Of a DNA stretch of 64,000 nucleotides, positions 1-64,000 are shown piece by piece (positions within the stretch are counted from its first letter, which is position 1; each line of letters starts with the position of its first letter). The position numbers were made by a program, and so were the translations under genes. The notes beneath the pieces are model-generated. The model was not told where the DNA came from. It saw nothing but the letters and a program-made list of their open reading frames with translations, and searched no databases. Source of the stretch: a virus. Its lineage: Duplodnaviria > Caudoviricetes. The stretch lies in the IMG/VR virus record IMGVR_UViG_3300050034_000334. One strand, given 5' to 3'.

Positions 1-450
1 ATTTCAGTCACATTGTTCGAGAAAATGCCCATTTCACAGGCACTTCAGAAGAAGAACTACAACAATCCGCAGCTAACTAACTCCAACCAACTGATTCTGT
101 TCGACTTTTAACCGGACAGTAGTGGGAACGGACTACTAAATTTGCTGTTCCGGCGGGAGATTTTCGTGCTACAGTTTGTTTAATCTCAGTGTTTCTTGTT
201 TTTATGCCCATGATTTCTCAAGCCGGCAGTCCGGAGCGCAAGGCGTTGCGCGGCAGCCTGCGCAAGCGAAACAACGATCCCCAAGCTCCGGCATGGGATC
301 TCATCGGCATGAACAAGGTTTGCCAACCGCGGCAATCTTCCCCTGCATGATCGGAGAGGTTTTCCACAGGAGGTACGACAAAGTTACAACACCCGTTCGC
401 GCTCACCCCAGAGCGCAGGTCAGGTTCTGTCCTGTACGTGAGGTTCAGGC

Positions 451-1344
451 ATGTGCGATTTACCGGTTCATGGGCAGCCAGTCATCCTTTTTGCCGAGGA
501 GTGCGACCGGGGAATACTGCGCGAGGAAAACCAGGACTCCGCCCTCCATATCCACATCGCCTTGGGCGACTTGCTGATCGTCGCCGACGGCATCGGCGAA
601 TCCGCGGGAGGGGCCACTGCATCGCGAATGGCGGTTGAGTATTTTTACGCCCACCTGGCTGCCCTGCCGCACGACTACCCCGCCGACAACGCTCTCCGCG
701 AGGCAGCGGCGCGCGCCAACGCAAGCATTGTGGTCGCAGCCAGAGCGCCGGACTCACCGCACCCGCGCATGGGTTCCACGGTGGTGGCAGCCCTACTGCA
801 ACAGCACGGCGATATCACCAATGCCTGTATCGGCCACATCGGCAACAGCCGTGCTTACCTGATGCGCGCCGGCCGCCTGCACCGCCTCACCACCGATCAC
901 TCCGCCGTTCAGACCCTGCTCAACCGCAACCTGATTACTCCGGAAGAGGCGAAGGACCATCCTGACGCCACGGTGCTGACCCGCTGCCTGGGCCATCAAC
1001 TCGATGTAGAGATCGAAATCGAGCAGCTTCCTCTCGCCGTCGGTGACACGCTGCTGCTCTGTTCCTACGGCCTTTGGGGATTCGTGCCGGAGTCGGAGAT
1101 CCAGACGGCGGCAGCCAGTCTCAGCGTTGAGGCCGCCGCCCACAATCTGCTTGAACTCGCCCTCACCGCAGGCGGCCACAACAACATTGGTATTGAGGTC
1201 GCGCAGCTGATTGCACCTCCCGACCCCGCCGTCCACCCTCGAAGCGAACATCCCCCTCTCGCATTCAAGTTGATTCTGACGGTCTTTCTGCTGGCTCTTG
1301 CCGGTTTGTGCGTGCTGGCCTGGTTCACTTTCTGGAGCAACTGA
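451..1344 (+). CDS. PP2C/PPM-family Ser/Thr phosphatase-like protein with C-terminal TM helix (two metal-binding Asp substituted)
   Basis: REENQDS, LIVADGIG, GHIGNSRAY, TTDHS, LTRCLG motifs; LLLCSYGL and GGHNNI where SDG and DN are expected; hydrophobic C-terminus. Confidence 0.8.
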   Translation: MCDLPVHGQPVILFAEECDRGILREENQDSALHIHIALGDLLIVADGIGESAGGATASRMAVEYFYAHLAALPHDYPADNALREAAARANASIVVAARAPDSPHPRMGSTVVAALLQQHGDITNACIGHIGNSRAYLMRAGRLHRLTTDHSAVQTLLNRNLITPEEAKDHPDATVLTRCLGHQLDVEIEIEQLPLAVGDTLLLCSYGLWGFVPESEIQTAAASLSVEAAAHNLLELALTAGGHNNIGIEVAQLIAPPDPAVHPRSEHPPLAFKLILTVFLLALAGLCVLAWFTFWSN

Positions 1345-1449
1345 CTCATCCGCGCCGCAGATGCTGCTTTGAAACGCCAAAATAAATGCGCCCGGCTCTG
1401 AGGTTTTCACCCAAGGGCCGAACGCATTCAAAGCCTGTTGTAAACTCAG

Positions 1450-2952
1450 CTACTCTGCCACTCCGTCGTTGATTTGCGCACAATCCATGCGCAGCGTCCC
1501 GTTGTCGTTGAAGACCAGGCCGTTGAAGCGCAGAATACTGCCCACAGAAATGGACTCCGTATTGAGCAACTGCGTATTGCTGTCCGCGTAAACCACGACG
1601 TTGCCGGGATTGGTCAGCAGTGTGGTTTGACCCGGCAGTACGGCCAGATTCGGGAACAGGTCATAAGCCGCAAGCGCAACGGTATAGGTCGTAAAGCCGC
1701 CGCTGCTGGAGATCGCGTTCACCGTTCCGTTGATGGTTTGCGGCAAGAGCGTCATCGTGGTGATCGGCACGTAGATGGGATTTCTGGATTCGGATGCCGC
1801 ATGAGTCGTGATGAAAACATTCTGGCCGTTTACCATGTTGGCTGCATTGAAACTGGCGGTGAAGGGAAGGCTTTTCAGGTTGGTGAGCTGGCCGGAGGTT
1901 TGGAATACGGCATTGCCGAAGCTGAAAGGGTTAGACATGCTCAAACCATATAAAATTGAACCCTGATATTCAACGATGGCGGCATTCAGGACCGATTCCG
2001 AGTTGGTCTCCTCATCCAGGAGCCCGCCTGCTATGGTCAAAGTGGATGCGTTCGTGTCATAGACCGCAACCCTCGTGGCCAGCAGTGAACCGTCCTGCTG
2101 AATCGCCACGTCCATATCCACGGGCAGACCGGCGGCAAGCTGTGAAGCGCCCGTAATTCCCTGGAATGCGGTGCTGCTGCTGGTGCTGACCTGCCACGTG
2201 ATACTGCCGGGAATGACCTGCCCCGTTGGACCAAACGCCGACGTTACGCTGAAGCTGCTTCCGCTTGCAGCGCCAGAGCTGATCAAGCCATGAAGGCCTG
2301 TCGCCATGCCGTTGGCGCTGTTGGTGGGCTGGGCCGCGATGGTCACAGGGAGCAGATTGAAGACTGGCGTGATGGTGGCTGAAGGATTTGCAACGCAACT
2401 GAAAGAAGAGATGGACTCGGAAACCTGCAAATCCAGCGCGAGTCCCATACTGGTTCCCGTCACCGTGATTGGGGCAGGCAGTTTCACGGTTGCGCCAGAC
2501 CCGGAAGAATAGCCTCCAAGAGCTCCGTTGATTAGAAGCCCGCCGTCTGATTTCAAACCAACACAAACAGGGAACCCTCCCTCGACGGTTGCCGTGGCGG
2601 AGGTGTAGATGTCTTGTGGGATCGTCGCGGTAGTGAGCGGTTCCACGGTTCCGTTCAGGTGCATATACTCGGTGCTCTGCGGAGTGGAAACGACCGTAAC
2701 CGTCTTGCCCGACTGGCTGGTCAGCGTCAGGCTCTGCAATGTCAGAGGGAATTGCGTCAATTGATTGTTTGCGGCGCTGGTTGCCAGAACCATCACCGTA
2801 GTGTTCCCGGTCAAGGTTGAGCCCGAAGTCGAAGATGAACTCCCGCCGCAACCTGTCGTGAAGGCCGCGGCTAGCCCCATGGTAAGAACCAACAGCAAAC
2901 GAAAGCGACTGGAAATTAGCGAACAATCGATGAGAGGAGAGGGAGAACGCAT
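1450..2952 (-). CDS. Predicted lipoprotein, Ser/Thr-rich beta-repeat (DUF4382/DUF5666-like)
   Basis: Hydrophobic segment then TTGCGGSSSS lipobox-like site; Thr/Ser/Gly-rich; start placed at MRSPSP, uncertain; family name from recall. Confidence 0.55.
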   Translation of the reverse strand: MRSPSPLIDCSLISSRFRLLLVLTMGLAAAFTTGCGGSSSSTSGSTLTGNTTVMVLATSAANNQLTQFPLTLQSLTLTSQSGKTVTVVSTPQSTEYMHLNGTVEPLTTATIPQDIYTSATATVEGGFPVCVGLKSDGGLLINGALGGYSSGSGATVKLPAPITVTGTSMGLALDLQVSESISSFSCVANPSATITPVFNLLPVTIAAQPTNSANGMATGLHGLISSGAASGSSFSVTSAFGPTGQVIPGSITWQVSTSSSTAFQGITGASQLAAGLPVDMDVAIQQDGSLLATRVAVYDTNASTLTIAGGLLDEETNSESVLNAAIVEYQGSILYGLSMSNPFSFGNAVFQTSGQLTNLKSLPFTASFNAANMVNGQNVFITTHAASESRNPIYVPITTMTLLPQTINGTVNAISSSGGFTTYTVALAAYDLFPNLAVLPGQTTLLTNPGNVVVYADSNTQLLNTESISVGSILRFNGLVFNDNGTLRMDCAQINDGVAE

Positions 2953-3100
2953 GGGACATCCTTTCAAAACTACGGTTGAGAACCTGGCAGTCGAAGGGTA
3001 GCAAGCCGCTTGATCGCGAACTTCAACCCGAAAGTTTCCACTTCCCATAATACCTCGAATTTCTCCCGTCAACGGACACACCAACCCATATATGATACCC

Positions 3101-3139
3101 AAAGAAATACCCTCCTACTTAGGGAGGGATATTTCTTTT
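3101..3139 (-). terminator. Intrinsic terminator, possibly bidirectional, at host/phage boundary
   Basis: AAAGAAATACCCTCC...GGAGGGATATTTCTTTT inverted repeat directly after stop of 3140-3493. Confidence 0.6.
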
Positions 3140-3493
3140 CTAGGCATATGTCTCCGCCTCCAACCGTTCGATCTTTTCGCGCAGTTTGAAGTAGCTCTCG
3201 GTCCACTTCGGGTCGCCACGCTTGAATCCCATACCGTTGATTTCGCAGGTGTGCATTGTGCAATGAGGGCGCAGATGAGGAGCGACCGTGCAGCCTTTGT
3301 CATCCAGGTAGAATGCTCCACGAAGATTCGGAGGATACTCCTTGAGCGCGACGCCGTATCTTTCTTTGGCGATCTCTCTTGTCATTTGACAAGCGAATTC
3401 ATCACAGCAGGTGTGTGGACACTTGCAGGTGTTCGCGCATTCAGGAGCCGTCATGTCCGCCATCTGTTGGTAGAGGACAACCAGGTCAGCCAT
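3140..3493 (-). CDS. Cys-rich hypothetical phage protein
   Basis: CANTCKCPHTCCDEFAC...CTVAPHLRPHCTMHTC; coupled to upstream ORF. Confidence 0.7.
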   Translation of the reverse strand: MADLVVLYQQMADMTAPECANTCKCPHTCCDEFACQMTREIAKERYGVALKEYPPNLRGAFYLDDKGCTVAPHLRPHCTMHTCEINGMGFKRGDPKWTESYFKLREKIERLEAETYA

Positions 3494-3717
3494 CAGACCA
3501 CCTTCTGTCTTTCTATTTCAACTTGGTCTAAAGCCTTAGCAGTCGCCTCAGCATCCAAGTAGGCATCCCGATGTTCCTGCGTGGTGAGATCAGAGTAAGG
3601 AATGAGAGCCCAGATAGAACCAGTCTGGTCGATGACCTGTAGCCACTCCTGTTGACCTCCTAGACGAGTGCGAATCCCGGAGACATAGTGAGGCAGCTTG
3701 CGTAGTTTTGTCGCCAT
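3493..3717 (-). CDS. Hypothetical protein
   Basis: Stop/start overlap with neighbours on both sides. Confidence 0.65.
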   Translation of the reverse strand: MATKLRKLPHYVSGIRTRLGGQQEWLQVIDQTGSIWALIPYSDLTTQEHRDAYLDAEATAKALDQVEIERQKVV

Positions 3718-4130
3718 CAGGCCACCATCTCTCGTTCTTCCATCATGGAAGTATACTCGGTGTCTTCGAGTTGATAGGCGATCGAGCCATAGAACGGGCG
3801 ATCTTCAAACCACTCGTCGACCGAAGGAGCGATCCCGAAGAGGAAGGCATTCATAGCCTGAGCCTCGGAATCATATCCGAAATAGGTGCGGGTGTAACCG
3901 AAGGGATTGACAGCGCGGAGGAAGTACACCGTGCCATAGACTTCGCCGCGAGGGTTGTCCATGTCGGCATATTCAGGATCGGTGCGGACGACGCGAACCT
4001 CGTCGCGAACTTCAATGGTGTAAGTCTTGAACGAATCACGCTCATCAGAAGCAGCCATTTCTGCCATAAGCTGTTTCACATTGAAGTTTGCTTCGGCGGC
4101 GAGATATTGGCGTTCTGCTTCGTAGCTCAT
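3717..4130 (-). CDS. Hypothetical protein (probably leaderless, MSYEAE start)
   Basis: ATG 5 nt after TAGAGA of promoter motif. Confidence 0.7.
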   Translation of the reverse strand: MSYEAERQYLAAEANFNVKQLMAEMAASDERDSFKTYTIEVRDEVRVVRTDPEYADMDNPRGEVYGTVYFLRAVNPFGYTRTYFGYDSEAQAMNAFLFGIAPSVDEWFEDRPFYGSIAYQLEDTEYTSMMEEREMVA

Positions 4131-4165
4131 GAGGTTCTCTACCATCATGCAGCTAGGATCGGGTA
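4131..4165 (-). promoter_or_regulatory. Phage promoter motif TACCCG-N18-TAGAGA
   Basis: Matches motif repeated ~15 times in window. Confidence 0.75.
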
Positions 4166-4177
4166 ACTCTCTGCCAG

Positions 4178-7100
4178 CTAAAAACCGTCCTCAATTGCCT
4201 GTAAATCCTCTTTGCTGACGAACTGTCCATAGATCGAAATGTCACCAGGATCAATGGTCACATCCGGTATCTTCTTCCAGCTGTAGCCTCCGCCGGTCTC
4301 ATAGTTGTAGGGATTAAGATCGACGTCAAAGACTTCAACTTGCTCTGATGCATAGTCGTCTTCATCCTCATCCTCTCCACGTTCAGGAGGATTAGCCCAA
4401 ACAGTCATGCTCACGTGTACTTGTTCAGAATGGGAGAAGCTCGTAGCATTGTAGCCACGTTCAGCAACCAGGTCCACCCACTCATCGACGATCAGATGAC
4501 AGATGCCTCCAAAGCCGACCTCAGCGTCTCCGTATGTCTCGTCCGAAGCATCCCACTCGTCGTAGACTTTCTGCGCCGCCGCCGCGAACTGAGGTTTGAG
4601 AGACTTGAGAACTTTGCCAAGTTCACTGTCAGCCATTGCTGCACGTTTCTGCATCAAGCGTGAGGCAGCCTTCGGATGTAATACTGAGTAATCAATTCTC
4701 CAATCGTCAGAGAGATGACATCTGTTACAAATAGATCTTGCTAGAGCTTCAACATCCTCTCCACCGTGATAGGAAACGATGATCATCTTTTTCAACAGTT
4801 TGTTGAATTCTATAGTCCCTCTCGGTAGATTGTCATATCCTCTTCCAGCATAGGGAAGTCCATGTTGGTTAGCCAAATCGGCATGAAGGTTAGAAGTTCC
4901 ATCAGAAGATTTCCAAGGACCAAAAATGGGTCCAGTTCGTTCTGACCAAATCCACTTGAGTCCTTCTAAGATTTTCCTACGACTTTGCATCAGGCGCGAA
5001 GCAAACTTGCCCTTATTTTCATAGAATTCTGTTGCCTCAGACAGAATGGGAGGGATGGCCGTGGCTGTCTTATCTAAGGTTTTCTTCACAATAACATATC
5101 CTATATCTGTGTATTCTCTGACAGCGGACTCATCCAATGGTTCCCACCCGTAGCTGAGAATTTCTGGAAATGCTCCACCAATTCTCCTTTTCAATTCTTC
5201 AAGGAATAGCTCATGCCGTTCATCAGTATTCATCCAGGAGAAACTCTCTTCAAAATCATCCAAATCTCCATCCCATGAAATAATACCACGACGAATACTT
5301 TCGAACACGCAACCTGGTCCCCAAAGCTCCCATTGAATCTGATAGGGTGGAATATCAATCACACCATCATCTTTGCTCAAATCTACTTGAGATTTGGCTT
5401 CCTGCCATAGTTTGTCCAAAGAACTGCCAACTACCACCTTTGCCGTCTTAGCCAGAAAATCCTCAGGCTCTATCTTCCCTGAAAACAGATTCCGATTCGT
5501 GTAGCTGAGGATCCCATACACTCCAGTCTTTGATGCGGTCTCCATGACATACTCTGAGGAGAACGGAACTCCGAAGTATCCCTGTGGCCGTACAGTCTGG
5601 GTTTCCACCGGCGGAGGAAGGGTGGGATCGATCACGATCCCTGCTTTGGTGACGCACCAAGCATGCTCGACTGACATGGGTCCGATGTCGACGTGACCCT
5701 CGACATAGGTTAGGTTGGGATTGTCCATCATCAGCTTGTAGGCATTCATGTAGCACTGCTTCTGTACTCCACGCTTGCCCTTGAACGAGTTCTTGTCGGT
5801 GTAGTAATGCTTTCCGAACTCCAGGATGAAGCTCTCGAGGGAGTACTTGATGTGCTTCGGAAGCTCTCCACGAATTCCCTTGATCGCTTCCAGCTGCTGC
5901 TTGATCCTTCCAACCGACTCGTCCTCTGACTTGGCATCAGCGGTCTTGCTCATGACCCAGCGGTTGCCCAGATCCTCATCGACCTGAAATCCTTTGCGCT
6001 CAAGGATCTTCTTCATGCTGGGATTGATGACATCCAGGCTGTAGCTGTAATCGTCAAAAGCCTCCTTGCGCTGCTCATATTCCTGAATCCCCATGTCGAT
6101 CAGCTTCGTTCCGATTCCCTTGTTCCTGAACTTGGGATCCACAGCGATGTCGAAGCTGAACTTCTGGTTGCTGTCAGTGACGAACAGGCAGCCCACAACC
6201 CGCTCACCATCCAAGGCATAACAGGCCGGATCCTTGTCACGAAGGATGTTCAGTCCTGAGTCCTTGGCGAGAGTATAAGCCTGGGTGTAGAACGAGCAAG
6301 TGTCGCCGGTGTCTTCCTCATCATCTTCAGAGTCTGGCCAGAAGTATCGAACAGCAGAAGCGGTCTTATGGAAGTCCATCAGCGTGATATGAACACCGTC
6401 AATCGTGTCCATGTGCTTGCGGCCAAAGTTGATCCAGGGTTGCAGGTTGTTCAACTCTTCGAAGTGCTGACCCCAGATATAGTCTGCTCCAAGGTGAAGC
6501 GGAAGATCTCTGAGAGCATGACCTGTCCCCTTGCCTCTGTACTCAGGGAGTACGAACAGGGCGACTCCTTCGATCCCCTTCTTTCCCTGGTACTGCTCTG
6601 CTCCCTTGACATCCGCCGGCAAGGGGTTGTTGGCCAGGAAATACCCTCCGACGATCTTCCCCTCATCCTTCGTGACATAGCTCATGTCGAAGTTGTTGCC
6701 CAAGGCTTCCCGGACGATTGGCTCAACCACATCCGCAAATTGAGGGAAGCAGACTGCTGCGACCTCGAGAGCTTCCGGGACATCCTTGGTGGAGATCTTC
6801 TCAGGCTTCGAAACGGCTGCGGTCTTCGGGACATCAGTGCCCTTCACTTTTTGAACGTATGCCAGAGCTCTGGCCTCGCTGGGCATGTTGTCCTTCTTGA
6901 ACTTCTCGACCTCCTTTGGATCGTGAAGCCACTCGCAGTCAGGTCTATCCCAATTATCCATCAGGTAGCGAGCCTCATCCATCCAAGGCTCATGAATCGC
7001 CAGGATCTGGTCCACCGGGACATCCCCATTCATGATCACATGGCGATAGCCTTGCGCCCACTCATCGAGCATCTCCTGGTCGATCTCTGACTTCTTCTCG

Positions 7101-8794
7101 TACTCTTTGGTTGACTTGTTCAGCTTCCAGCTGTCGGGATAATTGGCATTGTGAGAGATCTGCTCTGGCTTTGCCCAGAACTCGATGTACGGACGACTCC
7201 GGAGATCGGAGGTTGATGGGACATTGCTGCTGGCCCACACTCCAGCAGAGGGACCGCCGCCGCTCAGGTCATCTCCTCTTCCCTTGGATCTCAGCAAACC
7301 CTGTTGACGGATGGCATCGAGGTTCTCTTCACGAGTGTAGTGCCAGAGTCGAACAGTCCTGGGAGGGATAGGCTTGGATCCAGGAGCCGGTGCCGCCTGA
7401 TCCTTGGCTTGGGGGGTAGCAATCTTGCCCATGTCCAGCCAGTCAGCAACCTCCATTTCAACATGGTCATGGCCTTCCAGCATTCGAGCCACCGTCTTGT
7501 GATGGCCGTCCCACATGTAGTACAAGCCATCTCTCTTGATCACAGACGGGAGTTCACCATTCTCCTTCAGATGCTTCTTCACCTCGGAGGTGAATATCCA
7601 TCTCTGTCCTGGGACTACCTTGGATACATCGACGTTCTGAACTTCAACATCTCCATGATCATTGAAAGCATCGCGGATCCATCTAGAACTGGTGTACGGA
7701 TGATAGAAGATCTCCTCAACAGGGATCCGCTGCTTCAAGTTGAGCAAATTTCTGAGCTTGGCAACATCGACACTAGCAGTGTGAAGGAAACAGTCTCCAC
7801 ACTCACAAGCGACACAAGTGATGGCCGCCGCTTTGGCCTTGGACCATGGTTGGTCGAGGTCGATCACATATCTCCTACGAGGAGTGTCCATCCACTTGGT
7901 GTAGGCTTGTCGAACCGGATATCTTGTCTTCAGCTTGCTCCATGCAGACTCTGCGGAAGCTGACCGGGTCTTGTCCGACCAGAACCTGTCATATCCTTCC
8001 TTCTTGGCTTCGGCAATCGCTCGATCATATAGCATCTGACCCAAGCCGGTGCCGAACCACGGATCCTGGATATTGACAGAGTCGATGGCGATATTCTTCT
8101 CAGGAGACTTGTCACTTGGATCATTGGGGAAGAACTCGAAGCAGAACATTTGCCCAACAACATTGTCGAACGATCCTCCCTTCTCTGGTCCAGGAATGGA
8201 GGGATCGTGAACGTACATCTCGAATCCACCGTGGTAGCTGTTGGGGATAACCTCCCAGGTCAGCTTGGCGATGTCCTTATCCCTGTCATTGTACTGACTA
8301 TAGCCGAAATCCGGAGAAGCGGTCTTGGCAACAACAAAATCCTTGTCTGACTCTTCTGTGACGAAGTCCTCTCCGTACTTGGCATTGAACCGGGCAGCGA
8401 TTTTCTTCCACTCTGTGCCATGAGTGTCTGTTTCCTTCTGCTGCTCATATTTCTCAAATCCCAGCTTCGAGAGCTTGCCGGCCTCGATGACCAAGAACTC
8501 CTCGTGATGACAGAGCTCGTGGGCAACGATGCGACGGAGAGTTCGATCGTCGACCAGGGCCTTCTTCTGAATTGAGATGGCTGTGGTGGGATCAGCGAAG
8601 GTCGTTCCGTTCTGAATTCCATAATTCCAGTCGGTGTGTCCAACCCATTCGAGCTTCTCATCATTGACGATCTTGAGTTCAGGCTCGGGCAGACCGGACT
8701 TGAGAACTCCCATCATTTCGACGACGATCTCGCGAACCTTCCCCATCGTGGAAGAGAAGCGACGCTTCCTCATCATGAAACTTGTAGCAGTCAT
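4178..8794 (-). CDS. Polyvalent mosaic protein: SprT-like metallopeptidase, 3 GNAT, ParB-like, ADP-ribosyltransferase-like, transglutaminase/papain-like domains
   Basis: AHELCHHE (HExxH); GNAT motifs (GTGLGQMLY, YRGKGTG, FRNKGIGTKL); WDGHHK; LWHYT..GL..GVWAS; QCYMNA..HAWC..IDPT. Confidence 0.8.
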   Translation of the reverse strand: MTATSFMMRKRRFSSTMGKVREIVVEMMGVLKSGLPEPELKIVNDEKLEWVGHTDWNYGIQNGTTFADPTTAISIQKKALVDDRTLRRIVAHELCHHEEFLVIEAGKLSKLGFEKYEQQKETDTHGTEWKKIAARFNAKYGEDFVTEESDKDFVVAKTASPDFGYSQYNDRDKDIAKLTWEVIPNSYHGGFEMYVHDPSIPGPEKGGSFDNVVGQMFCFEFFPNDPSDKSPEKNIAIDSVNIQDPWFGTGLGQMLYDRAIAEAKKEGYDRFWSDKTRSASAESAWSKLKTRYPVRQAYTKWMDTPRRRYVIDLDQPWSKAKAAAITCVACECGDCFLHTASVDVAKLRNLLNLKQRIPVEEIFYHPYTSSRWIRDAFNDHGDVEVQNVDVSKVVPGQRWIFTSEVKKHLKENGELPSVIKRDGLYYMWDGHHKTVARMLEGHDHVEMEVADWLDMGKIATPQAKDQAAPAPGSKPIPPRTVRLWHYTREENLDAIRQQGLLRSKGRGDDLSGGGPSAGVWASSNVPSTSDLRSRPYIEFWAKPEQISHNANYPDSWKLNKSTKEYEKKSEIDQEMLDEWAQGYRHVIMNGDVPVDQILAIHEPWMDEARYLMDNWDRPDCEWLHDPKEVEKFKKDNMPSEARALAYVQKVKGTDVPKTAAVSKPEKISTKDVPEALEVAAVCFPQFADVVEPIVREALGNNFDMSYVTKDEGKIVGGYFLANNPLPADVKGAEQYQGKKGIEGVALFVLPEYRGKGTGHALRDLPLHLGADYIWGQHFEELNNLQPWINFGRKHMDTIDGVHITLMDFHKTASAVRYFWPDSEDDEEDTGDTCSFYTQAYTLAKDSGLNILRDKDPACYALDGERVVGCLFVTDSNQKFSFDIAVDPKFRNKGIGTKLIDMGIQEYEQRKEAFDDYSYSLDVINPSMKKILERKGFQVDEDLGNRWVMSKTADAKSEDESVGRIKQQLEAIKGIRGELPKHIKYSLESFILEFGKHYYTDKNSFKGKRGVQKQCYMNAYKLMMDNPNLTYVEGHVDIGPMSVEHAWCVTKAGIVIDPTLPPPVETQTVRPQGYFGVPFSSEYVMETASKTGVYGILSYTNRNLFSGKIEPEDFLAKTAKVVVGSSLDKLWQEAKSQVDLSKDDGVIDIPPYQIQWELWGPGCVFESIRRGIISWDGDLDDFEESFSWMNTDERHELFLEELKRRIGGAFPEILSYGWEPLDESAVREYTDIGYVIVKKTLDKTATAIPPILSEATEFYENKGKFASRLMQSRRKILEGLKWIWSERTGPIFGPWKSSDGTSNLHADLANQHGLPYAGRGYDNLPRGTIEFNKLLKKMIIVSYHGGEDVEALARSICNRCHLSDDWRIDYSVLHPKAASRLMQKRAAMADSELGKVLKSLKPQFAAAAQKVYDEWDASDETYGDAEVGFGGICHLIVDEWVDLVAERGYNATSFSHSEQVHVSMTVWANPPERGEDEDEDDYASEQVEVFDVDLNPYNYETGGGYSWKKIPDVTIDPGDISIYGQFVSKEDLQAIEDGF

Positions 8795-8950
8795 ACAATC
8801 AGAATTGTATAGTCAGTCCTTCATTTTAAGGGAAACTTGCCTTGGAGGAATAGCTGTCGAGCCTTTCTCCTCTTCATTGAAAACTCTCTAGATTTCTCAT
8901 TTCTGCACTCTATGCAGATGCGAGCCATTGTATGAGGATTGTGAGCAGGA

Positions 8951-9142
8951 ATGTCACCAATTTTCCCAGTAGTCGTTGAGGATGACGTCTGGATCGGAGC
9001 ACGTGTCATTATTCTGCCTGGTGTTACCATTGGAACCGGATCCATACTAGGTGCTGGATCAGTCGTAGCACATAGTGTACCTGCATACTCAGTGGTTGTA
9101 GGGAATCCTGGGACTGTGGTAAAGTGCCGAAAATCTTCTTAA
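8951..9142 (+). CDS. Truncated left-handed beta-helix (hexapeptide) acetyltransferase-like ORF
   Basis: VEDDVWIGARVIILPGVTIGTGSILGAGSVV..VVVGNPG; in-frame stop just upstream, N-terminal part absent. Confidence 0.6.
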   Translation: MSPIFPVVVEDDVWIGARVIILPGVTIGTGSILGAGSVVAHSVPAYSVVVGNPGTVVKCRKSS

Positions 9143-9154
9143 CACCAGTATTTT

Positions 9155-9748
9155 ATGGATATGTGGCCATTCACAAAACCTCTGCCAGTGGCTCCCTCTC
9201 CCAACCTTTCGGAGTGGAGGGAGTCGTATCTCAAGATTCGCCAGGAGCTCATCAAGAGAGATCCGGTCACCAACTACAACGATCTGATTCCTCCGTCAAA
9301 CCCTGAGTATCCCTGGAAGGGAGATGGCTGGCAGATGCTGTGTTACTACTGCAGCCAGCCCATCTTCTACGAGTCAGTGGGGAAGCTCTCAGCAGGATAC
9401 CGGCAGCGCGGTCCTCTGAACATGAGTTGGTACCATGCCAATCAGGAGTGGAACTGCAAGCTGGAGAACATCCGCCAAGACATCGACGCTCCACGCTGTC
9501 ACTGTTGTGGTGCTAGAGAATCCGGGAAGCATGCAGGCATCTGTTCCGTTGCCGGCTGGCCAGCCTTCCATGCGACTCCCATGAGCAAGAAAGAGGAAGA
9601 GGTTCAGCGATGGGATGAGCGTGAGAAAGGAAAGGAAATGCACAATGCTCTCTTCGAACTCTTCCAGGAATACGAGGCAAAGAATATCAGAGATGAGACC
9701 ATCCATAGAGTGGTAAAAGCCTCCCCTTGGGGACACGCAATCAAGTAA
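9155..9748 (+). CDS. Hypothetical protein with CxxC motifs
   Basis: CYYCSQP and CHCCGA; 197-aa ORF. Confidence 0.65.
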   Translation: MDMWPFTKPLPVAPSPNLSEWRESYLKIRQELIKRDPVTNYNDLIPPSNPEYPWKGDGWQMLCYYCSQPIFYESVGKLSAGYRQRGPLNMSWYHANQEWNCKLENIRQDIDAPRCHCCGARESGKHAGICSVAGWPAFHATPMSKKEEEVQRWDEREKGKEMHNALFELFQEYEAKNIRDETIHRVVKASPWGHAIK

Positions 9749-9766
9749 ACCCATCCGAGTTCCAAT

Positions 9767-9796
9767 TACCCGATCCTTGATCCCCAGCAGTAGAGA
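9767..9796 (+). promoter_or_regulatory. Phage promoter motif TACCCG-N18-TAGAGA
   Basis: Upstream of rIIA, SD GGAGG follows. Confidence 0.75.
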
Positions 9797-9813
9797 GGAT
9801 CGGAGGGAATTGA

Positions 9814-12192
9814 ATGATTATCGAACACAAGGGAACCAAGACAGTGTCCGGTGGAGCAGTTGGAGTAGCCTCCGACTTTGCGATCAACAACACTGCTATG
9901 GCTTTCAAGATTCTGTCCAGCAAGCTCTACACTGACAAGATCTTGGCCCCAATTCGCGAACTGGCCTGCAATGCGTACGATGCGCATGTAGCTGCCGGCA
10001 CTCCGGCACTGCCTTTCGAAATCAATCTGCCCACATCCTTTGACCCCATGTTCCGCATCAAGGACAGCGGCATCGGCCTGGATGACGAAGGCATCAAGAC
10101 GCTGTACTGCCGCTATTTCAGCAGCAACAAGTCAGCTTCCAACGAGTTTGTCGGAGCGATGGGCCTGGGTTCCAAGAGCCCATTTGCCTACACCGAAGGA
10201 TTCACGGTCATTTCGATCTTCAACAAGACCAAGCGCACTTACGATGCTCACCTGAGCGAAGAAGGCATTCCGGAAGTTCTGATGCTCTCCGAAGAGACGA
10301 CCACTGATCATAATGGTCTTGAGGTCAGCTTCCCGGTGCCTCCTCACGATTTCTATGAGTTCCAGAACAAGGCTCGCATCGCGACTGAGTTCATCGAGCC
10401 TCGTCCGATCGTCAACATCAAGCACTTCACCTTCACGGACACCGAGTATGTCGTGAAGACTGACCTGTGGGGCATCCGCAAGGAGCCGAAGACTCACCAG
10501 ACCAATGGCGTCCGCGCGATTCAGGGCATGGTGGCCTATGCGGTTGGTACCATCGACGACAGCAAGACGAGCGATGCTCAGAAGCGCATCATGCAGATGC
10601 CGGTCGACCTGTTCTTTCAGATTGGCGACCTGGATGTCGCAGCCTCTCGTGAGACCCTCGACAACACCAAGCGCACCGTGGCCAATGTTCTGTCACTGGT
10701 CGACGAGGTTTATGCCGGCCTGGTGGATGAGCTCAAGGCAAAGCTGAACACCGCACAGTCTTCGTGGGAAGCTCGCCTCATGCTCCGCCAGATGCACGAT
10801 TCACCGCTCAAGGAAGTGGTCAAGGCGGCGGAGAAGGCTGGCGACATCTGGGGCATCTACGACAACTTCACGCTGGCAAAGAACAAGCCCACCATCAATG
10901 AGATGGATTACGAGCATCTCACGATCGCTCGCTTCCAGCAGATGAAGCGTCGCGACAAGTATGCCAAGTATGCGACCAAGAACTTCCTCTTCAAGCAGAA
11001 GGGGAGCCAGGTCTACCAGACCGCCGTTCAGAGTATCTCATCTGGTCTACAGACTCGCGACATCCTCGACGTTCCTTTTGAAGTTTCTCCGGACATGCTC
11101 TTCGTCCTGAACGACATCAAGGGTGGTGGCGAGAAGTATGTCCACTATTTGCTCCAGCAGGATCCGGATGTCACCAACAACTATCCTGGCATCGTGGAAG
11201 TCTACATGCTGACCACCGGCTCTTCCAAGGACGATCAGGCCGCGATGATCACTGACGCGGCTGCGCTTGTCAAGGAAATCGGCAGCCCGAAGGTCATCTC
11301 GATGTCCGCTCTCAAGGCTTTGTATGGCCCGTTTGTGGATATCCCGAAGCCGAAGTATAGCACTGGCTTGCCTCGTGAGCGCAAGAGCGTTCTCTCGCTC
11401 AAGTTCAAGGGAAAGTACAGTTCATTCCGTGGAGGCGACACTTACAGCTTCTACACCAATTGGGTGCGTGCTCAGGAGTCGGAGTTTGGAGCGGTCAACT
11501 ACTACTTCATCCTGACCGACAACCAGAAGCCGACTTGGGGAAACACCGGCGATAACACCAATGGTATGTGGTCGACCTGCGAGACGATGGTTGGGTTCTT
11601 GAAGAAGGTTCGCGACTGTGGTTTCTACGGTCTGACACCTTCCACCCCAGTATTCGGTCTCAAGGCCAACAGCAAATTGATTGGTCAGCCGGACTGGGTC
11701 AACCTGGGCCAGCACATTGAGGCTCACACGAAGGTCCTGATGAGCGATGTCAAACAGCACGAGATGTCTCTCTTCCTGAGTGGCAATCAGGCTAGCAATC
11801 AGGACATGTGGCTCAAGGTTTCCAGCCGCAAGCTGATTCCGCTGTGCTCACCGGCTCGCAAGTTCGCCGACGACTATGCGGTTGTGGTTCGTGGATACGA
11901 GGACGAGAAGAACAAGATCCTGATCGACATTCTTCGCTTCCTCATGCAGCACAATCTCTGGAAGACGACGATCAAGCTGCCGAATTTTGAGAAGCTGGAA
12001 AAGGAACTTCACACCATCTATCCTCTTCTCGCTTTCATCCCGGATACCCGTTGGGAGGAAACTCGTGGTAGAGTACTCCAGAGGGCAGTTGACTACGTCG
12101 CTTTGATTGACGAGACCAACGAAGCCAAAGACAACATCTACATCACGTTCGAAACATTCGAAGAGGAGAATGAGCATGTCAGCATCAGCTAG
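9814..12192 (+). CDS. rIIA: rIIA-like protein (N-terminal GHKL ATPase)
   Basis: LYTDKILAPIRELACNAYDA, IKDSGIG, GAMGLGSKSPFAYT, DVAASRETL; adjacent rIIB-like gene. Confidence 0.85.
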   Translation: MIIEHKGTKTVSGGAVGVASDFAINNTAMAFKILSSKLYTDKILAPIRELACNAYDAHVAAGTPALPFEINLPTSFDPMFRIKDSGIGLDDEGIKTLYCRYFSSNKSASNEFVGAMGLGSKSPFAYTEGFTVISIFNKTKRTYDAHLSEEGIPEVLMLSEETTTDHNGLEVSFPVPPHDFYEFQNKARIATEFIEPRPIVNIKHFTFTDTEYVVKTDLWGIRKEPKTHQTNGVRAIQGMVAYAVGTIDDSKTSDAQKRIMQMPVDLFFQIGDLDVAASRETLDNTKRTVANVLSLVDEVYAGLVDELKAKLNTAQSSWEARLMLRQMHDSPLKEVVKAAEKAGDIWGIYDNFTLAKNKPTINEMDYEHLTIARFQQMKRRDKYAKYATKNFLFKQKGSQVYQTAVQSISSGLQTRDILDVPFEVSPDMLFVLNDIKGGGEKYVHYLLQQDPDVTNNYPGIVEVYMLTTGSSKDDQAAMITDAAALVKEIGSPKVISMSALKALYGPFVDIPKPKYSTGLPRERKSVLSLKFKGKYSSFRGGDTYSFYTNWVRAQESEFGAVNYYFILTDNQKPTWGNTGDNTNGMWSTCETMVGFLKKVRDCGFYGLTPSTPVFGLKANSKLIGQPDWVNLGQHIEAHTKVLMSDVKQHEMSLFLSGNQASNQDMWLKVSSRKLIPLCSPARKFADDYAVVVRGYEDEKNKILIDILRFLMQHNLWKTTIKLPNFEKLEKELHTIYPLLAFIPDTRWEETRGRVLQRAVDYVALIDETNEAKDNIYITFETFEEENEHVSIS

Positions 12193-13663
12193 CAAGAAAG
12201 CGCGCAAGCCCAGCCCTGAGGCTGCCGCTCTTCGCAATCAGAAGCGTCGCGATCAGCGTGCAGCTGCCAAGGTCACCCCGAAGGCGACCGTGGTGAAGAA
12301 GACCAAGAAGGTCGCCAAGAAGGCCAAGAAGGAAAAGGTTCTGGCGATCGCCGACTTGCACCGTCCCGTCAAGAAGACCTTTGGCCAGCACATTATCGTT
12401 GGTCCCGTGACCGGCAAGACCCTCCCCTTCGTAGTGAAGGAATCCTATCTGTCAATCGGTATGCCGGGTCGCCCTTTCCAGATGACCAGTGCTCACCCGA
12501 TGTTCGAGCAGCTTGCGGACGTTCTCCGCAACGGTCAGTTCGACGAGGTCCCGAAGCTGGTTCTCACGGCAGAAGGTCTGGCCAACCGCACGGCTGGCAA
12601 GGTCACCTTCGAAAAGGGAGTGATCTCGTACGAGGGCACGGAAGTCCACAGCACGCTGGCAAGCTACATCTGCAAGCTGGCCGATGAGGGCAAGGATGTG
12701 GCCAAGTTCGTCCTGTTCATGGACAACCTGTACAAGAATCCTTCCAAGGACTCCATTACCGAACTGTTCGACTTCCTGACTCGCGGCCTGACCGGCAATG
12801 AGCCGGTGCCGATCACTGACGACGGCTGCTTCCTCGTCTACAAGGCTGTTCGCGCAGACTTCAAGGATTGCCACACCGGCACCATCAACAACGAGCCGGG
12901 ACAGGTAGTCATGATGCCGCGCAAGCGCGTCGACGACGACCGTCGTAACGAGTGCTCGAACGGTCTTCACGTTTGCCGTCGTTCGTACCTGAACAACTTT
13001 GGCAGCGGTGGCAAGGTGATGGAAGTCAAGGTCAACCCGAAGGACGTGGTCAGCATTCCGCAGGACTACAACAGCGCGAAGATGCGCGTGGCTGAGTACG
13101 AGGTTCTTCGCGAACTCACCAAGGACACCGAGCGCAGCGTCATCGAGACCGAAGGCCACAAGCGTATGAATCAGTCGATGGTCGAGGTATTCAAGGAGCG
13201 CCAGGAACTTCTGGCCGCTGTCTTGGCTCACTCCAACATCAAGCGCAATATTCGTGACGGCAAGATCGCCGAGACCACGATCAGGAAGATGACCTTTGGC
13301 CGCCTGGAGAAGTTGTACGACTCGCTGCCGAAGAAGGAAGAGAAGAAGGCTCCTTCCGGTCCCTTCACGACCGCACCGCAGGGTGCACTTCACGGCAATC
13401 CGCTTCGTGCATCTCGCGAAGCTGCCGGACTGAGCATCAAGCAGATGGCTGAGGCACTGGACATCACCGCCAGTTCCGTCTACAAGACGGAGAAGAAGGA
13501 CACGGTCACTCAGGCCGCGTTCGACTCCTGGATGATCGCGATTCAGGAACTGACGGATACCAAGGCTGCGGTCAGCTTCCCGAAGCCGGTCTACAGCCGC
13601 ATCACGATGGGCAAGGCTCGTGGCGTGTTCGATGCTCTGAACACCGCTCCGGTCGCGCTGTAA
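12176..13663 (+). CDS. rIIB: rIIB-like protein with Lys-rich N-terminus and C-terminal XRE-type HTH
   Basis: NPSKDSITELFDFL, PITDDGCFLVYKAV, CSNGLHVC, VKVNPKDVVSIPQDYNSAKMRVAEYEV; LRASREAAGLSIKQMAEALDIT. Confidence 0.85.
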   Translation: MSASASKKARKPSPEAAALRNQKRRDQRAAAKVTPKATVVKKTKKVAKKAKKEKVLAIADLHRPVKKTFGQHIIVGPVTGKTLPFVVKESYLSIGMPGRPFQMTSAHPMFEQLADVLRNGQFDEVPKLVLTAEGLANRTAGKVTFEKGVISYEGTEVHSTLASYICKLADEGKDVAKFVLFMDNLYKNPSKDSITELFDFLTRGLTGNEPVPITDDGCFLVYKAVRADFKDCHTGTINNEPGQVVMMPRKRVDDDRRNECSNGLHVCRRSYLNNFGSGGKVMEVKVNPKDVVSIPQDYNSAKMRVAEYEVLRELTKDTERSVIETEGHKRMNQSMVEVFKERQELLAAVLAHSNIKRNIRDGKIAETTIRKMTFGRLEKLYDSLPKKEEKKAPSGPFTTAPQGALHGNPLRASREAAGLSIKQMAEALDITASSVYKTEKKDTVTQAAFDSWMIAIQELTDTKAAVSFPKPVYSRITMGKARGVFDALNTAPVAL

Positions 13664-13674
13664 TCCCAACAAAT

Positions 13675-13705
13675 GAGGGTGCTTCGGCACCCTCCATTTC
13701 CTTTT
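13675..13705 (+). terminator. Intrinsic terminator
   Basis: GAGGGTGC-TTCG-GCACCCTC followed by T-rich tract. Confidence 0.75.
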
Positions 13706-13715
13706 CGGAGAAGAT

Positions 13716-14174
13716 ATGCCGAGTTTTGTCAAGTTTGCGTACACTGTGGAAGCTGAGGTCACCTTCACCAGAGAAGAGTACCTGCTCCTCATTGAGCTCG
13801 CCAAGATGCACTACGACTACACCTGCCAAAATGCTGGGCTCAAGGGTGGTGAGTATCATCCCAAACGCTGCTCTGAGAGTCGAGAGAACGGCTTCCTGAC
13901 CATACTGGAGATGTTCCCGACCACTCCCGAATACACCACGACCGTCTGGCCATTCCGCAACTTTGACATCACGATGAAGATCCTCGAGCAGAGGCAGATG
14001 ATGCCCTACAGGCACAAGGAAATTCTTGACCGCATCGTCACGGAAATCTCCAAGATCATGCACCAGATTCAGGACGAGCACATGGCTCTTTGCCGGCGAC
14101 AAATTGATCGAATGACTCAAAGCCCAACCGTTCAGGAACTCATCGATCATGCTGGTGTTTCTGCCTCTGATTGA
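13716..14174 (+). CDS. Hypothetical protein
   Basis: GGAG SD, 152-aa ORF. Confidence 0.65.
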   Translation: MPSFVKFAYTVEAEVTFTREEYLLLIELAKMHYDYTCQNAGLKGGEYHPKRCSESRENGFLTILEMFPTTPEYTTTVWPFRNFDITMKILEQRQMMPYRHKEILDRIVTEISKIMHQIQDEHMALCRRQIDRMTQSPTVQELIDHAGVSASD

Positions 14175-14185
14175 AAGGATATTAC

Positions 14186-14596
14186 ATGGAAAAGGTCACA
14201 TCCAACAACCGTGCAACTCTCGTCCGCGACGTCCTGATGGACTGTCTCTACAAGGATGAGGAGATCACCAACGGGGAAGCTCCCGAAGGCACCATTGTGG
14301 TCGAAGGCATTATGAACAAGATGGGTCTGAATCCGAAGAAGGTGGAACTCCACCGGGCGGACATCAGGCAGTTGCTGGAGGGCCTTCCGAGAGTGTTCTA
14401 CAAACAGACTGGAGGAGGATACTCGTTTCTCGGTCTTTGTGAGGATGCCGAAGGAAACCAGTGGGGAGAACACAGGAACATGGATGAACTCTGCGTCTTG
14501 GCCCAAGCAGTGAAGATGGGCAGCTGGTGCCTTCCAAGGGACATGTGGAGTGCTCTACCGGACGGAATGCCCTATGTCGTATTCGATTTGACATGA
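14186..14596 (+). CDS. Conserved-looking hypothetical phage protein
   Basis: AAAGGA SD; GGGYSF..LC.D..G.QW motif. Confidence 0.7.
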   Translation: MEKVTSNNRATLVRDVLMDCLYKDEEITNGEAPEGTIVVEGIMNKMGLNPKKVELHRADIRQLLEGLPRVFYKQTGGGYSFLGLCEDAEGNQWGEHRNMDELCVLAQAVKMGSWCLPRDMWSALPDGMPYVVFDLT

Positions 14597-14608
14597 GAAG
14601 GAGAAGTC

Positions 14609-14728
14609 ATGTACGTTGCCATTTTGATTGTCGTGGCAGTGTATCTGTTGATCGCTCTTAAGCCGAGAGGGGAACTCGCTACCGAGAAGAGATTGTTCAA
14701 CAAGCACTTTCATGAACACTATCAATAA
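14609..14728 (+). CDS. Small membrane protein (39 aa)
   Basis: AGGAG SD; MYVAILIVVAVYLLIALKPRG; found manually. Confidence 0.5.
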   Translation: MYVAILIVVAVYLLIALKPRGELATEKRLFNKHFHEHYQ

Positions 14729-14755
14729 CCGAAACTCGTGCGAACTCCGTAGAGA
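14726..14755 (+). promoter_or_regulatory. Phage promoter motif TAACCG-N18-TAGAGA
   Basis: ATG 14761 lies 5 nt downstream. Confidence 0.75.
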
Positions 14756-14760
14756 GTTCT

Positions 14761-15363
14761 ATGCGAAAGGTCGGTCTATACACGAAGAGTTCACGCGGTC
14801 AGTTCGACTGCGTCCGGTGCGCTGACCAGATTGTAGCCAAGCAGAAGTATTACGAGTGGACCCTGGGTGGTCAGTTCGTCCGCTGCCATGAGTTTCACGG
14901 GTCCCACACCGCGTGTGACCTCCTGACCTACACGGATGGTGGCAAACAGGCAGCAGGGTTCAACGAGTACAAGGATTGCACAGTTCGCGCTCTGGCTTGC
15001 GCACTCGACCTGCCCTATGATGAGGCACACGAGTATCTGCGCTTGAAAGGTCGGAAGGATCGCAAAGGATTCCATTGTCAGCCGGTATTCAACACCTACA
15101 ACCGGAATGGCAAGATGCTGGTAGGAGACAGCCCAAAGATTCGATTCAAGTGGGACGACGCAATCAACAAGATGCGGAGAATTACCATCAGTGGACCGGC
15201 ATCAGTGGGTCAGTTTATCGCCCAGGCCGATTCCAGTAAGAGGTACATCGTCCTGGTGAACGGTCACGCATTCGCAGTTGTTGGTGGCAAGATCATGGAC
15301 TCGTTTGATGTTCAACTCCGCCGCCGTGTCAAGAAGTTCTGGGAAGTAAAAGAGGCAGCATGA
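14761..15363 (+). CDS. Hypothetical protein, Zn-finger plus putative papain-like Cys-His-Asp domain
   Basis: CVRC..CH; DCTVRALA...VNGHAFAV..DS. Confidence 0.6.
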   Translation: MRKVGLYTKSSRGQFDCVRCADQIVAKQKYYEWTLGGQFVRCHEFHGSHTACDLLTYTDGGKQAAGFNEYKDCTVRALACALDLPYDEAHEYLRLKGRKDRKGFHCQPVFNTYNRNGKMLVGDSPKIRFKWDDAINKMRRITISGPASVGQFIAQADSSKRYIVLVNGHAFAVVGGKIMDSFDVQLRRRVKKFWEVKEAA

Positions 15364-15554
15364 TCGGAATAGTTTTGACTGTAGTGTTTGCCCTGGCTCT
15401 GTGTATTTACACGGAACCTCGTCCTCAGGTATGGTTCTACAGCAGGATGAATGGTTGCTGGATCAAGTTGATTCAGAATGGTCGCTATCGAAACGAAACA
15501 GCCATCAGATTTTTCAAGAAAAGAGGCACTCCGGCTGTAATAGTTTACCGATAG
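15360..15554 (+). CDS. Small protein with N-terminal hydrophobic helix
   Basis: ATGA overlap; MIGIVLTVVFALALC. Confidence 0.6.
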   Translation: MIGIVLTVVFALALCIYTEPRPQVWFYSRMNGCWIKLIQNGRYRNETAIRFFKKRGTPAVIVYR

Positions 15555-15555
15555 T

Positions 15556-15585
15556 TACCCGTTCTGACACTCACATCAGTAGAGA
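15556..15585 (+). promoter_or_regulatory. Phage promoter motif TACCCG-N18-TAGAGA
   Basis: Upstream of ku. Confidence 0.75.
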
Positions 15586-15608
15586 GAACTGTAAAGGGAG
15601 AAACAAAA

Positions 15609-16568
15609 ATGGCTAAGAAAAACGAGACCGCTGTAATCGCGAACGATAGCAAAGAAGCCCAGATCGCCGCACTCACCGCGCAGCTTGCCGGTGGCGCTGC
15701 TGCTACTTCCGCTCCGGTCGCGTCCGGCGACTTCGCCAAGAAGGCTGCCAACCGTGCGACCAACAATCTGATGGTCAGCATGGGATTGCTCAGCTTCCCA
15801 ATCAAGGTCTACAAGGCGACCGAGGTTGACACGGTCAGCTTCAACAACCTTCACACCACCTGCCACCACGCTCTCAAGCAGCAGGATTACTACTGCCCCG
15901 AGTGCTCCACTCCCGAAAAGGTTGCCGTGGTCGCAAAGGACCAGATCGTCAAGGGATACGAGTACGAGAAAGGCAAGTTCGCCATCTTCACTCCGGAAGA
16001 GATCGCTGGTTGCAAGGTTGCCGCCGACGATAGCCTGGAGATCATCAAGTTCGTCGACGAAAGCACGATCGACCCAATCTTCTACGAGTCGTCCTACTTC
16101 GTCGGACCGGACAAGGGTGCGGAAATGCAGTTCGCCCTGCTTCGCGCTGGCATGACCAAGACCGGCAAGGTTGCAATCGGCAAGGTTGCTCTCAAGGGTC
16201 GCGAGCAGACCGTGGTCATTCGCCCCTATGGCGATCGTGGCCTCATCCTGAACTACCTCTACTTCGACTACGAAGTTCGCTCCTTCGCCGGATGGGACAA
16301 GGTCCCGAACGCGGACGCACTCAGCGAGAAGTTCATGGCCGTCGCCACTCAGCTGGTCGACATGATGACCGAAGACTTCGCTCCCGAGACCATGAGCGAT
16401 TCGTACCTGGTCAACGCTCGCAAACTGATCAGCGCCAAGGCTGCCGGCCTGACCGCTCCCGTCATTGTCAAGGCTGCTGCCAAGGATGCCTCTGCGGATC
16501 TGGAAGCTGCTCTTGAGGCTTCACTGAACGCTGCCAAGATCAAGAAGGCTTCCAAGAAGGCGGCATAA
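15609..16568 (+). CDS. ku: Ku DNA end-binding protein (NHEJ)
   Basis: SMGLLSFPIKVYKAT, VSFNNLH..C, IVKGYEYEKG, IDPIFYESSYFVGP, ALLRAGM..TGKVAIG, LYFDYEVR; basic tail. Confidence 0.92.
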   Translation: MAKKNETAVIANDSKEAQIAALTAQLAGGAAATSAPVASGDFAKKAANRATNNLMVSMGLLSFPIKVYKATEVDTVSFNNLHTTCHHALKQQDYYCPECSTPEKVAVVAKDQIVKGYEYEKGKFAIFTPEEIAGCKVAADDSLEIIKFVDESTIDPIFYESSYFVGPDKGAEMQFALLRAGMTKTGKVAIGKVALKGREQTVVIRPYGDRGLILNYLYFDYEVRSFAGWDKVPNADALSEKFMAVATQLVDMMTEDFAPETMSDSYLVNARKLISAKAAGLTAPVIVKAAAKDASADLEAALEASLNAAKIKKASKKAA

Positions 16569-16577
16569 CTCTCTGGG

Positions 16578-16629
16578 GGAGGGTTAGAGCCTCCTTTTTG
16601 GACCCAGGGGAGGCGACTCCCCTGGTGTA
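16578..16629 (+). terminator. Tandem hairpins (double terminator) after ku
   Basis: GGAGG..CCTCC-TTTTT, then CCAGGGGAG-GCGA-CTCCCCTGG. Confidence 0.65.
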
Positions 16630-16651
16630 TTTTCAGTTTATGGAGTGAAAT

Positions 16652-16945
16652 ATGGCTCTTGCAGTAGCAGAACTCAAGAAATGGATCGACACCCTTCCGG
16701 AGAATGCCGAAGTGGCAATCGAACAGGGATGTCTGATTCAGGACCAAGGCTCTAAGGCTTGTATCATCGGCGGTCACACGTTCAAGGGGAAACCGGAAGG
16801 TCTGTTCTCGTCCCTGCTCGACTTCATCGTCAACGGTGTCCATCCGACTGACTGGCACGTTCCTTGTGCCCGGTGCCATTTTGAAGGTCGTGTCCACGAT
16901 ACGATCGAAAGCTGCTGGCGGTACAAGAGGCCACCGGCCAAGTAG
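16652..16945 (+). CDS. Hypothetical protein
   Basis: GGAG SD; CARC motif. Confidence 0.6.
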   Translation: MALAVAELKKWIDTLPENAEVAIEQGCLIQDQGSKACIIGGHTFKGKPEGLFSSLLDFIVNGVHPTDWHVPCARCHFEGRVHDTIESCWRYKRPPAK

Positions 16946-16950
16946 GCACA

Positions 16951-17457
16951 ATGAAGAATGGTGTGATTTATCTTCTGAAATGCGTTGTCAGTGGGAAAGT
17001 TTATGTAGGCCAAACCACGCAACCTCTTCAGAAGTACCTGAGTTCATGTGTAAAAGAGGCGATGAAAGGCAGTAAGAACAAGCCTCATCTCTACGCTGCC
17101 ATCAGGAAATATGGAGAAGGAGATTTCTTCTGGTTTGTACTGACTGAGGCTTCTTCTCTTCGGCTGAACGATTTGGAAATTGCTTGGATAAGATCACTTC
17201 AAGCCACTGACCGTCTGATCGGTTATAACATAGCTCTCGGAGGCGGATCTGTTCATGGAGAGTTTTTAACCAAGGAACATCGTAGAAAGATTGCAGCCAG
17301 CTGTACGGGATTGACACGATCACCAGAAACTCGAGAAAAGATGCGTCTCGCAAAGTTGAAGGAATGGCAAGATCAAGCCTTTAGAGACAAAGTTCTCAAA
17401 GGTATTCGTCAACCCCACAAGATTAACCGCATCAGTTTGGATTCAGGTACATCCTGA
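16951..17457 (+). CDS. GIY-YIG homing endonuclease
   Basis: GVIYLL..KVYVGQT, HLYAAIRKYG, GYNIALGG, NUMOD3-like RSPETREKM. Confidence 0.85.
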   Translation: MKNGVIYLLKCVVSGKVYVGQTTQPLQKYLSSCVKEAMKGSKNKPHLYAAIRKYGEGDFFWFVLTEASSLRLNDLEIAWIRSLQATDRLIGYNIALGGGSVHGEFLTKEHRRKIAASCTGLTRSPETREKMRLAKLKEWQDQAFRDKVLKGIRQPHKINRISLDSGTS

Positions 17458-17461
17458 ATCC

Positions 17462-17514
17462 CAGGAGCCGGACACACGTCACCTTCCCTCCAAGTTGTTG
17501 ACGTCCGGCTCCTG
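17462..17514. other. Strong intergenic hairpin
   Basis: CAGGAGCCGGAC / GTCCGGCTCCTG perfect 12-bp arms. Confidence 0.6.
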
Positions 17515-17536
17515 ATTATTTTCAAAGGAGCAGGAA

Positions 17537-17896
17537 ATGTATCTGAAAATGCTTGAAGAGGAAATGCGCACGAGTGATCACTTCACCAAGGAAAACTTTG
17601 GACTGCAGATCGGCGATGGTTACCCGGACTTGGTGCGTGAGATAGTCAAGAGCGACAACCTCACAGGACGTCTCTTGATCGGACTGATCACGTCTTCTCT
17701 TTCTGGAAGAGAATTGGCTCTTTCCATGAAGAAGGGTATGGCTGAAAACCATCTGGACATCGGCAGTGTTATCCTCCAGAACATCAACATCTTCGATATG
17801 CCGCTTTCCATGCTATACTGGGGAATCCAGATCGGACGGAAACTCGAACAGGAGTCGGCAAGGTCGCTTGCAGAACTTGAGAAGCAGGGCAAATGA
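17537..17896 (+). CDS. Hypothetical protein
   Basis: AGGAG SD; coupled to next gene. Confidence 0.65.
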   Translation: MYLKMLEEEMRTSDHFTKENFGLQIGDGYPDLVREIVKSDNLTGRLLIGLITSSLSGRELALSMKKGMAENHLDIGSVILQNINIFDMPLSMLYWGIQIGRKLEQESARSLAELEKQGK

Positions 17897-18216
17897 ACTT
17901 CGACGATCCGCAGTTGAAGGAATACCTGGAGCATTTCGACCAAGAAGTGCTCCCTGAGATGAGGAGTTCGAAGATCTGCTTCGTCCTGCTCAGCGATCAC
18001 GTGGATGCCAAGATCTGCTTGGAGGTCGGCGCGGCGGTGCTTCTAGGCAAGCCGATGCTCGTCGCTACCCTTGGCGGTGCTGTCGTGCCAGATAACCTGC
18101 GCAGGTTCGCATCCGAGATCATCGAATTGAAGGATGGAACTCCAGGAAAATTCAGTATCGAAAGCCAGGTTGCCATGAAGGATGCCCTGGAGCGTATGAT
18201 TACGAAAGGTGTGTGA
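17893..18216 (+). CDS. Hypothetical protein (possible nucleoside deoxyribosyltransferase-like fold)
   Basis: ICLEVGAAVLLGKPMLV resembles ElG.A..lgKPv motif. Confidence 0.5.
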   Translation: MNFDDPQLKEYLEHFDQEVLPEMRSSKICFVLLSDHVDAKICLEVGAAVLLGKPMLVATLGGAVVPDNLRRFASEIIELKDGTPGKFSIESQVAMKDALERMITKGV

Positions 18217-18217
18217 T

Positions 18218-18592
18218 ATGGGTGGACTGTACAACATGCTGTTCGGAGTGAATCCGGCCTCCCACGTCATCCTCGCCACGCTGGGTCTCAATGTTCGCGA
18301 TGTGGGCCGGTTCCGTGACTGCTATGTCGCCAACGGAGAGATCGCAGTCTATACTCGCAATGGAGGCGGCAACCGCGAGGAGTACCAGGAGATCATCGAC
18401 AAGCTGGCTGAGCATCCCTGCTACCTTCGGGACGCTGACGATGACTTCGACTGCACTTATTGCACGATCTACTTCCGGTATCCCGAGGAGTGGGCTGAGG
18501 ATCTCAAGAAGATCGAGTCCAGCATTCCATTTGATCCGGATTCCCGGTGGAAGGCCATGCTGGATGCGATGAAAGCCAAGGAGCCGGTATGA
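18218..18592 (+). CDS. Hypothetical phage protein
   Basis: GRFRDCY..VYTRNGGGNRE..DDDFDCTYCTIYF. Confidence 0.7.
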   Translation: MGGLYNMLFGVNPASHVILATLGLNVRDVGRFRDCYVANGEIAVYTRNGGGNREEYQEIIDKLAEHPCYLRDADDDFDCTYCTIYFRYPEEWAEDLKKIESSIPFDPDSRWKAMLDAMKAKEPV

Positions 18593-18802
18593 GCTCTAAG
18601 ATTGGCATTATCATCACCAGCTACCATCCCGGAGAGTACAAGATCCACGGGAGAGTACAAGATCCACGCATCTCAGGGCCAGGGAGACATCGTTGTGAAG
18701 ACCAAGAAAACCTTGAAGAAGGCTATCAAGTGGATCAAGAAACACGATGGAGAGGCCAGCTTTGGCATTGAACTCCCAAATGGGACCTGGCACAAGTGGT
18801 GA
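18589..18802 (+). pseudogene. Small gene frameshifted by 19-bp tandem duplication
   Basis: Removing one GGAGAGTACAAGATCCACG copy gives a continuous 64-aa ORF MSSKIGIII...GTWHKW. Confidence 0.7.
18631..18668 (+). repeat. Perfect 19-bp tandem duplication
   Basis: GGAGAGTACAAGATCCACG x2. Confidence 0.95.
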
Positions 18803-18806
18803 AACC

Positions 18807-19103
18807 ATGAAGATGACTTGCTTGATGCACCGTGTGGTCTGTGGGTTCGGGTCGATGTGGGCCACCGACAAGATCTGTGTGGATTGTGGTCGGAGATTTG
18901 TCATGGGCCCATGGAATGCCATCATTCTTCCTGACACTCGCAAGAATGTTGTACTTGCCAACTATGCGGAGGGCATGCGCAAGAGACAGTTCCGTGGCGA
19001 GAAAGCAACGACGTTAGAGGATATGTACAAGTTGTTTGATGTGCAGATGCCTACTGATCCCTGTGAAGCCTTGATGCCAGACTTGAAGCATCCAGGAGAA
19101 TAA
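18807..19103 (+). CDS. Hypothetical protein
   Basis: CVDCG motif; follows previous stop. Confidence 0.55.
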   Translation: MKMTCLMHRVVCGFGSMWATDKICVDCGRRFVMGPWNAIILPDTRKNVVLANYAEGMRKRQFRGEKATTLEDMYKLFDVQMPTDPCEALMPDLKHPGE

Positions 19104-19130
19104 CTGGATCTGTCGTAACTGCCGTAGAGG
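19101..19130 (+). promoter_or_regulatory. Phage promoter motif TAACTG-N18-TAGAGG
   Basis: ATG 19136 lies 5 nt downstream. Confidence 0.7.
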
Positions 19131-19135
19131 AGTGT

Positions 19136-19627
19136 ATGAAGAAGATTTTTGTTGTAGTTGCAGACACGGTCACTGGTGCAAACGGCATCACCGTTGTGCA
19201 GCCGCTTGGCCGCCGTGTGGCCCAGGTTGCTCATGTGGTCAGCAAGGTTCGTGTAGAAATGCTCAAACATGCGCTCACAGGCATCATCAAGGGACTGGGA
19301 TCCAGAGTTTCCTCCAAGGTAGGAATTCTTCCCGCCATCATCAAGATGCCGAAGATCATGTTTCAGCACATCACGGCAATCACCCTTGCAATGTTCGAAC
19401 CCTATGCCACCATCATCCTATCCTGCCGTGATTCGAAGGAACTGATCCATGTCCAACAACTTCTGGACAGATCTCTCTTTCACCCTGACCATGAGTCCTT
19501 CGAGGATTATGATCAGCCGGACTACGGAGATGTGAACCTCCACGTCATGACAGCAATTGCCACTTGGCCGGTGGAGCCTGATCAGGTTCTGGGCATCACC
19601 GACTACCTGCCTCTGCTGTACAAATAG
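19136..19627 (+). CDS. Peptidyl-tRNA hydrolase type 2 (PTH2)-like protein
   Basis: GRRVAQVAHV, TIILSCRDSKEL, MTAIATWP..VLGITDYLPLL parallel PTH2 motifs. Confidence 0.6.
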   Translation: MKKIFVVVADTVTGANGITVVQPLGRRVAQVAHVVSKVRVEMLKHALTGIIKGLGSRVSSKVGILPAIIKMPKIMFQHITAITLAMFEPYATIILSCRDSKELIHVQQLLDRSLFHPDHESFEDYDQPDYGDVNLHVMTAIATWPVEPDQVLGITDYLPLLYK

Positions 19628-19633
19628 GAGACT

Positions 19634-19972
19634 ATGAAGAAAGCTCTGGTTTTGTTGGGTTGTTTGATCGCTTCACATACAGTTATGGCAGAAACTGGAA
19701 TTGCCAGTTTCTACGGTCGTGCTCATCAAGGCAAACTCATGGCCAACGGAAAGGTATTCAATGAGCACAAGATGACCGCAGCCAGCCGGACACTTCCGCT
19801 GGGTTCTCATGTGAAGGTTACTTCGTTGAAGAGCATGAAGTCTGTGATTGTCACCATCACTGATCGTGGTCCTAGACTGAAATCGAGGGTGATTGATCTG
19901 AGTTACACAGCGGCTCAAGTTCTGGGAATGATCGCACAGGGCACTTGTCGTGTAATCATCGAACCCCTGTAG
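19634..19972 (+). CDS. rlpA: RlpA-like double-psi beta-barrel lytic transglycosylase with signal peptide
   Basis: GIASFYG..MANG..F..MTAASRTLPLGS.VKVT..VTITDRGP..RVIDLSY.AA. Confidence 0.88.
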   Translation: MKKALVLLGCLIASHTVMAETGIASFYGRAHQGKLMANGKVFNEHKMTAASRTLPLGSHVKVTSLKSMKSVIVTITDRGPRLKSRVIDLSYTAAQVLGMIAQGTCRVIIEPL

Positions 19973-19980
19973 GAGACGAG

Positions 19981-20193
19981 ATGTACGACGTTTATGAAGA
20001 AAACCGTTTCCTCCGCAAACGGGTGTTCCAACTCCAGCTTCAACTGGATGAGGAGGAGCGCAAGCGCAATGAAACCCTCGATCTGTTGATCAAGGGCGAG
20101 TCGATGCGTAGTCGGATGATGCTGAATGCAATCCTCGACGGTTGCATTCCCAACTGTGGCGATAGATTGTCACTTCCCGTTTCTTCAGAGTAA
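19981..20193 (+). CDS. Small coiled-coil hypothetical protein
   Basis: AGGAG SD. Confidence 0.55.
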   Translation: MYDVYEENRFLRKRVFQLQLQLDEEERKRNETLDLLIKGESMRSRMMLNAILDGCIPNCGDRLSLPVSSE

Positions 20194-20220
20194 CTGATAT
20201 CTCATCCCAGAACGTAGAGT
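20191..20220 (+). promoter_or_regulatory. Phage promoter motif TAACTG-N18-TAGAGT
   Basis: ATG 20226 lies 5 nt downstream. Confidence 0.7.
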
Positions 20221-20225
20221 GAGCC

Positions 20226-20468
20226 ATGGACTGGATACCAATCAACACGCAGCAGCCTGAGATCAAGGTGATCCATGAGGAGTATGGCTTTCGTAACGTG
20301 GAGGTCATGCTTGACGACGACCAGATAGCCAAGGCTGAATTCCAGATTTGGAAGGGAGAGCGTGGTTGGATGGTTGAACTCCCTGATGAAGTAGGATTCT
20401 ACGCTGAAGAAAACGGGATGAACAAGTTCAGTCACCCCAAGATCAAGATGTGGAGATATCTAACATGA
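20226..20468 (+). CDS. Hypothetical protein
   Basis: Leaderless-type start; coupled to next gene. Confidence 0.65.
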   Translation: MDWIPINTQQPEIKVIHEEYGFRNVEVMLDDDQIAKAEFQIWKGERGWMVELPDEVGFYAEENGMNKFSHPKIKMWRYLT

Positions 20469-20989
20469 GTGACGATTTCGAACAGTCCGTACAGGCAAAA
20501 GCCAAGGAGTTGCTCGATCACTTCGCCGCGCTCAATGAGCGTACGAATGCCACTCGCAAGATCGCCTCTCCTCCTGAGGTCGGAATCATCTTCGTCTACG
20601 AAGGTCGCCTCCTCCTTGACACCACTCCTCTGACCGAGGCTGAAGACTTCAACGACAACAAGAACCTCCACTTCAAGGCTCACGCTCGTGGACACGATGC
20701 CTTCTGGAGCCAGCTGCAGCGTTTCGAATTGGTCCCCAAGGATGTCGAGTACGATGCTGTCCCGCGTGGCCGGGTGGTGTTTGATGTCAAGACCGGGAAG
20801 TTCAGCATCTTCCTCGACAAGTGCATCATGAAGGATCAGCGCATGGTGGACAAGATCGAGAACGAGATGAACCTCCCCTCCAGCAAGACGAATCCTCCAG
20901 TGCTTGACTCTCACTACAAGTGCCCGGGATGCAAGCCCAAGAAGTCCCCGGCTCAACTCAAGCAGGAAGAGGAAGACTGGGATTTCTAG
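20465..20989 (+). CDS. Hypothetical protein with H...YD..PRG domain
   Basis: GHDAFW..VEYDAVPRGRVVFD..HYKCPGC; RKIAS motif precedes domain. Confidence 0.75.
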   Translation: MSDDFEQSVQAKAKELLDHFAALNERTNATRKIASPPEVGIIFVYEGRLLLDTTPLTEAEDFNDNKNLHFKAHARGHDAFWSQLQRFELVPKDVEYDAVPRGRVVFDVKTGKFSIFLDKCIMKDQRMVDKIENEMNLPSSKTNPPVLDSHYKCPGCKPKKSPAQLKQEEEDWDF

Positions 20990-21324
20990 TGAAAGACAAT
21001 CCTTTGGATGAGTCTGATTACAACAAATTCATGGAAGAACTGAGAAGTCGTCCACCAAACCCTAACAGTGACGCTGGCATACGCATACTGTGCCAAGATA
21101 GAAACAGAAGGTTCTCACCCATTCTTGATGGGAAAATAAACCCAGATTTTGAGGGCAGGATGAGCGACACAGACCGTATTGATCTACTGACAAGAGTGAT
21201 TCATCTTCTCCTGGACAACATCGATTACCAGGCCGGCAATTGTCGGGTCAATGATATGATCGGAGCCGTTCTTCCACCTGAGATCCTCCGTATCGCCAAG
21301 GAAGCAGTGAATGTTCCCAGATGA
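20989..21324 (+). CDS. Hypothetical protein
   Basis: GTG start overlapping previous stop. Confidence 0.55.
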   Translation: MKDNPLDESDYNKFMEELRSRPPNPNSDAGIRILCQDRNRRFSPILDGKINPDFEGRMSDTDRIDLLTRVIHLLLDNIDYQAGNCRVNDMIGAVLPPEILRIAKEAVNVPR

Positions 21325-21511
21325 CCTTCCTCGATTCCGTGACTTCCACCAGACTCTCAGTGAGCGTGGCGAAGAGCGTGAGCCTCGCACTCCCACAGGC
21401 CGCAAGAAGTCCAATCCCAATCTCCAAAACATTCCTATTCCGCGAACTGCTATCGGGAATGAGATCCGCCGTATCATGAAGACGTGGACTGGAGTGACCT
21501 ATGAAAAATGA
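21311..21511 (+). CDS. Hypothetical protein
   Basis: Overlaps neighbours. Confidence 0.5.
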   Translation: MFPDDLPRFRDFHQTLSERGEEREPRTPTGRKKSNPNLQNIPIPRTAIGNEIRRIMKTWTGVTYEK

Positions 21512-22118
21512 AGAACGCGATCCACTAGGTGTCGGAAAATATGATGAATTCACAGGTGGAGTCGTCAGCGATCTAGACGTCGTCCTTGATCCCTCCCTCG
21601 TGGAGCCGATCGAAACCAAGACTCTGTCGGAGAGACTTGAGATCGAACTGAACAAGCAGGAAGTCAAGGGAGAAGAGGTCATCCGTCAGCCCAAGAAGTG
21701 GCCGGTTGCAACTGATGAACAGCGAGACACTGCACATGAGCATGACCCTGCTCAGTTCGGCCATGTGGAAGAGGGGGAAGACGAGAGCAGCATCGATTTG
21801 GACAACTTGTTCAAATCTATTGCTCCGATTGCATCGTTTCCTCGAGAGGAACTGCTCCTCGACGCTCTCAAGGGAGTTCTGGACCTCCACAACAACATTG
21901 TCAGGGCGACTGTTATGTTCCTCGAGGATGACAAGCCTCATGGAGCCTGGAAGCATCTGAATCAGTCCAAAGGCGCGATGGAGTGCCAAGTGGTGGACGT
22001 CATCCGCGTGTTGTTCAACCACGACAAGGCCACCAGTCTGATTCTGGCTCTCGACATTGAAGAGCCTTCTGCGGAACAGGTCGTGGCTGAAGTACTGGAA
22101 GCACACGATGTAAATTAG
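21501..22118 (+). CDS. Acidic hypothetical protein
   Basis: 205-aa ORF, phage-like codon use. Confidence 0.7.
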   Translation: MKNEERDPLGVGKYDEFTGGVVSDLDVVLDPSLVEPIETKTLSERLEIELNKQEVKGEEVIRQPKKWPVATDEQRDTAHEHDPAQFGHVEEGEDESSIDLDNLFKSIAPIASFPREELLLDALKGVLDLHNNIVRATVMFLEDDKPHGAWKHLNQSKGAMECQVVDVIRVLFNHDKATSLILALDIEEPSAEQVVAEVLEAHDVN

Positions 22119-22145
22119 CCGATTTGGCTCATTCTTCGGTAGAAT
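22116..22145 (+). promoter_or_regulatory. Phage promoter motif TAGCCG-N18-TAGAAT
   Basis: Ligase ATG 5 nt downstream, no SD. Confidence 0.75.
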
Positions 22146-22150
22146 GAAGT

Positions 22151-22966
22151 ATGAGCCAGATCCGCCTAATGCCAGAGTTGCTTCAAGAAGAGCCGATCTC
22201 CTCTATTCAGAAGTACATCAAGGACAGCCGGTATGGCTTCCAAGAGAAGTACAACGGCAAACGTCGTGTAATCATCCGCGACGGTGGCTATGTCTATTGC
22301 TTGAATAAAGAGAGCGAAGTTCGCGACCTCCCCAGAAGTTTGGCCGCCAAGCTCCTCAGTCATCCTCTTGACAGATTTGTCCTCGACTGCGAACTCATGC
22401 AGGACGAAAGCCTCAAGGTGTTTGATGCGCTCATCCTGGGCAAACACCTGCTGGGCGGCGAAGAGTACACCACTCGCCTGGACATGATCCGCACGGCATT
22501 CGGCAAGTTTGCTTACATCGAAGTTGCTTCGCTTGTAGTCACCGAAAGCGAGAAGAGGCAATTCGCGCAGCGTCTCGAAGGCGAGAATGCTGAGGGCATC
22601 GTAGTTCGCCGCCTGGATGCGACTTACAAGCAGGGTGATTCTCGTCAACATTTTAAGATAAAATTTTGGAAGACAGTTGATACTGTTGTTATCTCATTCG
22701 AACGTACTGATGCAGCAGGTCATCCTACCAGTGTAAATATCGGATGCTACGACAAGAAAGGTCAGCTTCAACGCATTTCAGGTGCCTCTCTGATAGGCAA
22801 AGATCCGAGCATTCGTCCTGGATCGGTTTTGGAAGTGAAATTTCTATACTCTACACCCACTGGTCACATAGTTCAACCGGCTATCTTGGGAGTCCGCGAT
22901 GATAAGAGTCCGGCTTCCTGTACGATGGATAAAGTTCTCAAATACCGCAACAAAAACTGGAAGTAA
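22151..22966 (+). CDS. lig: Minimal ATP-dependent DNA ligase (adenylation + OB fold)
   Basis: QEKYNG motif I, VLDCEL, KVFDAL, AEGIVVR, FKIK, LEVKF..QPAILGVRDDK. Confidence 0.85.
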   Translation: MSQIRLMPELLQEEPISSIQKYIKDSRYGFQEKYNGKRRVIIRDGGYVYCLNKESEVRDLPRSLAAKLLSHPLDRFVLDCELMQDESLKVFDALILGKHLLGGEEYTTRLDMIRTAFGKFAYIEVASLVVTESEKRQFAQRLEGENAEGIVVRRLDATYKQGDSRQHFKIKFWKTVDTVVISFERTDAAGHPTSVNIGCYDKKGQLQRISGASLIGKDPSIRPGSVLEVKFLYSTPTGHIVQPAILGVRDDKSPASCTMDKVLKYRNKNWK

Positions 22967-23009
22967 CTGGCAGTATTAGCCATTCAACTCACAGAATTGT
23001 GGAGTTTGA

Positions 23010-23633
23010 ATGCTTATCTATGTCGTCACCAATTCCATAAATGACAAAGTTTACGTTGGACAACATCGTGGCAATAGAGCAGAACATAGATTAAAGCGAC
23101 ATCTATACGAAGCAGCCCATGGTAGTCAAACTCACTTTCATCGAGCCATAAGGAAGTATGGAGCTTCCAATTTCCGGATACAAGTTCTCTGTAACGATGT
23201 TGGATCTTTGAAGGAATTAGACAATCTGGAACGTATCTGGATAATTCTACTTGATTCTAGAAATACAGGGTACAACCTGGCTCGAGGTGGATCATTTGAA
23301 AATCATGTGGGAGCCAAGGGTTACAAGCACACGGAAATCACTCGTAACCAGATAAGTGTGGCCACTAAAGGAAGACAACCCTCTATTCCCAAAGGTAGTA
23401 CCCGGTCTGAAGATTTCAAGAAGAAAATGAGGAAACCGAAATCGAAAGAACACAAGGAGGCTATGAAAGGCCCCAAATCTGCGTCTCACAGAGAGGCTAT
23501 CAGAGCATCCAAACAGGTCATTTCAGAAGAAACTAGATACCGGCTTCGAAAATCGGCTATCGCTAGAGGAATTCGTCAAAGATTAGCCAAAACCGAGCAT
23601 CTAGCGGTAGAGAACAGTGAGGATACTCCATGA
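23010..23633 (+). CDS. GIY-YIG homing endonuclease with NUMOD3 repeats
   Basis: LIYVVTN..KVYVGQ, FHRAIRKYG, GYNLARGG. Confidence 0.85.
   Translation: MLIYVVTNSINDKVYVGQHRGNRAEHRLKRHLYEAAHGSQTHFHRAIRKYGASNFRIQVLCNDVGSLKELDNLERIWIILLDSRNTGYNLARGGSFENHVGAKGYKHTEITRNQISVATKGRQPSIPKGSTRSEDFKKKMRKPKSKEHKEAMKGPKSASHREAIRASKQVISEETRYRLRKSAIARGIRQRLAKTEHLAVENSEDTP
23584..23613 (+). promoter_or_regulatory. Phage promoter motif TAGCCA-N18-TAGAGA, inside 3' end of HEG
   Basis: Upstream of 23630 gene. Confidence 0.65.
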
Positions 23634-23899
23634 GAACTTTTGATGTAATGGAAGACGGAGAAGAACGATCCAAAGCCACCTATTCCGATGGAACTCCTTG
23701 GGTTGGAGATTACTGCAGTTCCGAAGATGCTCTCAAATTGGAGGAGTGTCTACTACAAGTTCTCAACTTCATGGAAAATCCAGCGATAGGCACTTGGCCT
23801 TATATGGAAGGCACTGGATTTTACGACGACCTTGCCAAGCAGAAGAAGGCGATCCGTAATGTACTGACCGATGTAAGAAAGATTGTGTTCAAGGGATGA
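23630..23899 (+). CDS. Hypothetical protein
   Basis: GAGGA SD. Confidence 0.6.
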   Translation: MRTFDVMEDGEERSKATYSDGTPWVGDYCSSEDALKLEECLLQVLNFMENPAIGTWPYMEGTGFYDDLAKQKKAIRNVLTDVRKIVFKG

Positions 23900-23902
23900 A
23901 TC

Positions 23903-24124
23903 ATGGCCGAATGGAACCAGTGTTTCTATTGTGGACGCACACTGAAGAACCGCAGAGAAATCACCGCAGATCACGTGGAACCGAGTTCGATCGGAGGAGA
24001 GAAAATGGTGACCTCGTGTCGTGAATGTAACAACGCGAAGGGGTTTGAAACGCTGGATTGGTTTCGCGAGTTTTTAGGGGTAGAAAGATTCTTCGGAGAA
24101 AAGCGTGGATGGAAATCGTGGTAA
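23903..24124 (+). CDS. Small HNH endonuclease
   Basis: CFYCG..TADHVEP..SCRECNNAKG. Confidence 0.8.
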   Translation: MAEWNQCFYCGRTLKNRREITADHVEPSSIGGEKMVTSCRECNNAKGFETLDWFREFLGVERFFGEKRGWKSW

Positions 24125-24252
24125 TCAGTTTGACGTTACTCGCCCCTATCCACGATCTGCTCTTCGTAACTTAGCAGATGAGCTCGAGCGGGAAGTGGGA
24201 TCAAATGAAGCGTGACGAACATGAGATGCGCGAGTGGATCGTGGGTTTCAAC

Positions 24253-24282
24253 TAACCCAGGAGTATTATAGGCCAATGGAGA
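24253..24282 (+). promoter_or_regulatory. Variant promoter motif TAACCC-N18-TGGAGA
   Basis: Same spacing as consensus, mismatches in both boxes. Confidence 0.45.
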
Positions 24283-24292
24283 GTGCCTTAAT

Positions 24293-24943
24293 ATGCTCAT
24301 TGAGAAGTTCTTTGAACTAGCACCGAACCCCAACCAGGTCGAGGTCACAGCTGTCCTCTCAAAACTGCTGACTCAGTACAGTGCACCCCATCGTCACTAC
24401 CACAATCTCATCCATCTTGAATGCGGACTGCACACCTATTTCATGATGTACAGCAAGATCGATGTCACCGATTTCTTCGCATGGGCATATCACGATGTGG
24501 TGTACCATCCTCTCGATTCCGACAATGAGAACAAGAGTGCCGGATACTTCCTCAAGGATTCTGTCGCGCTGGGATTCAACATCGCTAAGAAGGAACAGTG
24601 GGAAGTGGCTGATGTGATCTCCAATAAGATCCTTGAGACGGCTCATGCATCGAAGAGTCACTCTTTTGTGAATGACATGGACCTGTCAACCTTGGGCATG
24701 GACAAGAGTCAGTACGAGCATTATGCTGATCTCATCCGGCAAGAATACGTTCCTCCTCTTGCCGAAGAAGCCTTCATTCTTGGAAGAATCCAAGTATTGG
24801 AGCGACTGCTGTCTGATGAACACAGTCCAATTTTCTGGGACAGAGAGTTCAAGGACAAATTCGAGGATCAGGCACGGATAAACATGAGTGTGGAAGTAGC
24901 CCAGTTGCAACTCAAGAAAGCTGCAATATCGGAGAAAGTGTGA
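24293..24943 (+). CDS. HD-superfamily metal-dependent phosphohydrolase
   Basis: YSAPHRHYHNLIH, AYHDVVY..NENKSA, NDMDLSTLG, IRQEY. Confidence 0.85.
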   Translation: MLIEKFFELAPNPNQVEVTAVLSKLLTQYSAPHRHYHNLIHLECGLHTYFMMYSKIDVTDFFAWAYHDVVYHPLDSDNENKSAGYFLKDSVALGFNIAKKEQWEVADVISNKILETAHASKSHSFVNDMDLSTLGMDKSQYEHYADLIRQEYVPPLAEEAFILGRIQVLERLLSDEHSPIFWDREFKDKFEDQARINMSVEVAQLQLKKAAISEKV

Positions 24944-24950
24944 GGGAAAG

Positions 24951-26072
24951 ATGGGGAAAGCAAAAGTAACACCGAAGTACCAGCAGTATCTTGGAATCGT
25001 CCGAGATCACTCCGGCTCGATGAGTCATCTTGCTCACGCGGCGGCCAAGGATTACAACACCATCATCGAGGCTCTGAAAGGCGCGGCAGAGTCCAACGGC
25101 GTGAACTCGAATGTATGCGTCGTTCGCTGTGGAGTGGGTCATAGCGGCACCTTCAACTTCGAGAACCTGAACACTCCTCTCAAGGAAATCCAGCCGGTGG
25201 TCAACTACCAGACCGATGGCGGATGGACTCCTCTGTTCGATAGCGTGAACTCTGCCATCGACCAGGTCTCAATGAATGCTGACTCCGACTCCATGCCTGA
25301 CGCCTCCTTCCTCGTCATGGCAATCACTGACGGAGTGGACAACAAGTCCGCGATGACGGCCTCTGGTCTGGCGAATCGCATTCAGTCCTTGCAGACCACC
25401 GACAAGTGGACCTTCGTGTTCCGTGTTCCTATGGGATCCAAGAGGAGACTGGTCAATCTGGGTATCCCTGAGGGCAACATCCTCGAGTGGGTTCAGACTG
25501 TTCAGGGCCTCGAAGAGTCATCGGTCAAGACTGTGGCTGCTGTGTGGACCTACATGGATGAGCAGAGCAGGGGCATCACATCCACTCGCAGCTTCTATGC
25601 AAACCTGGACGACGTGAAGCCGGCAGAGGTTCGCAAGGAGATGACCAACATCACTGCGAAGGTCAAGTTCTTCAAGGTCGGCAAGCCCAAGCTCGTTATC
25701 GGAGTTTCCACCGGCTCCTATCCGACTTACTCCGTTCGCGACTTCATGGAGCGCAGGACTCGGAGACCCTATCAGCCTGGTTCGGCCTTCTACCAGTTGA
25801 CCAAGAGCGAGATTGTTCAGGAGTACAAGCAGATCGCCATTCGGAACAAGAAGTCCTTGGCTGTCTACGTTGGCTCTGAGGCTCGTGAGTTGCTGGGCAT
25901 CCCCACGGTAGGCAGCATCCGGTTGAAGCCTGGAAAGACGAAGGAGTTCACCATCTTCATCCAGTCAACCTCCTACAATCGGGTGCTCGTTACTGGGACG
26001 GAAGCCATGTACTACAAGGGTGCGACCTATCAACCCCGGTTGCGCTTCAAGAAAGCTGTCGCCGCCGCATGA
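24951..26072 (+). CDS. vWA-domain protein with C-terminal beta-domain
   Basis: MIDAS DHSGSM, GWTPLFDSV, AITDGVDN. Confidence 0.82.
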   Translation: MGKAKVTPKYQQYLGIVRDHSGSMSHLAHAAAKDYNTIIEALKGAAESNGVNSNVCVVRCGVGHSGTFNFENLNTPLKEIQPVVNYQTDGGWTPLFDSVNSAIDQVSMNADSDSMPDASFLVMAITDGVDNKSAMTASGLANRIQSLQTTDKWTFVFRVPMGSKRRLVNLGIPEGNILEWVQTVQGLEESSVKTVAAVWTYMDEQSRGITSTRSFYANLDDVKPAEVRKEMTNITAKVKFFKVGKPKLVIGVSTGSYPTYSVRDFMERRTRRPYQPGSAFYQLTKSEIVQEYKQIAIRNKKSLAVYVGSEARELLGIPTVGSIRLKPGKTKEFTIFIQSTSYNRVLVTGTEAMYYKGATYQPRLRFKKAVAAA

Positions 26073-26407
26073 TCACAAAAGTCAGCATGATCAGGGAGTA
26101 CAAGAAGGTCGTCCGGGAGTGCAAGGCTGAACTCAAGAATTGCTCTCCTGACGACTTGGGCATACCGGCCATCCAGGGGAACATGGCGGCGGCTGAACAT
26201 TGGATCAAGTTCCTCTCTGACCCGGATGTACCTGAACAGGGCGATCCGGAATTCGATGCAAAGATGGCGAAGCTGAAAGTCAGGGATGCTGCTCGAGCCA
26301 GAGAGTCCAAACTCGTCAAGAGGGCGGCGGCCAAGGCGGCTGCAAAAGCTGCCAAGGCGGCTGCAAAAGCTGCCAAGGCCAAGAAGAAGTCAGTCACAGT
26401 GGGATAA
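26069..26407 (+). CDS. Hypothetical protein with Ala/Lys histone-like tail
   Basis: KRAAAKAAAKAAKAAAKAAKAKKK. Confidence 0.65.
   Translation: MITKVSMIREYKKVVRECKAELKNCSPDDLGIPAIQGNMAAAEHWIKFLSDPDVPEQGDPEFDAKMAKLKVRDAARARESKLVKRAAAKAAAKAAKAAAKAAKAKKKSVTVG
26330..26379 (+). repeat. In-frame 21-bp tandem repeat
   Basis: GCCAAGGCGGCTGCAAAAGCT x2 plus partial. Confidence 0.9.
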
Positions 26408-26626
26408 CGAATCCTTCACGGATTTCAGTTCTCCCATCAGGACTTGTTCACGCTGTGTGAGTAGAGTGCGATTGAGTTCTGCTGCTCGGATCTTCTCTTC
26501 TTCCAGAACACGAATGGGCTGGCCTTCCACGGTCAGCCCTGAAAGATGAGCAAGTGCCTTACAGATAAGATTGAGGTCTTTGCTGGTGAATTCCAGGGAG
26601 TACTGTGCTAGTGCTGAGATCTTCAT
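26390..26626 (-). CDS. Hypothetical protein
   Basis: GAGGA SD and promoter motif upstream. Confidence 0.6.
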   Translation of the reverse strand: MKISALAQYSLEFTSKDLNLICKALAHLSGLTVEGQPIRVLEEEKIRAAELNRTLLTQREQVLMGELKSVKDSLSHCD

Positions 26627-26641
26627 TTTTGTATCCTCTAC

Positions 26642-26671
26642 CTTCTAGGGTGTGAGAACAGCGATCCGTTA
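26642..26671 (-). promoter_or_regulatory. Phage promoter motif TAACGG-N18-TAGAAG
   Basis: Same spacing as consensus. Confidence 0.6.
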
Positions 26672-26928
26672 CGCCATCAGCAAAAATAATTCTTCTCAGA
26701 CCCTTTATTTTTCCCAGTAACCGAGTAACAATCAGAGTGGCACCAAGAGGTACACGAGTGGATTGAGGTTGGTCATACAGAAATGTGGACTGACTACGCT
26801 TGTGCTTGTGGTGCTCGTCATGAGTGCGATCATCTAGGATGCAACGATCCTGAAAATTGTCCGATCAGGATTATTACTCAAAACGAGAAGAAAGTAGTAT
26901 ACTGTTGAAGTGGAAATCGGTAACATTC

Positions 26929-26952
26929 GACTGAGACTGAGATTGAGATTGA
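26929..26952 (+). repeat. Four tandem GAYTGA hexamers directly before SD (candidate RNA operator)
   Basis: GACTGA GACTGA GATTGA GATTGA AAGGA. Confidence 0.85.
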
Positions 26953-26965
26953 AAGGAAAAGCAAC

Positions 26966-27751
26966 ATGCCAAAGCTCCACGAACTGCTGGCTGTCCAGGG
27001 AAACTTGAGCGGACAGTCTACCAAGCTGAGAACTGATCTGTCGGTGCTCTTCAAGAGCAAGAAGCACCACTTCACGGAGACCACGAAGATCTTCATCTCC
27101 AGTGAAGAGGGAACTGCGAAGGAACCAGTTCTCGAAGATCAGCAGAACATTCAGACCACGGTTCTCAAGGAGATCACGTGGATTTGCCCACATCTGGCCA
27201 AGTCTCTCGATGTGGCGTTCCAAGTCGACATGGCCAACACCAAGGCGGCTGCTGACGTCATTCCCGAGGAAGGCGAAGAGCCTCTTCTGCGTAACATTCC
27301 AGCGACCACTCTCCTGCAGTTGGAGAAGAGGGTTGTGGAGTGGAAGGCCATGATCGCAGACATCCCCACCCTGGACCCTGCGAAGGGTTTCGAGGTTGAT
27401 CCGAACCACCGGGAAGCCAAGCAGGGCAAGGGCATCTACAAGGCTCGCGAAGTCAAGAAGCCTCGTACGCGCAAGGTCAAGGAAATCATCACGCTGTCGC
27501 CGGCAACGGACAAGTTCGCGGCCAACGTCCAGGTGTATGATGCTGACAAGACCATCGGCCAGACTCAGGAAACTGAGTGGAGTTCCATGATCACCCCGGC
27601 TCTCAAGGCGGATTTGCTGGATCGAGTGGAGACGCTGTTTCGTGCCGTGACCAAGGCTCGCGCCAAGGCCAACGAGTACTCCCTTGAGTCCAAGGAAAAG
27701 ATTGGTTCCACGCTGTTGGAGTACGTTTTCCAGCCGCTGCTTGGAGCCTAA
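26966..27751 (+). CDS. Uncharacterised protein linked to downstream structured RNA
   Basis: MPKLHELLAV..D.ANTKAAADV..IPATTLLQLEK..IPTLDP..RTRK..PAT.K..V..W...FRAV.KAR.KAN; recalled as a widespread unannotated family. Confidence 0.8.
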   Translation: MPKLHELLAVQGNLSGQSTKLRTDLSVLFKSKKHHFTETTKIFISSEEGTAKEPVLEDQQNIQTTVLKEITWICPHLAKSLDVAFQVDMANTKAAADVIPEEGEEPLLRNIPATTLLQLEKRVVEWKAMIADIPTLDPAKGFEVDPNHREAKQGKGIYKAREVKKPRTRKVKEIITLSPATDKFAANVQVYDADKTIGQTQETEWSSMITPALKADLLDRVETLFRAVTKARAKANEYSLESKEKIGSTLLEYVFQPLLGA

Positions 27752-27755
27752 CGAG

Positions 27756-28128
27756 TTGGGTGGACCCGAGAGGGTCAATCCAGGCTAAGACTAACACTCA
27801 GGTGTTTTGGCCTCCCCTCAAAGGGAGTAACCCCAAGACACCTGATCAGACTAAGGCTCAATCCGGCTTCGGAAACCGGACTTAGGCTTTCACCCAAAGG
27901 CTCATCGCGGAGGTAACGATAGTCAATCTAGCAGAACCGACTCTTCAGAGGTCGCTGGTTCGAATCCGGTAGGAGGCCCCACAAAAATTCATGCCTCCTT
28001 AGCTCAGCGGTAGAGCATCTGACTAAGACTTATGGTTCTGAGATGAAAGACGAGACGTTTTCCGCACCCAACATTATCGACTCGATATCGATGATACTTG
28101 GCGCCAGTCGCGTGGTAGCGGCTGGCGC
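27756..28128 (+). ncRNA. Highly structured ~375-nt non-coding RNA
   Basis: TTGGGTG/CACCCAA closing three hairpins; tRNA-like module; ATTATCGA/TCGATGAT and GCGCCAGTCGC/GCGGCTGGCGC hairpins; RRCTHA hexamers. Confidence 0.75.
27926..28044 (+). ncRNA. Circularly permuted tRNA-like module (YrlA-like architecture)
   Basis: TCAGA-GGTC-GCTGG TTCGAAT CCGGT-AGGAGGC-CCCA, linker, GCCTCCT-TA-GCTC AGCGGTA GAGC-A-TCTGA-CT; closed by CAGAACC/GGTTCTG. Confidence 0.8.
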
Positions 28129-28149
28129 GTCAGTGTAAGGAGACAGATT

Positions 28150-28341
28150 ATGCTAGGTCCAGCGTTCTACCTTCACGTCAAACACGCCACCAACGACACC
28201 TGGGTGCAAGTTGGCCCGAACCCCACTCATTGGGGTTTCTTCCACTTCAAGGAATCGGTAGAGAGCATGGAAAAGCTCTTCAAGTCTCTCGGTCTTGAAA
28301 CCAGGATTGAAGAGTTCCAGACAGACTACGACGACAGATGA
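28150..28341 (+). CDS. Hypothetical protein
   Basis: AAGGAG SD. Confidence 0.6.
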   Translation: MLGPAFYLHVKHATNDTWVQVGPNPTHWGFFHFKESVESMEKLFKSLGLETRIEEFQTDYDDR

Positions 28342-28512
28342 TCACTTGAAGCGATCTCTCTGAAGACGAATCAGTCGGGTAATCAGCAAGTCCAGTCTAT
28401 CCATAATTGGAGTTGGAACATTGTCTCTATGTGGTAGATCTTGGACTTCTTCGTGAAGAACGTCGAAATCGTGTAACAATACCTTTGCTTCTTCTTGATC
28501 CTCTACTCTCAT
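28342..28512 (-). CDS. Small hypothetical protein (56 aa)
   Basis: MRVEDQEEAKVLLHD..; found manually. Confidence 0.45.
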   Translation of the reverse strand: MRVEDQEEAKVLLHDFDVLHEEVQDLPHRDNVPTPIMDRLDLLITRLIRLQRDRFK

Positions 28513-28527
28513 GATGTCACCCGTTCC

Positions 28528-29016
28528 CTAGAAGGAATATGGGAGATGAAAGGTGTCTATGAGTCCTGGTGTTCCTGACGCCACTCTTTCCAGAATCTCT
28601 TCAGCACCAGGTTCGTATAGACTCCATCCCATTGTGTTTGATTCATGGTCAGCGATCGTGTTTGCTGCTCGATTTGGGGAGTACTCCATGAGCAACTTGT
28701 TAGGAACTTTCAAGTTCAGCAGTTGGAAAAGTCGAGGAGAAACCGGATACGGAATTGGAAGACTGTCTGATTTACGAATCATTGCCATAATTCTTTTTGC
28801 ACATCTTGAGACCAGTTTCTTGTAGACAACACGATCCACCTGATCGAAGGGCAGCTGATAGAATCTCCCGTCGTACATATTGTGTTTCACGTATTGGACA
28901 AACCCATCCTCGTCAAACTCATCAATTATCCTGGCGAGTTCTGGACTCCAATCCGCCAGAGTACCTGAGTGTTCGATCTTGGACTTCTTCAGCAAAATGC
29001 TGTGGAAATTACTCAC
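28528..29016 (-). CDS. Hypothetical protein starting MSNFHSILLKKS
   Basis: GTG start with GGAGG SD. Confidence 0.65.
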   Translation of the reverse strand: MSNFHSILLKKSKIEHSGTLADWSPELARIIDEFDEDGFVQYVKHNMYDGRFYQLPFDQVDRVVYKKLVSRCAKRIMAMIRKSDSLPIPYPVSPRLFQLLNLKVPNKLLMEYSPNRAANTIADHESNTMGWSLYEPGAEEILERVASGTPGLIDTFHLPYSF

Positions 29017-29302
29017 TGGCTGCCTCCAGCTTGCTCTTGTTTGCATAGGCATCCAGCCAAGCATTCATCACATCGTCAAGTGTATATCCTTTTTTGATCT
29101 CACATTTGGTGAGAGTAGGAGTTGTCCCGACAAAATTGCATTTGCAGGTGGCAATCTGCTCTCCAGTTGGCTTGTACAGAGTCAGGCTGCTGGGTAGAGT
29201 AGGCTGTACCACGGGAGCCTTCTGAACGAAGACTGGCTTGACCACCGGCTGGCTGGCGTGGATTGGGATGCTCAGTATAAGCGCAAGCAAGAAATGCTGC
29301 AT
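29009..29302 (-). CDS. Secreted hypothetical protein
   Basis: Signal peptide MQHFLLALILSIPIHA. Confidence 0.6.
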   Translation of the reverse strand: MQHFLLALILSIPIHASQPVVKPVFVQKAPVVQPTLPSSLTLYKPTGEQIATCKCNFVGTTPTLTKCEIKKGYTLDDVMNAWLDAYANKSKLEAASE

Positions 29303-30183
29303 AGGGCGGCCTCCTTATGGGCTGATTTCTCCTTCATTTGTTCACTCTTCTTCCTTCTAGCTTCTGCATTCCACTGCTTGATCGCTATTTCCTTCTGTTT
29401 TAGTCTCATCTCAGGAGTGTAACTAAGCAAGTTACCTCTAGTCCAGCCTCTAGAGAGATAACTATCCAATTCTTCTTTTAGAATTTTCTTCAATTTTCCT
29501 TCCCTATTGACAAGTACACCAGTGCCTCTGAGAGAAGTACCACGTTTCCAGCCTTCCTGTAAGTATGAGTTCAAACTGGTCTGAGGGATTCTCTCCGTTA
29601 GGCTTCCTCTAGTGACTAACACCGTGCTCTTCATCTTCTCATGGATAACCTGAAGAGCACCCTTGGCAGCTTTGCTACTCTTGATGATTTTGCTTTGTCG
29701 TACTCTGACCTCTGGATCAGCAAAGTATCGCTTGATCCTGTCACTTTGGACCTTTCTCTTTTCCGGATCTTGAAAATACTCGGTATTCTTACGTCTAAGA
29801 GTAGAGAGAGCTTGTTCAGTGTGATGATATCCTGAAATTCCTTCTCCTCCCTTTGTTAGATTGTACCCAAATCTAGAGTCAAATGTCTTTAGAGTAGCAA
29901 TGAAGTGAACTTCCATTTCATTTAGTTCGGAAATAGGTCCTGAACCCAGTATGGCAACTTCAAAGTTTTCTCTTCCGTGTTTCTTCACTGCATTTCGAAA
30001 GTACACCGTACAGAAACCTAGTTTCTTCAAGCACAAACCATGCCTTTCAGCCAAGGTTCTTTCTGTCTTCCCCACGTAGATTTTACCACTTTGGATATGT
30101 CTAAAACCGTACACGACGTTACTGATATTCCAGATTTCACTGGTACTGAGAACAGGTATCCAGACAGGGTCATTGATGATCAT
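29272..30183 (-). CDS. GIY-YIG homing endonuclease
   Basis: VVYGFRH..KIYVGKT, FRNAVKKHG, GYNLTKGGEG; AT-rich; C-terminal GW.RG repeats. Confidence 0.85.
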   Translation of the reverse strand: MIINDPVWIPVLSTSEIWNISNVVYGFRHIQSGKIYVGKTERTLAERHGLCLKKLGFCTVYFRNAVKKHGRENFEVAILGSGPISELNEMEVHFIATLKTFDSRFGYNLTKGGEGISGYHHTEQALSTLRRKNTEYFQDPEKRKVQSDRIKRYFADPEVRVRQSKIIKSSKAAKGALQVIHEKMKSTVLVTRGSLTERIPQTSLNSYLQEGWKRGTSLRGTGVLVNREGKLKKILKEELDSYLSRGWTRGNLLSYTPEMRLKQKEIAIKQWNAEARRKKSEQMKEKSAHKEAALCSISCLRLY

Positions 30184-30246
30184 TGTGAATGCCTTTCTAC
30201 TTATGAATCCGGTAGTCGAAAGACCAAACATTGGAAGACGAAAGTC

Positions 30247-32496
30247 CTATTCTGTTTCCACAACGACAATAGCTGGGAATTCTTTGATTCCCATAAGCAG
30301 AAGGGCATCAAATCTGTGGCCGCCTTCAAGAATGTAGTAGTCCTCAAGGTTACTCAGATTGTCTATCACTACAATGAGAGGATTAATCTCCATAGACTCT
30401 ATAATTTCACTCTTGAGTCTTTTCGTATACCGATCTTCACTGCTTGAATGTGGAACATACTCGTACTCCTTCTCGGATTTCATTTTCACAACACGAACAC
30501 CTGGAAGTTCAGTCCAATCCTCATCGTTGTTATAGCCAGCTGAAATGGACTCAAGATTAGGAATCGTTCCTCTGACCTTCAGACTACCACAGGTGTCTCC
30601 CAGCATCTTCGGATAGAGCTTGTCGAGTTCTGACAGGGTCTCGTCATCGTCATCAACAGCTGCAGTCTTCGAGATGCAAGGGATCCTCCAACCCATGAGG
30701 TTCAAGTTGTCCACCTTGAATCCGAGCCTCTTCACCATCGCCACATAGAGAGGAGTTTTGTCCGGGTTGTGACTCGCGATCACCAACTCGCCATACTTCT
30801 GCAGCCAGTGATTGAGGACCCTCTTGACTTCTGCCAACGATCCCTTGCCCCTCGAATTCGGAGTCTTGGTCAGCTGCTGCATGGGATCAAAAGCATCCAT
30901 GCCGATCCGCTGCAGTCCGACCTGGTAGATGTTGGGAATCATCCCACTCTTGACCACCATGAGTTCGTACTCTCCAATGGTGGCCTCTTCCACGATCTTG
31001 TCTCCCGAGAGAGCCATGTAACGCTGTCCTGTTTCAGAGACGGCCACGGCCTCCTTGTGAGAACCTCCCATGTTGAATTCGTAGTAGGATCCCTGGCCAT
31101 TGTAGGAGTCAGGAACCTCCGTCCCTCCGAGTTTCTTCACCATGGCCTGAGAGGCATAGTTGTCATTTTCGATGTAGGTCTTGGCGTGCTTGTATCCCAT
31201 CTCAGCAATCTTGCCGAGAGCACTCTTCATGAGTTCGGGACCAAATCCTCTGTAGCGAATGTCGCTGTCAAGTCTGTTGAGATAGGCTTCACCATCTGCT
31301 CCAAGATCCACTGTGAAGTTTACCACAACCTTGTCAGTGAAGTTGACCTTGGTCAGCCAGTCATGTGCTTCCGGCTTCAGAGTACCCTCGAAGAAGAGAC
31401 GCTGTGGAGATCCTGTGACCTGGACCTTGAGCCGGGGAGTCTCATAGTCCTCGACAATTTTGGTGCTGGCGACCTTTGCAGGCTCAATCTCCTTGAGCTT
31501 CTTTTCAATCCCATATTCATTGCTGAAGTACTCTACGGCAGCCTTCTCATCGAAGTCAGCGAATCCGTAGTTTGGTTCCTTCATGACTATTCGATGATCA
31601 AGATCTCCATCTCCTCCATCCATTCTTGAATTCTGACCTGTGTCATTGATCAGATCAGCAGCTTCGGAAAGAGCAAGATTCTGAGCCTTCTCGTTCAGTG
31701 TCTTTTTATCAGTGTCTTTCTCTTTCCCAAAATACGTGTAAGCCTTGTTAGAACCCATCTGTATCAGCTCCAGCTTGGCCCAACGCAAAAACCATACGAT
31801 GCGATAGTTCTTATGAAGATTGTTCTTGGCCCAGTTGATCTCATCCTGGATGTCCTGATGAAGAGAGATGGCAACACCGGACTTACCATCCACAGGAGGT
31901 AGAGCATTCTGAATTATGCTATTCAGGCCGGCAAACATCTCGTCATAGTTGGCCTCAGCTTCGATCTGAAAGCTGGCTTGCTTCTCAGGCGGAGGAGTCG
32001 TGTGCAGTAGATGATCCGCAGGCAACTCACAGGCTTTGCATTCTGGACTACCCTCTTGAGGAACGAACTTGTGACGACCGTAAGGCCACCACTCTCTGTG
32101 GGCGGCGGCTGTCTTAGGATCCTCATCCATGTTATCTTCCGCGACGTCAAGGAACTCCTCGACCGGAACCTCATGGATGGCCTGTACCCGCGTCTCCCTC
32201 CAACCTGGATCAAATTGGGCGAGATAGACCGCTTCAGCTTCAGGCAAGGATTCGAAGCCCAACATCACCTTGTACTCATCGAAGGAACCATCCTCCTTGA
32301 GTTGCTCCACCACATAAGCGTGCGGGGAGTGGTGATCATCTCCGACATACACGTCCACGGCCTCTCCATCGCCTCTCCCGGTTGTATCGGGGATGAAGCC
32401 ATAGTCGGCTTGCAGGATGCGATTGTGCCGGCGCTCGCCCTTCCACTTTTCAACCGTTACGGGAAGCCCTCTAAAGAGGTAATCGTGATCGTCCAT
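30247..32496 (-). CDS. Polyvalent mosaic protein: inorganic pyrophosphatase-like, GNAT, ParB-like domains
   Basis: DYGFIPDT..DGEAVDVYVG..FDEYKVMLGF; RYRGFG..YIENDNYASQ; INPLIV..ILEGGHRF. Confidence 0.8.
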   Translation of the reverse strand: MDDHDYLFRGLPVTVEKWKGERRHNRILQADYGFIPDTTGRGDGEAVDVYVGDDHHSPHAYVVEQLKEDGSFDEYKVMLGFESLPEAEAVYLAQFDPGWRETRVQAIHEVPVEEFLDVAEDNMDEDPKTAAAHREWWPYGRHKFVPQEGSPECKACELPADHLLHTTPPPEKQASFQIEAEANYDEMFAGLNSIIQNALPPVDGKSGVAISLHQDIQDEINWAKNNLHKNYRIVWFLRWAKLELIQMGSNKAYTYFGKEKDTDKKTLNEKAQNLALSEAADLINDTGQNSRMDGGDGDLDHRIVMKEPNYGFADFDEKAAVEYFSNEYGIEKKLKEIEPAKVASTKIVEDYETPRLKVQVTGSPQRLFFEGTLKPEAHDWLTKVNFTDKVVVNFTVDLGADGEAYLNRLDSDIRYRGFGPELMKSALGKIAEMGYKHAKTYIENDNYASQAMVKKLGGTEVPDSYNGQGSYYEFNMGGSHKEAVAVSETGQRYMALSGDKIVEEATIGEYELMVVKSGMIPNIYQVGLQRIGMDAFDPMQQLTKTPNSRGKGSLAEVKRVLNHWLQKYGELVIASHNPDKTPLYVAMVKRLGFKVDNLNLMGWRIPCISKTAAVDDDDETLSELDKLYPKMLGDTCGSLKVRGTIPNLESISAGYNNDEDWTELPGVRVVKMKSEKEYEYVPHSSSEDRYTKRLKSEIIESMEINPLIVVIDNLSNLEDYYILEGGHRFDALLLMGIKEFPAIVVVETE

Positions 32497-33227
32497 TAGG
32501 CGGCCTCCAATGAAGACTGGTACTTAACAATCCGATGAACCCATTCCATGAATTCTTCTACTGGGCTGTTCATTTTTGCTCTGTTGCATCGTCCACAACA
32601 GGACACTACATTTCCTTCTTGATAGGGCAACGAGTTATTAACCCTATCTATTCCGTTTCTCGTAAACGAAAACTTGTCAGTCTTGTAGCGAGCTTGGGTA
32701 TCTCCTCCCGGAGAATAACTGTAGACTTGACGAGGTTCCACTCCGCAGTAGTAACACTTTCCCTCAGCTAGTTCTCTGGTCCTCTCCTCAGAAAGACCCC
32801 AGTCAAGACCTCTATCCTTGGCGTTGCCTTGTAGAGTTTTGAATAGCATGTGAAAAGCAGCTTCATGAGGAGGTAGTCTGTTCTGGTACTCCTCCAGTAA
32901 GCATCCACAACTTCGAGTATTCCCATTTCGTAGACGGTGGGCCAGAACTCTGACTTCTTTCCCACAGTCACACTCGCAGCGCCAAATGGCACCGCCGCCA
33001 ACTTTGTCTGATCCAGTTCCAATCCTCTCAAGTGCGGTCAACTTTCCAAACTTCATACCGATCATGTCCTTGTGACGGAAGTAGGGTTTGGAAGGCTTTC
33101 TGGTGAGAATTATGCGACGGTTAGTACATCTTCGACAAGTTATCTTCGCCTTTTCCGCAAATTCATACGCTGCCTTTGTCTTGTAACTGATCTCAGATGA
33201 GCACTCCGGACAACTTCTAGTGAACAT
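32496..33227 (-). CDS. HNH-type endonuclease with Cys-rich DNA-binding module
   Basis: KFGKLTALE..WRCECDCG..NTRSCGC; CYYCG..NGIDRVNN..VVSCCGRCNRAK. Confidence 0.75.
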   Translation of the reverse strand: MFTRSCPECSSEISYKTKAAYEFAEKAKITCRRCTNRRIILTRKPSKPYFRHKDMIGMKFGKLTALERIGTGSDKVGGGAIWRCECDCGKEVRVLAHRLRNGNTRSCGCLLEEYQNRLPPHEAAFHMLFKTLQGNAKDRGLDWGLSEERTRELAEGKCYYCGVEPRQVYSYSPGGDTQARYKTDKFSFTRNGIDRVNNSLPYQEGNVVSCCGRCNRAKMNSPVEEFMEWVHRIVKYQSSLEAA

Positions 33228-33257
33228 AGATAGACCTCACTATTGAGGCTGGTAGTC

Positions 33258-36242
33258 CTAATGTTCGAAAGCACTAATGAATATTCTTCTGTTTTTAGTT
33301 GGCAACTTGATTGCAACATTAGCTGCTTCTTCTAAGATTGCTTCCTTTCGATGGAACTTGTCAGCGCAGTCAGGACAGACGACCTTCTTGTTCACTTCGA
33401 GGACATCGTCACCATTGAGATGTTCACCACATTCCTGACAGTTCTCGACGCCTTCCCGGGGATCGCTGGCCTTCTTTCTAATAAAGGTTGGCATCTTGGT
33501 CTTTCTGCCAACGAAGATGTTCATTCCTTCCAGCTTGATTCCATCAGAGGCTGATACATATTCGTCGTCGATAGGATTCAACTTCCAATCAACCGAACTG
33601 TTCTCCACTATCTGCTGGGTATCCGCATCCCAGCCACGACCTCCTTGGAACTGCCCTTCGAGTACCTGACCACCTTCTACTGGAACAGCAATGACTCCAT
33701 AATCGTGATAGTAGTCAATCAGAGAACGCTGCTCCTCATTGAAGTTTTTAGGGTATTCTTCATCATTATCTCCATTATTCATGCTCTCCATCCAGACATT
33801 GTACTCTGCGTTGGTGGTCCTCTCAAAATTCTCGAGCCACTCTCTGATCTGGGCTGAAGTGCCGTTCACTCCTGACGAGACAAGGGTTCCTGCGCTTGCT
33901 CCATAGTACCTGAAGTAGAGAGCATAGATCTCTGGTTCTTCACTAGCCTTTTTGGTGGTCTTGATCTTTGGGCACTTCAGTATTCTACCCACAGCTAGTG
34001 AGTTTAGTGCATCGATCTTGATTCCTTCTGAAACAGATACCTCGAGGGAAGATGGCTCCAATCTCCATGTTCCGTATTGCCCCTGGCGCCTGGTCATGGG
34101 ACTGCGTTCTCCACTGAAAGTGCCTGTGTATATCCGGCCTCCTTCAGTGGGCACAATAGCAGGATTTAGACCCTCAGCATAGTAGTTGCATAGCTCTTCC
34201 TGATCATGAGCCAACGTGTCTTCATTGAGGTATTTGTTGAATGTGGTCTTGTCAAAATCATCATCTAGCCACTGCTTGATGGCTTCAAGAGACCCAGAAA
34301 ACCCAGTTGCGATCCCATCAGTAACTCCCAGCAGTTCCATGAACAGCAAGGAGTATTTTTCCTCCTCGTCACTTCCATTCAGACGGAACTTGGGAAGGTG
34401 GATCTGCTTACCCACAAAGTTGGCATTCATCCCCTCAATCTTGATGCCTTCAGAAGCAGTGACCTTTGTGTCAGAGGGGAACATCCTCCAACTGGTGCTG
34501 GCATTCCAACGCATCTCTTGGACCAACCCTCCCTCTGCAGGGATGGCGATTGCATCCAAGGTGCCAAACCTCTTGCACAGTTCCTTCTGATCAGGAGTGA
34601 AGTTGAGAGGAAACTCATCAGAATCTTCTGGTCTGTTTCCTGGCCAATCCAGGCTCGTGTTGAGGGCCTTGACATGTTTGTCGTATATGGAATATGTGGT
34701 CTTTTCGAAGTTGTTGACCCACTCCACGATCTGTTTGGCAGTCCCGTTGAACCCGGTCGTATAGATGGTGTCCGGCTTCCTACCATTGAAGCACAGAGCA
34801 TAGACCGTGTCATCTTCGGGAGTGAGAGGTTCCTCAGGAGGATTGTTTCTCATCACTTCGGAGTCTCTCAGTTCCCCGGCTTGCTTGGCTTTTCCTTCAA
34901 CCAAGCCATGAATCAGATCCTTGGACTCTTCGAACAGAGTGACAATGCCTGGATGGTAATCTTTCGGGTTGTCCTTGATGTCCTGCTCAATCTCTTCCAG
35001 GGTAAACCACTCGATGCTGTCATTCTCCCACTCATGACCGAAGGTCGGCTGGAAGGCGAACTCCTCGTCCACCACACCGATGAAATTTGAATATGTGAAA
35101 TCTTCTTTCTTAAACACGAAGGCAGCATGAGTCTTGATGGGACCTGAATACCCGGTCTCTTCCTGCAACTCAGTCCTAGCACTCTCTTCGGGAGACATAT
35201 CCTTCTTGACCGCTCCACCCAGGGTGCCCCAGCAGTTGCCCTCTTCGACCTTATCGCTTCTCCATGCCAGACAGATCCGCTTGGTCTCGCTGCAGATCGG
35301 AACGACACCAGAGGACTGAGCTTTCCAACTGTCGTCTGAAGCAGTCCTCTTGATCACTTCATTGAACGGAATGAAGGAGTCCTTGTCACCCTTGTTCTTC
35401 ATTTCCAGACGAATCCCTTCAGCCGTCGAAACAGTATTGCCTTCATCCGATTCTTTGAAGTTAGGAGATATCCATGCACGGACTTTTCCACCCTCTGTGG
35501 GAAAGGCATACAGAGCGAAGTATTTGGCCGTGAACTGGTTCTTCTCACTGTCACGTGCCCACTCAGTGATCTCAGGTAGCGTCCCGGTCATGCTTGTGGG
35601 CTGCAGCATGGGAGTTCTCTGGTCTTGCATGGTGACATAGAACAGAGAGTACCGATCATCCTCTTCCTCGCCAGCCGTATGAGGTCCTCCCTTTTGGGTG
35701 CGGACCATTCCCTGTCCTGGCTGGTTCTTCGTGGTGTGAGCACAGAACTTCAGGGCCTCGTCGTTGGACAATGGGACTCCGAACCAGACATCATTCACGC
35801 TGTTTTCACCAGAGGACTCGACTACCTTACCATCTTTCAATCCCCAGGTGTGCTGATGCCAGCCTTGAAAGTTGTGGCCATACCCGATGACGATGGTGTC
35901 TATCTTCCCCTTTTCATAGAGAGTCGCGATGTTCCAGTGACAGTCGCCTTCAGACATGGGGATAAGAGATGGACGTCCTCTGTAAGCAACTCCTCTATGA
36001 GCGATAGCTGTTGAGTCGGGATCGTTCTTTAGTTGACCTCCACTTGTAGTGTCTCCTGGCGCCAGACTACGAAGTTTCTTGGTCAGTTCTGCTGAAGATC
36101 CCTCCTTGAATAGAGCAGGATTCATCTCTTCAAGAGGCAATATCTCGTTCTCATCCTGGCGGTTGTCAGGATCTAGAGCCCATCCGTTAGACATTGGTTC
36201 GAATTCTGGACGGGTAGCGAGAGGAGGATTCTTTCTGCTCAC
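33258..36242 (-). CDS. Polyvalent mosaic protein: transglutaminase-like, Nudix hydrolase and four copies of a novel domain
   Basis: GDCHWN..QHTWG; WGTLGGAVKKDMSPEESARTELQEETG; repeated Y[AS]LxF..GT..I.EW..P.EGG..EGI. Confidence 0.8.
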   Translation of the reverse strand: MSRKNPPLATRPEFEPMSNGWALDPDNRQDENEILPLEEMNPALFKEGSSAELTKKLRSLAPGDTTSGGQLKNDPDSTAIAHRGVAYRGRPSLIPMSEGDCHWNIATLYEKGKIDTIVIGYGHNFQGWHQHTWGLKDGKVVESSGENSVNDVWFGVPLSNDEALKFCAHTTKNQPGQGMVRTQKGGPHTAGEEEDDRYSLFYVTMQDQRTPMLQPTSMTGTLPEITEWARDSEKNQFTAKYFALYAFPTEGGKVRAWISPNFKESDEGNTVSTAEGIRLEMKNKGDKDSFIPFNEVIKRTASDDSWKAQSSGVVPICSETKRICLAWRSDKVEEGNCWGTLGGAVKKDMSPEESARTELQEETGYSGPIKTHAAFVFKKEDFTYSNFIGVVDEEFAFQPTFGHEWENDSIEWFTLEEIEQDIKDNPKDYHPGIVTLFEESKDLIHGLVEGKAKQAGELRDSEVMRNNPPEEPLTPEDDTVYALCFNGRKPDTIYTTGFNGTAKQIVEWVNNFEKTTYSIYDKHVKALNTSLDWPGNRPEDSDEFPLNFTPDQKELCKRFGTLDAIAIPAEGGLVQEMRWNASTSWRMFPSDTKVTASEGIKIEGMNANFVGKQIHLPKFRLNGSDEEEKYSLLFMELLGVTDGIATGFSGSLEAIKQWLDDDFDKTTFNKYLNEDTLAHDQEELCNYYAEGLNPAIVPTEGGRIYTGTFSGERSPMTRRQGQYGTWRLEPSSLEVSVSEGIKIDALNSLAVGRILKCPKIKTTKKASEEPEIYALYFRYYGASAGTLVSSGVNGTSAQIREWLENFERTTNAEYNVWMESMNNGDNDEEYPKNFNEEQRSLIDYYHDYGVIAVPVEGGQVLEGQFQGGRGWDADTQQIVENSSVDWKLNPIDDEYVSASDGIKLEGMNIFVGRKTKMPTFIRKKASDPREGVENCQECGEHLNGDDVLEVNKKVVCPDCADKFHRKEAILEEAANVAIKLPTKNRRIFISAFEH

Positions 36243-36251
36243 CAGTTCCTC

Positions 36252-38924
36252 CTACTGTCCGTGTCTCCACAAGCCATAGGCTTCCATGGGATCGTCGACG
36301 ATTTCAACTTCGTCGGGATCGTCATCCAGAGTCAGGTCATATCTGCGACATTCCGGATTCATGCATTTGCGGACCCGCTTGTGATCAGGAGTGCCCGAGG
36401 GTTCCCACTCGAGCTTGTGTTCGCAGTCAGGGCAGTAATCGCAGTTGGGGCACTCACCTTCTGCCGTGTCTCCCTTGCAGTTTTCACACACATCACAGTT
36501 GGTGCAACGACCCTGCTCATCGAACTTCTTCTCACCGCAGTTTGCACACTCGCCTTCACTGTTGATGGCGGCCTGCTTTAGAAGTGGATGTTTCACGTTT
36601 GCCTCTTTCTTTGCTGATGCCATCGAAAGTTGTGTCCATCTCATCTGGTTGTAGTCATCATCTTGGCTGCTGCGCGGCACTTCTTTCTTCTTCACATGTA
36701 CGATCGAATCCGGATACATGTCTTGATACATACCAGCAACTTCTTCAGCCGTTCCAGGATTGGTAACAACCTTGTCTTCGGCTGGGAAGTCAGCATTCTG
36801 GAAGTGGACATGCCACTCACCCGGCTTGCCGTCAATGATGATGTGATCAACTGGTCCAGACTCTGCCTTCTTGGTGCTGGCGTTCATCTTGATTTTCACC
36901 ATGTCGAGTTCGCCGGTGATTGCACGACGTTCCGACATATCCAGCATCGGATCAGCTAACTCTCTTTCGAGGAATTTCTTCCGTCTCTTGAGTTCTTCTG
37001 GATCCATTTTCGAAACCTTCTTCTTCATTCTCCTGAACTGCTCAGGATTCACGTTGTCATTCCAATTCCACTGCAAACTGGGATGATTGACTCCTGTCTC
37101 ATCTTTCTTTTCGACAGGGTCCGCATGGACGACCGGATCGGCGATCTTGTGAGACTTGCCATTCTTCCGAACTTGGATGTCACTGGCAAACTTGACTGGA
37201 GCGGCATCGTGACTTGGCATGAACCCGCCACACTTTTCTCCACAGATGTCACAATCTCCTCTCTCGTCATGATCGTAGAATCCATGACCACAAATGCAAG
37301 AGGGATTGTCCTCGTTCCGCCAGGGAGCATCCTCGTTCATGGTTCTATGAGGGTGACCCTCTGGTAGCTTCTTGCGAGGCACATGATACTGTTCACCACT
37401 GGCATCTGTGAAGCCGGCAACATTCTCGTCGCTGATCATGGGATCGTATTCAGCTTCAGGATGCTTGGGATGGGATCCTGCCTGCTTGGCGTTCATGCGA
37501 TAGATCTCTTGAAGAGTGTCTTCATCCTGATCAGTGATGGGATACCGCTCTTCCACCGGAGTCTCCTCATCTTCCCATCTGTTCAGAAGTTTGTGCTTCG
37601 TAGCAAAGGGGTTCGACTCCCTCTTCTCAGAACGCTGACGCTGTGGCATCGGAGCCTGACACCAGTCACAATACTTGTTTTCTGGGTTGTTGGGATGCTC
37701 ACATTCCTCGCAGTAATTGGGGTCACCTGGACCCGGCTCCCAATTGGGATCGATGACGGCCTTCTTCGGAACGAACGCAGCGAAACGAGGTCCACCCTGT
37801 GGCTCTTGTACTCTTCGTTCCTCTTTCTTCTGCTCGTCTACATAGGCTGCATAGTCGGAGGGACGTTCCCACAGAGTCTTGTTGCAGTGCTGAAACTGTT
37901 CAGGAGTGGGAAGAGGAGCACCAGCGAACAGCCGATGTTGCAGCAACTTCTTAGACCCGAACATCTTCATGTCTTTGAGTTCCTGCTGGTCTGCATCACT
38001 GAAGGGATTGTCGTAGTTTGTTGCCTGCTGTTGAGGCTTAGGAAGCATCCTCTCCAGGTACTCAATGGCATCATCGATTGATCCCCAGTCGACATCAAGC
38101 TGATTTGCAAGATCCTTCTTGGCCTCGATCTCCTTCTTGATCTGCTGAAGGCGAGAGATGGTGATGGGGAGATACCGGGGATCGTCTGTACCAGCCTTCT
38201 TGAGACTGCCGTTCTTGGGTCCTTCGAATTCCCTCATCCCTGGATACATCTTCTGGAACTGCAACCAGGCTCTCTCCTCCGCTCCCTGGTACTGTCTTTG
38301 AGCATGGCTGACGCCCATGTACTCTGATCCCAGATTGTTCATTTCCCGAGACAAGAGGTTCATGTATGTGCGACGTTCTTCAGGACTCAACACGACCAGC
38401 TTCTTGCGATTGAAGATGCCGCCGGACTTGGTGCGAACCATCTCGTCTCGTGGAACAGACGTGGTCGTGAATGGCTTGGACTCTTTCCCGTGAGCGCGAT
38501 TCCAAAGCTCTGATTGAATCTTCTGGAACTCACGAAGTTCGTCCTGTCTGTACAGAAGCACTCCCCAGCGACGCTCTGCTCTCTTGTTGATCTCCTCGAG
38601 CCGTGCAAGCAGTTCTTCAGTCGTGCTGCTGGAAACCTGCTCGTGTTCAACATCCCGGTCCTTTGGTTCAAAATCGCGACTTGTCCAATTGACTCCTGCA
38701 GTCTTCTTCGGGCACTTGCAGTGTTCCTTCAGATAGTCGCATTCGGGGCAATAGGCTTTCTGCTCAGCCTCGTACTCCTTCTTGCATTTATCATTGCAGA
38801 AGTGGGGTCCACGCAGGGATTCGGAGTGGCTGTAGGTGGTGATGTGACGACCACACTGTTCACACTCAGCAGATCCTAGGATGGCTGCGGTCCGGCTGTT
38901 GTAACTTCTGAGAAGAGGATTCAT
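36252..38924 (-). CDS. Mosaic protein with many CxxC Zn-ribbons and charged helical segments
   Basis: At least 10 CxxC pairs; KxA motifs between segments. Confidence 0.75.
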   Translation of the reverse strand: MNPLLRSYNSRTAAILGSAECEQCGRHITTYSHSESLRGPHFCNDKCKKEYEAEQKAYCPECDYLKEHCKCPKKTAGVNWTSRDFEPKDRDVEHEQVSSSTTEELLARLEEINKRAERRWGVLLYRQDELREFQKIQSELWNRAHGKESKPFTTTSVPRDEMVRTKSGGIFNRKKLVVLSPEERRTYMNLLSREMNNLGSEYMGVSHAQRQYQGAEERAWLQFQKMYPGMREFEGPKNGSLKKAGTDDPRYLPITISRLQQIKKEIEAKKDLANQLDVDWGSIDDAIEYLERMLPKPQQQATNYDNPFSDADQQELKDMKMFGSKKLLQHRLFAGAPLPTPEQFQHCNKTLWERPSDYAAYVDEQKKEERRVQEPQGGPRFAAFVPKKAVIDPNWEPGPGDPNYCEECEHPNNPENKYCDWCQAPMPQRQRSEKRESNPFATKHKLLNRWEDEETPVEERYPITDQDEDTLQEIYRMNAKQAGSHPKHPEAEYDPMISDENVAGFTDASGEQYHVPRKKLPEGHPHRTMNEDAPWRNEDNPSCICGHGFYDHDERGDCDICGEKCGGFMPSHDAAPVKFASDIQVRKNGKSHKIADPVVHADPVEKKDETGVNHPSLQWNWNDNVNPEQFRRMKKKVSKMDPEELKRRKKFLERELADPMLDMSERRAITGELDMVKIKMNASTKKAESGPVDHIIIDGKPGEWHVHFQNADFPAEDKVVTNPGTAEEVAGMYQDMYPDSIVHVKKKEVPRSSQDDDYNQMRWTQLSMASAKKEANVKHPLLKQAAINSEGECANCGEKKFDEQGRCTNCDVCENCKGDTAEGECPNCDYCPDCEHKLEWEPSGTPDHKRVRKCMNPECRRYDLTLDDDPDEVEIVDDPMEAYGLWRHGQ

Positions 38925-38994
38925 CGAAACTCCCGAACACACGATGTTCTACAATGTATTTAGAAGTTGGAGCGGTGTGCGGTATTATGTAGAT

Positions 38995-39831
38995 ATGAGC
39001 GTAGATACCCTGAATTCCTTCATAGAAGAGCGGGAAGAGATTCGTGTGAGGAAGGAATCGGGCCAGCCATGGCCCTGGACTTCCAACGTGATTTTCTTGA
39101 CCTACAAGTTCTGTAACGTCTGTCGCGAGGATGATCGAACCACGCGGTGGATTGCCAAGAACTGGAGAGAACCACATGCTGACGACCCCGATCTTTGGTT
39201 TGCCCTGGTCATAGCTCGCCGCGTTCTCAACTGGCCCTGGAGCATGCAAGCTCTTGGATACCCGGTGCCCTGGGATTCAGCTTACTTCACCTCAGTCACC
39301 ACATCCCTGATGACCTCTGGCCAGAAATGCTACGACACAGCCTATCAGCTTCTCGTTCAAGGACAGAAGGGTGACAAGGCTGAGAACATGATCAAGCACA
39401 TCCTCAATCCTCTCTGGGAACATCGTGAACACATCCGACCCAGGCAGTACGATGAGTTGCGAACCTTCTTCAATCGACTCTCAGCCTTCAAGTACATGGG
39501 TCTGTTTTACACCGGCCAGGTCGTGGCTGATCTGAAGTATGCTCAACTGACGAATGCTCTAGACTGGGATTCGTTTGCTGTGCCAGGTCCTGGAAGCGAA
39601 CGCGGCCTCAATCGAGTTCTCGGCAAGCCCAAGGAGTGTGCTTGGACTGTCAAGGGTTGGACCGAAGCACTAGAAAATCTGAGACCTCAGATCAGAATGA
39701 AGATCCATGCTCAAGATCTCCAGAACTGCCTCTGTGAGTTCGACAAGTATGAGCGCATCAGACTGGGAGAAGGTCGGGTGCGTCCATATCACCCTGCTCC
39801 TCCTATGGTGACTGACGGGAGTTCGTCATGA
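38995..39831 (+). CDS. aGPT-pyrophosphorylase / 5hmdU-kinase-helical-domain-like DNA hypermodification protein
   Basis: FIEEREEIR..PWPWT..YKFCNV.REDDRTTRWI, QVVADL, PGPGSERGL, LQNCLCEFDKYER. Confidence 0.7.
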   Translation: MSVDTLNSFIEEREEIRVRKESGQPWPWTSNVIFLTYKFCNVCREDDRTTRWIAKNWREPHADDPDLWFALVIARRVLNWPWSMQALGYPVPWDSAYFTSVTTSLMTSGQKCYDTAYQLLVQGQKGDKAENMIKHILNPLWEHREHIRPRQYDELRTFFNRLSAFKYMGLFYTGQVVADLKYAQLTNALDWDSFAVPGPGSERGLNRVLGKPKECAWTVKGWTEALENLRPQIRMKIHAQDLQNCLCEFDKYERIRLGEGRVRPYHPAPPMVTDGSSS

Positions 39832-40097
39832 GTGAATCCCAGAAGACTATCTATCCCACTCTAATCGCTGCCTACGGTCGGAGATCAACGGTTACTGTCA
39901 AAGAGGCCATCTTTTTCCTCATTGATCGCAACTCTAGTGAACCCTTGCGTCCCACTGAGCTCTTGAGAGATCTCACTACCAGGTTTGTTCCACCGTACAC
40001 ATACAGCGAAGTTCAGGATGAGATTTCGAAACTGCTGGAGGAAAATGTCATTCTGCTAACCCCGAACCTCCGTGTTGTCAGACAGAAATCCTCTTAG
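39828..40097 (+). CDS. Small winged-helix-like protein
   Basis: ATGA overlap; LRPTELL..YSEVQDEISKLLEENVILLT. Confidence 0.5.
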   Translation: MSESQKTIYPTLIAAYGRRSTVTVKEAIFFLIDRNSSEPLRPTELLRDLTTRFVPPYTYSEVQDEISKLLEENVILLTPNLRVVRQKSS

Positions 40098-40528
40098 AAC
40101 CAAGCATCGTCACCAAAGTTATCAGCATTTCCGTTCATCCATGGCGGAGGGTCATCGATAAACAGAGGGAAGGGATTCTCCTGAAACTCCATCTGAACTC
40201 CCAGTGAAACTCCTACAATTGGCCTGACACTGATCAGAGTCACCATTGCCATCTTGTAAAGAACAAAAGGGAAGGGGATCTTGCCATCCATACGAATGTC
40301 GAATCCCTGTGTTGGATTGATGTAGAAGGCGCGCATCTGATCCCACTCCATGGTGATGCCCGCAAGAGGCTGAGTCAGGAGTAGAAACGAGTTCTCAGGT
40401 GCATTATCCTGACAGTTGCCAGGGTCTGGAACTCCAATGAGCAAGGTTGTATTATTGGCCGTAGTCGTCATGCTTTGAACGACCATGATCGGTCGATATC
40501 CTTCGAATTCTTTGACGGCTAAGAGCAT
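40094..40528 (-). CDS. Hypothetical protein
   Basis: AAAGGA SD before MLLAVKEF. Confidence 0.65.
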   Translation of the reverse strand: MLLAVKEFEGYRPIMVVQSMTTTANNTTLLIGVPDPGNCQDNAPENSFLLLTQPLAGITMEWDQMRAFYINPTQGFDIRMDGKIPFPFVLYKMAMVTLISVRPIVGVSLGVQMEFQENPFPLFIDDPPPWMNGNADNFGDDAWF

Positions 40529-40529
40529 G

Positions 40530-42011
40530 TTATCCTTTGTAGATGTTGACCTCATCCTGAGGATTGAAGCGACGAACCTGACCTGGCTCGCCCAGAAGTG
40601 CAACCTTGCCACCTTCCAAAGTCGCTTTCTTCACAGCCATGAAAGTACCTGACATGGCAAGAATATCGCCAGGCTGAATCATGTCAGCTGTCACCCAATG
40701 AAGTTCCTTTGATCGAGTTGAAGCATACAAACCCCAGTCAACAGTATGATTCAGCTTCTCTCCTCTGGGCACGTCGTTCTCTTCCAGTCCAGGACGGAGG
40801 ACTCTGTTGTCAGGACCAGTGGTGGTGAATTTCCATTCCTTGGTATCTGGGAAGGAGTACTGAATGTCCTCCACCATATCCTCAAGAGCTTCATCGATGT
40901 TCTCGCTAGCACCAGAGACCGATATTCGAATCCACTTCTTGCTTGGGTCACTGAAGACATACCCGCGATCAAGGCGGTCAAAGGAATATCCATGAGAGGG
41001 CAGTCCATTTGCACTGCAGAACTTCTCATGAAGACACATTATCTTGAGACCACGATCGTTCTTCGTATACATCCTGTACATGGGGAAGACGTATGGTCCG
41101 TTGTCAGGAGTCCAGAGCCACTTCATCTCAGGTGCGAGAGCCGTGGGTGTCTTGTATCCTTCGGGGATGTAGTAACTGGCCTTCTTGCTCATCGAACCGA
41201 GCTTGGGTGGCTCATTGATTCCCTTGACGATGCCGTGATCCCAGTTCTTCCCACAGTCGTTGCACTTGGCTGTCTCAAAGTCAGTCGGCATCAGGCTGTA
41301 ATCAGAGGATCCACAGTTGGGACACTTTGGTTTCTTTGTAGACTGTTTACGGGCACTGGGCTTGTTGAAATCTCCATAAGTATACTTGTGGCATGGACGC
41401 ATGTTCTTAACCTGAAGACGAACACCTTGCTCCGGAGTGATTTCTCCACCAGCACCCTGAACTTCAGGTTCCCAGAAAGTACCACCCCATCCACGCAGAA
41501 CTGTTCCGCCATCGACTGGGAAGGCCAGCAAGGGATAGTTTTCACTGAGATAGCTAGCAAGATTTCCTTCTATTTCTCCAACACGTTGAATCCAGCCTTC
41601 TCCAAGATCTGCAGTTGATATGGTGCGTAGTTTTGTGATCCATTGATTGATTTGTTCTATTGTACCATTCATTCCAGTGGAGATCATGGGATACTGATCT
41701 CCTCTAGGACCATGGTCTAGTGCTTTGCCAAAGTAGACTGCATACTCTTCTCCAGAAGCCGTCTTGTTGCCATCACGAACGGAGATCAGAGTGATGCCCT
41801 TTTCCCTGGCCTTGAACGGATCGACGATGTGGTCTTTCCAGCGCACCGTCCACAGGGCCTTCTCATCTGCCTTGGTGGGAGACTTGACGATGTCGACCAT
41901 GGGGCCAAACACATCCACCAACTGAAAGTTACGCTCTTGCTCAGTGGGGAGCAGACCGATGATTTCAGCATGATGCCAAGGATTGGCCGCCAGCAATAGC
42001 TTAGAGATCAT
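40530..42011 (-). CDS. Mosaic protein: novel repeat domain, Zn ribbon, H...D..RG domain, SH3-like tail
   Basis: MISKLLLAA start; KTASG and KKASY boundaries; CPNCG..CNDCG. Confidence 0.75.
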   Translation of the reverse strand: MISKLLLAANPWHHAEIIGLLPTEQERNFQLVDVFGPMVDIVKSPTKADEKALWTVRWKDHIVDPFKAREKGITLISVRDGNKTASGEEYAVYFGKALDHGPRGDQYPMISTGMNGTIEQINQWITKLRTISTADLGEGWIQRVGEIEGNLASYLSENYPLLAFPVDGGTVLRGWGGTFWEPEVQGAGGEITPEQGVRLQVKNMRPCHKYTYGDFNKPSARKQSTKKPKCPNCGSSDYSLMPTDFETAKCNDCGKNWDHGIVKGINEPPKLGSMSKKASYYIPEGYKTPTALAPEMKWLWTPDNGPYVFPMYRMYTKNDRGLKIMCLHEKFCSANGLPSHGYSFDRLDRGYVFSDPSKKWIRISVSGASENIDEALEDMVEDIQYSFPDTKEWKFTTTGPDNRVLRPGLEENDVPRGEKLNHTVDWGLYASTRSKELHWVTADMIQPGDILAMSGTFMAVKKATLEGGKVALLGEPGQVRRFNPQDEVNIYKG

Positions 42012-42012
42012 G

Positions 42013-42234
42013 TCAGTCCTTTTGTTCCTTCTGCTCTGCCCGCAAACCTGCGATCACTGGAAGCAGGACCTCTTGGATTTGATACATGAAGAAAGAAACC
42101 AGTTTCTGAGCACCAGGTTCAGCTATCTGTTCTTCAGTGACTGCATCCCAGATGTCCTCAATGACCAGATTATACCCTTGATCCTTGGTCACATCATTGT
42201 GCTGAAGAAAATCAACAAGTTCAGTGGTTTTCAT
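42013..42234 (-). CDS. Hypothetical protein
   Basis: GGAGG SD. Confidence 0.6.
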   Translation of the reverse strand: MKTTELVDFLQHNDVTKDQGYNLVIEDIWDAVTEEQIAEPGAQKLVSFFMYQIQEVLLPVIAGLRAEQKEQKD

Positions 42235-42255
42235 GCTAACCTCCACCTGTTGGAG

Positions 42256-42285
42256 TAACCGCTATTCGGATTTCTTCCGTAGAAT
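42256..42285 (+). promoter_or_regulatory. Phage promoter motif TAACCG-N18-TAGAAT
   Basis: ATG 42291 lies 5 nt downstream, no SD. Confidence 0.75.
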
Positions 42286-42290
42286 AAAGC

Positions 42291-43301
42291 ATGCCTCTGA
42301 TTTGCTATACTCCGAAGACGTTCAATGCTGACAAGCTGGATCTGATCGCCAAAGCCAATGTCATCTTGAACCAGTATGCATCAGACGGTTACGATCTCAC
42401 CTTGCGCCAGCTGTACTATCAGTTTGTGTCCAAGAACTACATCCCCAACTCAGTCAAGGAGTATGTCAAGCTCGGAGATCTCATCTCCGATGCCCGACTC
42501 GCTGGACTCGTGGACTGGTTCATGATTGTAGATCGCGGTCGTGGAATGGTCAAGAACAATCACTGGCAGAAACCCAGTCAGTTGGTCGAAGCGGCGGCGG
42601 ACCAATTCGCTACCGACAAGTGGGACAATCAAGCACACTATGTAGAAGTCTGGGTGGAGAAGGATAGCCTCCGTGGCATCATCGCCAGAGCTTGCCAGCC
42701 TCTCGATGTTCCACATTTCAGTTGCCGTGGATACAACTCTCAGTCGGAAATGTGGGTCGCTGCCCAGCGTCTACTGGTTGCCCGGGAGAAGGGCAAAGAG
42801 GTTCACATCATCCACCTTGGCGACCATGACCCAAGTGGAATCGACATGTCTCGGGATATGGAAGACCGGCTCACAATCTTCACTCGTGACCCAGTCCACA
42901 TTGATCGTATCGCGCTGAACATGAACCAGATTCAGCAGTACGATCCTCCTCCGAACCCGGCCAAGATCACCGACTCTCGCTATGAATCATATCGCAAGCA
43001 CTTCGGTGAGAGTTCCTGGGAACTGGACGCATTGGCTCCGGAGATCATCGTTGATCTCATCGAAACTGCTGTCAAGAAGTATCGCAATCAGGAACTCTGG
43101 GACAAAGCTGTCAAGGATGAGAAGCGTGGCAAAGACACACTTCGCTACATCCACCAGTATTTTCCAGAGGTTGTGAAGTTCATTCGTTCCGAGCGCGAGA
43201 AGGACGACTCTCCGGTCATCTGCCAAGGATGTGGAGCTACTCAGGCCAACCCTCGCTGCCTGTGCCATGACGAACCTCGACCCAAGTGGATTCTGGAGTA
43301 A
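42291..43301 (+). CDS. TOPRIM-domain protein (topo VI-A/Spo11-like architecture)
   Basis: LTLRQLYYQFV winged helix; VEVWVEKD, CRGY.S, HLGDHDPSGIDM, RIAL. Confidence 0.75.
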   Translation: MPLICYTPKTFNADKLDLIAKANVILNQYASDGYDLTLRQLYYQFVSKNYIPNSVKEYVKLGDLISDARLAGLVDWFMIVDRGRGMVKNNHWQKPSQLVEAAADQFATDKWDNQAHYVEVWVEKDSLRGIIARACQPLDVPHFSCRGYNSQSEMWVAAQRLLVAREKGKEVHIIHLGDHDPSGIDMSRDMEDRLTIFTRDPVHIDRIALNMNQIQQYDPPPNPAKITDSRYESYRKHFGESSWELDALAPEIIVDLIETAVKKYRNQELWDKAVKDEKRGKDTLRYIHQYFPEVVKFIRSEREKDDSPVICQGCGATQANPRCLCHDEPRPKWILE

Positions 43302-43302
43302 A

Positions 43303-43641
43303 ATGTCTACCCTCGATGCTTTGAAAGGTTTCTACGAGCAAGAAAAGGATCAGCCTCTCAAACTGATGTATCTGTCTGTTGGCAGCTTGAAGGGTTGGCT
43401 TGGAGCATTCATTGTACTTGCTCATGGACCTAACGATGCCGTACTGAAACTGACTCTAGACCACCCGGACATTCAGCCTGATCATATCCTGGGATCGCCA
43501 CTTTCAGACGATATGATTGTCTCTGAGTCCGATCGGAATAGACTTCTCACCAAGTCAGAAGTGGAAGCTATTTTCGGAAAGCTCGAACATCTGAGAACAA
43601 ACCTTTGTTGTGGCCATACTCGTGTAGTGGAGGATCAATGA
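43303..43641 (+). CDS. Hypothetical protein
   Basis: Follows previous stop by 1 nt. Confidence 0.6.
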   Translation: MSTLDALKGFYEQEKDQPLKLMYLSVGSLKGWLGAFIVLAHGPNDAVLKLTLDHPDIQPDHILGSPLSDDMIVSESDRNRLLTKSEVEAIFGKLEHLRTNLCCGHTRVVEDQ

Positions 43642-43850
43642 GCCTAGCACCGCAGAATCTCGTAGACAAGAAGTGGACCACAGAGATTTCTCTCACTCAA
43701 CCAGAGATGAGGGAACTACATGAGTCCGTGGACTTCTTGAAGACCATGCTCAAGGATGCACTAGAACAGGGTCCACTTGTCATTCATCCCACCGGCGCTG
43801 CAATCAAGTACATTGAACTTCTGACAAAATTCATGGATAAGAACTTCTAG
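43638..43850 (+). CDS. Hypothetical protein
   Basis: ATGA overlap, GGAGG SD. Confidence 0.6.
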   Translation: MSLAPQNLVDKKWTTEISLTQPEMRELHESVDFLKTMLKDALEQGPLVIHPTGAAIKYIELLTKFMDKNF

Positions 43851-43855
43851 ATTCC

Positions 43856-43885
43856 TAACCGTTTGAAACTCGCATCAGGTAGAGA
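43856..43885 (+). promoter_or_regulatory. Phage promoter motif TAACCG-N18-TAGAGA
   Basis: ATG 43892 lies 6 nt downstream. Confidence 0.75.
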
Positions 43886-43891
43886 GAAGGT

Positions 43892-44152
43892 ATGAGTCAA
43901 GCATATTCTCACGCCACTGTCGCCGCTGCCTTTGAGATCGCCGCCAAGACCACGACGATCGCCCTGACCAAACGGGCCTTCGAATTCGCCATCCTTCGCG
44001 ACAACCAGATGTACTCTTACGATGGCTGGTCTTTCATCCAGCACATGAACGAACTCTGGATCGAAGGAGAAGTTGACGGTCAGAAACGCTATCGCATGGC
44101 AGAGCACCTGGGATTCGGATGGGTGTCTGGTGCCAGTTTAGAGGTAGTGTAA
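43892..44152 (+). CDS. Hypothetical protein
   Basis: First of a translationally coupled run. Confidence 0.65.
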   Translation: MSQAYSHATVAAAFEIAAKTTTIALTKRAFEFAILRDNQMYSYDGWSFIQHMNELWIEGEVDGQKRYRMAEHLGFGWVSGASLEVV

Positions 44153-44343
44153 TGCTGACAGTCACGACCACCTACACCATCGTGCCAGTGAACTACGTCA
44201 TCAAGACTGAGTTTGTAAATCCTCCCATACCTGACCGCAGCAAAGACTGGTGCGCGTTCCCAGAAGGTCAGGAAGAAGCCGGTCCCTATGGATGGGGACG
44301 CACCGAAGAGGAAGCGATCGAGTCCTTCATGGAGAATCTATGA
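44152..44343 (+). CDS. Hypothetical protein
   Basis: TAATG overlap; DW.A..GPYGWGRTEEEAI. Confidence 0.65.
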   Translation: MLTVTTTYTIVPVNYVIKTEFVNPPIPDRSKDWCAFPEGQEEAGPYGWGRTEEEAIESFMENL

Positions 44344-44492
44344 ACGTCGCCGAATACCTCTCCGCTCGCGGCTGGAAACTCTACCGCACAAGGTTTGAAG
44401 GAAAACCGGCTCAGTGGTCCTCTCCCTACGAGAACAAGGTATACGATCAGAAAGAAGCATACAAGACCGAGAAAGCAAAGTGGGCCAAGTGA
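44340..44492 (+). CDS. Small hypothetical protein
   Basis: ATGA overlap. Confidence 0.55.
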   Translation: MNVAEYLSARGWKLYRTRFEGKPAQWSSPYENKVYDQKEAYKTEKAKWAK

Positions 44493-44761
44493 GCCAGTAC
44501 CTTACATTGCGCGATGTAGACGAGATGCCCATCTCGGATTTCGAAGTCTACAACGAATGGATGGAGGCAGTTCGGCACTTCGGTTACACGATTGCTCTCG
44601 CCAATGCCCGGCCTCGTATCGCGCTTCTGCTCAGCATGACTCCTGAGCGAGTTCAAGGTTTCATGGAGAAGTTCGACCTGGAACACAATCCTCCTCGCTT
44701 TCCAATAGGTTCTGAAGAAACAGAAGAAATGGAGCTTACAAATGAACAGCCACAATTTTGA
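44489..44761 (+). CDS. Hypothetical protein
   Basis: GTGA overlap. Confidence 0.55.
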   Translation: MSQYLTLRDVDEMPISDFEVYNEWMEAVRHFGYTIALANARPRIALLLSMTPERVQGFMEKFDLEHNPPRFPIGSEETEEMELTNEQPQF

Positions 44762-45145
44762 ACTGATCACGAAGTGCATCGAAACTCAGCGTCGTTGGAT
44801 GCACGCGGCAAGCAGGATCACGGAAGCTAACCCATCGACCGTCCAGCAATATGGGTTCGCCTCCGTTTGTACAAGAACATTTTGGAGGATTCTTCACTCT
44901 CATTTATGTTTCCTCATCTGCGCAACTACTAAGTTGACATGCTCATGGCTGTAGTCCAGCGTTCCATCGTCCTGCCAGAGCGTGTCTGCGATTGCTTTGG
45001 CTGTCTCATGGGCTTTCGGGGAATGGTCCCGCAGTACGTCGAGCGCGTGTTCAATCATGCGGTGACGCTTCATTTGCCGTCATCCTTGAGCATCATCCAA
45101 ACGACAAAGCCGAGAAACAGAAAGACAATCAGGGTATCCAATACT

Positions 45146-45526
45146 TCACTCATGCTCAGCCTCCGGTGTCTGCGCGGGCAACGCTATAGCAGCGTCGCGT
45201 AATTCCTTTGCTCCTCGCCATGCATCACAGCAAGCGCAATTATCTTCTGGACGGCATCCTTCCCATCCTCCCAGTTCTCCTGCTGCGTGCGCTGCTGATA
45301 AAGCCATCCTCAGCCGTTGGTTCTCAGCTTGAAGCCTTCCGTTTGCCAGTGCCGTTGCCTCGTACTCAGACTTGATGGACGCGAGTTGCGCCTCGGCCCG
45401 CGAGAGGTCATAGACCAGCATTTGTACTGTAGATGCGCCGCTACCCATTACGCCGCCTTCGCCGACAAGCGCCTGATTGTAAGTACCAACCAGGCGTTCC
45501 GCGATCTCCACGCCGTTAATTTTCAT
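45146..45526 (-). CDS. Coiled-coil hypothetical protein
   Basis: ATGA overlap with upstream gene. Confidence 0.6.
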   Translation of the reverse strand: MKINGVEIAERLVGTYNQALVGEGGVMGSGASTVQMLVYDLSRAEAQLASIKSEYEATALANGRLQAENQRLRMALSAAHAAGELGGWEGCRPEDNCACCDAWRGAKELRDAAIALPAQTPEAEHE

Positions 45527-45834
45527 TTCGCCACCGACTTGTCCTTCACAACCTCATGCGCCTTGACGCAGACGATGGTAAGCGTGTCATCGTTCACCGT
45601 GCCGTAGCAACGGTACTCGTTGTTGGGATCGTCCACCGTAAAAATGTAATGTCCGTCGGAAGTCACTTTCTCAGTGGCCGTGGCGTACCTCGTGATAACC
45701 ATGGTGCCTGAATTCATATACCAAACATCCTCTGGGTATATTGCCTTCGTCTCTGGCTTGGCTACTGGCAAGGCTGGCTTGACCGTCTGCGCCGAAAGCG
45801 CTGCTGCGAATAGGAACACTGCGAGTGTCTTCAC
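45523..45834 (-). CDS. Secreted hypothetical protein
   Basis: GTG start; signal peptide KTLAVFLFAAALSAQ. Confidence 0.65.
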   Translation of the reverse strand: MKTLAVFLFAAALSAQTVKPALPVAKPETKAIYPEDVWYMNSGTMVITRYATATEKVTSDGHYIFTVDDPNNEYRCYGTVNDDTLTIVCVKAHEVVKDKSVAK

Positions 45835-46703
45835 TTCGTCTCCTTTGCGATCTCTTCCATAACAGTTGCTGCTAGCGTATTTGGGTCCCACGCTGCACCG
45901 TTAACCAGCTTCGCCTGCTGGAACCGCTTGGTGATGCGCTCCTGGAGGGTGGGCGGCAGTGATCCGTCCTCTACGCGTGCACGAATCTTGCTGGATGCGA
46001 ATAACGCATCGCTAACGTTCCATCCGTGCTCATCTAAGAGGTATGCCGCCGCCGCCTTCGACCACCGCGCATTGCTGTCCTGCTGAATTAGGCGGATTAC
46101 TGCATCCACCGCTTGCCGATTTCGTCCTGCTTCTTCTGTCCGAAGATGGTTAGCCTGTAAGAATGCAGACATTGCCCTATCAGCCAGATCGCCGTCTACC
46201 GGAGCGGGCTGCGTTCCCCTGTGCTGGTCTTCCCAGTCGGCTTGAGCGACGGATGCAATGGAAGTAGGAGCCGCGACATCGCATTTGTCGCGTAGGTCGC
46301 GCAGTCGGGTACACGTGTCGTTCCATGTCGGACTATTACCTGCCTCGTCTATGTAGCGCCCCTGAACCCATTTGTTGAGCATATCTACTGCGTCTGCGAG
46401 AGCGTCCCAGTCAGCTTTGGTAAGCATCGCGGATGGTTGCATAGCGGGTCGCTTGGCGAGAACTTCGTCTACGCGAGAGAATACGACATCTCTGCACGGT
46501 ATGCACAGATCGTGCCAAATCTCATCCTTTTCCTGAGGTGTCAGCGGCGCAGCCGGTTCCGTGGGAGCGTACTGCACGTGTGGGGCAATAGCTGTAAGAA
46601 TCTCGTCAGGGTCTAGAATTTTGACTAAGCTCTGCTTTGCCAGCGCCGCTTCGTTCCATGCCCGTTTTGCATTCTGCCTCATTGTTTCCGTCAATTCCAT
46701 CAT
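45831..46703 (-). CDS. Hypothetical mosaic protein
   Basis: GGAAGGG SD; 290-aa ORF. Confidence 0.65.
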   Translation of the reverse strand: MMELTETMRQNAKRAWNEAALAKQSLVKILDPDEILTAIAPHVQYAPTEPAAPLTPQEKDEIWHDLCIPCRDVVFSRVDEVLAKRPAMQPSAMLTKADWDALADAVDMLNKWVQGRYIDEAGNSPTWNDTCTRLRDLRDKCDVAAPTSIASVAQADWEDQHRGTQPAPVDGDLADRAMSAFLQANHLRTEEAGRNRQAVDAVIRLIQQDSNARWSKAAAAYLLDEHGWNVSDALFASSKIRARVEDGSLPPTLQERITKRFQQAKLVNGAAWDPNTLAATVMEEIAKETK

Positions 46704-46791
46704 GCCCTTCCTTTCGACTCCCGGTAAATCTCTTTCTGTTTATCCAGCCACTTTTTCGATACTACTGGAGGCGCAACCTTCATATGTATTC

Positions 46792-47100
46792 CTACCATTT
46801 TATTTTCTCTTCCTGTTTACTCCGCAGATGTTTTCCCATGCGCGTTAGGATACCGTTGATCCTACCGACTCTGTTCTTCAGTATCTTCTTCGCTTTATAT
46901 GCGGCGTACTGAGCACCACAAAGAGGGCAATCATTCATTTCGGCTTCTTCATCATCGCACTCCCCAAAGCCGTATTCCTTTCCTGCCGCCTTCCAGTTTC
47001 CGATATGGTCATTTCCTACATTATTCTCTTCTAGCAAAGAGCATTTCAAGGCTTTTGTACGTTCGTACTCATTGAGATGATCGATCGCACGCAAGAGCAT
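46792..47100 (-). CDS. Hypothetical protein
   Basis: CPLCG motif. Confidence 0.5.
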   Translation of the reverse strand: MLLRAIDHLNEYERTKALKCSLLEENNVGNDHIGNWKAAGKEYGFGECDDEEAEMNDCPLCGAQYAAYKAKKILKNRVGRINGILTRMGKHLRSKQEEKIKW

Positions 47101-47458
47101 AGAACGCCAAAGATATTGAAGGTCTTAGGAAATGCTATGTATTTTATGGTGCTCACATCACTCCTGAAGATTACGCAGTTCTCAGAGGATCGTATACTGG
47201 ACCTGTATACCCCTATTGGGAATATATCAGGAGATTGGCAATCAAAACATCTCTCTTGTTACGATCTCTCAATTTCTTTTCCGCATCACAGCATTTCCCA
47301 ATCCACAGTTTTCGCTCGGAGTCGTACTTGATGATCTTCTTGTTCGCCGATGAAAAGACGCAGCGCAGGTTGATCACCCAGGAAGACTGTATAACGCAGT
47401 GGAAAACCAACCTGCGCTATCAGGACACTAAAGTACCAACAGTGTGTGGGTTGAAGTT

Positions 47459-48142
47459 TTAGGACTTTTTTAACCAAGATCCAGTCTCAGGATTTCTTGA
47501 CCTGAGAGCCGCCGCTGCTACCATCTTCTTTGAAATTCTTTCTCTGTATTCAGGATCCTTCCATCTTTCTCTGGTACTCTTACCCACGGCCACCTTGAAC
47601 TCTTGTGTATCCCAATGCATATTTTCTCTTGCATTGGGATCCTTAAAGTACTCTCTCACTCTTTCTCCCACCACCTTTCTCTTCGAAGGATCGTCTTTGT
47701 AGTATTCATCCCACATTTCTCTCATGTGCTTCTTATGCTCCGGACTTCCTATCACTAATCGGAGTTTCGCTGGCATTCCTCGTTTTACAGCTTTTCTAGA
47801 CTGGAGTTTTCTACTCTCCTCCGAAAACTTGAATCCTAGCATGGAGAACGCTGTTCTACACAGATTGTAGCCGAACTCAGTCAGGTAGCATTTCGTTTTA
47901 TCTATCCAGTGCTGCTCTCTTTCTACCAATTTATCCTTTTCACAGTGCTCGATGATAGAGAACACAAACTTGTCTTCTCCATACTTATCCCAGGCTCTCT
48001 GAAATTTGCTGTTAGGGTGAATGCCTCTTCTCAGATCCTCTATATGACATTTCCTCCGCCGGTCAAGTTCAGTGGATGACCCAACGTATCTCTTATTGTT
48101 CACGATGTTTAGAAACTGATATACTCCTGATGATTCTCGCAT
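47459..48142 (-). CDS. GIY-YIG homing endonuclease
   Basis: SGVYQFLN..KRYVGSS..RRKCH..FQRAWDKYG..EREQHWI..FGYN. Confidence 0.88.
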   Translation of the reverse strand: MRESSGVYQFLNIVNNKRYVGSSTELDRRRKCHIEDLRRGIHPNSKFQRAWDKYGEDKFVFSIIEHCEKDKLVEREQHWIDKTKCYLTEFGYNLCRTAFSMLGFKFSEESRKLQSRKAVKRGMPAKLRLVIGSPEHKKHMREMWDEYYKDDPSKRKVVGERVREYFKDPNARENMHWDTQEFKVAVGKSTRERWKDPEYRERISKKMVAAAALRSRNPETGSWLKKS

Positions 48143-48150
48143 GAGCTCAT

Positions 48151-48180
48151 TACCCCAAATGTTATTTGACTTGGTAGATC
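48151..48180 (+). promoter_or_regulatory. Phage promoter motif variant TACCCC-N18-TAGATC
   Basis: ATG 48186 lies 5 nt downstream. Confidence 0.65.
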
Positions 48181-48185
48181 TAAGT

Positions 48186-49208
48186 ATGGATACGAAAGTT
48201 GAATCAATAATAAGACGTATACAGAAGCTGTTCAACATGGCGAACAATGCCGCCGGAAATGAAGAGCAGGCATCATCCGCACTTGCCAAAGCGCATGAAC
48301 TCCTGATGGCTCACAATCTGAGTCTGGCTGTAGTTCAGGACACCGTCGTGAAGGGTGGAGTCCAGAACGGCACCGCCGTCACTGAGGAAGTCCGCAAGCC
48401 TGTCACCATCAAGCGCAGCGCGATGTACAAGTGGCAACGCCGGATGTGGGGCACCCTGGCTCATGTCAACCACTGTTTTCACTGGGTTCACGATGTCAAG
48501 GATGGGAATCACAAGAGCCGTTGGGATGACGGATACAAGACCGCTCGCTGGGTGAAGCGCCACGTCATCTTGGGTCGCGAGAGCAACGTGATCGTCGTCA
48601 ACCTGATGGGCGAGTATCTCTGTGACACCATTGAACGCCTATGCCCCTATGCTCCGGTCGACCGTCTGAGCCGCGCTGCGGTCAGTTGGCGGGAAGGGGT
48701 TGCCGACCGACTCACTGAACGTCTGGTCGATCAGCAGGAGCAAGAAGAGGCAGACAATCGTCCTCCCTGCCCTGAATCTCCAGGCCTCAAGAAGAAGTGG
48801 ATGGCTCAGTATGCCACCATGGCCCTGGCTCTCAAGGATGTCCGCAAGACGGAGTACGAAGCCAACTATGATGCCGTCCGTGGCGAAGGTGCCTACAAGA
48901 AATCTCAGGAAGCACGCAAGGTATCCGCAGTCGAAGCTGAGAGAATTCAGCAGGAGCGGATCGAGTTTCTACAGAACGAAAGTCCTTCGGATAAGAGGAA
49001 GCGCGAAGCTGAAGAAGAGCGCAGACGCATTCGTTCGAACGTGGAAGCGGAGCGCAGCTATCGCCGGCAAGAGCGTGAACGGCTGGACGATGCGGCTCGT
49101 ACCGACTGGCGCGCATATGACAAGGGCAAGAAGGTTGGTGATGGCATCAGCCTTACAACTCAGGTGGGTGGTTCAAGCTCCAAGCCCACTCCGGCACTGG
49201 AGGGATGA
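48186..49208 (+). CDS. DUF2786-like domain protein
   Basis: IIRRIQKLFNMA..NEEQASSALAKAHELLMAHNL; SWREGV; AYDKGKKVG. Confidence 0.75.
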   Translation: MDTKVESIIRRIQKLFNMANNAAGNEEQASSALAKAHELLMAHNLSLAVVQDTVVKGGVQNGTAVTEEVRKPVTIKRSAMYKWQRRMWGTLAHVNHCFHWVHDVKDGNHKSRWDDGYKTARWVKRHVILGRESNVIVVNLMGEYLCDTIERLCPYAPVDRLSRAAVSWREGVADRLTERLVDQQEQEEADNRPPCPESPGLKKKWMAQYATMALALKDVRKTEYEANYDAVRGEGAYKKSQEARKVSAVEAERIQQERIEFLQNESPSDKRKREAEEERRRIRSNVEAERSYRRQERERLDDAARTDWRAYDKGKKVGDGISLTTQVGGSSSKPTPALEG

Positions 49209-49588
49209 TGGCTGACGATTTTGTAAACGAGCACTGCGACTTCTGTTACTCAACAAACGTGGTCCACCATTTTCCTTGTCTGGACTTTGACAGTGAATCA
49301 AAGAACTCGGGTGTGGTATTCCTTCATCCAACGGATCACCTGCCGGTCAATGTCGTCCTTGCAAGCAGTGACTACTGGGCTGCCTGCCCGGCTTGCAAGG
49401 AACTGGTCGAGAAGGAGGATGTCCTCGGGCTGGTGAAACGAGCGATTGAGGAAGACGAAGAGGGAGAAAGGCTTTCCATCACCAGCAAGTTGAAGGTTGC
49501 CATTCACCTGCGCCAGACCTATGAGATGTTCTTCAAGCTGCGCATCCGCGATGGGAAGAACAGGGTCGTCCCTGTCCCTGAGTCTTAA
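49205..49588 (+). CDS. Zn-binding hypothetical protein
   Basis: CDFCY..WAACPAC..LVE. Confidence 0.65.
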   Translation: MMADDFVNEHCDFCYSTNVVHHFPCLDFDSESKNSGVVFLHPTDHLPVNVVLASSDYWAACPACKELVEKEDVLGLVKRAIEEDEEGERLSITSKLKVAIHLRQTYEMFFKLRIRDGKNRVVPVPES

Positions 49589-49629
49589 AGGAAAATCTCA
49601 CTACACAATCCTATCTTAGAGGATAGGTC

Positions 49630-50130
49630 ATGAAATTTGCGTCGAAACTTCTTCTTGCTACTTTCCCCACGAGGATTGACATTCCCGAAGAGCAGCGTGT
49701 GGCACTTGTAGCTCTGATGAATGCGACTTTGAAGAGCACCATTTGCGCCTCTTTGGCAGTCAAGTTTGCTCACTGGAATGTGAAGGGAGGAGGTTTTCAT
49801 CCCACCCATAAACTCTTTGACGACATCTATGAGCATTTGCTTGATGCCGGCGACACAATCGCAGAGCGCATCACTGCCTTGGGTGGAGTGGCAGAGGGCC
49901 TTTACCAGATGTTGGGAGAGCAGCCTGTGTATCAGGCCATCCAGCCTGGACAAGACGTGACCTCTCACATCCAAGCCGTGGCTGACACTCTTGGAAATGT
50001 GATCAATCAGTATCGGAAAGCCTCTGAGCTATCCGGAAACATGGATCTGAACACCCAGGATGTGTACATTTCCCTGGGTCGTGACATCGAAAAAGATTTG
50101 TATTTCATCGAAGCGACAGAGAATGGTTAG
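49630..50130 (+). CDS. dps: Dps/ferritin-like DNA protection protein
   Basis: HWNVKG..F..THKLFDDIY..DTIAERITALGG; D.NTQD..EKDLYFIE. Confidence 0.88.
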   Translation: MKFASKLLLATFPTRIDIPEEQRVALVALMNATLKSTICASLAVKFAHWNVKGGGFHPTHKLFDDIYEHLLDAGDTIAERITALGGVAEGLYQMLGEQPVYQAIQPGQDVTSHIQAVADTLGNVINQYRKASELSGNMDLNTQDVYISLGRDIEKDLYFIEATENG

Positions 50131-50157
50131 CCGATCCTGGCTCTCTGATGGTAGAGA
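50128..50157 (+). promoter_or_regulatory. Phage promoter motif TAGCCG-N18-TAGAGA
   Basis: ATG 50163 lies 5 nt downstream. Confidence 0.75.
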
Positions 50158-50162
50158 GTATC

Positions 50163-50441
50163 ATGGCTCAGTGCATTATTTGCGGTGCTAAACGGTCAAT
50201 CGGTCGCGGTATCTGTATGAATCAGTGCTTCTGGATCCTCCCCGGATGGGTGGGATTCAATGTCAGCACAAGCGAATACAAGATCGTCGATCACCGGGCC
50301 ACAGGTCTGTCCAGCCTCTACAGCTTCAATCGCAAGACCGGAAAGGTCACTCCTCCCACGTTTCCGAAACTGGTGGAGTGCGCTCAGGCTTTGGGCTGGC
50401 CAGGCAGTACCTCTTCGCCAAGCCAGCCAACTTTCTGCTAG
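50163..50441 (+). CDS. Hypothetical protein with CxxC
   Basis: MAQCIICG; leaderless-type start. Confidence 0.6.
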   Translation: MAQCIICGAKRSIGRGICMNQCFWILPGWVGFNVSTSEYKIVDHRATGLSSLYSFNRKTGKVTPPTFPKLVECAQALGWPGSTSSPSQPTFC

Positions 50442-50557
50442 TAGTCGTTGTCGTCATCCCACCACATCACATCCGACGAATTCTTGCTGGAGTACCTGAC
50501 CAGCCAGATAAATCCAACTAGCAGTGCTCCTGCAACGATCAAGCCTACAACCTTCAT
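50438..50557 (-). CDS. Small membrane protein (39 aa)
   Basis: MKVVGLIVAGALLVGFIWLVRY..; overlaps upstream stop; found manually. Confidence 0.5.
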   Translation of the reverse strand: MKVVGLIVAGALLVGFIWLVRYSSKNSSDVMWWDDDNDY

Positions 50558-51231
50558 TACATTCCCTTCTGTGAATTGTACCGTCTCAAGTTGATCTTAT
50601 TTTGAGTTTTCTTCAGACAACCGCAACTCCGAGTGTGACCACTACGCAGATTGCTCCCATAAGCAGGAAATAATTTTCCACAACGACAGCGACATAGCCA
50701 TCTTGCGTCACCTTCGGAATTATTCTCCAATCGTTCTAGTACATTAATACCACCAAAATCCACTCCTGACAAGTCTTTGAATGGTGCTCCTGGCCAAATT
50801 CCTATATTTTCTTGAGTTTGTTTCCTGACGCGAATACTTTCTAGAGTCGCCTCAGTAGAAGGCTTGTATCCCTTCTCTCGGAAATTTCTACTCATGAACT
50901 GTTTCCACTCAGGAGTATGTGGTCCTGTAAATCCTTCCCCACCTTTGCAGATGTTGTATCCAATCTCATGATCACGAGTTGAGAAGATCTCAATCAGCGT
51001 CTGTTCCCAGACACAAAGAGCCTCGTTGCTAGTGCAATCATTGATAAGCGGAAAGATTTGAAAGTGTTCCTGACCATGCTTGCGAATAGCAGCATACAGG
51101 TGAGAGCGCAGCGAAAGATAGTTCTTTGCGTCGTAGAATTTCTGCTTCAAATATCGAGAAAGACAAGACCCGGTAGTCTTTCCAATATAGCATTTTCCAT
51201 CAACATCATTGACTATCAGGTAAACAAACAT
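50557..51231 (-). CDS. GIY-YIG endonuclease fused to Cys-rich DNA-binding module
   Basis: FVYLIVN..CYIGKT, HLYAAIRKHG, GYNICKGGEG; WLCRCRCG..HTRSCGCL. Confidence 0.85.
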   Translation of the reverse strand: MFVYLIVNDVDGKCYIGKTTGSCLSRYLKQKFYDAKNYLSLRSHLYAAIRKHGQEHFQIFPLINDCTSNEALCVWEQTLIEIFSTRDHEIGYNICKGGEGFTGPHTPEWKQFMSRNFREKGYKPSTEATLESIRVRKQTQENIGIWPGAPFKDLSGVDFGGINVLERLENNSEGDARWLCRCRCGKLFPAYGSNLRSGHTRSCGCLKKTQNKINLRRYNSQKGM

Positions 51232-51275
51232 TTCTGACCTCCTAGTCTGATTCAGGAAGTCAGAAACGTAAGTTG

Positions 51276-53843
51276 CTACATTCCCTCTCCGGATCCTTCG
51301 AGGTTGGCATCGTCTTCCTCTTCGACTTCGTCGAGGCCCATACCCTTTGCCAGTCTCTTCCACAGATCGGTCTTCTTGATGATGACGTCTGTGATGCTTC
51401 CGTACAATGAACCGAGTAATTCATTAAACTTGGAATCGTTGACAGTGAAGAGGTCGTCTTCTAGTTGGCGCTTGACTGTCTCGGCATCGATGTTCAGGAA
51501 GTCCAGAATAATCGATACTGGGAGAGAGCCTTTTGAGTAGATATTATACAACATGTCGTAGAGGTCACCACTATCCCTCAAAGCCATACGAGAGAAGGTT
51601 ACGTGCGGATACACCCACCTGGGTCGTCCAAATTTATCAACTTCATAGAATCCCTTCTTCATAGCGATGGGCTTGAAGATCTGATCCTCAATCAGTCCAC
51701 TGATGAGATCACGGAACTGGACATATCTGGTGTTAAGGATTTCGAGCTGGATGCGGTTTCCAGAATACATTCCTTCACCAATGAGGATCTCAGGAGAAAG
51801 TCCAAGTCCGATTGCGAGATCGGAATTGGTGTGAGCCCATTCTCCGTCCAGAGATAGGAGCCGTCCTTCACTTCCAATTTCATTCCACTGACAGTCATAG
51901 TTCACCACAATCGTATAGTCTGGATCGGCAATCGCTTCGTCCACGTGAGCACGAAGGGCTGCCAACTCGGAGGTTGGGCATTCAGGAGCGATGATCAGCC
52001 GCTTTGGCGTCATGTTACGCGAAGCGATCATGGTCTGCGCCTGACGCAGTTTGTCACGATAGAGAATGGTGCGCAGTACCGGCTGCAGGCTTGAACGACC
52101 GTGCAGTTCATACCCGCTCTTCTTGCGAGCGAAGTGAATGACGTACGATCCTTCGAAGGGATCCTGATTCAGGTTGATGGCGCCAGTAGCCTGCAGTCCA
52201 TCCTTCACACTCTGAGGAACATTGATGTCCTCGGTGTACTGCTGCTTCTGCTGCTCTGGTGGCTTGTAGTAGATGGAGGGACCGTCGCCTTCCATCTCAC
52301 CATCGTTTTTGACTTCAATCTGCTCAGGAGGAAGAGTTCGGATGCGATCAATGCCCAAGTAGTCCGGATTGACCACGTGACTGAAGAGCTCAAGTTCTTC
52401 GCCGCGCTGCTTGCTGACTTCCTTGAGTTCCTCGAGCAGTTCCTTCTTTTTCTTGAGGAGCTTCAGGTAATGCTTGAGTTCCATCAACTCTCGCTGGCGA
52501 GCCACCGACTGACCGATAGCCATGGCAGGAGACCCACCAACTTCATCGGCTGAAACTCCACCGCCGCCTCCACCACCGCCGGAAGGAATGGGGCCACCGT
52601 CATCGCCCATGACTCCTGCGCCACCGCCGCCACCCATGGGAGCACCTTCACCACCGGCTTCGGGGTTGCCATCCTCATCCTGACCACTGGCGCCAGGAGC
52701 ATCATCGGACATCTCTTCGTTGGCTTCACCGGACTGAGCACCAGCCGCCTCAGCATCAACAGGAGGTTCAGCAGGCGGAGCAGCCATCTTGTGGATGAGC
52801 TCAAGTGTATCCGAAGATCCGTTCGCGATGATCTTTCCCTGCTTGTCGAACTTCAGGTGATGCTTGGCCATGAAATCAGCCAGAGACTGGGCACTTGCGA
52901 GCAGTCTCTTTTGAAACTTGTAAATCTGTGCATCTACCAGCGTCAGGTTCTCTTTGGGATTGAAAGAGATGCCGGCTTTCTTGATCTTGAGGATGTCCTT
53001 CTTCATGCTTTCAGAGGACTGATGGAGGGCCGGAGTCAGCCAATCCATGCCATGGCTTTCACCGCCAAGTTCGGCATTCTGAGATTCCTTCATGGGATCG
53101 TTGCTGGGACCGCCGCGTTTGTTCTTACTGAGAGCCTTCTGGGCTTCCTCGCAAACTTCAACTTTCTCTTCTGGTTCCTCAACAAAGAGGAATGCCTCGC
53201 CGATGGTCCAGTATTCACGGACTGCATCGATCAGGGTTTGGAACATCTTGGTATCGTTCACCATGCCCTGGTAGAAGTCGAAGACGAAATCAGCAAATTC
53301 TTCCGATGTGCACTTGGGCTTCTCCAAGGTCATCTTGGACATCGGGAGTTCTGTGTGCAGGTTGATGGCGGAGTTGACCACAGGGTCGCGGTCATAGGCG
53401 ATGCGATAGTAGCGAAGCTCTTCAGGTCGGGAAGCAGGAAGCTCGAGGGCGTCTACCGGGAACTCGAAACCCATGTACCCGATGTTGCCTGAGTCTCCAA
53501 TGTTCGCATATCCCAGATTGCCATCACTGAACAGGCCTGCTACTTTGCTGGCAGCACCGCCGCCTCGAGCAGCTTCACGGATATTTCGAATCCGATCCCG
53601 ATAAGCAATGTCTTCTCCCAGTCGTCCTTGACCATCGACCGCACTGTAACGTCCAGCACTGCCATACTCGCGAGTGCGGGTGGTCGTGGTTCCATTTGCA
53701 TCAACAGTTGTAACGACCTGCGATGCTATCTTCCGAGGAGTCACCACCTGAGAAGGATTGACTTCCACGTTGGATCTGTTCCTAGCTTTGTCCTGTGGAA
53801 GCGGAACCTTTGCCACTTTCGTGACTTTTTCATCATTGGGCAT
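51276..53843 (-). CDS. Portal protein with large acidic/Gly-rich insertion
   Basis: YYRIAYDRDPVVNSAINLHT, YWTIGEAF, HFARK..HGRSSL..LYRDKLRQAQ, FKPIA..P.VTF; near terminase. Confidence 0.8.
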   Translation of the reverse strand: MPNDEKVTKVAKVPLPQDKARNRSNVEVNPSQVVTPRKIASQVVTTVDANGTTTTRTREYGSAGRYSAVDGQGRLGEDIAYRDRIRNIREAARGGGAASKVAGLFSDGNLGYANIGDSGNIGYMGFEFPVDALELPASRPEELRYYRIAYDRDPVVNSAINLHTELPMSKMTLEKPKCTSEEFADFVFDFYQGMVNDTKMFQTLIDAVREYWTIGEAFLFVEEPEEKVEVCEEAQKALSKNKRGGPSNDPMKESQNAELGGESHGMDWLTPALHQSSESMKKDILKIKKAGISFNPKENLTLVDAQIYKFQKRLLASAQSLADFMAKHHLKFDKQGKIIANGSSDTLELIHKMAAPPAEPPVDAEAAGAQSGEANEEMSDDAPGASGQDEDGNPEAGGEGAPMGGGGGAGVMGDDGGPIPSGGGGGGGGVSADEVGGSPAMAIGQSVARQRELMELKHYLKLLKKKKELLEELKEVSKQRGEELELFSHVVNPDYLGIDRIRTLPPEQIEVKNDGEMEGDGPSIYYKPPEQQKQQYTEDINVPQSVKDGLQATGAINLNQDPFEGSYVIHFARKKSGYELHGRSSLQPVLRTILYRDKLRQAQTMIASRNMTPKRLIIAPECPTSELAALRAHVDEAIADPDYTIVVNYDCQWNEIGSEGRLLSLDGEWAHTNSDLAIGLGLSPEILIGEGMYSGNRIQLEILNTRYVQFRDLISGLIEDQIFKPIAMKKGFYEVDKFGRPRWVYPHVTFSRMALRDSGDLYDMLYNIYSKGSLPVSIILDFLNIDAETVKRQLEDDLFTVNDSKFNELLGSLYGSITDVIIKKTDLWKRLAKGMGLDEVEEEDDANLEGSGEGM

Positions 53844-53884
53844 AACAGAACCTCATATATTGCACCGAATAGCCAGAATTTGAG

Positions 53885-54526
53885 CTATTTGGAGTCAATC
53901 TCTGCTTTAGCTGCCTGGAACAGAGATTTGATATCGACCGCATCCTCTGGTGGAGTGTTGGGTAGATCTGCAAGAGGTTCGTTTGTGATTTGATGTTTGA
54001 TGGTGGTCGCCTTCTTGCGACGCTGGACTCTCTTATGTTTCTCGTGAGCCTCTTCCATGTGTCGGGCTTCTTCGATCTTCATCTTCCTGAGTCCGTCCAA
54101 CTCGTCAAAGACAACTCTCATCTCTTCGGCGATTGGCTTCAACTCATCCATCTGAACTTGAGAGTGTTCCTCAAGGAATCGTTTGAACCAGGACATGGTG
54201 ATGCGAGAGGCTTCGCATGCGTTGGTCAGGATTTGTTTCTGGAGATCAGAGCGAGAAGATTTCAGATGGAGGGCGAGTCGGAGGATTTCCTGTGACTCAT
54301 TGGCAACTGCATCGGCCCTGGCTGCTAGAGCCTTGCCCAGACTGTTTTCTTCTCGAGTCAGGATGATGTGATCCATCAGGCTGACCATCGCGACATGACA
54401 GGTTTGAACAGCCTGCACTGCATAGGCCATCTGCTTGTAGAGAGTGGAAGCATCGTACTCGAGAAGAGGACTGTTGCGGATCATCTTCACGTTGTTAGTT
54501 GGTGCCTTGGATTTCTTAGCCATCAC
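53885..54526 (-). CDS. Helical hypothetical protein
   Basis: 213-aa ORF coupled to upstream gene. Confidence 0.65.
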   Translation of the reverse strand: MMAKKSKAPTNNVKMIRNSPLLEYDASTLYKQMAYAVQAVQTCHVAMVSLMDHIILTREENSLGKALAARADAVANESQEILRLALHLKSSRSDLQKQILTNACEASRITMSWFKRFLEEHSQVQMDELKPIAEEMRVVFDELDGLRKMKIEEARHMEEAHEKHKRVQRRKKATTIKHQITNEPLADLPNTPPEDAVDIKSLFQAAKAEIDSK

Positions 54527-54747
54527 TTCTCCAGAATGTTCTCAACTGGACATCCCATCCAGTAGTGACACCGGCCACAGTAGGGGACTCCATCAACATC
54601 ATAGATGCCGTTGTCCTTCTCATCATGCAAGTAACCATTCTTGCCAGAGACATGAGGAGCTTTGGGACAATCTCTACCATGCACAAGCAGACCTGGATCG
54701 TGAAGAACTTTTGTCTCTTGAGCAATTCCAAATTTCAGAAAACTCAT
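54523..54747 (-). CDS. Small hypothetical protein
   Basis: GGAG SD; HGRDCP..GYLH..YCGRCH. Confidence 0.65.
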   Translation of the reverse strand: MSFLKFGIAQETKVLHDPGLLVHGRDCPKAPHVSGKNGYLHDEKDNGIYDVDGVPYCGRCHYWMGCPVENILEK

Positions 54748-54754
54748 GTCGTCC

Positions 54755-57700
54755 TCACTCCCTTATGAATGAGTCCGGAACCCGAATCGCATTGACGTCT
54801 GTGAAGGTGACGACCTGTCCTTGGTACATCGCCTTGACCTTGTTGGTTCCGATTCCCAGAGACTCGCGCAAAGCCTTGGCGTCAGCCGCCGTCAGGTTCC
54901 GAAGTTCGGGAATATCAGCCTTCGCCGGCAACTTGAGGTTTGGTTTGGGTTCAGGCTTCGCCTCAGGAGGCTTTACAACAACCTTCCGTACAGGGATATC
55001 CAGTAGAAGCTCGTTCTCGTCGATCTGAGTGCCTTCTGCCTCAGCGATTTGTTTGTGTAGTTTACCGATCTCGCTGCGGAGATTGTCCTCGTCATCGAGT
55101 TTGGTGTCGAGTTTCTTGTTCAATTCCTCAACGATGCTGACAACTTGCTTGCGTTCCACGATTTCCCTGGCCTGTTCTGCGATCTGCTCTCTATCTTCAA
55201 GAGTAATCGGCTTGGGAATGTCCGTGGTGAACTGAATCTCCAACTGCTCATCCTCTCCTAGAATCGGAAGCTCGGGACGCTTGACATTGATGTCAAGAGG
55301 AATTGCACCGATATATCCGAACACCGGCATCAGGCCGCGATCAGCAGGAGTGAGACCACACCGGGCTTCGAACTGCTCGAGGGTCTCCAACTTGTCATCC
55401 TGATCCTCAGGGATTTCATCAGTCTTCCAGAATTCATGAAGCTGGAGTCCGATGATGAGATACTTGCGCATCTCCTTGCCATCCTTGGCCGCGAAGATGT
55501 GCTTGGAGGCTTCCTCGAAAGCACGAGTGTGCAAGTTCTCCTTGAGCCAACCCTTGACCTTCTCGCGACGTTTCTCATCACCAGACTTGAGAGCAGTGAG
55601 CAGTGCCCTGACCGTGTCAATGTCGAACTCTTCCGGAACATAGTTCTCCATGCCAGGGATCTCCGACCAGCCGGCAGGCTTGTGGCCGTCATCGCCGGTC
55701 AAGTGGTGTTCAACATCCCAGCTGCGACCGTACTCAGTGTCACACTCCAAAGGGACGCGCCAGTTCATCGAGGCATGATACTTCCTCAACTTCATGAGGC
55801 GAGTCAGCCTCGGCAGAATGAATGGAGCGTACTCGTTCTTGAATGAGAAGTCGATCTCATCGTGGACCGAACCATGCATCAACAACACTGCTTGTACCAT
55901 AGGATCCTTTTCTGCTGCCCACTTGCGGATTCGATTGAGCGTGATGCGCATGAAGTCGCCAGCGAGACCCTGCATCGGGACATTGACAGCAACTCTCTGA
56001 ATCTTCCCCATGAATTGGTTGTAGTCACCAACATTTCGAACGCCAGTTTCTGGCGTCTTCCACATTATGTCGGCGCGGTCGCGAAGTTCCCGGAAAGTCT
56101 CCTTGTCCTTGGACTTCTCAGCCAGGGTGGCCGCCTTATCCAACCGACGATATTCCCAATAATTGTCCATCTCGTGCTTGGTCGGATTGTGAATGCCCAG
56201 GGCTGACATCGCTGAATCAAACTTGATGATTCGTCCAGTCGCTGTCTGACACGTCATCTTCTCCTTGGCAATGGCTTGCTTGCGGTCGCAGTACTCGCGG
56301 AAGACCGGCACTCCAGCCCAGTAGGCATCCACCATCTCCTGTGCATGCTCAAAGGTGATGTTGGGATCCTTCTTCTTCATGTTCTCGAAGATCGTGTAAG
56401 CCGTTCCGCCGTACAGCAGGGCGAAGTTGAGGATCTTGGCGAGAGCACGATAGCTCTTCTTGGTCGCCTTGTCGATGTTCGGGTCGTTGAACTCAGGGAA
56501 GACCTTGCTGGCGGTCAGACTATGGAAGTCTCCTGATCCCTCCAAGAATTCCTTGATGAATTCCGGCTCGCCTGAGATGTTCGCTGCCACACGCATTTCG
56601 ACGTTGCTGTAATCGATAGTGGCGAACGTCCAACCCGTAGGAGCCTTGAACATGGCGCGGAGGTTGATGACCTCATTGGCATCCATGCGCCCATTCTCGA
56701 TGAGAATGCCATAGTTCTTTGCGCAGGTCTTACAACCGGGCACCAGGCAGATCGCATATCCCAGGTACTGCCCGATGTGATTCTTGATGATGTTCGGAGC
56801 CTTGACCTTGTACTCTTCCTTCTTACTGTCAAAGATCTCCTTGACAATAGCTCGCCCATCCTTGTCGACCATGGGCTTGGTATCCCAATCGAGGACCGGC
56901 TCCTCCCCAATCTTGGTCTTGATTGTCCTCTCTTCCGTCTTCCAGCACGACGGGTGAAGGTCTTCCGGAGCGTGCTCCTCGACGCTCTCGGGGTCTACGT
57001 TGTCTGGCTCGAGGACATTACCCTTGACCCACCAGTTGCCTTCCACGCGCTTGATACCCTGAATGTTGAGACCGAAGCCGCCGTCGACTTCGTACTTGCC
57101 ACCTGTCGCTGACAGACGGCCACCGGCCACGACGCAGGATCTCAGATAGATTCGAGCGGTGTGATCCTTGGGGTCGAAGTGAAGGTTCTCAGGGTGGAGG
57201 GCGACATATGCCTTGTACTTGCCATAGGTCTTGAGGAAGATGTTATCAGGGTAGATCTTCGCTAGATCCGAGATGGTCTCAGCATCACACGAAGGATCCT
57301 GGGTCTTCTTGGAGCGCCGCAACACACGGAGCTTCATGGTCTGGAACAACAGCTTGGCCATCTGTTTGTTGCTGTCCGGGTTGAACTGCTCTCCATCCTC
57401 TTCCTTGTACCCGGCTTCGATAGCAATTCCACGCAGCCGTGCCCGGTCAACTTCCAGCTTGGCTTGGTGCCACTTCACTGTACGCTTATGGCGGTCCGTG
57501 TCCACGATGTACCGCTGCCGCTCAATCCACGTGAGCGAGTCTACCAGTTCGTGGTCAATGCGATGTACCAGCTTCAGCTTCCGGGCCTCATCCTTCAGCT
57601 GCCACCAAAGTAGCCAGGTGCAGATTGCGTCACTGGCAGCGTACCAGTATGCGATGTCAGTCGGAATCCAAGTGAACGGGACATACTGAATGCGAGTCGT

Positions 57701-58663
57701 GGTCTTTCCGGTCTCTGGATTGAAGAAATCTGCACTGACCTTGCCGATCTGGTCCAGTTCAATCTGGTCGATGCCCAGCTTGATGAGCGAGAGATTCTTC
57801 AAGCCGCCTGTGTCGCCGGTGTACTGTCCCTTCTTCTGGTCACCAAGGTCTGCTTTGGGGTCGTTCAGATAGTTGAAGACCTGAACGTCCTCGAAGAATG
57901 GATAGGGGCGCATGTCTATGCCCAGGGTCTGACGGATGACCTCACGATCGAATTTCGCGTGGTAGAACACCAGGTGACAGTTATTGAACAGATGCTGGAG
58001 GATCCTGTGGCAATCTTCACGGGAGACGTTGTGGCCATCTGCGTGATTGATGGGAACGTAGATTCCCTCAATGCCATCGGCTGAAAGGCAGATGCCGGCG
58101 ATCTCCATCTTCACTTCATAGATGGGAACCCAAACCTCGTTGCCACTGGTGTCTCTGGCCTGCACCAGATCGATCATGACACGAGTGTCCAGCGTGATGG
58201 TCTCAGTGTCGCAGGCGACTACCGGGAGAACCTGACCAGAGGGCGTGGGATGATGGAGAGAAGTGTCATGCAGAATCTTCTCCACCCATCCCTCAAGTTC
58301 CTGGGCTGAGTCGACCCGGCGAAGCACCTTGGAGGCCATCCACGGTCTCTTCAACTTCTCAATGTCGAGGGTCTTCAGCAGAGCGCGGAACACAGTCCGT
58401 AGATCCTTGGGCTTCTTCTTGGCCGCTGGCTTCTTGGATGCTGCCGGAACAGTTACCTTGACATCGTCGTCACTGATATTCTCTTTCTTGACCCGCGTCT
58501 TGCGTGGCTTCTTGAGCTCAGTTACAGCACTGACCAGCTTGTCCACAGCTTCGACGATCTCTTCTTTGAGAGCAACCTTCTGCTCCCGTTCTTCCCAGTC
58601 TTCTTCCTCTTCGTCATCCGTCCATTCAGGATGAGCTACCTCATCAATGTCATCTTCACTCAT
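54755..58663 (-). CDS. polA: Family A DNA polymerase with 3'-5' exonuclease
   Basis: ACDTET, FYHAKFD, YAASDA; IDYSNVEMR, RALAKILNFALLYG, VHDEI. Confidence 0.92.
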   Translation of the reverse strand: MSEDDIDEVAHPEWTDDEEEEDWEEREQKVALKEEIVEAVDKLVSAVTELKKPRKTRVKKENISDDDVKVTVPAASKKPAAKKKPKDLRTVFRALLKTLDIEKLKRPWMASKVLRRVDSAQELEGWVEKILHDTSLHHPTPSGQVLPVVACDTETITLDTRVMIDLVQARDTSGNEVWVPIYEVKMEIAGICLSADGIEGIYVPINHADGHNVSREDCHRILQHLFNNCHLVFYHAKFDREVIRQTLGIDMRPYPFFEDVQVFNYLNDPKADLGDQKKGQYTGDTGGLKNLSLIKLGIDQIELDQIGKVSADFFNPETGKTTTRIQYVPFTWIPTDIAYWYAASDAICTWLLWWQLKDEARKLKLVHRIDHELVDSLTWIERQRYIVDTDRHKRTVKWHQAKLEVDRARLRGIAIEAGYKEEDGEQFNPDSNKQMAKLLFQTMKLRVLRRSKKTQDPSCDAETISDLAKIYPDNIFLKTYGKYKAYVALHPENLHFDPKDHTARIYLRSCVVAGGRLSATGGKYEVDGGFGLNIQGIKRVEGNWWVKGNVLEPDNVDPESVEEHAPEDLHPSCWKTEERTIKTKIGEEPVLDWDTKPMVDKDGRAIVKEIFDSKKEEYKVKAPNIIKNHIGQYLGYAICLVPGCKTCAKNYGILIENGRMDANEVINLRAMFKAPTGWTFATIDYSNVEMRVAANISGEPEFIKEFLEGSGDFHSLTASKVFPEFNDPNIDKATKKSYRALAKILNFALLYGGTAYTIFENMKKKDPNITFEHAQEMVDAYWAGVPVFREYCDRKQAIAKEKMTCQTATGRIIKFDSAMSALGIHNPTKHEMDNYWEYRRLDKAATLAEKSKDKETFRELRDRADIMWKTPETGVRNVGDYNQFMGKIQRVAVNVPMQGLAGDFMRITLNRIRKWAAEKDPMVQAVLLMHGSVHDEIDFSFKNEYAPFILPRLTRLMKLRKYHASMNWRVPLECDTEYGRSWDVEHHLTGDDGHKPAGWSEIPGMENYVPEEFDIDTVRALLTALKSGDEKRREKVKGWLKENLHTRAFEEASKHIFAAKDGKEMRKYLIIGLQLHEFWKTDEIPEDQDDKLETLEQFEARCGLTPADRGLMPVFGYIGAIPLDINVKRPELPILGEDEQLEIQFTTDIPKPITLEDREQIAEQAREIVERKQVVSIVEELNKKLDTKLDDEDNLRSEIGKLHKQIAEAEGTQIDENELLLDIPVRKVVVKPPEAKPEPKPNLKLPAKADIPELRNLTAADAKALRESLGIGTNKVKAMYQGQVVTFTDVNAIRVPDSFIRE

Positions 58664-59315
58664 AGACGAACTCCTTGGCCTTATGCCGTCTTACTCGAGC
58701 AACGATATCTGAGCCTAACACTTCCGCCAAGGCTTTCACTCGTTTTGTCTCGTCATGCTCTTGCTGGGCTTCGAAGTAAATACGCAGGTACTCTTCAGCT
58801 AACTCGTAACTCTTGTTCGCCATAACATCCTTGCGTGCGAAGACTATGTACAAGCTCGATAAATCCTCGAACTTGAGAGGTACGATGATGTCCTCGTCTT
58901 CAGGAGGTAAGTTAGACTGTAGAGGAGGCAGGTTATAGGATCTCTCCAGCCATTCCATCGCTTTGGGCCGGGAGATGCCACGTATCTTTGCCACAAAAGT
59001 GACAAGGGTGTAGGCAGCTGAACAGCCAAAGCAGTAACCCATGTTGCCGCGTGCTGGAGGATAGATGTAGAACGATGGTGTAGAGTCCGTTCCGTGGAAG
59101 GGGCAACTAATGGCATGCCCATGCTTTCCAGTTAGGTCTTCTACAACATCCGAGAATAGAATCTCTGTCTGTACCCGCTCGTTTCGACGTTCCCACAGTT
59201 CGGGGTCACTTACACGAACCGACCTGTCGTACAATTTCTTCAGGTTTTCTTTGCTGAATTCGAACTCTTCGAAAACTTCGGAATCAGACAGGTTGGGAGT
59301 GCTGTCTTCTGGCAT
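58656..59315 (-). CDS. Stand-alone CHC2 zinc-finger (primase N-terminal-like) protein
   Basis: ISCPFHGTDSTPSFYIY..YCFGCSA. Confidence 0.8.
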   Translation of the reverse strand: MPEDSTPNLSDSEVFEEFEFSKENLKKLYDRSVRVSDPELWERRNERVQTEILFSDVVEDLTGKHGHAISCPFHGTDSTPSFYIYPPARGNMGYCFGCSAAYTLVTFVAKIRGISRPKAMEWLERSYNLPPLQSNLPPEDEDIIVPLKFEDLSSLYIVFARKDVMANKSYELAEEYLRIYFEAQQEHDETKRVKALAEVLGSDIVARVRRHKAKEFVYE

Positions 59316-59340
59316 CTCAATCCTCTAGTTGACTAATACT

Positions 59341-59370
59341 TACCCGATTCTCAGATAAGATTGGTAGAGA
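59341..59370 (+). promoter_or_regulatory. Phage promoter motif TACCCG-N18-TAGAGA
   Basis: ATG 59376 lies 5 nt downstream. Confidence 0.75.
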
Positions 59371-59375
59371 AGTGT

Positions 59376-59558
59376 ATGGAATACTTCGTCTACAAGACTG
59401 GCGTGCAGGTATCGAAGGTCTACTACGCTCTTCGTTCCAATGGAGATCAGTACTGGACTCCTTCATTCAAGAAGAAGGCCACCTTCTGCCTGACTGCGGC
59501 ACGCAAGTTAGCTCGTGCTGAGAAGGCTGAATTCAGCATCGTTCCAATTCTGGGCTAG
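59376..59558 (+). CDS. Small hypothetical protein
   Basis: MEYFVYKTG; leaderless-type start. Confidence 0.6.
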   Translation: MEYFVYKTGVQVSKVYYALRSNGDQYWTPSFKKKATFCLTAARKLARAEKAEFSIVPILG

Positions 59559-59979
59559 ATCAGTTCAGATCCAGCGAACCAGAAACTGATCTCGACTTGT
59601 GCGGATGAACTGCTGTCTGACCCATGGATGGCGTTCTCACGCACGACAGCACCGCCGAATTGAATTGACGACGTAGAGTACCCTCTGCAGCCTTTGCCGG
59701 ATCTGTAGCTCCCATCAGTTTCCGCAAATCGGCAATCGCATCTTCTTTCTCAAGCACCATGAGGAATAGCGGTCCCGATGCCATGAACTCTGACAGTGGC
59801 TCGAAGAAGGGTTTGCCAGCGTGCTCTCGATAGAAGTAGTCAGCCTGAGATCGAGATATTGTAGTTTTCTTGATGGTGATGATGGAGAATCCAGCCTTTT
59901 CGATTGCGGCTAGGATTGCACCAGTGAAACCTCTTCGCACAGCATCAGGTTTGATAATGCTGAAAGTTCTCTCTATCAT
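59555..59979 (-). pseudogene. ndk: Nucleoside diphosphate kinase, frameshifted by 5-bp duplication
   Basis: [26 protein letters not shown]; deleting one GAATT (59657-59666) restores [23 protein letters not shown], 139 aa. Confidence 0.85.
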
Positions 59980-59989
59980 TTGTGCTCTC

Positions 59990-60169
59990 CTAGGCTGGAG
60001 TCATCTCATTTGCCAACTCAGTCATAGTCTCGACTGAATCAGCCGTACCTGACCACACCAGTCTCATCCATTTGTCGTTCTCACAAGATTCTTGATACTC
60101 AGCATCTGTGAGAACGACATAGAATGGATTGTACGAGCACGGTATATGAACGATGTGGAACCGTTTCAT
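59990..60169 (-). CDS. Small hypothetical protein
   Basis: ATGA overlap with upstream gene. Confidence 0.55.
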
Positions 60170-61614
60170 ACAACAGACTCCAGGCAAATGGTCAAATCGT
60201 CAACTGTCTCGATAGTCACATTCGTAGTGACTTCCCTCTTCTTGTAGGGCTTCCGCTGCTTGGGAACAGTCGATCCCTTGAGGAAACAGTCCTTGAGCAC
60301 CCGCATACGATTACGAGCACGATTGAACTCCTGCTCTGTCATGCTCATGTCTTCCATAGCCTCCCGATAGTTGCCGGCTTGGGCAATGGCTGCCATGACT
60401 TCCAACAGTTCAGGATCGGTCTTGTTCACGAAACAACGATACTCCTCCAAGAAGATCTTCACATCCTCGGAGACTGGCTTGAAGGGCTGAACGCAGTGGT
60501 GGTGGACATACTCATCGTCGACAACTTCGGAGTACTCCTCTGCCGGCATGCCCAGGACCAAGTTGCCCATTGTACAAATGGGATTCTTGGACTGCTTGCT
60601 GTAGATGGTGCTGTACCGATTGCTCAAGCAGTTCTTGACATAGTTGAAGAAACGACGAGCAGAAGCTCCATACTGGAGGATCGGGTCAAAGATCTGTATG
60701 ACATCCTCACAGCCTTCGGGATGCCAGCGGTGACTACCGGGCTGCCTGTACTTGCTGCTCGGAGGAAGGTAACGAAGGTGCATGAGCAGGTCAGCTTCCC
60801 AGTCTTCAACATCCATGTCGACCGAGATCCTGTGAATCCGTTTCATGACCCAACGACGGGTGTATTCAGGGTATTTCATGTAGAACTCGCCAAAATCGCG
60901 AGGAACCACGAAACCGTCATCACCAACGAAGTGTCCATCCTCATCAGTAGTGAAGGAATCCCCAGAATAGGGCTTGGTTTCCTCTTCAACAGCGGCCTCA
61001 ACCTCGAGATCCTCATCCTCTTCATCAGGAGGAGCAAGTGGAGTGACCACAATCACAGTTGCCGCTGGTTCCAGTTTGTGGAGCAAACGTGTGAGCCACT
61101 CTCCCTCTTGAATAGAAGAGCAGGGGCCTCCTCTGGGTGGCCAGCTTTTCTCGCCTTCCAGCAGGAGAAGATCCTTGGTGAGTTCAGTAGAAGAGACAGG
61201 AATCCACTCGACATCGTAGAAATGAGAGTAGTTGTCATTCCCGTTGCCGGTACTGTCATGCTTGTCTTTTTGGTACTTGTAGCCAGAGGTGATACGACCC
61301 AGGCCGTGTAGACCATACTGCACGTTGGGCACCACCACAATCATCCCAGGTTTCAGTGAGAGAAAGTTGGTGAAGTTGCGCTTGGCCTTGTTCTGATTCT
61401 TTAGAGCAGAGATGACCACCTGCTCGTTTTTGTCGTTGAGTACAGTTTCCTCTTGAATGTTCTGTTCGATGAGAGCGTGAACTTCGGCTAGTGACTTGCC
61501 CGTCAAATCGAATTCTGGCAGCCATCCTATGGCGGCATAACCACCATCAAGGAAACGCTTGAAGGCAACCTTCTGGTTGCTCCCGGAAGGGGCGATTGTT
61601 GCATAATGTGACAT
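60166..61614 (-). CDS. Fusion of Mrr/McrB-N-terminal-like domain and sigma-factor-like domain
   Basis: GYAAIGW..FL.LKPG.IVVVP..GRITSGY..YDVEW; DVEDWEADLLMHL..FFNYVKNCL..NYREAMEDMSMTEQEFNRARNRM. Confidence 0.55.
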   Translation of the reverse strand: MSHYATIAPSGSNQKVAFKRFLDGGYAAIGWLPEFDLTGKSLAEVHALIEQNIQEETVLNDKNEQVVISALKNQNKAKRNFTNFLSLKPGMIVVVPNVQYGLHGLGRITSGYKYQKDKHDSTGNGNDNYSHFYDVEWIPVSSTELTKDLLLLEGEKSWPPRGGPCSSIQEGEWLTRLLHKLEPAATVIVVTPLAPPDEEDEDLEVEAAVEEETKPYSGDSFTTDEDGHFVGDDGFVVPRDFGEFYMKYPEYTRRWVMKRIHRISVDMDVEDWEADLLMHLRYLPPSSKYRQPGSHRWHPEGCEDVIQIFDPILQYGASARRFFNYVKNCLSNRYSTIYSKQSKNPICTMGNLVLGMPAEEYSEVVDDEYVHHHCVQPFKPVSEDVKIFLEEYRCFVNKTDPELLEVMAAIAQAGNYREAMEDMSMTEQEFNRARNRMRVLKDCFLKGSTVPKQRKPYKKREVTTNVTIETVDDLTICLESVV

Positions 61615-62004
61615 GGCGTGTATCCGTTTCGTGAATTGTGGAGATAACGGACACGTGTAGCGAGGGGACTGAGAGTCAGTCAGCACACTGAGAATGATTC
61701 AGCCGAGAGGCACACATGTAGTGATTGGTTTGTTTTGGACCTGTTATCAGTCAGGTTGCGCCAGAGCATACAGTTAGTACTCGGAAATCAGAAAACTGGG
61801 CAATACACGATTTGCCAAAGTTTACTGAAGAGATACCGGAGGAGAGTGCTCAAGAGGGAACATTAGGACTCTCTCATGGCCTGATGAATAGTGATTCATT
61901 TTGACCTACTTCTGTTTGATGAGAAACTATCATAGTTCTTATATGCGGGTTACGCCGCAAATTTGAATGTTTATTTTCTATTTATAAGAACCATATCACC
62001 ATGG

Positions 62005-63936
62005 TTATCCTCTGCGGTGATAAGGATTGACGACTGGTTTTACACCGTTCGTTCCGGACATATGGGAGATTTTCCTCATGCGTTCGAGCACCTGGAGATC
62101 ACGCGAAGATACTGCCTCAATGTGTAGGATTGGCTTGGGTGGAATAGAGGCTTGTTTCTGCATAATCAGGCTCTGCCCAGTTGGGTCCAACCTCAGTCGT
62201 CCATCTGTATCCAAGTACTGCTGAGCTAACAAGGCAACGAGGGCTGCGGAGTCGCACATATCGTCGTGGGCACCCTTCTCTTCCGGGGCCTCAACTCGAA
62301 TCTGGTACTTGTTGATCATCTCAGCTTCAACGTTCTTCAGTTCATTGAAGAACTTGGGCACGTTGGGAAGCTGACATAGTCCCTGATCAATATAACCCTT
62401 CAGGGTGAAGTACATTTGAGAGTTGATCTGGGAGTTGAGGTGGACACCCTCCATGGTGGTGATTCCCAAAATGTGAAGCAACTGTACGAGAAGGCGACCA
62501 CCATGCTGGTCAGTCTGGCCACGGAAGCAGGGTAGTACATTATGCATGTAGACGAGCCAGGAGGCAATCTCCTCAAGGACAAGCTCTTTGTGATTGACAT
62601 ACCGATTCATACCATCCCCAGTGGGAACACCGGGGCCTTCAAACTTCTCACCAACCATCATGCGATCGATGTAGTCGTACACCAGCATGATGCCCTTGGG
62701 AGTGACTTCGAGGTGTCCAATCGCCAGAGCCGTGGCGTCATTCTTCATACCCAGATCAAGTCCCCAGAAGTAGTTGTATCCCAGACATTCCGGAGAGAAC
62801 TGGATGATGTTGTCTCTTTCGACCTTGCACTTCTCAATTGAGATTCCAGAGACATACGTTTCAGACGATTCTAGGAACTGACCTCCATACTCTGCTTTCC
62901 ATGTCAGAGGAGCGGTCTTCAGCTTGTTGTACAGGAACTCACTATCTGCGCGGGGGTTCATTTCAGCCGTTCCCACACGCATGGTGAAGATGCCTGATCC
63001 TACACCGCCTTCCATGGCGATGGTGTGAATGTCGTACATCTTGCCCATCTTCTTCCAAGGTGAAGAGATGGATAGAATCAGGGCCTCGCGCTTGCCATCA
63101 TGCGTGAACTGCATGGTCGCGGGGTTGGCAGCTTCGTACACTTCTTCGGAGCTTGATCCCTTGTCACTGCGGAAGTGAGCGAACTCATCCAGAACCAAGA
63201 CAAGTGACGATGGACCACGCACCGCTGTGGAGGTACAAGCCAGAGACATCACGTTGACGGTTGGGGTGATCTGAGTCTTGTGCCGGTCAGCCTCGGTCAC
63301 GAACCCCAAGGAGGTTGTGCTGCCTCCCTTGAGATATGGCTTGAAGAACGGAGTCTTGTTTACCTGTTCGCGGAGTTTCGCAAAGATGCGGCCTGCACCA
63401 TCTTCATCCTGAGCGAGGAACGTGAAGTCGATGGGTGAACCCTCGTCCAGATCGTAGTATTCCTGTGGGGAACGAACATGGAGCAGCTTGTAGAGTTCGA
63501 AAGCTCCAATGGCTGATACCAATTGGCTCTTTCCACCTCTGCGACCAGCAAAGACAGTAGACTCACGGAAACCATTGGGTGGGAGATCTCGCCAATCTCT
63601 TACATTGCAGCGTCCCTCATCATACACCCACTTGAGATAGTCCTCTTCAGCCGTTGGTCCGGTGAACTCATGAAGCAACTTGTCACGGAACTTGTCATAG
63701 ATGGGAACTGATTTCCAGACTTTATTGGATTCGCAGATGGGCTTGTAATCGAAAGGGATGGCATAGATGCAGCGAACGATGACTCTCTGGACTGGATACA
63801 GAGACATGTTCAGACCAGAGGAAGACTCAATGAAATCCAGGGCATTCAGTATGTCACCCTGATTCAGTTGCTGGTCGACCAGCTGTCCTAGGACTGAGTC
63901 CTGCGCTGCTTTACTGAAGCGATTTGTAACTGCCAT
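62005..63936 (-). CDS. terL: Terminase large subunit
   Basis: Walker A AGRRGGKS, Walker B LVLDEF, ISSP, AEYGGQF, GLDLG, HDDMCDS. Confidence 0.92.
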   Translation of the reverse strand: MAVTNRFSKAAQDSVLGQLVDQQLNQGDILNALDFIESSSGLNMSLYPVQRVIVRCIYAIPFDYKPICESNKVWKSVPIYDKFRDKLLHEFTGPTAEEDYLKWVYDEGRCNVRDWRDLPPNGFRESTVFAGRRGGKSQLVSAIGAFELYKLLHVRSPQEYYDLDEGSPIDFTFLAQDEDGAGRIFAKLREQVNKTPFFKPYLKGGSTTSLGFVTEADRHKTQITPTVNVMSLACTSTAVRGPSSLVLVLDEFAHFRSDKGSSSEEVYEAANPATMQFTHDGKREALILSISSPWKKMGKMYDIHTIAMEGGVGSGIFTMRVGTAEMNPRADSEFLYNKLKTAPLTWKAEYGGQFLESSETYVSGISIEKCKVERDNIIQFSPECLGYNYFWGLDLGMKNDATALAIGHLEVTPKGIMLVYDYIDRMMVGEKFEGPGVPTGDGMNRYVNHKELVLEEIASWLVYMHNVLPCFRGQTDQHGGRLLVQLLHILGITTMEGVHLNSQINSQMYFTLKGYIDQGLCQLPNVPKFFNELKNVEAEMINKYQIRVEAPEEKGAHDDMCDSAALVALLAQQYLDTDGRLRLDPTGQSLIMQKQASIPPKPILHIEAVSSRDLQVLERMRKISHMSGTNGVKPVVNPYHRRG

Positions 63937-64000
63937 ACAGATGGGTTCTGTATTTCATTTTCAATGGAAAATGATCAGAATCCGTACTTCGATCCTGGAG

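Follow-up and report, generated by a model that had tools for sequence, protein, structure and literature searches.

Lys-x-Ala motifs at the module borders of polyvalent proteins in an uncultured jumbo phage: a candidate code for a gp21-fold head protease

How does a single long polypeptide that strings together unrelated enzymes give rise to those enzymes as working units? The question is raised by five large open reading frames (ORFs) in a 64,000-nucleotide stretch of DNA (hereafter the window) from an uncultured member of the Caudoviricetes. To our knowledge, the separation of polyvalent proteins into working enzymes has been an open problem since 2017, the sole published proposal being self-processing by an embedded metallopeptidase. 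The original prediction for this locus was that a K-x-A-specific protease releases the enzymes as capsid cargo. This interpretation is supported computationally by the present analysis, all of the originally suggested checks that are feasible in silico having turned out in its favour, with cleavage, the scissile bond and packaging remaining untested.

Judged by domain homology, the five ORFs are polyvalent proteins of an uncultured peat-soil jumbo phage, with InPase, GNAT, NUDIX, ParB-like and HExxH domains (Table 1). They had been described as mosaic polyproteins; the multi-domain organization and the motif were confirmed, while their identity as polyvalent proteins had been missed (PMC5512222). 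At least two unrelated enzymatic or effector domains per polypeptide are present in the 1538-aa, 749-aa and 994-aa ORFs. The HExxH sequence of the 1538-aa ORF is HELCHH (residues ~93-98). It gave no Pfam hit at E<=0.01, and the homologous segment of gp321 from the cultured Tunturiibacter phage Tunturi_5 matches the Pfam SprT-like model only weakly (24.7 bits, just below the cut-off of 25.6). The C-terminal module of the same ORF is homologous to residues 1248-1393 of a 1822-aa protein of the related genome G002 (HSP from residue 1366). In the 749-aa ORF, the InPase segment (PF18823, E=1.7e-26) matches PHROGs annotated as minor head protein, which is the sole and merely indirect support for packaging in the virion, and the ParB-like assignment was made via homologs carrying PF02195. 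The 994-aa ORF combines a terminal 'KNPP..SNGWAL.PD.R' peptide, four copies of a novel domain of ~110-160 aa, a NUDIX domain (310-427) and a C-terminal Zn ribbon. A Pfam enzyme domain was not found in the 896-aa protein. Among the domains typical of phage-type polyvalent proteins (InPase, ART-PolyVal, DdrB-ParB, MPTase), ART-PolyVal (PF18760) turned up solely in gp225 and gp321, the counterparts in Tunturi_5. In a related strain without the HNH endonuclease gene, the counterparts of the 994-aa and 749-aa ORFs form a single reading frame (P0012).

Table 1. Genes and motif sites of the window (arrow, presumed scissile bond; residues numbered within each protein)
Feature	Position	Strand	Remarks
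Polyvalent protein, 1538 aa	4178..8794	-	HExxH (SprT-like) N-terminal module, GNAT-like module, three further GNAT hits, unknown modules
KRA↓A, residues 1383-1386	4637..4648	-	1538-aa protein; C-terminal module start
KTA↓T, residues 1242-1245	5060..5071	-	1538-aa protein; variant site
KTA↓K, residues 1116-1119	5438..5449	-	1538-aa protein; variant site
KTA↓D, residues 950-953	5936..5947	-	1538-aa protein; second GNAT end
KTA↓S, residues 810-813	6356..6367	-	1538-aa protein; separates GNAT domains 666-761 and 846-950
KTA↓A, residues 657-660	6815..6826	-	1538-aa protein; immediately precedes GNAT hit 666-761
HTA↓S, residues 338-341	7772..7783	-	1538-aa protein; GNAT_CG-like module end; Tunturi_5 HSP ends at residue 347
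KTA↓S, residues 157-160	8315..8326	-	1538-aa protein; HExxH module end
GIY-YIG-type homing endonuclease gene	29272..30231	-	Immediately downstream of the 749-aa ORF
Polyvalent protein, 749 aa	30247..32496	-	InPase (8-117), small Cys/His module, unknown module, FR47/GNAT-containing module, ParB-like C-terminal domain
KTA↓A, residues 610-613	30658..30669	-	749-aa protein; precedes ParB-like domain
KVA↓S, residues 341-344	31465..31476	-	749-aa protein
KQA↓S, residues 172-175	31972..31983	-	749-aa protein
KTA↓A, residues 128-131	32104..32115	-	749-aa protein; InPase domain end; three independent HSPs end at residues 126-159
HNH endonuclease gene	32496..33227	-	Between the 994-aa and 749-aa ORFs
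Polyvalent protein, 994 aa	33258..36242	-	GTG start, AGGAGG Shine-Dalgarno upstream
KKA↓S, residues 923-926	33465..33476	-	994-aa protein; repeat copy 4 end, ahead of Zn ribbon
KKA↓S, residues 764-767	33942..33953	-	994-aa protein; separates repeat copies 3 and 4
KQA↓G, residues 453-456	34875..34886	-	994-aa protein; NUDIX module end (HSPs end 448-457) / repeat copy 2 start
RTA↓S, residues 299-302	35337..35348	-	994-aa protein; repeat copy 1 end / NUDIX module start (HSPs from 310)
HTA↓G, residues 188-191	35670..35681	-	994-aa protein; repeat copy 1 start
Modular protein, 896 aa (890 aa from ATG at 38924)	36252..38942	-	Several Zn-ribbon modules
Modular protein, 493 aa	40530..42011	-	Fifth novel-repeat copy after KTA↓S 83-86, Zn ribbon, KKA↓S 276-279, C-terminal module
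Portal protein, 855 aa	51276..53843	-	Probable substrate; variable basic N-terminus with KIA↓S (38-41)
Portal KVA↓G site (KVA↓G-LF), residues 100-103	53535..53546	-	~20 aa upstream of conserved NIGY..EFPVD core

All the motif instances listed in the original prediction were found in the ORFs to which they had been assigned, once translations and positions were checked. The 1538-aa protein has about 9-11 K-x-A sites and the 896-aa protein ~8, including RTA↓A 17, KTA↓G 80, KKA↓G 248, KQA↓G 486, KFA↓S 584 and KQA↓A 789. To assess enrichment, the five ORFs (4,670 aa) were compared with per-protein shuffles (n=500) and with the other 82 ORFs of the window (15,303 aa). Against the shuffles, [KRH].A[ASG] occurs 29 times in the five ORFs vs 8.4+-2.9 expected, K.A[ASG] 22 times vs 4.3, KTA 10 times vs 1.1 and KTA[ASG] 7 times vs 0.22 (~30-fold); for all four forms, the observed counts were equalled by 0/500 shuffles. 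Part of the 29 broad matches is necessarily due to chance since ~8 are expected. The rest of the window is close to chance level (KTA 2 vs 3.5; KTA[ASG] 0 vs 0.75 in the other 82 ORFs), where the surplus of K.A[ASG] comes mostly from a Lys/Ala-rich Ku tail. K.A ranks second among the over-represented gapped dipeptides of the five proteins (42 vs 22.3), and the sites prefer T, Q or K at P2 and S or A at P1'. Their codons are mixed (Thr ACC/ACT/ACG/ACA; Ala GCT/GCC/GCA; Ser TCT/AGT/AGC/TCG/TCA). Because of this variation the motif is not a DNA repeat, and selection acts at the protein level.

Homology and spacing, rather than structure, support the assignment of the sites to domain borders. The segments between sites are more regular in length than under random placement (CV 0.55 vs 0.89, p<0.0002) and 73% of them measure 90-330 aa vs 47% (p=0.0006). 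In a sample of 29 motif-rich proteins from five related genomes, 21/52 internal BLAST-HSP ends are no more than 12 aa away from a site, against 9.7+-2.9 when sites are placed at random. The Pfam envelopes of InPase (8-117), NUDIX (310-427) and both GNAT domains (666-761 and 846-950) lie inside inter-site segments, and the linkers of the five-copy novel repeat carry the motif, with the exception of one inter-repeat junction. A few matches lie within homology blocks, e.g. KTRSA↓S 279 and AKAA↓A 323 in the 1538-aa protein. Sequence composition around the sites gave only weak evidence of linkers (TOP-IDP p=0.04; hydropathy not significant).

The exchange of domains as cassettes, also proposed at the outset, is observed in related strains, where module swaps fall exactly at the motif. 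P0012 switches to a different module exactly after CISKTAA, at the KTA↓A 610-613 of the 749-aa protein. In P0016, the module that comes next after KTA↓A 128-131 of the 749-aa protein is instead preceded by a Zn ribbon and DPKTA↓S. In Tunturi_5 gp273, the junction orthologous to KTA↓S 157-160 reads RVA↓S and leads into the same domain start, PDF(D/G)YSQY.

Which enzyme could read such a motif? The lineage does possess a prohead protease, as had been expected, encoded outside the window; its link with the five ORFs rests on near-identical IMG/VR fragments and on relatives, among them Tunturi_5 and Bacillus phage G. The family comprises at least 1,754 cluster representatives (50% identity clusters); Bacillus phage G, cluster C mycobacteriophages and soil jumbo phages are among its members. 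Pfam lacks a model for it, and it is unnamed in the sequence databases searched. The Tunturi_5 protease (gp331) matches phrog_18299 'head maturation protease', and the gene lies next to the scaffold and major capsid genes in Tunturi_5 (gp331-gp332-gp334), in G005 (122.9-128.1 kb) and in L103. According to the AlphaFold model of the L103 ortholog (pLDDT 83; not a gene of the window), the protease has the fold of T4 gp21 and herpesvirus assemblin. The best PDB match of the model is T4 gp21 (5jbl; Foldseek prob 0.99; Z 11.9, rmsd 2.9 A over 145/165 aa), and the herpesvirus proteases 1vzv (VZV), 8j3s (HCMV) and 1fl1 (KSHV) are matched with Z 7.3, 5.4 and 4.2, respectively. Residues H50, H104, S161, S226, E103 and D136 are invariant in 91 sequences, without residue-level superposition on the gp21 triad. 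Neither PF03420 (S77, gp21) nor PF04586 (S78, HK97) gave a match in four relatives and Tunturi_5, the PF03420 control being silent everywhere, and 24 proteases searched against Pfam gave nothing except Zn-ribbon noise. Despite the shared fold, the absence of S77/S78 membership therefore makes this a separate sequence family, which also carries a four-Cys (Zn-ribbon) insert.

The protease itself bears the motif. Many members are 470-540 aa long and consist of the protease followed by a C-terminal extension. Among 150 representatives of at most 50% mutual identity, K.A[ASG] occurs within 90 aa past the protease core in 62/97 vs 14.7 expected; it is found 142 times in the C-terminal extensions vs 40 expected and 10 times in the cores vs 15.8. 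The C-flank site lies in a stretch of the model (residues 235-277) that is disordered. Both gp331 and the scaffold-like gp332 of Tunturi_5 carry the motif. The pattern recurs in gp19 of phage G and in its portal gp14, although identity is as low as 28% and the genome is AT-rich. The motif is kept at orthologous positions in spite of diverging flanks. A conserved K5-x-A7 at the N-terminus of the protease may be structural rather than a site because the beta-strand that contains it is predicted with confidence and has a match in gp21.

The portal protein is a further candidate substrate. All four motifs reported in it are present; only SKVA↓G (100-103) is conserved in position among relatives. 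This site reads K-[TVISK]-A-[GASD] in Tunturi_5 and, with a single exception, in every distinct portal N-terminus recovered from related IMG/VR contigs. Asp at P1', as at KTA↓D 950-953 of the 1538-aa protein, is also seen at the conserved portal site in some relatives. Head and cargo genes of Tunturi_5, a set partly picked after motif counts had been seen, contain 71 K.A[ASG] where 20.5 are expected (z=11); for the tail genes, the count is 18 against 13.4. K-x-A-[SAG] is enriched in scaffold-like extensions and not in tail proteins. The annotated DarB-like protein gp350 of Tunturi_5 is motif-rich. In other lineages, the polyvalent/ParB proteins, of which many have an MPTase-type architecture, showed no enrichment. 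The motif also occurs in the N-arm of the capsid protein but carries no information there, as the arm is conserved over its full length and the motif is missing from it in phage G.

We propose, with a probability of about 0.6, that the five ORFs encode strings of cargo processed at K-x-A by the gp21-fold head protease of the lineage; cleavage, the bond after Ala, packaging and injection are inferred. The phage would load polyvalent strings of unrelated enzymes and modules into its capsid and deliver them with the DNA. The module linkers carry K-x-A with a small residue next to it (S>A>G; D/N/T tolerated), which would constitute the recognition site of the head-maturation protease. In the procapsid, this presumed serine protease would cut after Ala (P3 Lys, P1 Ala, P1' Ser/Ala/Gly), free itself from its own C-terminal tail, fragment the scaffold and trim about 100 residues off the portal N-terminus. 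The cargo polyproteins would yield some 30 products of the size of single domains (about 100-300 aa). As each module would be bordered by a cut site of its own, modules would be exchangeable as cassettes. Given that the same signal flanks the head protease, the five proteins are probably cut into separate enzymes inside the capsid, although cleavage has not been measured: proteomic or biochemical evidence of it is lacking for every member, the Tunturi paper being without virion proteomics and the phage G multi-omics paper without cleavage sites. The wider claim that this unnamed gp21/assemblin-fold family reads Lys-x-Ala↓Ser, with P1 and P1' as in herpesvirus assemblin, and that its phages have made a true polyprotein strategy of it, in which dozens of host-takeover enzymes enter the procapsid as a few giant precursors to be cut up at each domain border, stays tentative, its chances being a little less than even.

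The motif might also be recognized while most internal junctions remain uncut. It would then act as a docking or capsid-targeting tag, or be a preferred linker kept by recombination among cassettes, only terminal propeptides (the protease tail, the portal N-terminus and short leaders) being cleaved and the cargo staying long and multi-domain. Most SPN3US substrates indeed lose N-terminal propeptides only and 42 head proteins remain uncut (PMC10052503), polyvalent proteins of the N4 vRNAP type are delivered full-length (PMC5512222), and several junction sites of the present proteins adjoin folded sequence with almost no linker, which could hinder access. Nevertheless, a tag would not have to be repeated at almost all module borders and with the spacing of domains, and the same tetrapeptide stands at the protease C-flank, in the scaffold and in the portal propeptide, where other phages usually cleave. 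We consider this explanation unlikely, without setting it aside.

Cleavage by an embedded HExxH metallopeptidase (SprT-like/MPTase) before, during or after injection is the general model for polyvalent proteins, in which release by embedded MPTase peptidases is predicted and no junction motif is described (PMC5512222). The proteins considered here resemble those of that model in their many unrelated enzymatic domains (InPase PF18823, GNAT, NUDIX, ParB-like and a putative zincin-like domain), and the 1538-aa ORF begins with an HExxH module homologous to the weakly SprT-like-matching part of Tunturi_5 gp321. However, only 1/5 ORFs has such a domain. The motif flanks the gp21-fold core in most of the 97 family members and is present in scaffold-like extensions and at the portal N-terminus without any MPTase link, and it is not enriched in the often MPTase-type polyvalent proteins of other lineages. 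The metallopeptidase is still a live option for the single HExxH-bearing ORF but is otherwise quite improbable; a capsid protease code acting in trans is here the better-supported processing route. Finally, a functionless by-product of Lys/Ala-rich linkers would account for the ~8 broad matches expected and for those of the Ku tail, but is scarcely credible given the shuffles, the 30-fold excess of KTA[ASG], the conservation of orthologous positions amid diverged flanks and the lineage-specific enrichment.

Several known systems bear comparison with the proposed head-protease processing. In phage T4, enzymes packaged in the head are injected after processing by the prohead protease; the internal proteins IPI-III and Alt bear a capsid-targeting sequence that is cut at L/I-x-E. 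T4 cargo consists of single proteins with one N-terminal tag each. The protease fold is the same, whereas up to ~10 sites are present per polypeptide here, with Ala at P1 instead of Glu. Herpesvirus assemblin cleaves an Ala-Ser bond within the consensus (V/L/I)-x-A↓S. We know of no K-x-A code in the Dar system of phage P1. There, the large multi-domain anti-defence proteins DarB and DdrB are packaged in the head, and DdrB undergoes proteolytic processing (PMC5512222), in another capsid lineage and by another protease. Assemblin (UL26/UL80a) shares the fold and the arrangement of protease, linker and scaffold or C-terminal tail with self-cleavage between them, and the C-terminal residue of PrV assemblin is Ala225 (PMC4498786). 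It differs by an aliphatic P3, in contrast with the Lys P3, Zn-ribbon insert, bacterial virus and enzyme cargo of the present case. The jumbo myovirus setting is shared by phiKZ gp175 and SPN3US gp245, gp21-fold proteases with many head and ejection-protein substrates, several motifs per substrate and a three-residue P3-x-P1 code, which remove a long portal N-terminal propeptide and their own C-terminal propeptide (PMC10052503; PMC5694885). Their code is (S/A/G)-x-Glu; the P3-x-Glu code of the T4/phiKZ type, with an aliphatic or small residue at P3, does not apply here, the enriched motif having a presumed P1 Ala and P3 Lys. Moreover, those proteases mostly remove propeptides, whereas the motif is found here at nearly every polyvalent module border, and the present protease belongs to a separate family without Pfam model and with a four-Cys insert.

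Overall, an alternative to self-processing is offered in the form of a capsid-protease code at domain borders, with a probable enzyme, its fold and predicted sites, and a large nameless capsid-protease family gains a candidate specificity. The cultured members Tunturi_5 and phage G make the proposal testable. In its wider, more tentative form it would account for both the processing of polyvalent proteins and the free shuffling of their modules. If the proposal is true, it would link phage and herpesvirus protease specificity through the Ala↓Ser bond, and the motif could serve to predict the mature virion cargo of thousands of metagenomic phages.

Every motif instance listed in the original prediction, which had placed [KRH]-x-A-[ASG] motifs or close variants at most domain junctions of five large ORFs, was found in the translations. 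In these ORFs, [KRH].A[ASG] occurs 29 times against 8.4±2.9 expected from per-protein shuffles, K.A[ASG] 22 times against 4.3 and KTA[ASG] seven times against 0.22; the remaining 82 ORFs of the window contain no KTA[ASG] (0.75 expected). The gapped dipeptide K.A ranks second in over-representation within the five ORFs, and the sites, i.e. K-x-A followed by a small residue (the presumed cut is written ↓), prefer T/Q/K at P2 and S/A at P1'. Codon usage at the sites is varied, so the signal reflects selection on the protein sequence. When sites were taken by an objective pattern, their spacing was far more regular than random (coefficient of variation of segment lengths 0.55 versus 0.89, p<0.0002), and 73% of the inter-site segments measure 90-330 aa. 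N-terminal motifs showed no general excess over all proteins of five genomes.

The sites coincide with module borders, which were drawn without any structure model of the polyproteins. Known Pfam domain envelopes are contained within inter-site segments, and the BLAST blocks common to four related genomes begin or stop at K-x-A sites. These blocks end the HExxH module of the 1538-aa ORF at KTA↓S 159 and the InPase of the 749-aa ORF at KTA↓A 130, and they place the NUDIX of the 994-aa ORF between RTA↓S 301 and KQA↓G 455. Of the 52 internal HSP ends in 29 motif-rich proteins, 21 fall no more than 12 aa from a site (9.7±2.9 for random sites). A composition-based linker test around the sites gave a weak signal and was not relied on. 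A novel repeat is present in five copies in two ORFs, each copy beginning a few residues past a site and ending with one, a single junction excepted. Its pattern is Y-S/A-L-x-F ... P-x-E/D-G-G ... E-G-I-K/R-L-E, and no match was found in Pfam, PHROG or the ESM Atlas. A sixth copy, in a near-identical head module on contig L103, is flanked by KVA and KTA↓G, and a homing-endonuclease-like ORF separates its ORF from the protease gene.

The swapping of domains as cassettes, also part of the original prediction, is supported by natural rearrangements at the motif in polyvalent proteins of related strains. In a close strain, protein P0012 is identical through CISKTAA and carries a different module thereafter. 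In P0016, a small module (residues 131-174) is preceded by a Zn ribbon and DPKTA↓S, not by InPase. The P0012 strain also lacks the HNH gene; there the 994-aa and 749-aa ORFs are joined in a single reading frame that includes an extra module of ~430 aa. The TAG stop of the 896-aa ORF overlaps an AGGAGG Shine-Dalgarno sequence, and 9 nt on the 994-aa ORF starts with GTG in the same frame. Judged from sequence, this junction looks like coupled reinitiation, and the two ORFs may once have been a single gene.

Coordinates of the features discussed in the text
Feature	Sequence	Position	Strand	Remark
GIY-YIG homing endonuclease gene	window	29272-30231	-	after cargo ORFs
HNH homing endonuclease gene	window	32496-33227	-	between 994-aa and 749-aa cargo ORFs
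Novel repeat, ~110-160 aa	window	33465-35681 and 41300-41765		five copies in two ORFs
Sixth novel-repeat copy	L103 (contig)	2268-3080		small ORF upstream of protease gene
896-aa/994-aa ORF junction	window	36239-36260	-
~45-aa KNPP peptide	window	36095-36242	-	N-terminal in 994-aa ORF
~45-aa KNPP peptide	L001 (Tunturi_5 locus)	25650-25805		C-terminal in gp273
ORF with motif at residues 34-44	window	20450-20989	+
166-aa ORF	window	49630-50130	+
Endonuclease-like ORF	L103	3107-4096		protease gene restarts at 4086
Tunturi_5 gp90	PP885688.1	68759-69988		L028:18759-19988

Pfam matches in the five ORFs comprise NUDIX, several GNATs and InPase (PF18823), a domain known from polyvalent proteins. Homologs place the C-terminus of the 749-aa ORF in ParB, and the N-terminal HExxH module of the 1538-aa ORF has its homolog in gp321 of Tunturi_5, a cultured Tunturiibacter phage, in a segment with a weak SprT-like match. 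The Tunturi_5 counterparts contain ART-PolyVal, 2'-5' RNA-ligase-like, deoxyribosyltransferase-like and GNAT domains. On the basis of this domain content, the five ORFs are inferred to be polyvalent proteins as defined by Iyer et al. (2017; PMC5512222). These authors predicted that embedded metallopeptidases process polyvalent proteins and named no junction motif; processing by the HExxH module is a rival explanation.

Several further ORFs and peptides were observed. A ~45-aa peptide (KNPP...SNGWAL.PD.R...), N-terminal in the 994-aa ORF, is C-terminal in two other polyvalent proteins, Tunturi_5 gp273 and P0013; its placement raises the possibility of a terminal peptide for targeting or anchoring. 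The 166-aa ORF starts with MKFA↓SKLLL and its product could be a further packaged protein with a short leader. Another ORF contains ATRKIA↓SPPEV, which resembles TPRKIA↓SQVVT of the portal. On the P0016 contig, a ferritin-family gene (PF00210) lies immediately upstream of the motif-rich polyvalent protein.

The window derives from an uncultured jumbo phage whose genes include rIIA/rIIB, a Ku-like protein, topoisomerase, PolA-type polymerase, primase, portal and large terminase. Its terminase-primase-polymerase-portal block is syntenic with Tunturi_5 (PP885688.1, 309 kb), and the 994-aa ORF has an identical cluster member on a 342-kb contig. The region had no megablast match in the phage collection. 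The prohead protease gene, which the original prediction expected elsewhere in the genome, is absent from the window and was recovered in relatives, namely as Tunturi_5 gp331 and on IMG/VR contigs. Searching the relatives with Pfam S78, S77, Phage_capsid and Gp23 gave no match, and their head genes were located through the Tunturi_5 annotation and BLAST. In Tunturi_5, gp331, which matches phrog_18299 'head maturation protease', is followed by the acidic, scaffold-like gp332 and the capsid protein gp334 (phrog_2522, homologous to phage G gp27). Two other leads to the head module were rejected, namely gp90, an AAA+ ATPase (Walker A GPPGTGKS) despite its annotation as 'major head protein', and the acidic coiled protein gp91. 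Homologs of the protease and capsid genes occur in IMG/VR relatives, Bacillus phage G (gp19, gp27) and cluster C mycobacteriophages. One related genome (G004) has no protease gene because its contig begins right after the head module.

The protease family comprises 1,754 cluster representatives at E≤0.001. It has no Pfam model, and a profile search found no relative among PDB sequences. A first model built from 24 close sequences (pLDDT 52, Foldseek noise only) was superseded by an AlphaFold model from a 91-sequence alignment (pLDDT 83). This model matches T4 gp21 (Z 11.9, rmsd 2.9 Å over 145 residues, Foldseek probability 0.99), followed by herpesvirus proteases. The aligned sequences share invariant His, Ser, Asp and Glu residues and an insert with four Cys. 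A conserved K5-x-A7 falls in a stretch predicted as a strand of the fold and may, according to the model, be structural. Most members (P0024-P0173) measure 450-620 aa and combine the protease with a C-terminal extension, a layout also seen in herpesvirus UL26. In about 20 members of 860-1,300 aa the protease match is internal or in two stretches, a pattern that points to insertions or to fusion with other head proteins. The endonuclease-like ORF of L103 starts with the first 13 protease residues as found at L102, another locus, and has the appearance of a mobile element that entered the protease gene at its 5' end.

The motif recurs in the protease itself. In the 24 close proteases, K-x-A-S lies ~35 residues past the conserved PAFPGA, in a variable stretch that is disordered in the AlphaFold model; A270 is invariant and S271 nearly so amid variable flanks. 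Among 150 diverse family representatives, K.A[ASG] was found within 90 aa past the core in 62 of 97 (14.7 expected), 142 times in C-terminal extensions (40 expected) and 10 times in cores (15.8 expected). Phage G gp19 carries KVA↓S and KIA↓S beyond the protease core, and the phage G portal KQA↓A, KMA↓S and KIA↓S. The portal of the window lineage keeps K-x-A-[GASD] ~20 residues ahead of its conserved core, and scaffold-like proteins are dense in K-x-A. The Tunturi_5 head and cargo genes, a set partly picked knowing the counts, contain 71 sites against 20.5 expected, the tail genes 18 against 13.4. The motif is not enriched in polyvalent/ParB proteins of other lineages. Motifs in the capsid N-arm (LLKTA↓G, KLA↓A) were discarded as uninformative, the entire arm being conserved; two relatives read LLRNTGG, and the motif is missing from phage G.

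The simplest reading is that K-x-A followed by a small residue is a prohead-protease code, although no cleavage was observed and the scissile bond is assumed; K-x-A could also be recognised without internal cleavage. As a prohead-protease code, the motif resembles the sites of herpesvirus assemblin, whose cleavage consensus is A↓S, in its presumed P1 Ala and P1' Ser. Mature assemblin has a C-terminal Ala (PMC4498786). The layout is analogous to that of the L/I-x-E code of T4 and the A-x-E code of SPN3US (PMC10052503). No report of a K-x-A cleavage code was found in the literature searched. Prohead proteases were already known to process proteins inside the head, and polyvalent proteins were known too; the K-x-A motif, the protease family and the arrangement at the level of junctions are new.

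What the first reader, a model, noticed from the sequence alone, without database searches (positions are those of the whole stretch)
26929..28128. Candidate new RNA-protein system: unknown gene flanked by shared hexamers and a large structured ncRNA
Seen: four tandem GAYTGA hexamers (26929-26952) abut the SD of the 261-aa ORF. Directly after its stop is ~375 nt with no credible ORF and dense pairing: TTGGGTG/CACCCAA enclosing GACCC-GAGA-GGGTC, a 12-bp CAGGTGTTTTGG/CCAAGACACCTG stem and TCCGG/CCGGA, then a tRNA-like module and two more hairpins. Related RRCT[AC]A hexamers recur as tandems in the RNA: GGCTAA GACTAA CACTCA (27783-27800), GACTAA GGCTCA (27849-27860), GACTAA GACTTA (28021-28032). 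Inference: the protein binds hexamer repeats, represses its own translation and assembles on the ncRNA as an RNP, for example a tRNA decoy or counter-defence complex. I know of no named system with this layout.
Basis: partly seen in the sequence, partly recalled or inferred. Interest (0 to 1): 0.9.

Follow-up and report, generated by a model that had tools for sequence, protein, structure and literature searches.

The report
Phage DUF7873 protein with tRNA-mimic RNA
A jumbo-phage gene of unknown function (DUF7873) is followed by a conserved, strongly transcribed RNA of about 300 bases that has rows of six-base repeats and a back-to-front tRNA look-alike ending in CCA; this looks like an undescribed RNA-protein particle related to bacterial Y RNAs, usually without their Ro60 partner.

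Summary
The 261-aa ORF is Pfam DUF7873. The ORF-free stretch after it is a two-domain RNA.

- **Domain 1** is a helix-closed junction with in-phase hexamers (consensus GGCUCA, period 6).
- **Domain 2** is a YrlA-like permuted tRNA mimic: T-arm, 7-bp acceptor stem, encoded N-CCA, D-arm.

A covariance model of the tRNA-like head hit downstream of DUF7873, on the same strand, in every source searched (the window plus 47 loci). All 26 of its base pairs covary.

Four metatranscriptomes cover only this unit, and the flanks are silent. Depth falls about tenfold at the CCA, which suggests tRNA-type processing.

Ro60 is absent from the window and from 16 of 18 complete relatives, although the closest relative has it next door. 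The Ro60-binding motif is missing.

Hexamer arrays before the start codon occur in 8 of 40 loci, against 1.5 expected. Self-repression is therefore plausible for some lineages but not a general feature.

No binding or function was tested. I found no paper on the pair. This scan has met the DUF7873 and tRNA-mimic pair before on other DNA. The hexamer code, the encoded CCA, the expression data and the Ro60 nuance were worked out here.

The parts
26929..26952 (+). 5'-UTR array of four in-phase hexamers (GACTGA GACTGA GATTGA GATTGA), ending 13 nt before the ATG and abutting the Shine-Dalgarno AAGGA
   Evidence: Read directly. Similar arrays (>=3 in-phase NNNTNA within 90 nt of the start) occur in 8 of 40 DUF7873 loci, against 1.5+/-1.1 in Markov simulations and 1 of 95 control 5' regions. 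The array is absent in the closest relative L049. A strain variant has 2-3 copies.
26966..27751 (+). DUF7873 protein gene (261 aa)
   Evidence: Pfam PF25283, E 7e-57. 561 homologues. AF2 model pLDDT 90: helical bundle plus a long beta-hairpin at 163-202, preceded by the basic patch REVKKPRTRKVK. No match in the PDB, the viral structure library or the ESM Atlas apart from the family itself, and only unnamed proteins in AlphaFold DB clusters.
27756..27897 (+). RNA domain 1: helix P1 (27756-62 with 27891-97) closing a junction that holds P2 (27763-76), hexamer array A (27783-27800), lineage-specific 12-bp hairpin P3 (27799-27844), hexamer array B (27843-27860) and hairpin P4 (27862-27880)
   Evidence: The same layout is seen in the 38 distinct loci inspected. 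On a plain MAFFT alignment, P1/P2 are 85% paired against 37-56% when slid, with covariation 0.41 against 0.06-0.14. P3 shows compensatory changes against L049. A 16-nt strain deletion lies in its loop.
27899..27922 (+). Linker: conserved hexamer GGCTCA (27899-27904) directly after P1, and motif ACGATAG (27916-27922)
   Evidence: GGCTYA follows P1 in nearly all loci. ACGATAG is present in 9 of 40 loci. The Ro60-type motif GNCGAAN0-1G is absent from the window's RNA.
27933..28042 (+). RNA domain 2, the YrlA-like permuted tRNA mimic. Closing stem 27933-38 with 28034-39; anticodon-stem-like helix 27945-49 with 28018-22; T-arm 27954-70; acceptor 3' strand 27971-77; C + CCA 27978-81; loop 27982-92; acceptor 5' strand 27993-99; D-arm 28002-16; hexamer pair GACTAA GACTTA 28021-32 in the internal loop
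   Evidence: Rfam YrlA 37.1 bits, E 5.6e-6, below the gathering score of 69. Own model R1 scores 107.7 bits here and 34-124 bits in 47 other loci. 96.7% of cells are paired and 26 of 26 pairs show compensatory changes. N-CCA after the 7-bp acceptor stem (all seven pairs form in 37 of 38 heads) occurs in 34 of 38 heads.
27979..27993 (+). Inferred processing sites: 3' end at CCA (27981) and an RNase P-type cut before G27993 (U at -1)
   Evidence: In run X15 the contig at depth 297 ends at 27982 and the read-through contig has depth 16. X16 and X17 also drop 10-fold or more here. The cuts themselves are inferred, not mapped.
28043..28131 (+). 3' tail conserved with relatives (28043-28073), then two hairpins (28074-28097 and 28100-28131); likely the end of the unit
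   Evidence: Adaptor-abutted RNA contig ends lie at 28066 and 28073. In 11 of 37 loci a genuine tRNA starts 23-29 nt after the head, at the equivalent place. A G+C-rich terminal hairpin is also seen in L001, L003 and L007. No canonical terminator was found by scan.

Best explanation
The region is one phage transcription unit that makes the DUF7873 protein and a two-domain non-coding RNA of about 300 nt.

Shown here:
- The gene and the RNA always travel together, on the same strand.
- Both RNA domains are held by covarying helices.
- The unit is transcribed far above its flanks in nature.
- The RNA can out-accumulate the coding part.
- Abundance drops sharply right after an encoded CCA.

Inferred:
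- RNase P cuts before G27993. The site has a perfect 7-bp acceptor stem, U at -1 and an encoded CCA.
- Exonucleases trim the trailer back to CCA 27981. The result is a two-piece tRNA-shaped head with a free CCA end and no anticodon loop.
- Several copies of DUF7873 bind the in-phase single-stranded hexamers (consensus GGCUCA; T4 and A6 were fixed by the search pattern) in the junction of domain 1 and in the head's internal loop, building an RNP.
- In about one lineage in five, including this one, the same hexamers next to the Shine-Dalgarno sequence let surplus protein repress its own translation.
- The particle uses the tRNA elbow and acceptor-CCA end to engage a factor that recognises that end of tRNA. 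It acts either as a decoy or sponge for a host tRNA-directed enzyme or toxin, or as a Y-RNA-like tether.
For: - **Co-occurrence:** the head model hits downstream of DUF7873 on the + strand in the window and all 47 loci searched. These include a Verrucomicrobia MAG and two cultured phage groups at 32-34% protein identity.
- **Structure:** 26 of 26 head pairs have compensatory changes and 96.7% of cells are paired, against about 42% when slid. P1/P2 of domain 1 are 85% paired against 37-56%.
- **Hexamers:** period-6 signal at z of about 12, with 16-40 times enrichment of in-phase pairs. 36 of 40 heads have them in the internal loop.
- **CCA:** N-CCA sits exactly after the acceptor stem in 34 of 38 heads whatever the loop length (7-111 nt), and U is at -1 in 26 of 34.
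- **Expression:** in four metatranscriptomes from separate studies, depth is 150-300 over roughly 26838-28073 against 0-6 in the flanks. In X17 an exact-match RNA contig has depth 665 against 20-40 for the CDS. In X15 depth falls from 297 to 16 at 27982.
- **5' UTR arrays:** 8 of 40 loci against 1.5 expected and 1 of 95 controls.
- **No other constant partner:** TROVE in 5 of 40 records, RtcB in 1 of 39, CCA-adding enzyme in 0 of 39.
- **Protein:** a basic patch sits beside a long conserved beta-hairpin.
Against: - No binding, RNP or processing experiment exists. The protein-hexamer link rests on linkage and motif logic only.
- DUF7873 has no recognisable RNA-binding fold and its pI is neutral.
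- The RNA runs are contigs, so strand, exact ends and true levels cannot be read. The part 3' of the CCA is rare in three runs, which might mean it is unstable rather than part of a two-piece RNA.
- Upstream arrays are missing in 80% of loci and in the nearest relative. In the window they could be a slippage repeat.
- A host factor could bind the hexamers instead.
- Ro60 lies beside the unit in the closest relative.
Confidence: 0.55

Rival explanations
1. The RNA is an ordinary YrlA-type Y RNA whose working partner is Ro60/Rsr, encoded elsewhere in this 342-kb phage or by the host. DUF7873 is an accessory or merely a neighbour.
For: - YrlA is the best Rfam match.
- In the closest relative, L049, a Ro60 vWA gene (PF25045, E 1e-46) ends about 620 nt before DUF7873.
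- Where TROVE occurs in related phages it is often close: 1.5-5 kb away in 3 of 5 records.
- Only 64 kb of this genome could be searched.
Against: - There is no TROVE or Ro60 in the window, by Pfam and by tblastn with five phage Ro60 queries.
- 16 of 18 relatives that are at least 90% complete have no TROVE.
- Phages with Ro60 carry a second, weaker YrlA-like RNA right beside the Ro60 gene, separate from the DUF7873-linked RNA.
- The Ro60-contact motif GNCGAAN0-1G is absent here and present in only 3 of 40 loci.
- Scores are far below Rfam's gathering threshold.
Confidence: 0.15
2. The RNA is mainly a cis-acting 3' element. The tRNA-like head is a processing and stabilising signal for the DUF7873 mRNA and for downstream tRNAs, cut by RNase P. 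The hexamers are bound by a host factor or serve folding. There is no dedicated RNP.
For: - The CDS and the RNA up to the CCA lie on single RNA contigs in X15 and X20.
- The unit sits in or next to tRNA clusters in many phages, and 11 of 37 loci have a tRNA 23-29 nt after the head.
- An encoded CCA with U at -1 fits a pure processing signal.
Against: - A processing signal needs neither the conserved 140-nt hexamer domain nor a fully tRNA-like D/T elbow.
- In X17 the RNA exceeds the CDS at least 15-fold, as a stable separate species would.
- Linkage to one protein family down to 32% identity argues for a trans partnership.
Confidence: 0.15
3. The hexamers are not binding sites. They are a by-product of repeat slippage or of RNA tertiary structure, and the upstream array in the window is a chance microsatellite.
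For: - The window's upstream array is two perfect dimers, which is typical of slippage.
- Copy number varies between strains.
- It is absent in L049.
Against: - Periodicity, register and consensus are kept across RNAs whose proteins share only 42-60% identity, with different hexamer sequences.
- Three separate places in the RNA keep them.
- 5' UTR arrays recur independently in 8 lineages.
Confidence: 0.08
4. It is a true permuted or split tRNA gene whose halves are rejoined into a decoding tRNA.
For: The 3' half precedes the 5' half. Acceptor, D and T arms are perfect and the CCA is encoded. A real tRNA-Asn with the same D and T arms occurs in one RNA run.
Against: No anticodon loop exists. 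The anticodon stem runs into a covarying closing helix with a hexamer loop in all loci. ARAGORN finds no tRNA, permuted or otherwise.
Confidence: 0.02

Closest known systems
YrlA-type bacterial and phage Y RNAs with Ro60/Rsr (Rfam RF02553; Chen et al. 2014, PMC4201824; Wang et al. 2018, bioRxiv 10.1101/312249), especially M. smegmatis YrlA
   Same: Both have the T-arm, capped acceptor stem and D-arm in that order, with tRNA-like D and T loops and a closing stem in place of the anticodon loop. Both are encoded next to a protein partner on the same strand. M. smegmatis YrlA likewise has a 7-bp acceptor stem, is cut by RNase P and carries a CCA.
   Different: The constant neighbour is DUF7873, not Ro60. 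Scores are about half of Rfam's threshold. The GNCGAAN0-1G Ro60 motif is missing. The CCA is encoded rather than added, in 34 of 38 heads. An extra 5' domain of about 140 nt carries period-6 hexamer arrays. Phages that do have Ro60 carry a separate YrlA-like RNA beside it.
[quoted passage not shown]
   Same: A tRNA-like non-coding RNA predicted to partner a protein other than Ro60.
   Different: The partner there is a Band-7/SPFH protein next to RtcB, and the RNA looks like an authentic tRNA. Here the partner has no Band-7 match. RtcB is in 1 of 39 relatives. The RNA is permuted and has no anticodon loop.
TRAP with the trp leader and trpG/trpP 5' UTRs; CsrA with CsrB-type sponge RNAs (from general knowledge; analogy only)
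   Same: Many short, regularly spaced single-stranded motifs are bound by a multimeric protein. Read in another phase, the hexamers are NAG triplets with 3-nt spacers. In those systems the same motifs near a Shine-Dalgarno sequence give translational repression.
   Different: No sequence or fold relation exists. The spacing is strictly 6 nt, the motif differs, and binding is untested.
Two-piece tmRNA from permuted ssrA genes, and permuted tRNA genes of Cyanidioschyzon (from general knowledge)
   Same: The acceptor 3' strand with CCA is encoded upstream of the acceptor 5' strand, and processing inside the gene gives a two-piece tRNA-like end.
   Different: There is no tag reading frame, no pseudoknots and no ARAGORN or Rfam tmRNA call. 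There is no anticodon loop to restore.

Membership tests
Pfam DUF7873 (PF25283) | Full-length match above the curated cut-off (27 bits) | tested here: met
   193.3 bits, E 7.4e-57, residues 1-256 on profile positions 1-243 of 244
YrlA Y RNA (Rfam RF02553) | T-arm, capped acceptor stem, D-arm in that order, with a closing stem, supported by covariation | tested here: met
   Rfam alignment. 26 of 26 pairs have compensatory changes and 96.7% of cells are paired.
YrlA Y RNA (Rfam RF02553) | Score at or above Rfam's gathering threshold (69 bits) | tested here: not met
   37.1 bits in the window; 31.7-32.4 bits for the DUF7873-linked RNAs of relatives; no match at gathering in the 64-kb window
YrlA Y RNA (Rfam RF02553) | Encoded within about 4 kb of a Ro60/TROVE gene on the same strand (criterion of Chen et al. 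2014) | tested here: not met
   No TROVE or Ro60 in the window. 5 of 40 related viral records have TROVE, including 2 of 18 complete ones. The criterion is met in L049. The rest of this 342-kb genome could not be searched.
YrlA Y RNA (Rfam RF02553) | GNCGAAN0-1G motif near the 5' end (proposed Ro60 contact) | tested here: not met
   None in 27752-28140; found in 3 of 40 loci; ACGATAG instead in 9 of 40
tRNA gene (canonical or permuted) | A 7-nt anticodon loop on a 5-bp stem; detection by ARAGORN | tested here: not met
   0 genes in the window. The Rfam tRNA hit is 16 bits against a threshold of 29. The anticodon stem continues into a closing helix.
Two-piece (permuted) tmRNA | Tag reading frame and pseudoknots; ARAGORN or Rfam tmRNA call | tested here: not met
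   No tmRNA by ARAGORN or Rfam
Band-7 / b7a-tRNA pair | Partner protein with a Band-7 (SPFH) domain, next to RtcB | tested here: not met
   Pfam at E <= 0.1 gives only DUF7873. No SPFH structure appears among the fold matches. RtcB is in 1 of 39 related records.
Protein-sequestering or protein-scaffolding repeat RNA (TRAP- or Csr-like logic) | Direct binding of a multimeric protein to the repeated motif | not testable with these tools
   Only the repeat architecture and the linkage are shown.

The most novel reading that the evidence does not exclude
DUF7873 multimers assemble on the hexamer arrays and display a processed, anticodon-less tRNA body with a free CCA end. This body acts as a decoy for host immune toxins or enzymes that act on the acceptor end of tRNA: enzymes that add nucleotides to, pyrophosphorylate or acetylate the CCA end. 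The CCA-repeat tail seen on a minority of molecules would be a trace of such action, or of repeated CCA addition. This would be a new class of phage counter-defence RNP and a Ro60-independent branch of Y-RNA biology.
Probability: 0.15. Interest if true: 0.9.

Novelty: new variant of a known kind. Interest (0 to 1): 0.75.

Why it matters
Y RNAs are understood only as partners of Ro60. Here a Y-RNA-like tRNA mimic is tied to a different, structurally unassigned protein family. The pair occurs in dozens of phage lineages, including cultured Rhizobium and Vibrio phages checked here; Gordonia, Klebsiella and Serratia phages also carry the protein. In this phage it is among the most strongly expressed stretches seen in peat metatranscriptomes.

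The finding supplies a concrete and testable hexamer code for an unknown RNA-binding protein. It also gives a natural two-piece tRNA mimic with an encoded CCA, and a possible translational feedback loop. If the particle manipulates tRNA-directed host enzymes or defences, it opens a new mechanism in phage-host conflict. I found no paper that mentions DUF7873.

Tried and rejected
- **tRNA or tmRNA gene:** ARAGORN and Rfam were negative.
- **DNA similarity:** there was no hit to 50,697 phage records or to the nearest held record G001.
- **Single-sequence pattern search in viral contigs:** this found nothing. The alignment-based search worked.
- **Fold of DUF7873:** searches against the PDB (Foldseek and VIA wide), BFVD, AlphaFold DB clusters and the ESM Atlas returned only generic coiled-coil matches or the family itself. 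The PDB profile, PADLOC, NCBIfam, PHROGs and ESM feature searches gave nothing.
- **Automatic consensus fold of domain 1:** RNAalifold on the first MAFFT alignment failed because of a register shift. It was replaced by end-anchored extraction and a named structure.
- **Upstream gene as a divergent Ro60:** the 373-aa protein (24951-26072) was rejected. It has no similarity to the L049 Ro60 fragment and no Pfam hit.
- **Phage-borne RNA repair or CCA-adding partner:** RtcB was found in 1 of 39 records and PolyA_pol in 0 of 39.
- **Bacterial genomes:** the scan gave only one locus for this subfamily.
- **Promoter and terminator scan:** no canonical site was found.
- **Hexamers pairing with each other:** the CUAAG/CUUAG pairing in the single-sequence fold is not kept in relatives.
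Full report
**1. The observation**

- Four in-phase hexamers, GACTGA GACTGA GATTGA GATTGA, occupy 26929-26952.
- They are followed by AAGGAAAAGCAAC and the ATG at 26966.
- The ORF ends at 27751.
- The next 389 nt have no credible ORF. They fold 4.2 standard deviations better than dinucleotide shuffles.

The stems are all there:
- TTGGGTG/CACCCAA at 27756-62 and 27891-97.
- GACCC-GAGA-GGGTC at 27763-76.
- The 12-bp stem at 27799-27810 and 27833-27844.
- TCCGG/CCGGA at 27862-66 and 27876-80.

The three hexamer tandems in the RNA are also as described.

**2. The protein**

The ORF is a full-length member of Pfam DUF7873 (E 7e-57).
- It has 561 detectable homologues, all annotated as hypothetical.
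- No paper in the searchable library mentions the family.
- An AlphaFold model built from 54 homologues is confident (pLDDT 90). It shows a bundle of long helices and a long beta-hairpin (163-202) preceded by the basic patch REVKKPRTRKVK.
- No solved or predicted structure outside the family matches it convincingly.
- PHROGs, PADLOC, NCBIfam and a PDB profile search give nothing.

**3. The tRNA-like module**

ARAGORN finds no tRNA in the whole window. The best Rfam match is YrlA, the Y-RNA-like tRNA mimic, at 27933-28042. It scores 37.1 bits (E 5.6e-6), well under the family's gathering score of 69.

The anatomy is that of a permuted tRNA, in this order:
1. Closing stem (27933-38 with 28034-39).
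2. A 5-bp anticodon-stem-like helix (27945-49 with 28018-22).
3. T-arm (27954-70).
4. Acceptor 3' strand AGGAGGC (27971-77).
5. C + CCA (27978-81).
6. An 11-nt A-rich loop.
7. Acceptor 5' strand GCCTCCT (27993-99).
8. A canonical D-arm (28002-16).

There is no anticodon loop. In its place is an internal loop carrying GACTAA GACTTA.

**4. Conservation with the gene**

Homologous loci came from several sources: exact-protein look-ups, 39 IMG/VR contigs, one Verrucomicrobia MAG and two cultured phages. All have a gene-free gap after DUF7873.

A covariance model of the head (R1), built from 17 seeds, was run on these loci.
- It hits on the same strand downstream of the gene in the window and all 47 loci searched, at 34-124 bits.
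- Protein identity in these loci goes down to 32-34%.
- On the resulting alignment 96.7% of cells are paired, against about 42% with slid partners.
- All 26 pairs show compensatory changes.
- The unfitted MAFFT seed alignment already showed 20 of 26 pairs.

**5. Domain 1**

The 140 nt between the stop codon and the head share one layout in the 38 distinct loci inspected:
1. P1 (TTYGGGTG / CACCCRAA).
2. A small hairpin P2.
3. An array of in-phase hexamers.
4. An optional hairpin.
5. More hexamers.
6. The P1 3' strand.
7. Then always GGCTYA.

On a plain MAFFT alignment of 30 sequences, P1/P2 are 85% paired against 37-56% when slid. The covariation score is 0.41 against 0.06-0.14, and 0 of 500 shuffles reach it. 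One pair switches between U-A (12 sequences) and C-G (10 sequences). The window's 12-bp hairpin is lineage-specific. It shows compensatory changes against the 77%-identity relative L049, and a 16-nt strain deletion lies in its loop.

**6. The hexamers**

- Across 39 RNAs, same-base autocorrelation peaks at lag 6 (0.327) and lag 12 (0.297), against 0.251 +/- 0.006 in shuffles. It dips at lags 3 and 9. Coding DNA in the same loci shows period 3 instead.
- The consensus from 201 arrayed hexamers is G/A, G/A, C/T, T, C/n, A. T4 and A6 were fixed by the search pattern.
- RRYTNA density is 2.42 per 100 nt in the RNA, against 0.75 in the CDS and 0.74 in distant DNA. In-phase tandem pairs occur at 0.396 per 100 nt, against 0.024 and 0.009.
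- 36 of 40 heads carry at least 2 in-phase hexamers in the internal loop, against 4.3 expected.
- The hexamers sit in junctions and loops. The one pairing predicted between them in the window is not kept in relatives.
- Read in another phase, the repeat is NAG plus a 3-nt spacer. That recalls the triplet arrays bound by ring proteins such as TRAP. This is an analogy only.

**7. The upstream array**

With the strict motif, only the window (3 tandem pairs) and L001 (1 pair) have tandem hexamers before the start codon. The closest relative, L049, has none.

With the looser periodic pattern (at least 3 in-phase NNNTNA within 90 nt of the start), 8 of 40 loci have an array. The arrays usually end 4-24 nt before the ATG. 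Markov simulations give 1.5 +/- 1.1, and 0 of 1000 simulations reach 8. Only 1 of 95 upstream regions of other Shine-Dalgarno-bearing ORFs in the same loci has one. A strain variant in run X20 has GACTCA GACTGA in place of the four copies.

Self-repression is therefore a reasonable reading for a minority of lineages. It is not a family rule.

**8. Expression**

Six metatranscriptome runs from peat, permafrost and wetland hold 62-70% of the words of this stretch. I laid four of them, from separate studies, on 25000-30000.
- Contigs of depth 150-300 cover only about 26838-28073 (to 28154 in X20). Flanking genes have depth 0-6, which argues against DNA carry-over.
- In X17, a 70-nt exact-match contig inside the RNA (27885-27954) has depth 665, against 20-40 for the CDS.
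- In X15, the main contig (depth 297) ends at 27982, one base after the CCA. The read-through contig has depth 16.
- X16 and X17 show similar drops.
- Adaptor-abutted ends lie at 26838, 28066 and 28073.

These are contigs, so strand, exact ends and levels are not established.

**9. The CCA**

In 34 of 38 heads, N-CCA follows the 7-bp acceptor stem exactly, whatever the length of the capping loop (7-111 nt); all seven acceptor pairs form in 37 of 38 heads. The discriminator is C in 22, and the base before G1 is U in 26 of 34. Chance would give CCA at that position once in 64.

Together with the depth drop, this points to RNase P cutting and 3' trimming to a free CCA. That process was shown experimentally for M. 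smegmatis YrlA, where the CCA is added after transcription (PMC4201824). Typical YrlA has a closed loop and no free CCA (bioRxiv 10.1101/312249).

**10. Ro60**

- The window has no TROVE or Ro60 gene, either by Pfam on all large ORFs or by tblastn with five phage Ro60 queries.
- TROVE occurs in 5 of 40 related viral records, and in 2 of 18 that are at least 90% complete.
- The closest relative, L049, has a Ro60 vWA gene about 620 nt upstream of DUF7873.
- In three of the five TROVE-bearing phages, TROVE lies within 1.5-5 kb.
- Three of those phages carry a second, weaker YrlA-like RNA directly beside the Ro60 gene, distinct from the DUF7873-linked RNA.
- The proposed Ro60-contact motif GNCGAAN0-1G is absent from the window's RNA and occurs in 3 of 40 loci.

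The DUF7873 RNA is therefore best seen as a sister class to YrlA with its own partner, sometimes co-located with Ro60. RtcB (1 of 39 records) and a CCA-adding enzyme (0 of 39) are not partners.

**11. Context**

- The window comes from a 342-kb contig. It carries PolA, Ku, a DNA ligase, a 5-hmdU DNA kinase and giant GNAT and NUDIX proteins. That fits a jumbo phage from peat.
- In 11 of 37 loci a genuine tRNA, with varied anticodons, starts 23-29 nt after the head.
- In cultured Rhizobium and Vibrio phages the gene sits inside the tRNA cluster.
- The window itself has no tRNA.

**12. Verdict**

The feature is real, conserved and expressed. The most likely mechanism is an RNP in which DUF7873 reads the hexamer arrays and the RNA presents a processed tRNA mimic. 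Binding and function are inferred, not shown.

Earlier notes of this scan had already reported DUF7873 next to tRNA-mimic RNAs on other DNA. One of them led me to the Band-7/b7a-tRNA idea of Burroughs and Aravind, which I read in bioRxiv 10.1101/312249.

- The period-6 hexamer code and its three positions in the RNA.
- The covarying domain 1.
- The near-universal encoded CCA.
- The metatranscriptome evidence.
- The enrichment of arrays in the 5' UTR.
- The finding that Ro60, where present, has its own second RNA.

Noticed in passing
window 27953-27982 (run X15): A 54-nt metatranscriptome contig matches 27953-27982 exactly and then continues as (CAC)8. That reads as the encoded CCA followed by about eight more CCA units. 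Its depth is 13, against 297 for the main RNA contig. It could be repeated CCA addition to the processed end, or an artefact.
   Followed up: no
window 27950-28017 (run X17): A low-depth contig joins 28017 to 27950 through ACCGGCTGTTAACCGGTT. This is a genuine tRNA-Asn(GTT) whose D and T arms match the head, so the mimic may derive from or copy a tRNA-Asn.
   Followed up: no
window 26753; 27815-27830: All three strains in runs X15-X17 share one different sequence upstream of 26753, which suggests a recombination breakpoint. One strain lacks 16 nt in the loop of the 12-bp hairpin.
   Followed up: no
L049:1-540: The closest relative of the window's DUF7873 (77% identity) has a Ro60 vWA-domain gene two genes upstream (E 1e-46). 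The window has unrelated 373-aa and 112-aa genes at that place.
   Followed up: yes
L050:525-589; L053:2437-2551(-); L054:2485-2540: Phages that carry both Ro60 and DUF7873 have a second, weaker YrlA-like RNA directly beside the TROVE gene.
   Followed up: partly
L003:6438-8699 (also L004-L006): A 753-aa protein with a weak Cas12f1-like TNB hit follows the RNA and tRNA after a gap of about 340 nt, which might hold a guide-like RNA.
   Followed up: no
window 15609-16568; 22151-22966; 23010-23633; 38944-39831: The window also holds Ku, an ATP-dependent DNA ligase, a GIY-YIG/NUMOD3 homing-endonuclease-like gene and a 5-hmdU DNA kinase. These suggest phage end-joining repair and thymidine hypermodification.
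   Followed up: no
window 4178-8794(-); 30247-32496(-); 33258-36242(-): Three very large proteins have only small recognisable domains: 1538 aa with several GNAT domains, 749 aa with an InPase domain, and 994 aa with a NUDIX domain.
   Followed up: no
L003:4930-4990; L010-L013, L016 upstream regions: Many relatives share a promoter-like pattern before DUF7873 (AATTGCG... about 17 nt ...GTGTATATT). A similar AATTTGCG follows the terminal hairpin of the unit. The window lacks it.
   Followed up: no
window 28074-28097: A genuine tRNA begins at this place in 11 relatives. The window instead has an 8-bp hairpin with a 7-nt loop, possibly a tRNA remnant. One RNA contig end (28073) lies at its base.
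   Followed up: partly

What the first reader, a model, noticed from the sequence alone, without database searches (positions are those of the whole stretch)
27926..28044. Circularly permuted tRNA-like module with NCCA and no anticodon loop
Seen: the tRNA 3' half comes first: TCAGA (27945-49), variable loop GGTC, T arm GCTGG-TTCGAAT-CCGGT, acceptor strand AGGAGGC, then C-CCA (27978-81). After an 11-nt linker comes the 5' half: GCCTCCT (27993-99, perfect complement), TA, D arm GCTC-AGCGGTA-GAGC, A, TCTGA, CT. The break is at the anticodon loop, which is replaced by a helix closed by CAGAACC/GGTTCTG and ATCT/AGAT. Known: bacterial YrlA Y RNAs have a permuted T/acceptor/D module and partner Ro60; permuted tRNA genes exist in red algae and some archaea. 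No Ro60/TROVE gene is in this window. Inference: an elbow-presenting tRNA mimic that anticodon nucleases could not cut, or a precursor processed at the linker.
Basis: partly seen in the sequence, partly recalled or inferred. Interest (0 to 1): 0.85.

Follow-up and report, generated by a model that had tools for sequence, protein, structure and literature searches.

The report
Inside-out tRNA mimic of a phage Y-like RNA
A peat jumbo phage encodes a tRNA look-alike with its two halves swapped and no anticodon loop; it is the core of a Y-RNA-like molecule that always follows one unknown gene (DUF7873), sits beside a Ro60 gene in sister strains, and in environmental RNA data ends at its encoded CCA with extra CCA units added.

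Summary
T arm, 3' acceptor strand and C-CCA (27954-27981) come before an 11-nt linker, the 5' acceptor strand and the D arm (27993-28016). A bulged helix stands where the anticodon loop would be.

It is the tRNA-like module of a ~310-nt conserved RNA (27756-28065) of the YrlA / Y-RNA kind. Rfam YrlA matches full length at 37 bits, below the 69-bit cut-off.

- **Partner gene:** the RNA lies just after a DUF7873 gene (26966-27751). My covariance model finds the same module there in 81 of 81 informative phage loci and in about 71 of 80 bacterial loci.
- **Ro60:** the window has none, but six contigs at least 97% identical over the shared part carry a Ro60 gene directly upstream of DUF7873. Most complete DUF7873 phage records lack Ro60.
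- **Processing:** in two of four metatranscriptome assemblies the RNA ends at the encoded CCA followed by untemplated CCA repeats, so it is cut in the linker.

This scan has met the DUF7873 and tRNA-mimic pairing before on other DNA. New here are the Ro60 presence/absence variants and the RNA-end data.

Verdict: a real feature, a new variant of a known kind.

The parts
26929..26952 (+). Tandem GAYTGA hexamers (include UGAGACU) abutting the ribosome-binding site of the DUF7873 gene
   Evidence: Sequence; TGAGACT at 26932. An X14 variant has GAGACTCAGACTGAAAGG at the same place (loose end). Not general in the family.
26966..27751 (+). DUF7873 gene (261 aa), the constant neighbour of the RNA
   Evidence: Pfam PF25283, E 7e-57. 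561 homologues. AF2 model pLDDT 83.9 with no convincing fold match.
27756..27897 (+). 5' domain of the RNA. TTGGGTG/CACCCAA closes a hairpin GACCC-GAGA-GGGTC, single-stranded UNAGRCU repeats, a window-specific hairpin (about 27800-27845) and a TCCGG/CCGGA hairpin
   Evidence: Conserved in 8 relatives. One compensatory change in L023 supports the long-range closure. A 16-nt indel at 27815 in a variant.
27907..27944 (+). 5' strand of the long bulged closing helix: GCGGA 27907-11, conserved ACGAUAG 27916-22, ATCT 27926-29, CAGAACC 27932-38
   Evidence: RNAalifold pairs with compensatory changes.
27945..27953 (+). 3' strand of the anticodon-stem analogue (TCAGA) and variable region GGTC
   Evidence: 14-19 double changes per pair, helix 1.
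27954..27970 (+). T arm GCTGG-TTCGAAT-CCGGT
27971..27977 (+). 3' strand of the 7-bp acceptor stem
27978..27981 (+). Discriminator C plus encoded CCA; the RNA 3' end seen in metatranscriptome contigs, extended by untemplated CCA repeats
   Evidence: NCCA in 57 of 65 phage modules. X16 and X18 contigs stop matching at 27982 and run on as CACCACCAC... (X16: then Illumina adapter).
27982..27992 (+). A-rich linker CAAAAATTCAT capping the acceptor stem, with U at -1 before the 5' strand; predicted to be removed
   Evidence: No X16 contig covers 27983-28002.
27993..27999 (+). 5' strand of the acceptor stem; predicted RNase P site just before G27993
   Evidence: The RNase P site is inferred from Chen et al. 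2014.
28002..28016 (+). D arm GCTC-AGCGGTA-GAGC with G18 G19
28018..28022 (+). 5' strand of the anticodon-stem analogue (TCTGA)
28023..28033 (+). Internal loop CTAAGACTTAT where the anticodon loop would be; holds one UNAGRCU copy (28024-30)
28034..28065 (+). 3' strand of the long closing helix: GGTTCTG 28034-40, AGAT 28041-44, CGT 28056-58, TCCGC 28061-65
28076..28097 (+). Remnant of a tRNA gene (ATCGACT ... ATCGATGATAC). Eight relatives have an intact tRNA here
   Evidence: Alignment A2; no tRNA in the window.
28100..28129 (+). G+C-rich hairpin before the next gene (ATG at 28150); no U tract
   Evidence: no terminator-like site.

Best explanation
The flagged stretch is the tRNA-like module of a ~310-nt non-coding RNA (about 27756-28065, + strand) of the YrlA / bacterial Y-RNA kind. 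T arm, 7-bp acceptor stem and D arm are kept, so the tRNA elbow and acceptor end are presented. The anticodon arm is replaced by a long bulged helix made from the RNA's flanks.

The RNA is encoded directly behind a DUF7873 gene and appears on the same RNA-library contigs as that gene. In sister strains the cassette is Ro60 - DUF7873 - RNA; this variant has other DNA where Ro60 would be.

Shown:
- The structure and its covariation.
- The constant linkage to DUF7873.
- The loose linkage to Ro60.
- Presence in RNA libraries.
- In two of four such libraries, a 3' end at the encoded CCA carrying extra CCA units.

Inferred:
- RNase P cuts before G27993, and a CCA-adding enzyme re-extends the exposed end, as published for M. 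smegmatis YrlA. This would give a two-piece tRNA mimic.
- The RNA works as the scaffold of a ribonucleoprotein with DUF7873, and with Ro60 where present. That particle would act on tRNA or structured-RNA quality control, or act as a decoy during infection.
For: - Anatomy exact; re-permuted halves give a tRNA call.
- RF02553 aligns over 1-114/114 at E 1.7e-6, and likewise in Rhizobium phage RHph_Y65.
- All 20 core pairs show compensatory changes. The anticodon-stem analogue, which my scan did not pre-select, has 14-19 double changes per pair.
- Independent bacterial set: 98% paired, covariation 0.708 against at most 0.151 for slid controls.
- The closing helix covaries in close relatives.
- Model R1 hits just downstream of DUF7873 in 81 of 81 informative phage loci and about 71 of 80 bacterial loci. 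No other conserved neighbouring gene was found.
- Ro60 (vWA_Ro60 E 7e-53, TROVE E 3e-31) lies directly upstream of DUF7873 in six contigs. They encode the identical DUF7873 protein and match the window at 97.6-100% over the shared part.
- NCCA follows the acceptor strand in 57 of 65 phage modules.
- High-depth metatranscriptome contigs of two studies end at 27982 and continue as CCA repeats, one then into adapter. Depth falls from 380 and 297 to 9-16 downstream.
- M. smegmatis YrlA is cut by RNase P and gains CCA in vivo (PMC4201824).
Against: - The YrlA score (37 bits) is far below Rfam's gathering score (69).
- The published Ro60 site motif GNCGAAN0-1G is not clearly present; there is only a conserved ACGAUAG.
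- Ro60 is absent from the window, from 19 of 21 near-complete DUF7873 phage records and from 20 of 40 bacterial genomes.
- The RNA data are assembled contigs, not reads. Two of four runs (X6, X14) show only the unprocessed, bridging form, and DNA carry-over in RNA libraries cannot be excluded.
- The 5' end at 27993 was not resolved.
- The 20-40-fold lower depth of the downstream half argues against a stable equimolar two-piece molecule.
- There are no binding data for DUF7873, and its pI is neutral at 6.99.
Confidence: 0.72

Rival explanations
1. A Ro60-independent particle. DUF7873 is the true and sufficient partner of this tRNA mimic. The acceptor end (NCCA, with CCA repeats) is the working part, for example as a decoy or sponge for enzymes or toxins that act on tRNA 3' ends or elbows. 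Ro60 is an occasional add-on.
For: DUF7873 and the RNA are paired in 81 of 81 phage loci and about 71 of 80 bacterial loci. Ro60 is absent from most carriers. There is no other conserved neighbour. The encoded NCCA is enriched in phages (57 of 65) against bacteria (14 of 57). CCA-repeat tails are seen.
Against: There are no binding or phenotype data. Where Ro60 is present it lies near DUF7873, from adjacent to about 19 kb away. DUF7873 is not basic and has no recognisable RNA-binding fold. An earlier in-scan check priced this reading low.
Confidence: 0.25
2. A genuine circularly permuted tRNA gene. Its transcript would be circularised or trans-joined and then processed into a working tRNA, as in the red alga Cyanidioschyzon merolae.
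For: All tRNA parts except the anticodon loop are present. The halves re-joined with a dummy loop are called a tRNA. The CCA is encoded, and the flanks pair.
Against: No anticodon loop exists in any of more than 150 homologues. The anticodon-stem analogue (5 bp here, 4 conserved in the family) runs on into a long bulged helix. The acceptor sequence and the discriminator vary freely (C 21, T 16, G 14, A 6), so no aminoacylation identity is conserved. No joints or back-splice contigs were seen (table 5).
Confidence: 0.02
3. A decayed junction of two tandem tRNA genes (3' half of one, spacer, 5' half of the next) with no function of its own.
For: Dimeric tRNAs are known false positives of YrlA searches (PMC4201824). 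Weak R1 hits fall on tandem tRNA junctions in L001. A tRNA remnant lies just downstream.
Against: The 3' half pairs with the downstream 5' half in both the acceptor and the anticodon-stem analogue, with covariation across phyla. The position after DUF7873 is fixed. The flanking helix is conserved.
Confidence: 0.02
4. A permuted (two-piece) tmRNA gene.
For: The gene order (T arm, acceptor strand-CCA, spacer, 5' strand) is that of permuted ssrA. The Vibrio phage K479 homologue partly matches the beta_tmRNA model at 25 bits.
Against: ARAGORN, which detects permuted tmRNA, finds none. There is no tag reading frame or pseudoknot. The D arm is canonical. Position 3:70 is C-G rather than G-U. The Rfam tmRNA families fall below threshold.
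Confidence: 0.01

Closest known systems
YrlA (Y RNA-like A, Rfam RF02553), the tRNA-mimicking Y RNA bound by bacterial and phage Ro60/Rsr (Chen et al. 2014, PMC4201824)
   Same: Same arm order: the RNA ends pair where the anticodon arm would be, followed by the variable region, T arm, capped acceptor-like stem and D arm. The T and D loop nucleotides are conserved. The module sits on a long bulged 5'/3' helix. Like M. smegmatis YrlA it has a 7-bp acceptor stem and a CCA-ending 3' half. In sister strains the locus includes Ro60.
   Different: It scores 37 bits against the 69-bit family cut-off. The acceptor cap is a 7-83-nt linker that begins with a genomically encoded NCCA. The GNCGAA Ro60 motif is not clear. 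An extra ~140-nt 5' domain carries UNAGRCU repeats. The invariant neighbour is DUF7873, not Ro60, and most carriers have no Ro60.
CCACCA tagging of unstable tRNAs and tRNA-like RNAs by the CCA-adding enzyme (summarised in Wellner et al. 2018, PMC5824355)
   Same: Untemplated CCA units are added in phase after an existing CCA on a tRNA-shaped acceptor end.
   Different: The literature I read describes two rounds (CCACCA). Here the contigs show at least five to eight extra units. The 5' strand starts GC, not the GG described for refolding. No enzyme has been assigned.
Circularly permuted tRNA genes (Cyanidioschyzon merolae; from my own knowledge) and two-piece tmRNA genes
   Same: The 3' half with CCA is encoded upstream of the 5' half, and processing removes the spacer.
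   Different: No anticodon loop, no tag ORF, and no sign of circular or joined forms.
Thermus phage phiLo Ro60 with Yrl1/Yrl2 (PMC12135203)
   Same: A phage-encoded Ro60 with Y-like RNAs encoded next to it.
   Different: Those Yrls are described as stem-bulge-stem RNAs with a CGAA motif. No tRNA-like module and no DUF7873 gene are mentioned in the passages I read.

Membership tests
YrlA / bacterial Y RNA (RF02553) | Permuted tRNA-like domain: T arm, capped acceptor-like stem, D arm, with the RNA ends pairing where the anticodon arm would be | tested here: met
YrlA / bacterial Y RNA (RF02553) | Score at or above Rfam's gathering threshold (69 bits) | tested here: not met
   37.1 bits, E 1.7e-6 in a 651-nt search; no hit at gathering threshold.
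YrlA / bacterial Y RNA (RF02553) | Encoded next to a Ro60/Rsr (TROVE) gene | tested here: inconclusive
   Not in this window. Yes in six contigs that encode the identical DUF7873 protein. Only 7 of 50 related viral records hold TROVE at all.
YrlA / bacterial Y RNA (RF02553) | Ro60-binding helix with the GNCGAAN0-1G motif in the 5' strand | tested here: inconclusive
   The long bulged helix is present. Only a related, subfamily-conserved ACGAUAG (27916-22) is seen.
YrlA / bacterial Y RNA (RF02553) | Physically bound by Ro60 | not testable with these tools
   Needs co-immunoprecipitation or a gel-shift assay.
YrlA, M. smegmatis type | Cleaved in the acceptor cap (RNase P) and carries CCA on the 3' half | tested here: inconclusive
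   A 3' end at CCA plus CCA repeats is seen in 2 of 4 RNA-run assemblies. The 5' end was not resolved, and these are contigs only.
Circularly permuted tRNA gene | Complete tRNA including a 7-nt anticodon loop after re-joining | tested here: not met
   No anticodon loop; a bulged helix stands in its place. No joints were seen.
Two-piece tmRNA | Tag reading frame, pseudoknots, G3-U70 | tested here: not met
   ARAGORN finds none. Position 3:70 is C-G. There is no tmRNA hit in the window.
DUF7873-linked tRNA-mimic RNA (unpublished grouping seen repeatedly by this scan) | tRNA-mimic RNA on the same strand within a few hundred nt downstream of a DUF7873 gene | tested here: met
   Gene 26966-27751, RNA from 27756. 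The pairing holds in 81 of 81 phage and about 71 of 80 bacterial loci.
DUF7873-linked tRNA-mimic RNA (unpublished grouping seen repeatedly by this scan) | Two tandem tRNA-like modules in one RNA, as in the bacterial loci | tested here: not met
   Only one R1 hit in the window. The 5' domain has no T-loop-like module. Bacterial loci show two.

The most novel reading that the evidence does not exclude
DUF7873 plus the inside-out tRNA form a widespread ribonucleoprotein that does not need Ro60. [quoted passage not shown] The long CCA-repeat tail seen here would then be part of its function, for example as a decoy or sink for factors that act on tRNA 3' ends or elbows during phage-host conflict, rather than a mere degradation tag.
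Probability: 0.2. Interest if true: 0.85.

Novelty: new variant of a known kind. Interest (0 to 1): 0.62.

Why it matters
Bacterial Y RNAs are known only as partners of Ro60. Here the same kind of tRNA mimic is tied far more tightly to an uncharacterised protein family (DUF7873) that I could not find in any paper searched. The pairing spans hundreds of phages and many bacterial phyla.

This locus gives two things the earlier sightings lacked:
- Natural sister strains with and without Ro60 next to the same DUF7873-RNA cassette. This places DUF7873 inside the Ro60/Y-RNA neighbourhood and offers a ready-made genetic comparison.
- Environmental RNA evidence that the mimic is expressed, cut in its acceptor cap and extended by repeated CCA addition.

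If confirmed, it would add a new protein to Y-RNA biology. It would also add a case of many-round CCA addition, which I did not find in the papers read.

Tried and rejected
- **Standard RNA scans.** ARAGORN and Rfam at gathering threshold found nothing.
- **The window's own genome.** The assembly is not held. The nearest record, G001, has neither TROVE nor the RNA.
- **DNA and pattern searches.** blastn of the locus against cultured phages found no match. The search for related loci with the single protein failed and worked only with an alignment.
- **Fold and function of DUF7873.** None of the following gave a lead beyond uncharacterised homologues or generic helical bundles:
  - Foldseek against PDB
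  - VIA-align wide (best Z 8.9 to designed helical proteins)
  - AFDB clusters
  - PDB sequence profile
  - ESM Atlas
  - PHROGs
- **Conserved protein neighbours of DUF7873 in 80 bacterial loci.** None, apart from antisense ORF artefacts.
- **Own CCA-adding enzyme.** Only 1 of 24 DUF7873 phages encodes a PF01743 enzyme, so I dropped the idea that these phages generally bring their own.
- **UNAGRCU-like motifs in the DUF7873 5' UTR.** Present in only a few lineages, so not a family feature.
- **Promoter and terminator scan.** Nothing around the locus.
- **Papers not held.** Burroughs and Aravind 2016 and Sim et al. 2020 are not in the library, so their content is not used as evidence.
- **Rejected readings.** Permuted tRNA gene, tandem-tRNA remnant and two-piece tmRNA were considered and rejected (see the rival explanations).

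Full report
**1. The observation**

- 27945-49 TCAGA, then 27950-53 GGTC
- T arm 27954-70 (GCTGG-TTCGAAT-CCGGT)
- 3' acceptor strand AGGAGGC 27971-77, then C-CCA 27978-81
- an 11-nt linker, 27982-92
- the perfectly complementary 5' strand GCCTCCT, 27993-99
- TA, then the D arm GCTC-AGCGGTA-GAGC at 28002-16, then A
- TCTGA 28018-22
- the closing helices CAGAACC/GGTTCTG and ATCT/AGAT

ARAGORN sees no tRNA or tmRNA in the window. When I swap the two halves back and bridge them with any 7-nt loop, ARAGORN calls a 74-nt tRNA; in the native order it calls none. So the circular permutation, the encoded NCCA and the missing anticodon loop are all real. The folding energy of the single sequence is unremarkable (z = -1.19). 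The case therefore rests on comparison with relatives.

**2. What it resembles in the RNA family library**

At Rfam's gathering thresholds nothing in the window matches. With permissive thresholds YrlA (RF02553) aligns over its whole length (1-114 of 114) at 27933-28042. The score is 37.1 bits and E is 1.7e-6, well below the family cut-off of 69 bits. The alignment shows why. In this RNA the acceptor stem is capped by a 16-nt insert that starts with CCA, where the model has about 2 nt. The lower helices also differ.

**3. The constant neighbour**

The ORF that ends 5 nt before the conserved RNA (26966-27751) is a full-length member of Pfam DUF7873 (E 7e-57).
- The family has 561 homologues in the large protein collection.
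- It occurs in 75 cultured phage records from Vibrio, Rhizobium, Gordonia, Klebsiella, Serratia, Arthrobacter and cyanophages.
- In Rhizobium phage RHph_Y65 and Vibrio phage K479 the gene sits inside tRNA gene clusters. It is followed by an unannotated gap holding the same kind of module: YrlA 36.2 bits in one, and T arm, acceptor, CCACCA in the other.

I fetched 80 viral loci with a DUF7873 alignment. A simple structural scan found the module downstream of the gene in about 70 of them. A covariance model built from 39 of these then hit just downstream of the gene, on the same strand, in 81 of 81 informative phage loci. That set is the 80 viral loci plus the two cultured-phage loci, minus one cut short.

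DUF7873 is also common in bacterial genomes: at least 498 matches, in Streptomyces, Nonomuraea, Nocardia, Sorangium, Planctomycetota, Abditibacterium, Deinococcus and others. In 80 such loci the model hits about 71 at E up to 1e-3, often as two tandem modules. No other protein-coding neighbour is conserved there.

**4. Structure support**

In the phage alignment all 20 core pairs show compensatory changes. The 4-bp analogue of the anticodon stem, which my scan had not pre-selected, has 14-19 double changes per pair.

The bacterial matches were not used to build the model, although they were aligned to it. In that set 98% of cells are paired, against 40-51% for slid partners, and the covariation score is 0.708 against at most 0.151.

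Among the eight closest relatives the conservation runs from TTGGGTG (27756) to TCCGC (28065). The consensus fold puts the tRNA module on top of a long bulged helix (27907-27944 with 28034-65), and that helix covaries. So the flagged 119 nt are the centre of a ~310-nt RNA.

The 5' domain (27756-27897) is not a second tRNA-like module, unlike in the bacterial loci. It carries a repeated heptamer, UNAGRCU. Five copies lie on the + strand between 27786 and 28030, one of them in the loop that replaces the anticodon loop. The whole window has only 57 on both strands, so about 0.17 would be expected in 340 nt. The shorter AGRYU core is 2.5-3-fold enriched in the RNA region across 36 loci.

**5. Ro60**

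The window holds no TROVE protein, by three tests:
- Pfam on the long ORFs.
- tblastn with a closely related phage Ro60.
- A jackhmmer profile over all window ORFs of 80 aa or more.

But contigs that encode the identical 261-aa DUF7873 protein tell more. Six of them come from several samples. They match the window at 97.6-100% from 26753 onward (97.6% over a short L087 piece; 98.7-99.9% over the longer alignments). They carry a 579-aa Ro60 gene (vWA_Ro60 E 7e-53, TROVE E 3e-31) that ends 21 nt before that breakpoint. One contig shares the window's Ro60-less arrangement. The DNA upstream of Ro60 is also unrelated to the window, so a cassette of at least 3.3 kb differs between the two forms.

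Across the wider family Ro60 is a minority companion:
- 7 of 50 viral records hold TROVE, and 2 of 21 near-complete ones.
- In a separate set of five records, 2 hold it.
- 20 of 40 bacterial genomes hold it, mostly far from DUF7873.
- Where a phage has it, it lies from directly adjacent to about 19 kb from DUF7873.

So the RNA belongs to the Ro60/Y-RNA neighbourhood, but its obligate genomic partner is DUF7873.

**6. The encoded CCA and the RNA data**

NCCA follows the 3' acceptor strand in 57 of 65 non-redundant phage modules. In bacterial modules it is 14 of 57, and there the cap is usually a 6-9-nt loop. The phage linkers are A-rich and usually end in AU(G), which puts a U at -1 of the 5' strand.

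Six metatranscriptome runs from peat, wetland and permafrost hold this stretch. I laid the assembled contigs of four of them.
- In two runs from different studies, high-depth contigs (380 and 297) cover the DUF7873 gene and the RNA up to 27982 and then stop matching.
- In X16 the contig continues as CACCACCACCACCAC and then Illumina adapter.
- In X18 a short branch contig continues as CACCACCACCACCACCACCACCAC. Another low-depth branch (16) follows the genomic linker.
- Read from the discriminator, the RNA is therefore ...AGGAGGC-C-CCA-(CCA)n.
- Downstream contigs have depth 9-16, and in X16 nothing covers 27983-28002.
- In the other two runs (X6, X14) a single contig bridges the linker at high depth, so the unprocessed form, or carried-over DNA, dominates there.

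These are contigs, which cannot count ends. Even so, a tail in phase with the encoded CCA, seen in two studies and once followed by adapter, is hard to explain except as a true RNA 3' end re-extended by a CCA-adding activity. It matches the published behaviour of M. smegmatis YrlA: a 7-bp acceptor stem, RNase P cleavage, and a CCA-ending half (PMC4201824). It resembles CCACCA tagging (PMC5824355), except that at least five to eight extra units appear.

**7. DUF7873 itself**

The AF2 model is confident (pLDDT 83.9). It shows four long helices plus long beta hairpins. No search gave a meaningful relative or function. No paper in the library mentions DUF7873 or PF25283. Its pI is neutral. Many invariant His, Asp and Glu residues leave an enzymatic role open.

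**8. Mechanism and rivals**

Most likely (0.72) this is a YrlA-class tRNA mimic that is expressed behind DUF7873 and processed in its acceptor cap. What the particle does is unknown.

The acceptor sequence and the discriminator vary freely. Aminoacylation identity is therefore not conserved, which favours a structural mimic of the elbow and acceptor end over a charged adaptor.

The rival worth keeping is a Ro60-independent DUF7873 particle (about 0.25 as a family-level claim). A true permuted tRNA gene, a tandem-tRNA remnant and a two-piece tmRNA are each contradicted by tests made here.

**9. Relation to earlier notes of this scan**

The scan has flagged the DUF7873 plus tRNA-mimic pairing on other genomes many times. 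My independent tests agree with the pairing. A later in-scan check remarked that no transcript or processing datum existed. supplies a first one, of limited quality.

Notes on other windows of this same genome mention further permuted tRNA mimics, tRNA arrays and a cca gene. I could not verify them, because the assembly is not held.

**10. Verdict**

The feature is a new variant of a known kind, the YrlA-type Y RNA. It has an unpublished constant protein partner and unusual CCA-repeat tails.

Noticed in passing
window 28076-28097: Remnant of a tRNA gene (ATCGACT ... ATCGATGATAC). All eight close relatives have an intact tRNA (for example anticodon TGT or TCT) directly after the RNA. The window has no tRNA gene at all.
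   Followed up: partly
window 27786, 27846, 27852, 27882, 28024 (+ strand): Heptamer UNAGRCU repeated five times within the RNA, about 30-fold over expectation. It reads like a Leu (NAG) anticodon loop, CU-NAG-RC. The meaning is unknown; it may be a protein-binding repeat.
   Followed up: partly
window 26929-26952: Four tandem GAYTGA hexamers, containing UGAGACU, lie directly before the ribosome-binding site of the DUF7873 gene. A variant in run X14 has GAGACTCAGACTGAAAGG there. This may be an autoregulatory site sharing the RNA's motif. It is seen in only a few lineages (window, L019, L007).
   Followed up: partly
window upstream of 26753, against L175:1-3304: A cassette swap between strains. 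Sister strains have at least 3.3 kb here, including Ro60 and an upstream ORF with a NUMOD-like basic motif. The window has unrelated genes instead (phrog_26613 at 24951-26072 and small ORFs).
   Followed up: partly
window 23010-23633 (+): GIY-YIG / NUMOD3 homing-endonuclease-like gene about 3 kb upstream of the swapped region. It may bear on the cassette exchange.
   Followed up: no
window 27815 (16 nt) and 28058 (1 nt): A variant in run X18 lacks 16 nt inside the window-specific hairpin of the 5' domain. All four RNA-run assemblies have one T fewer in the T run at 28058-61.
   Followed up: no
window 30247-32496 (-): A 749-aa protein with an N-terminal InPase domain (PF18823, E 1.7e-26) and a weak, sub-cut-off match to the FR47 GNAT-like domain.
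   Followed up: no
window 22151-22966 (+): ATP-dependent DNA ligase core (PF01068, E 2e-11). It is the ligase that another first-stage note on this window pairs with a phage Ku.
   Followed up: no
L098, L112, L125 and many other bacterial loci, about 80-500 nt after DUF7873: Bacterial versions carry two tandem tRNA-like modules about 145 nt apart, with short 4-9-nt acceptor caps and mostly no CCA. The phage clade of this window has one module plus a different 5' domain.
   Followed up: partly
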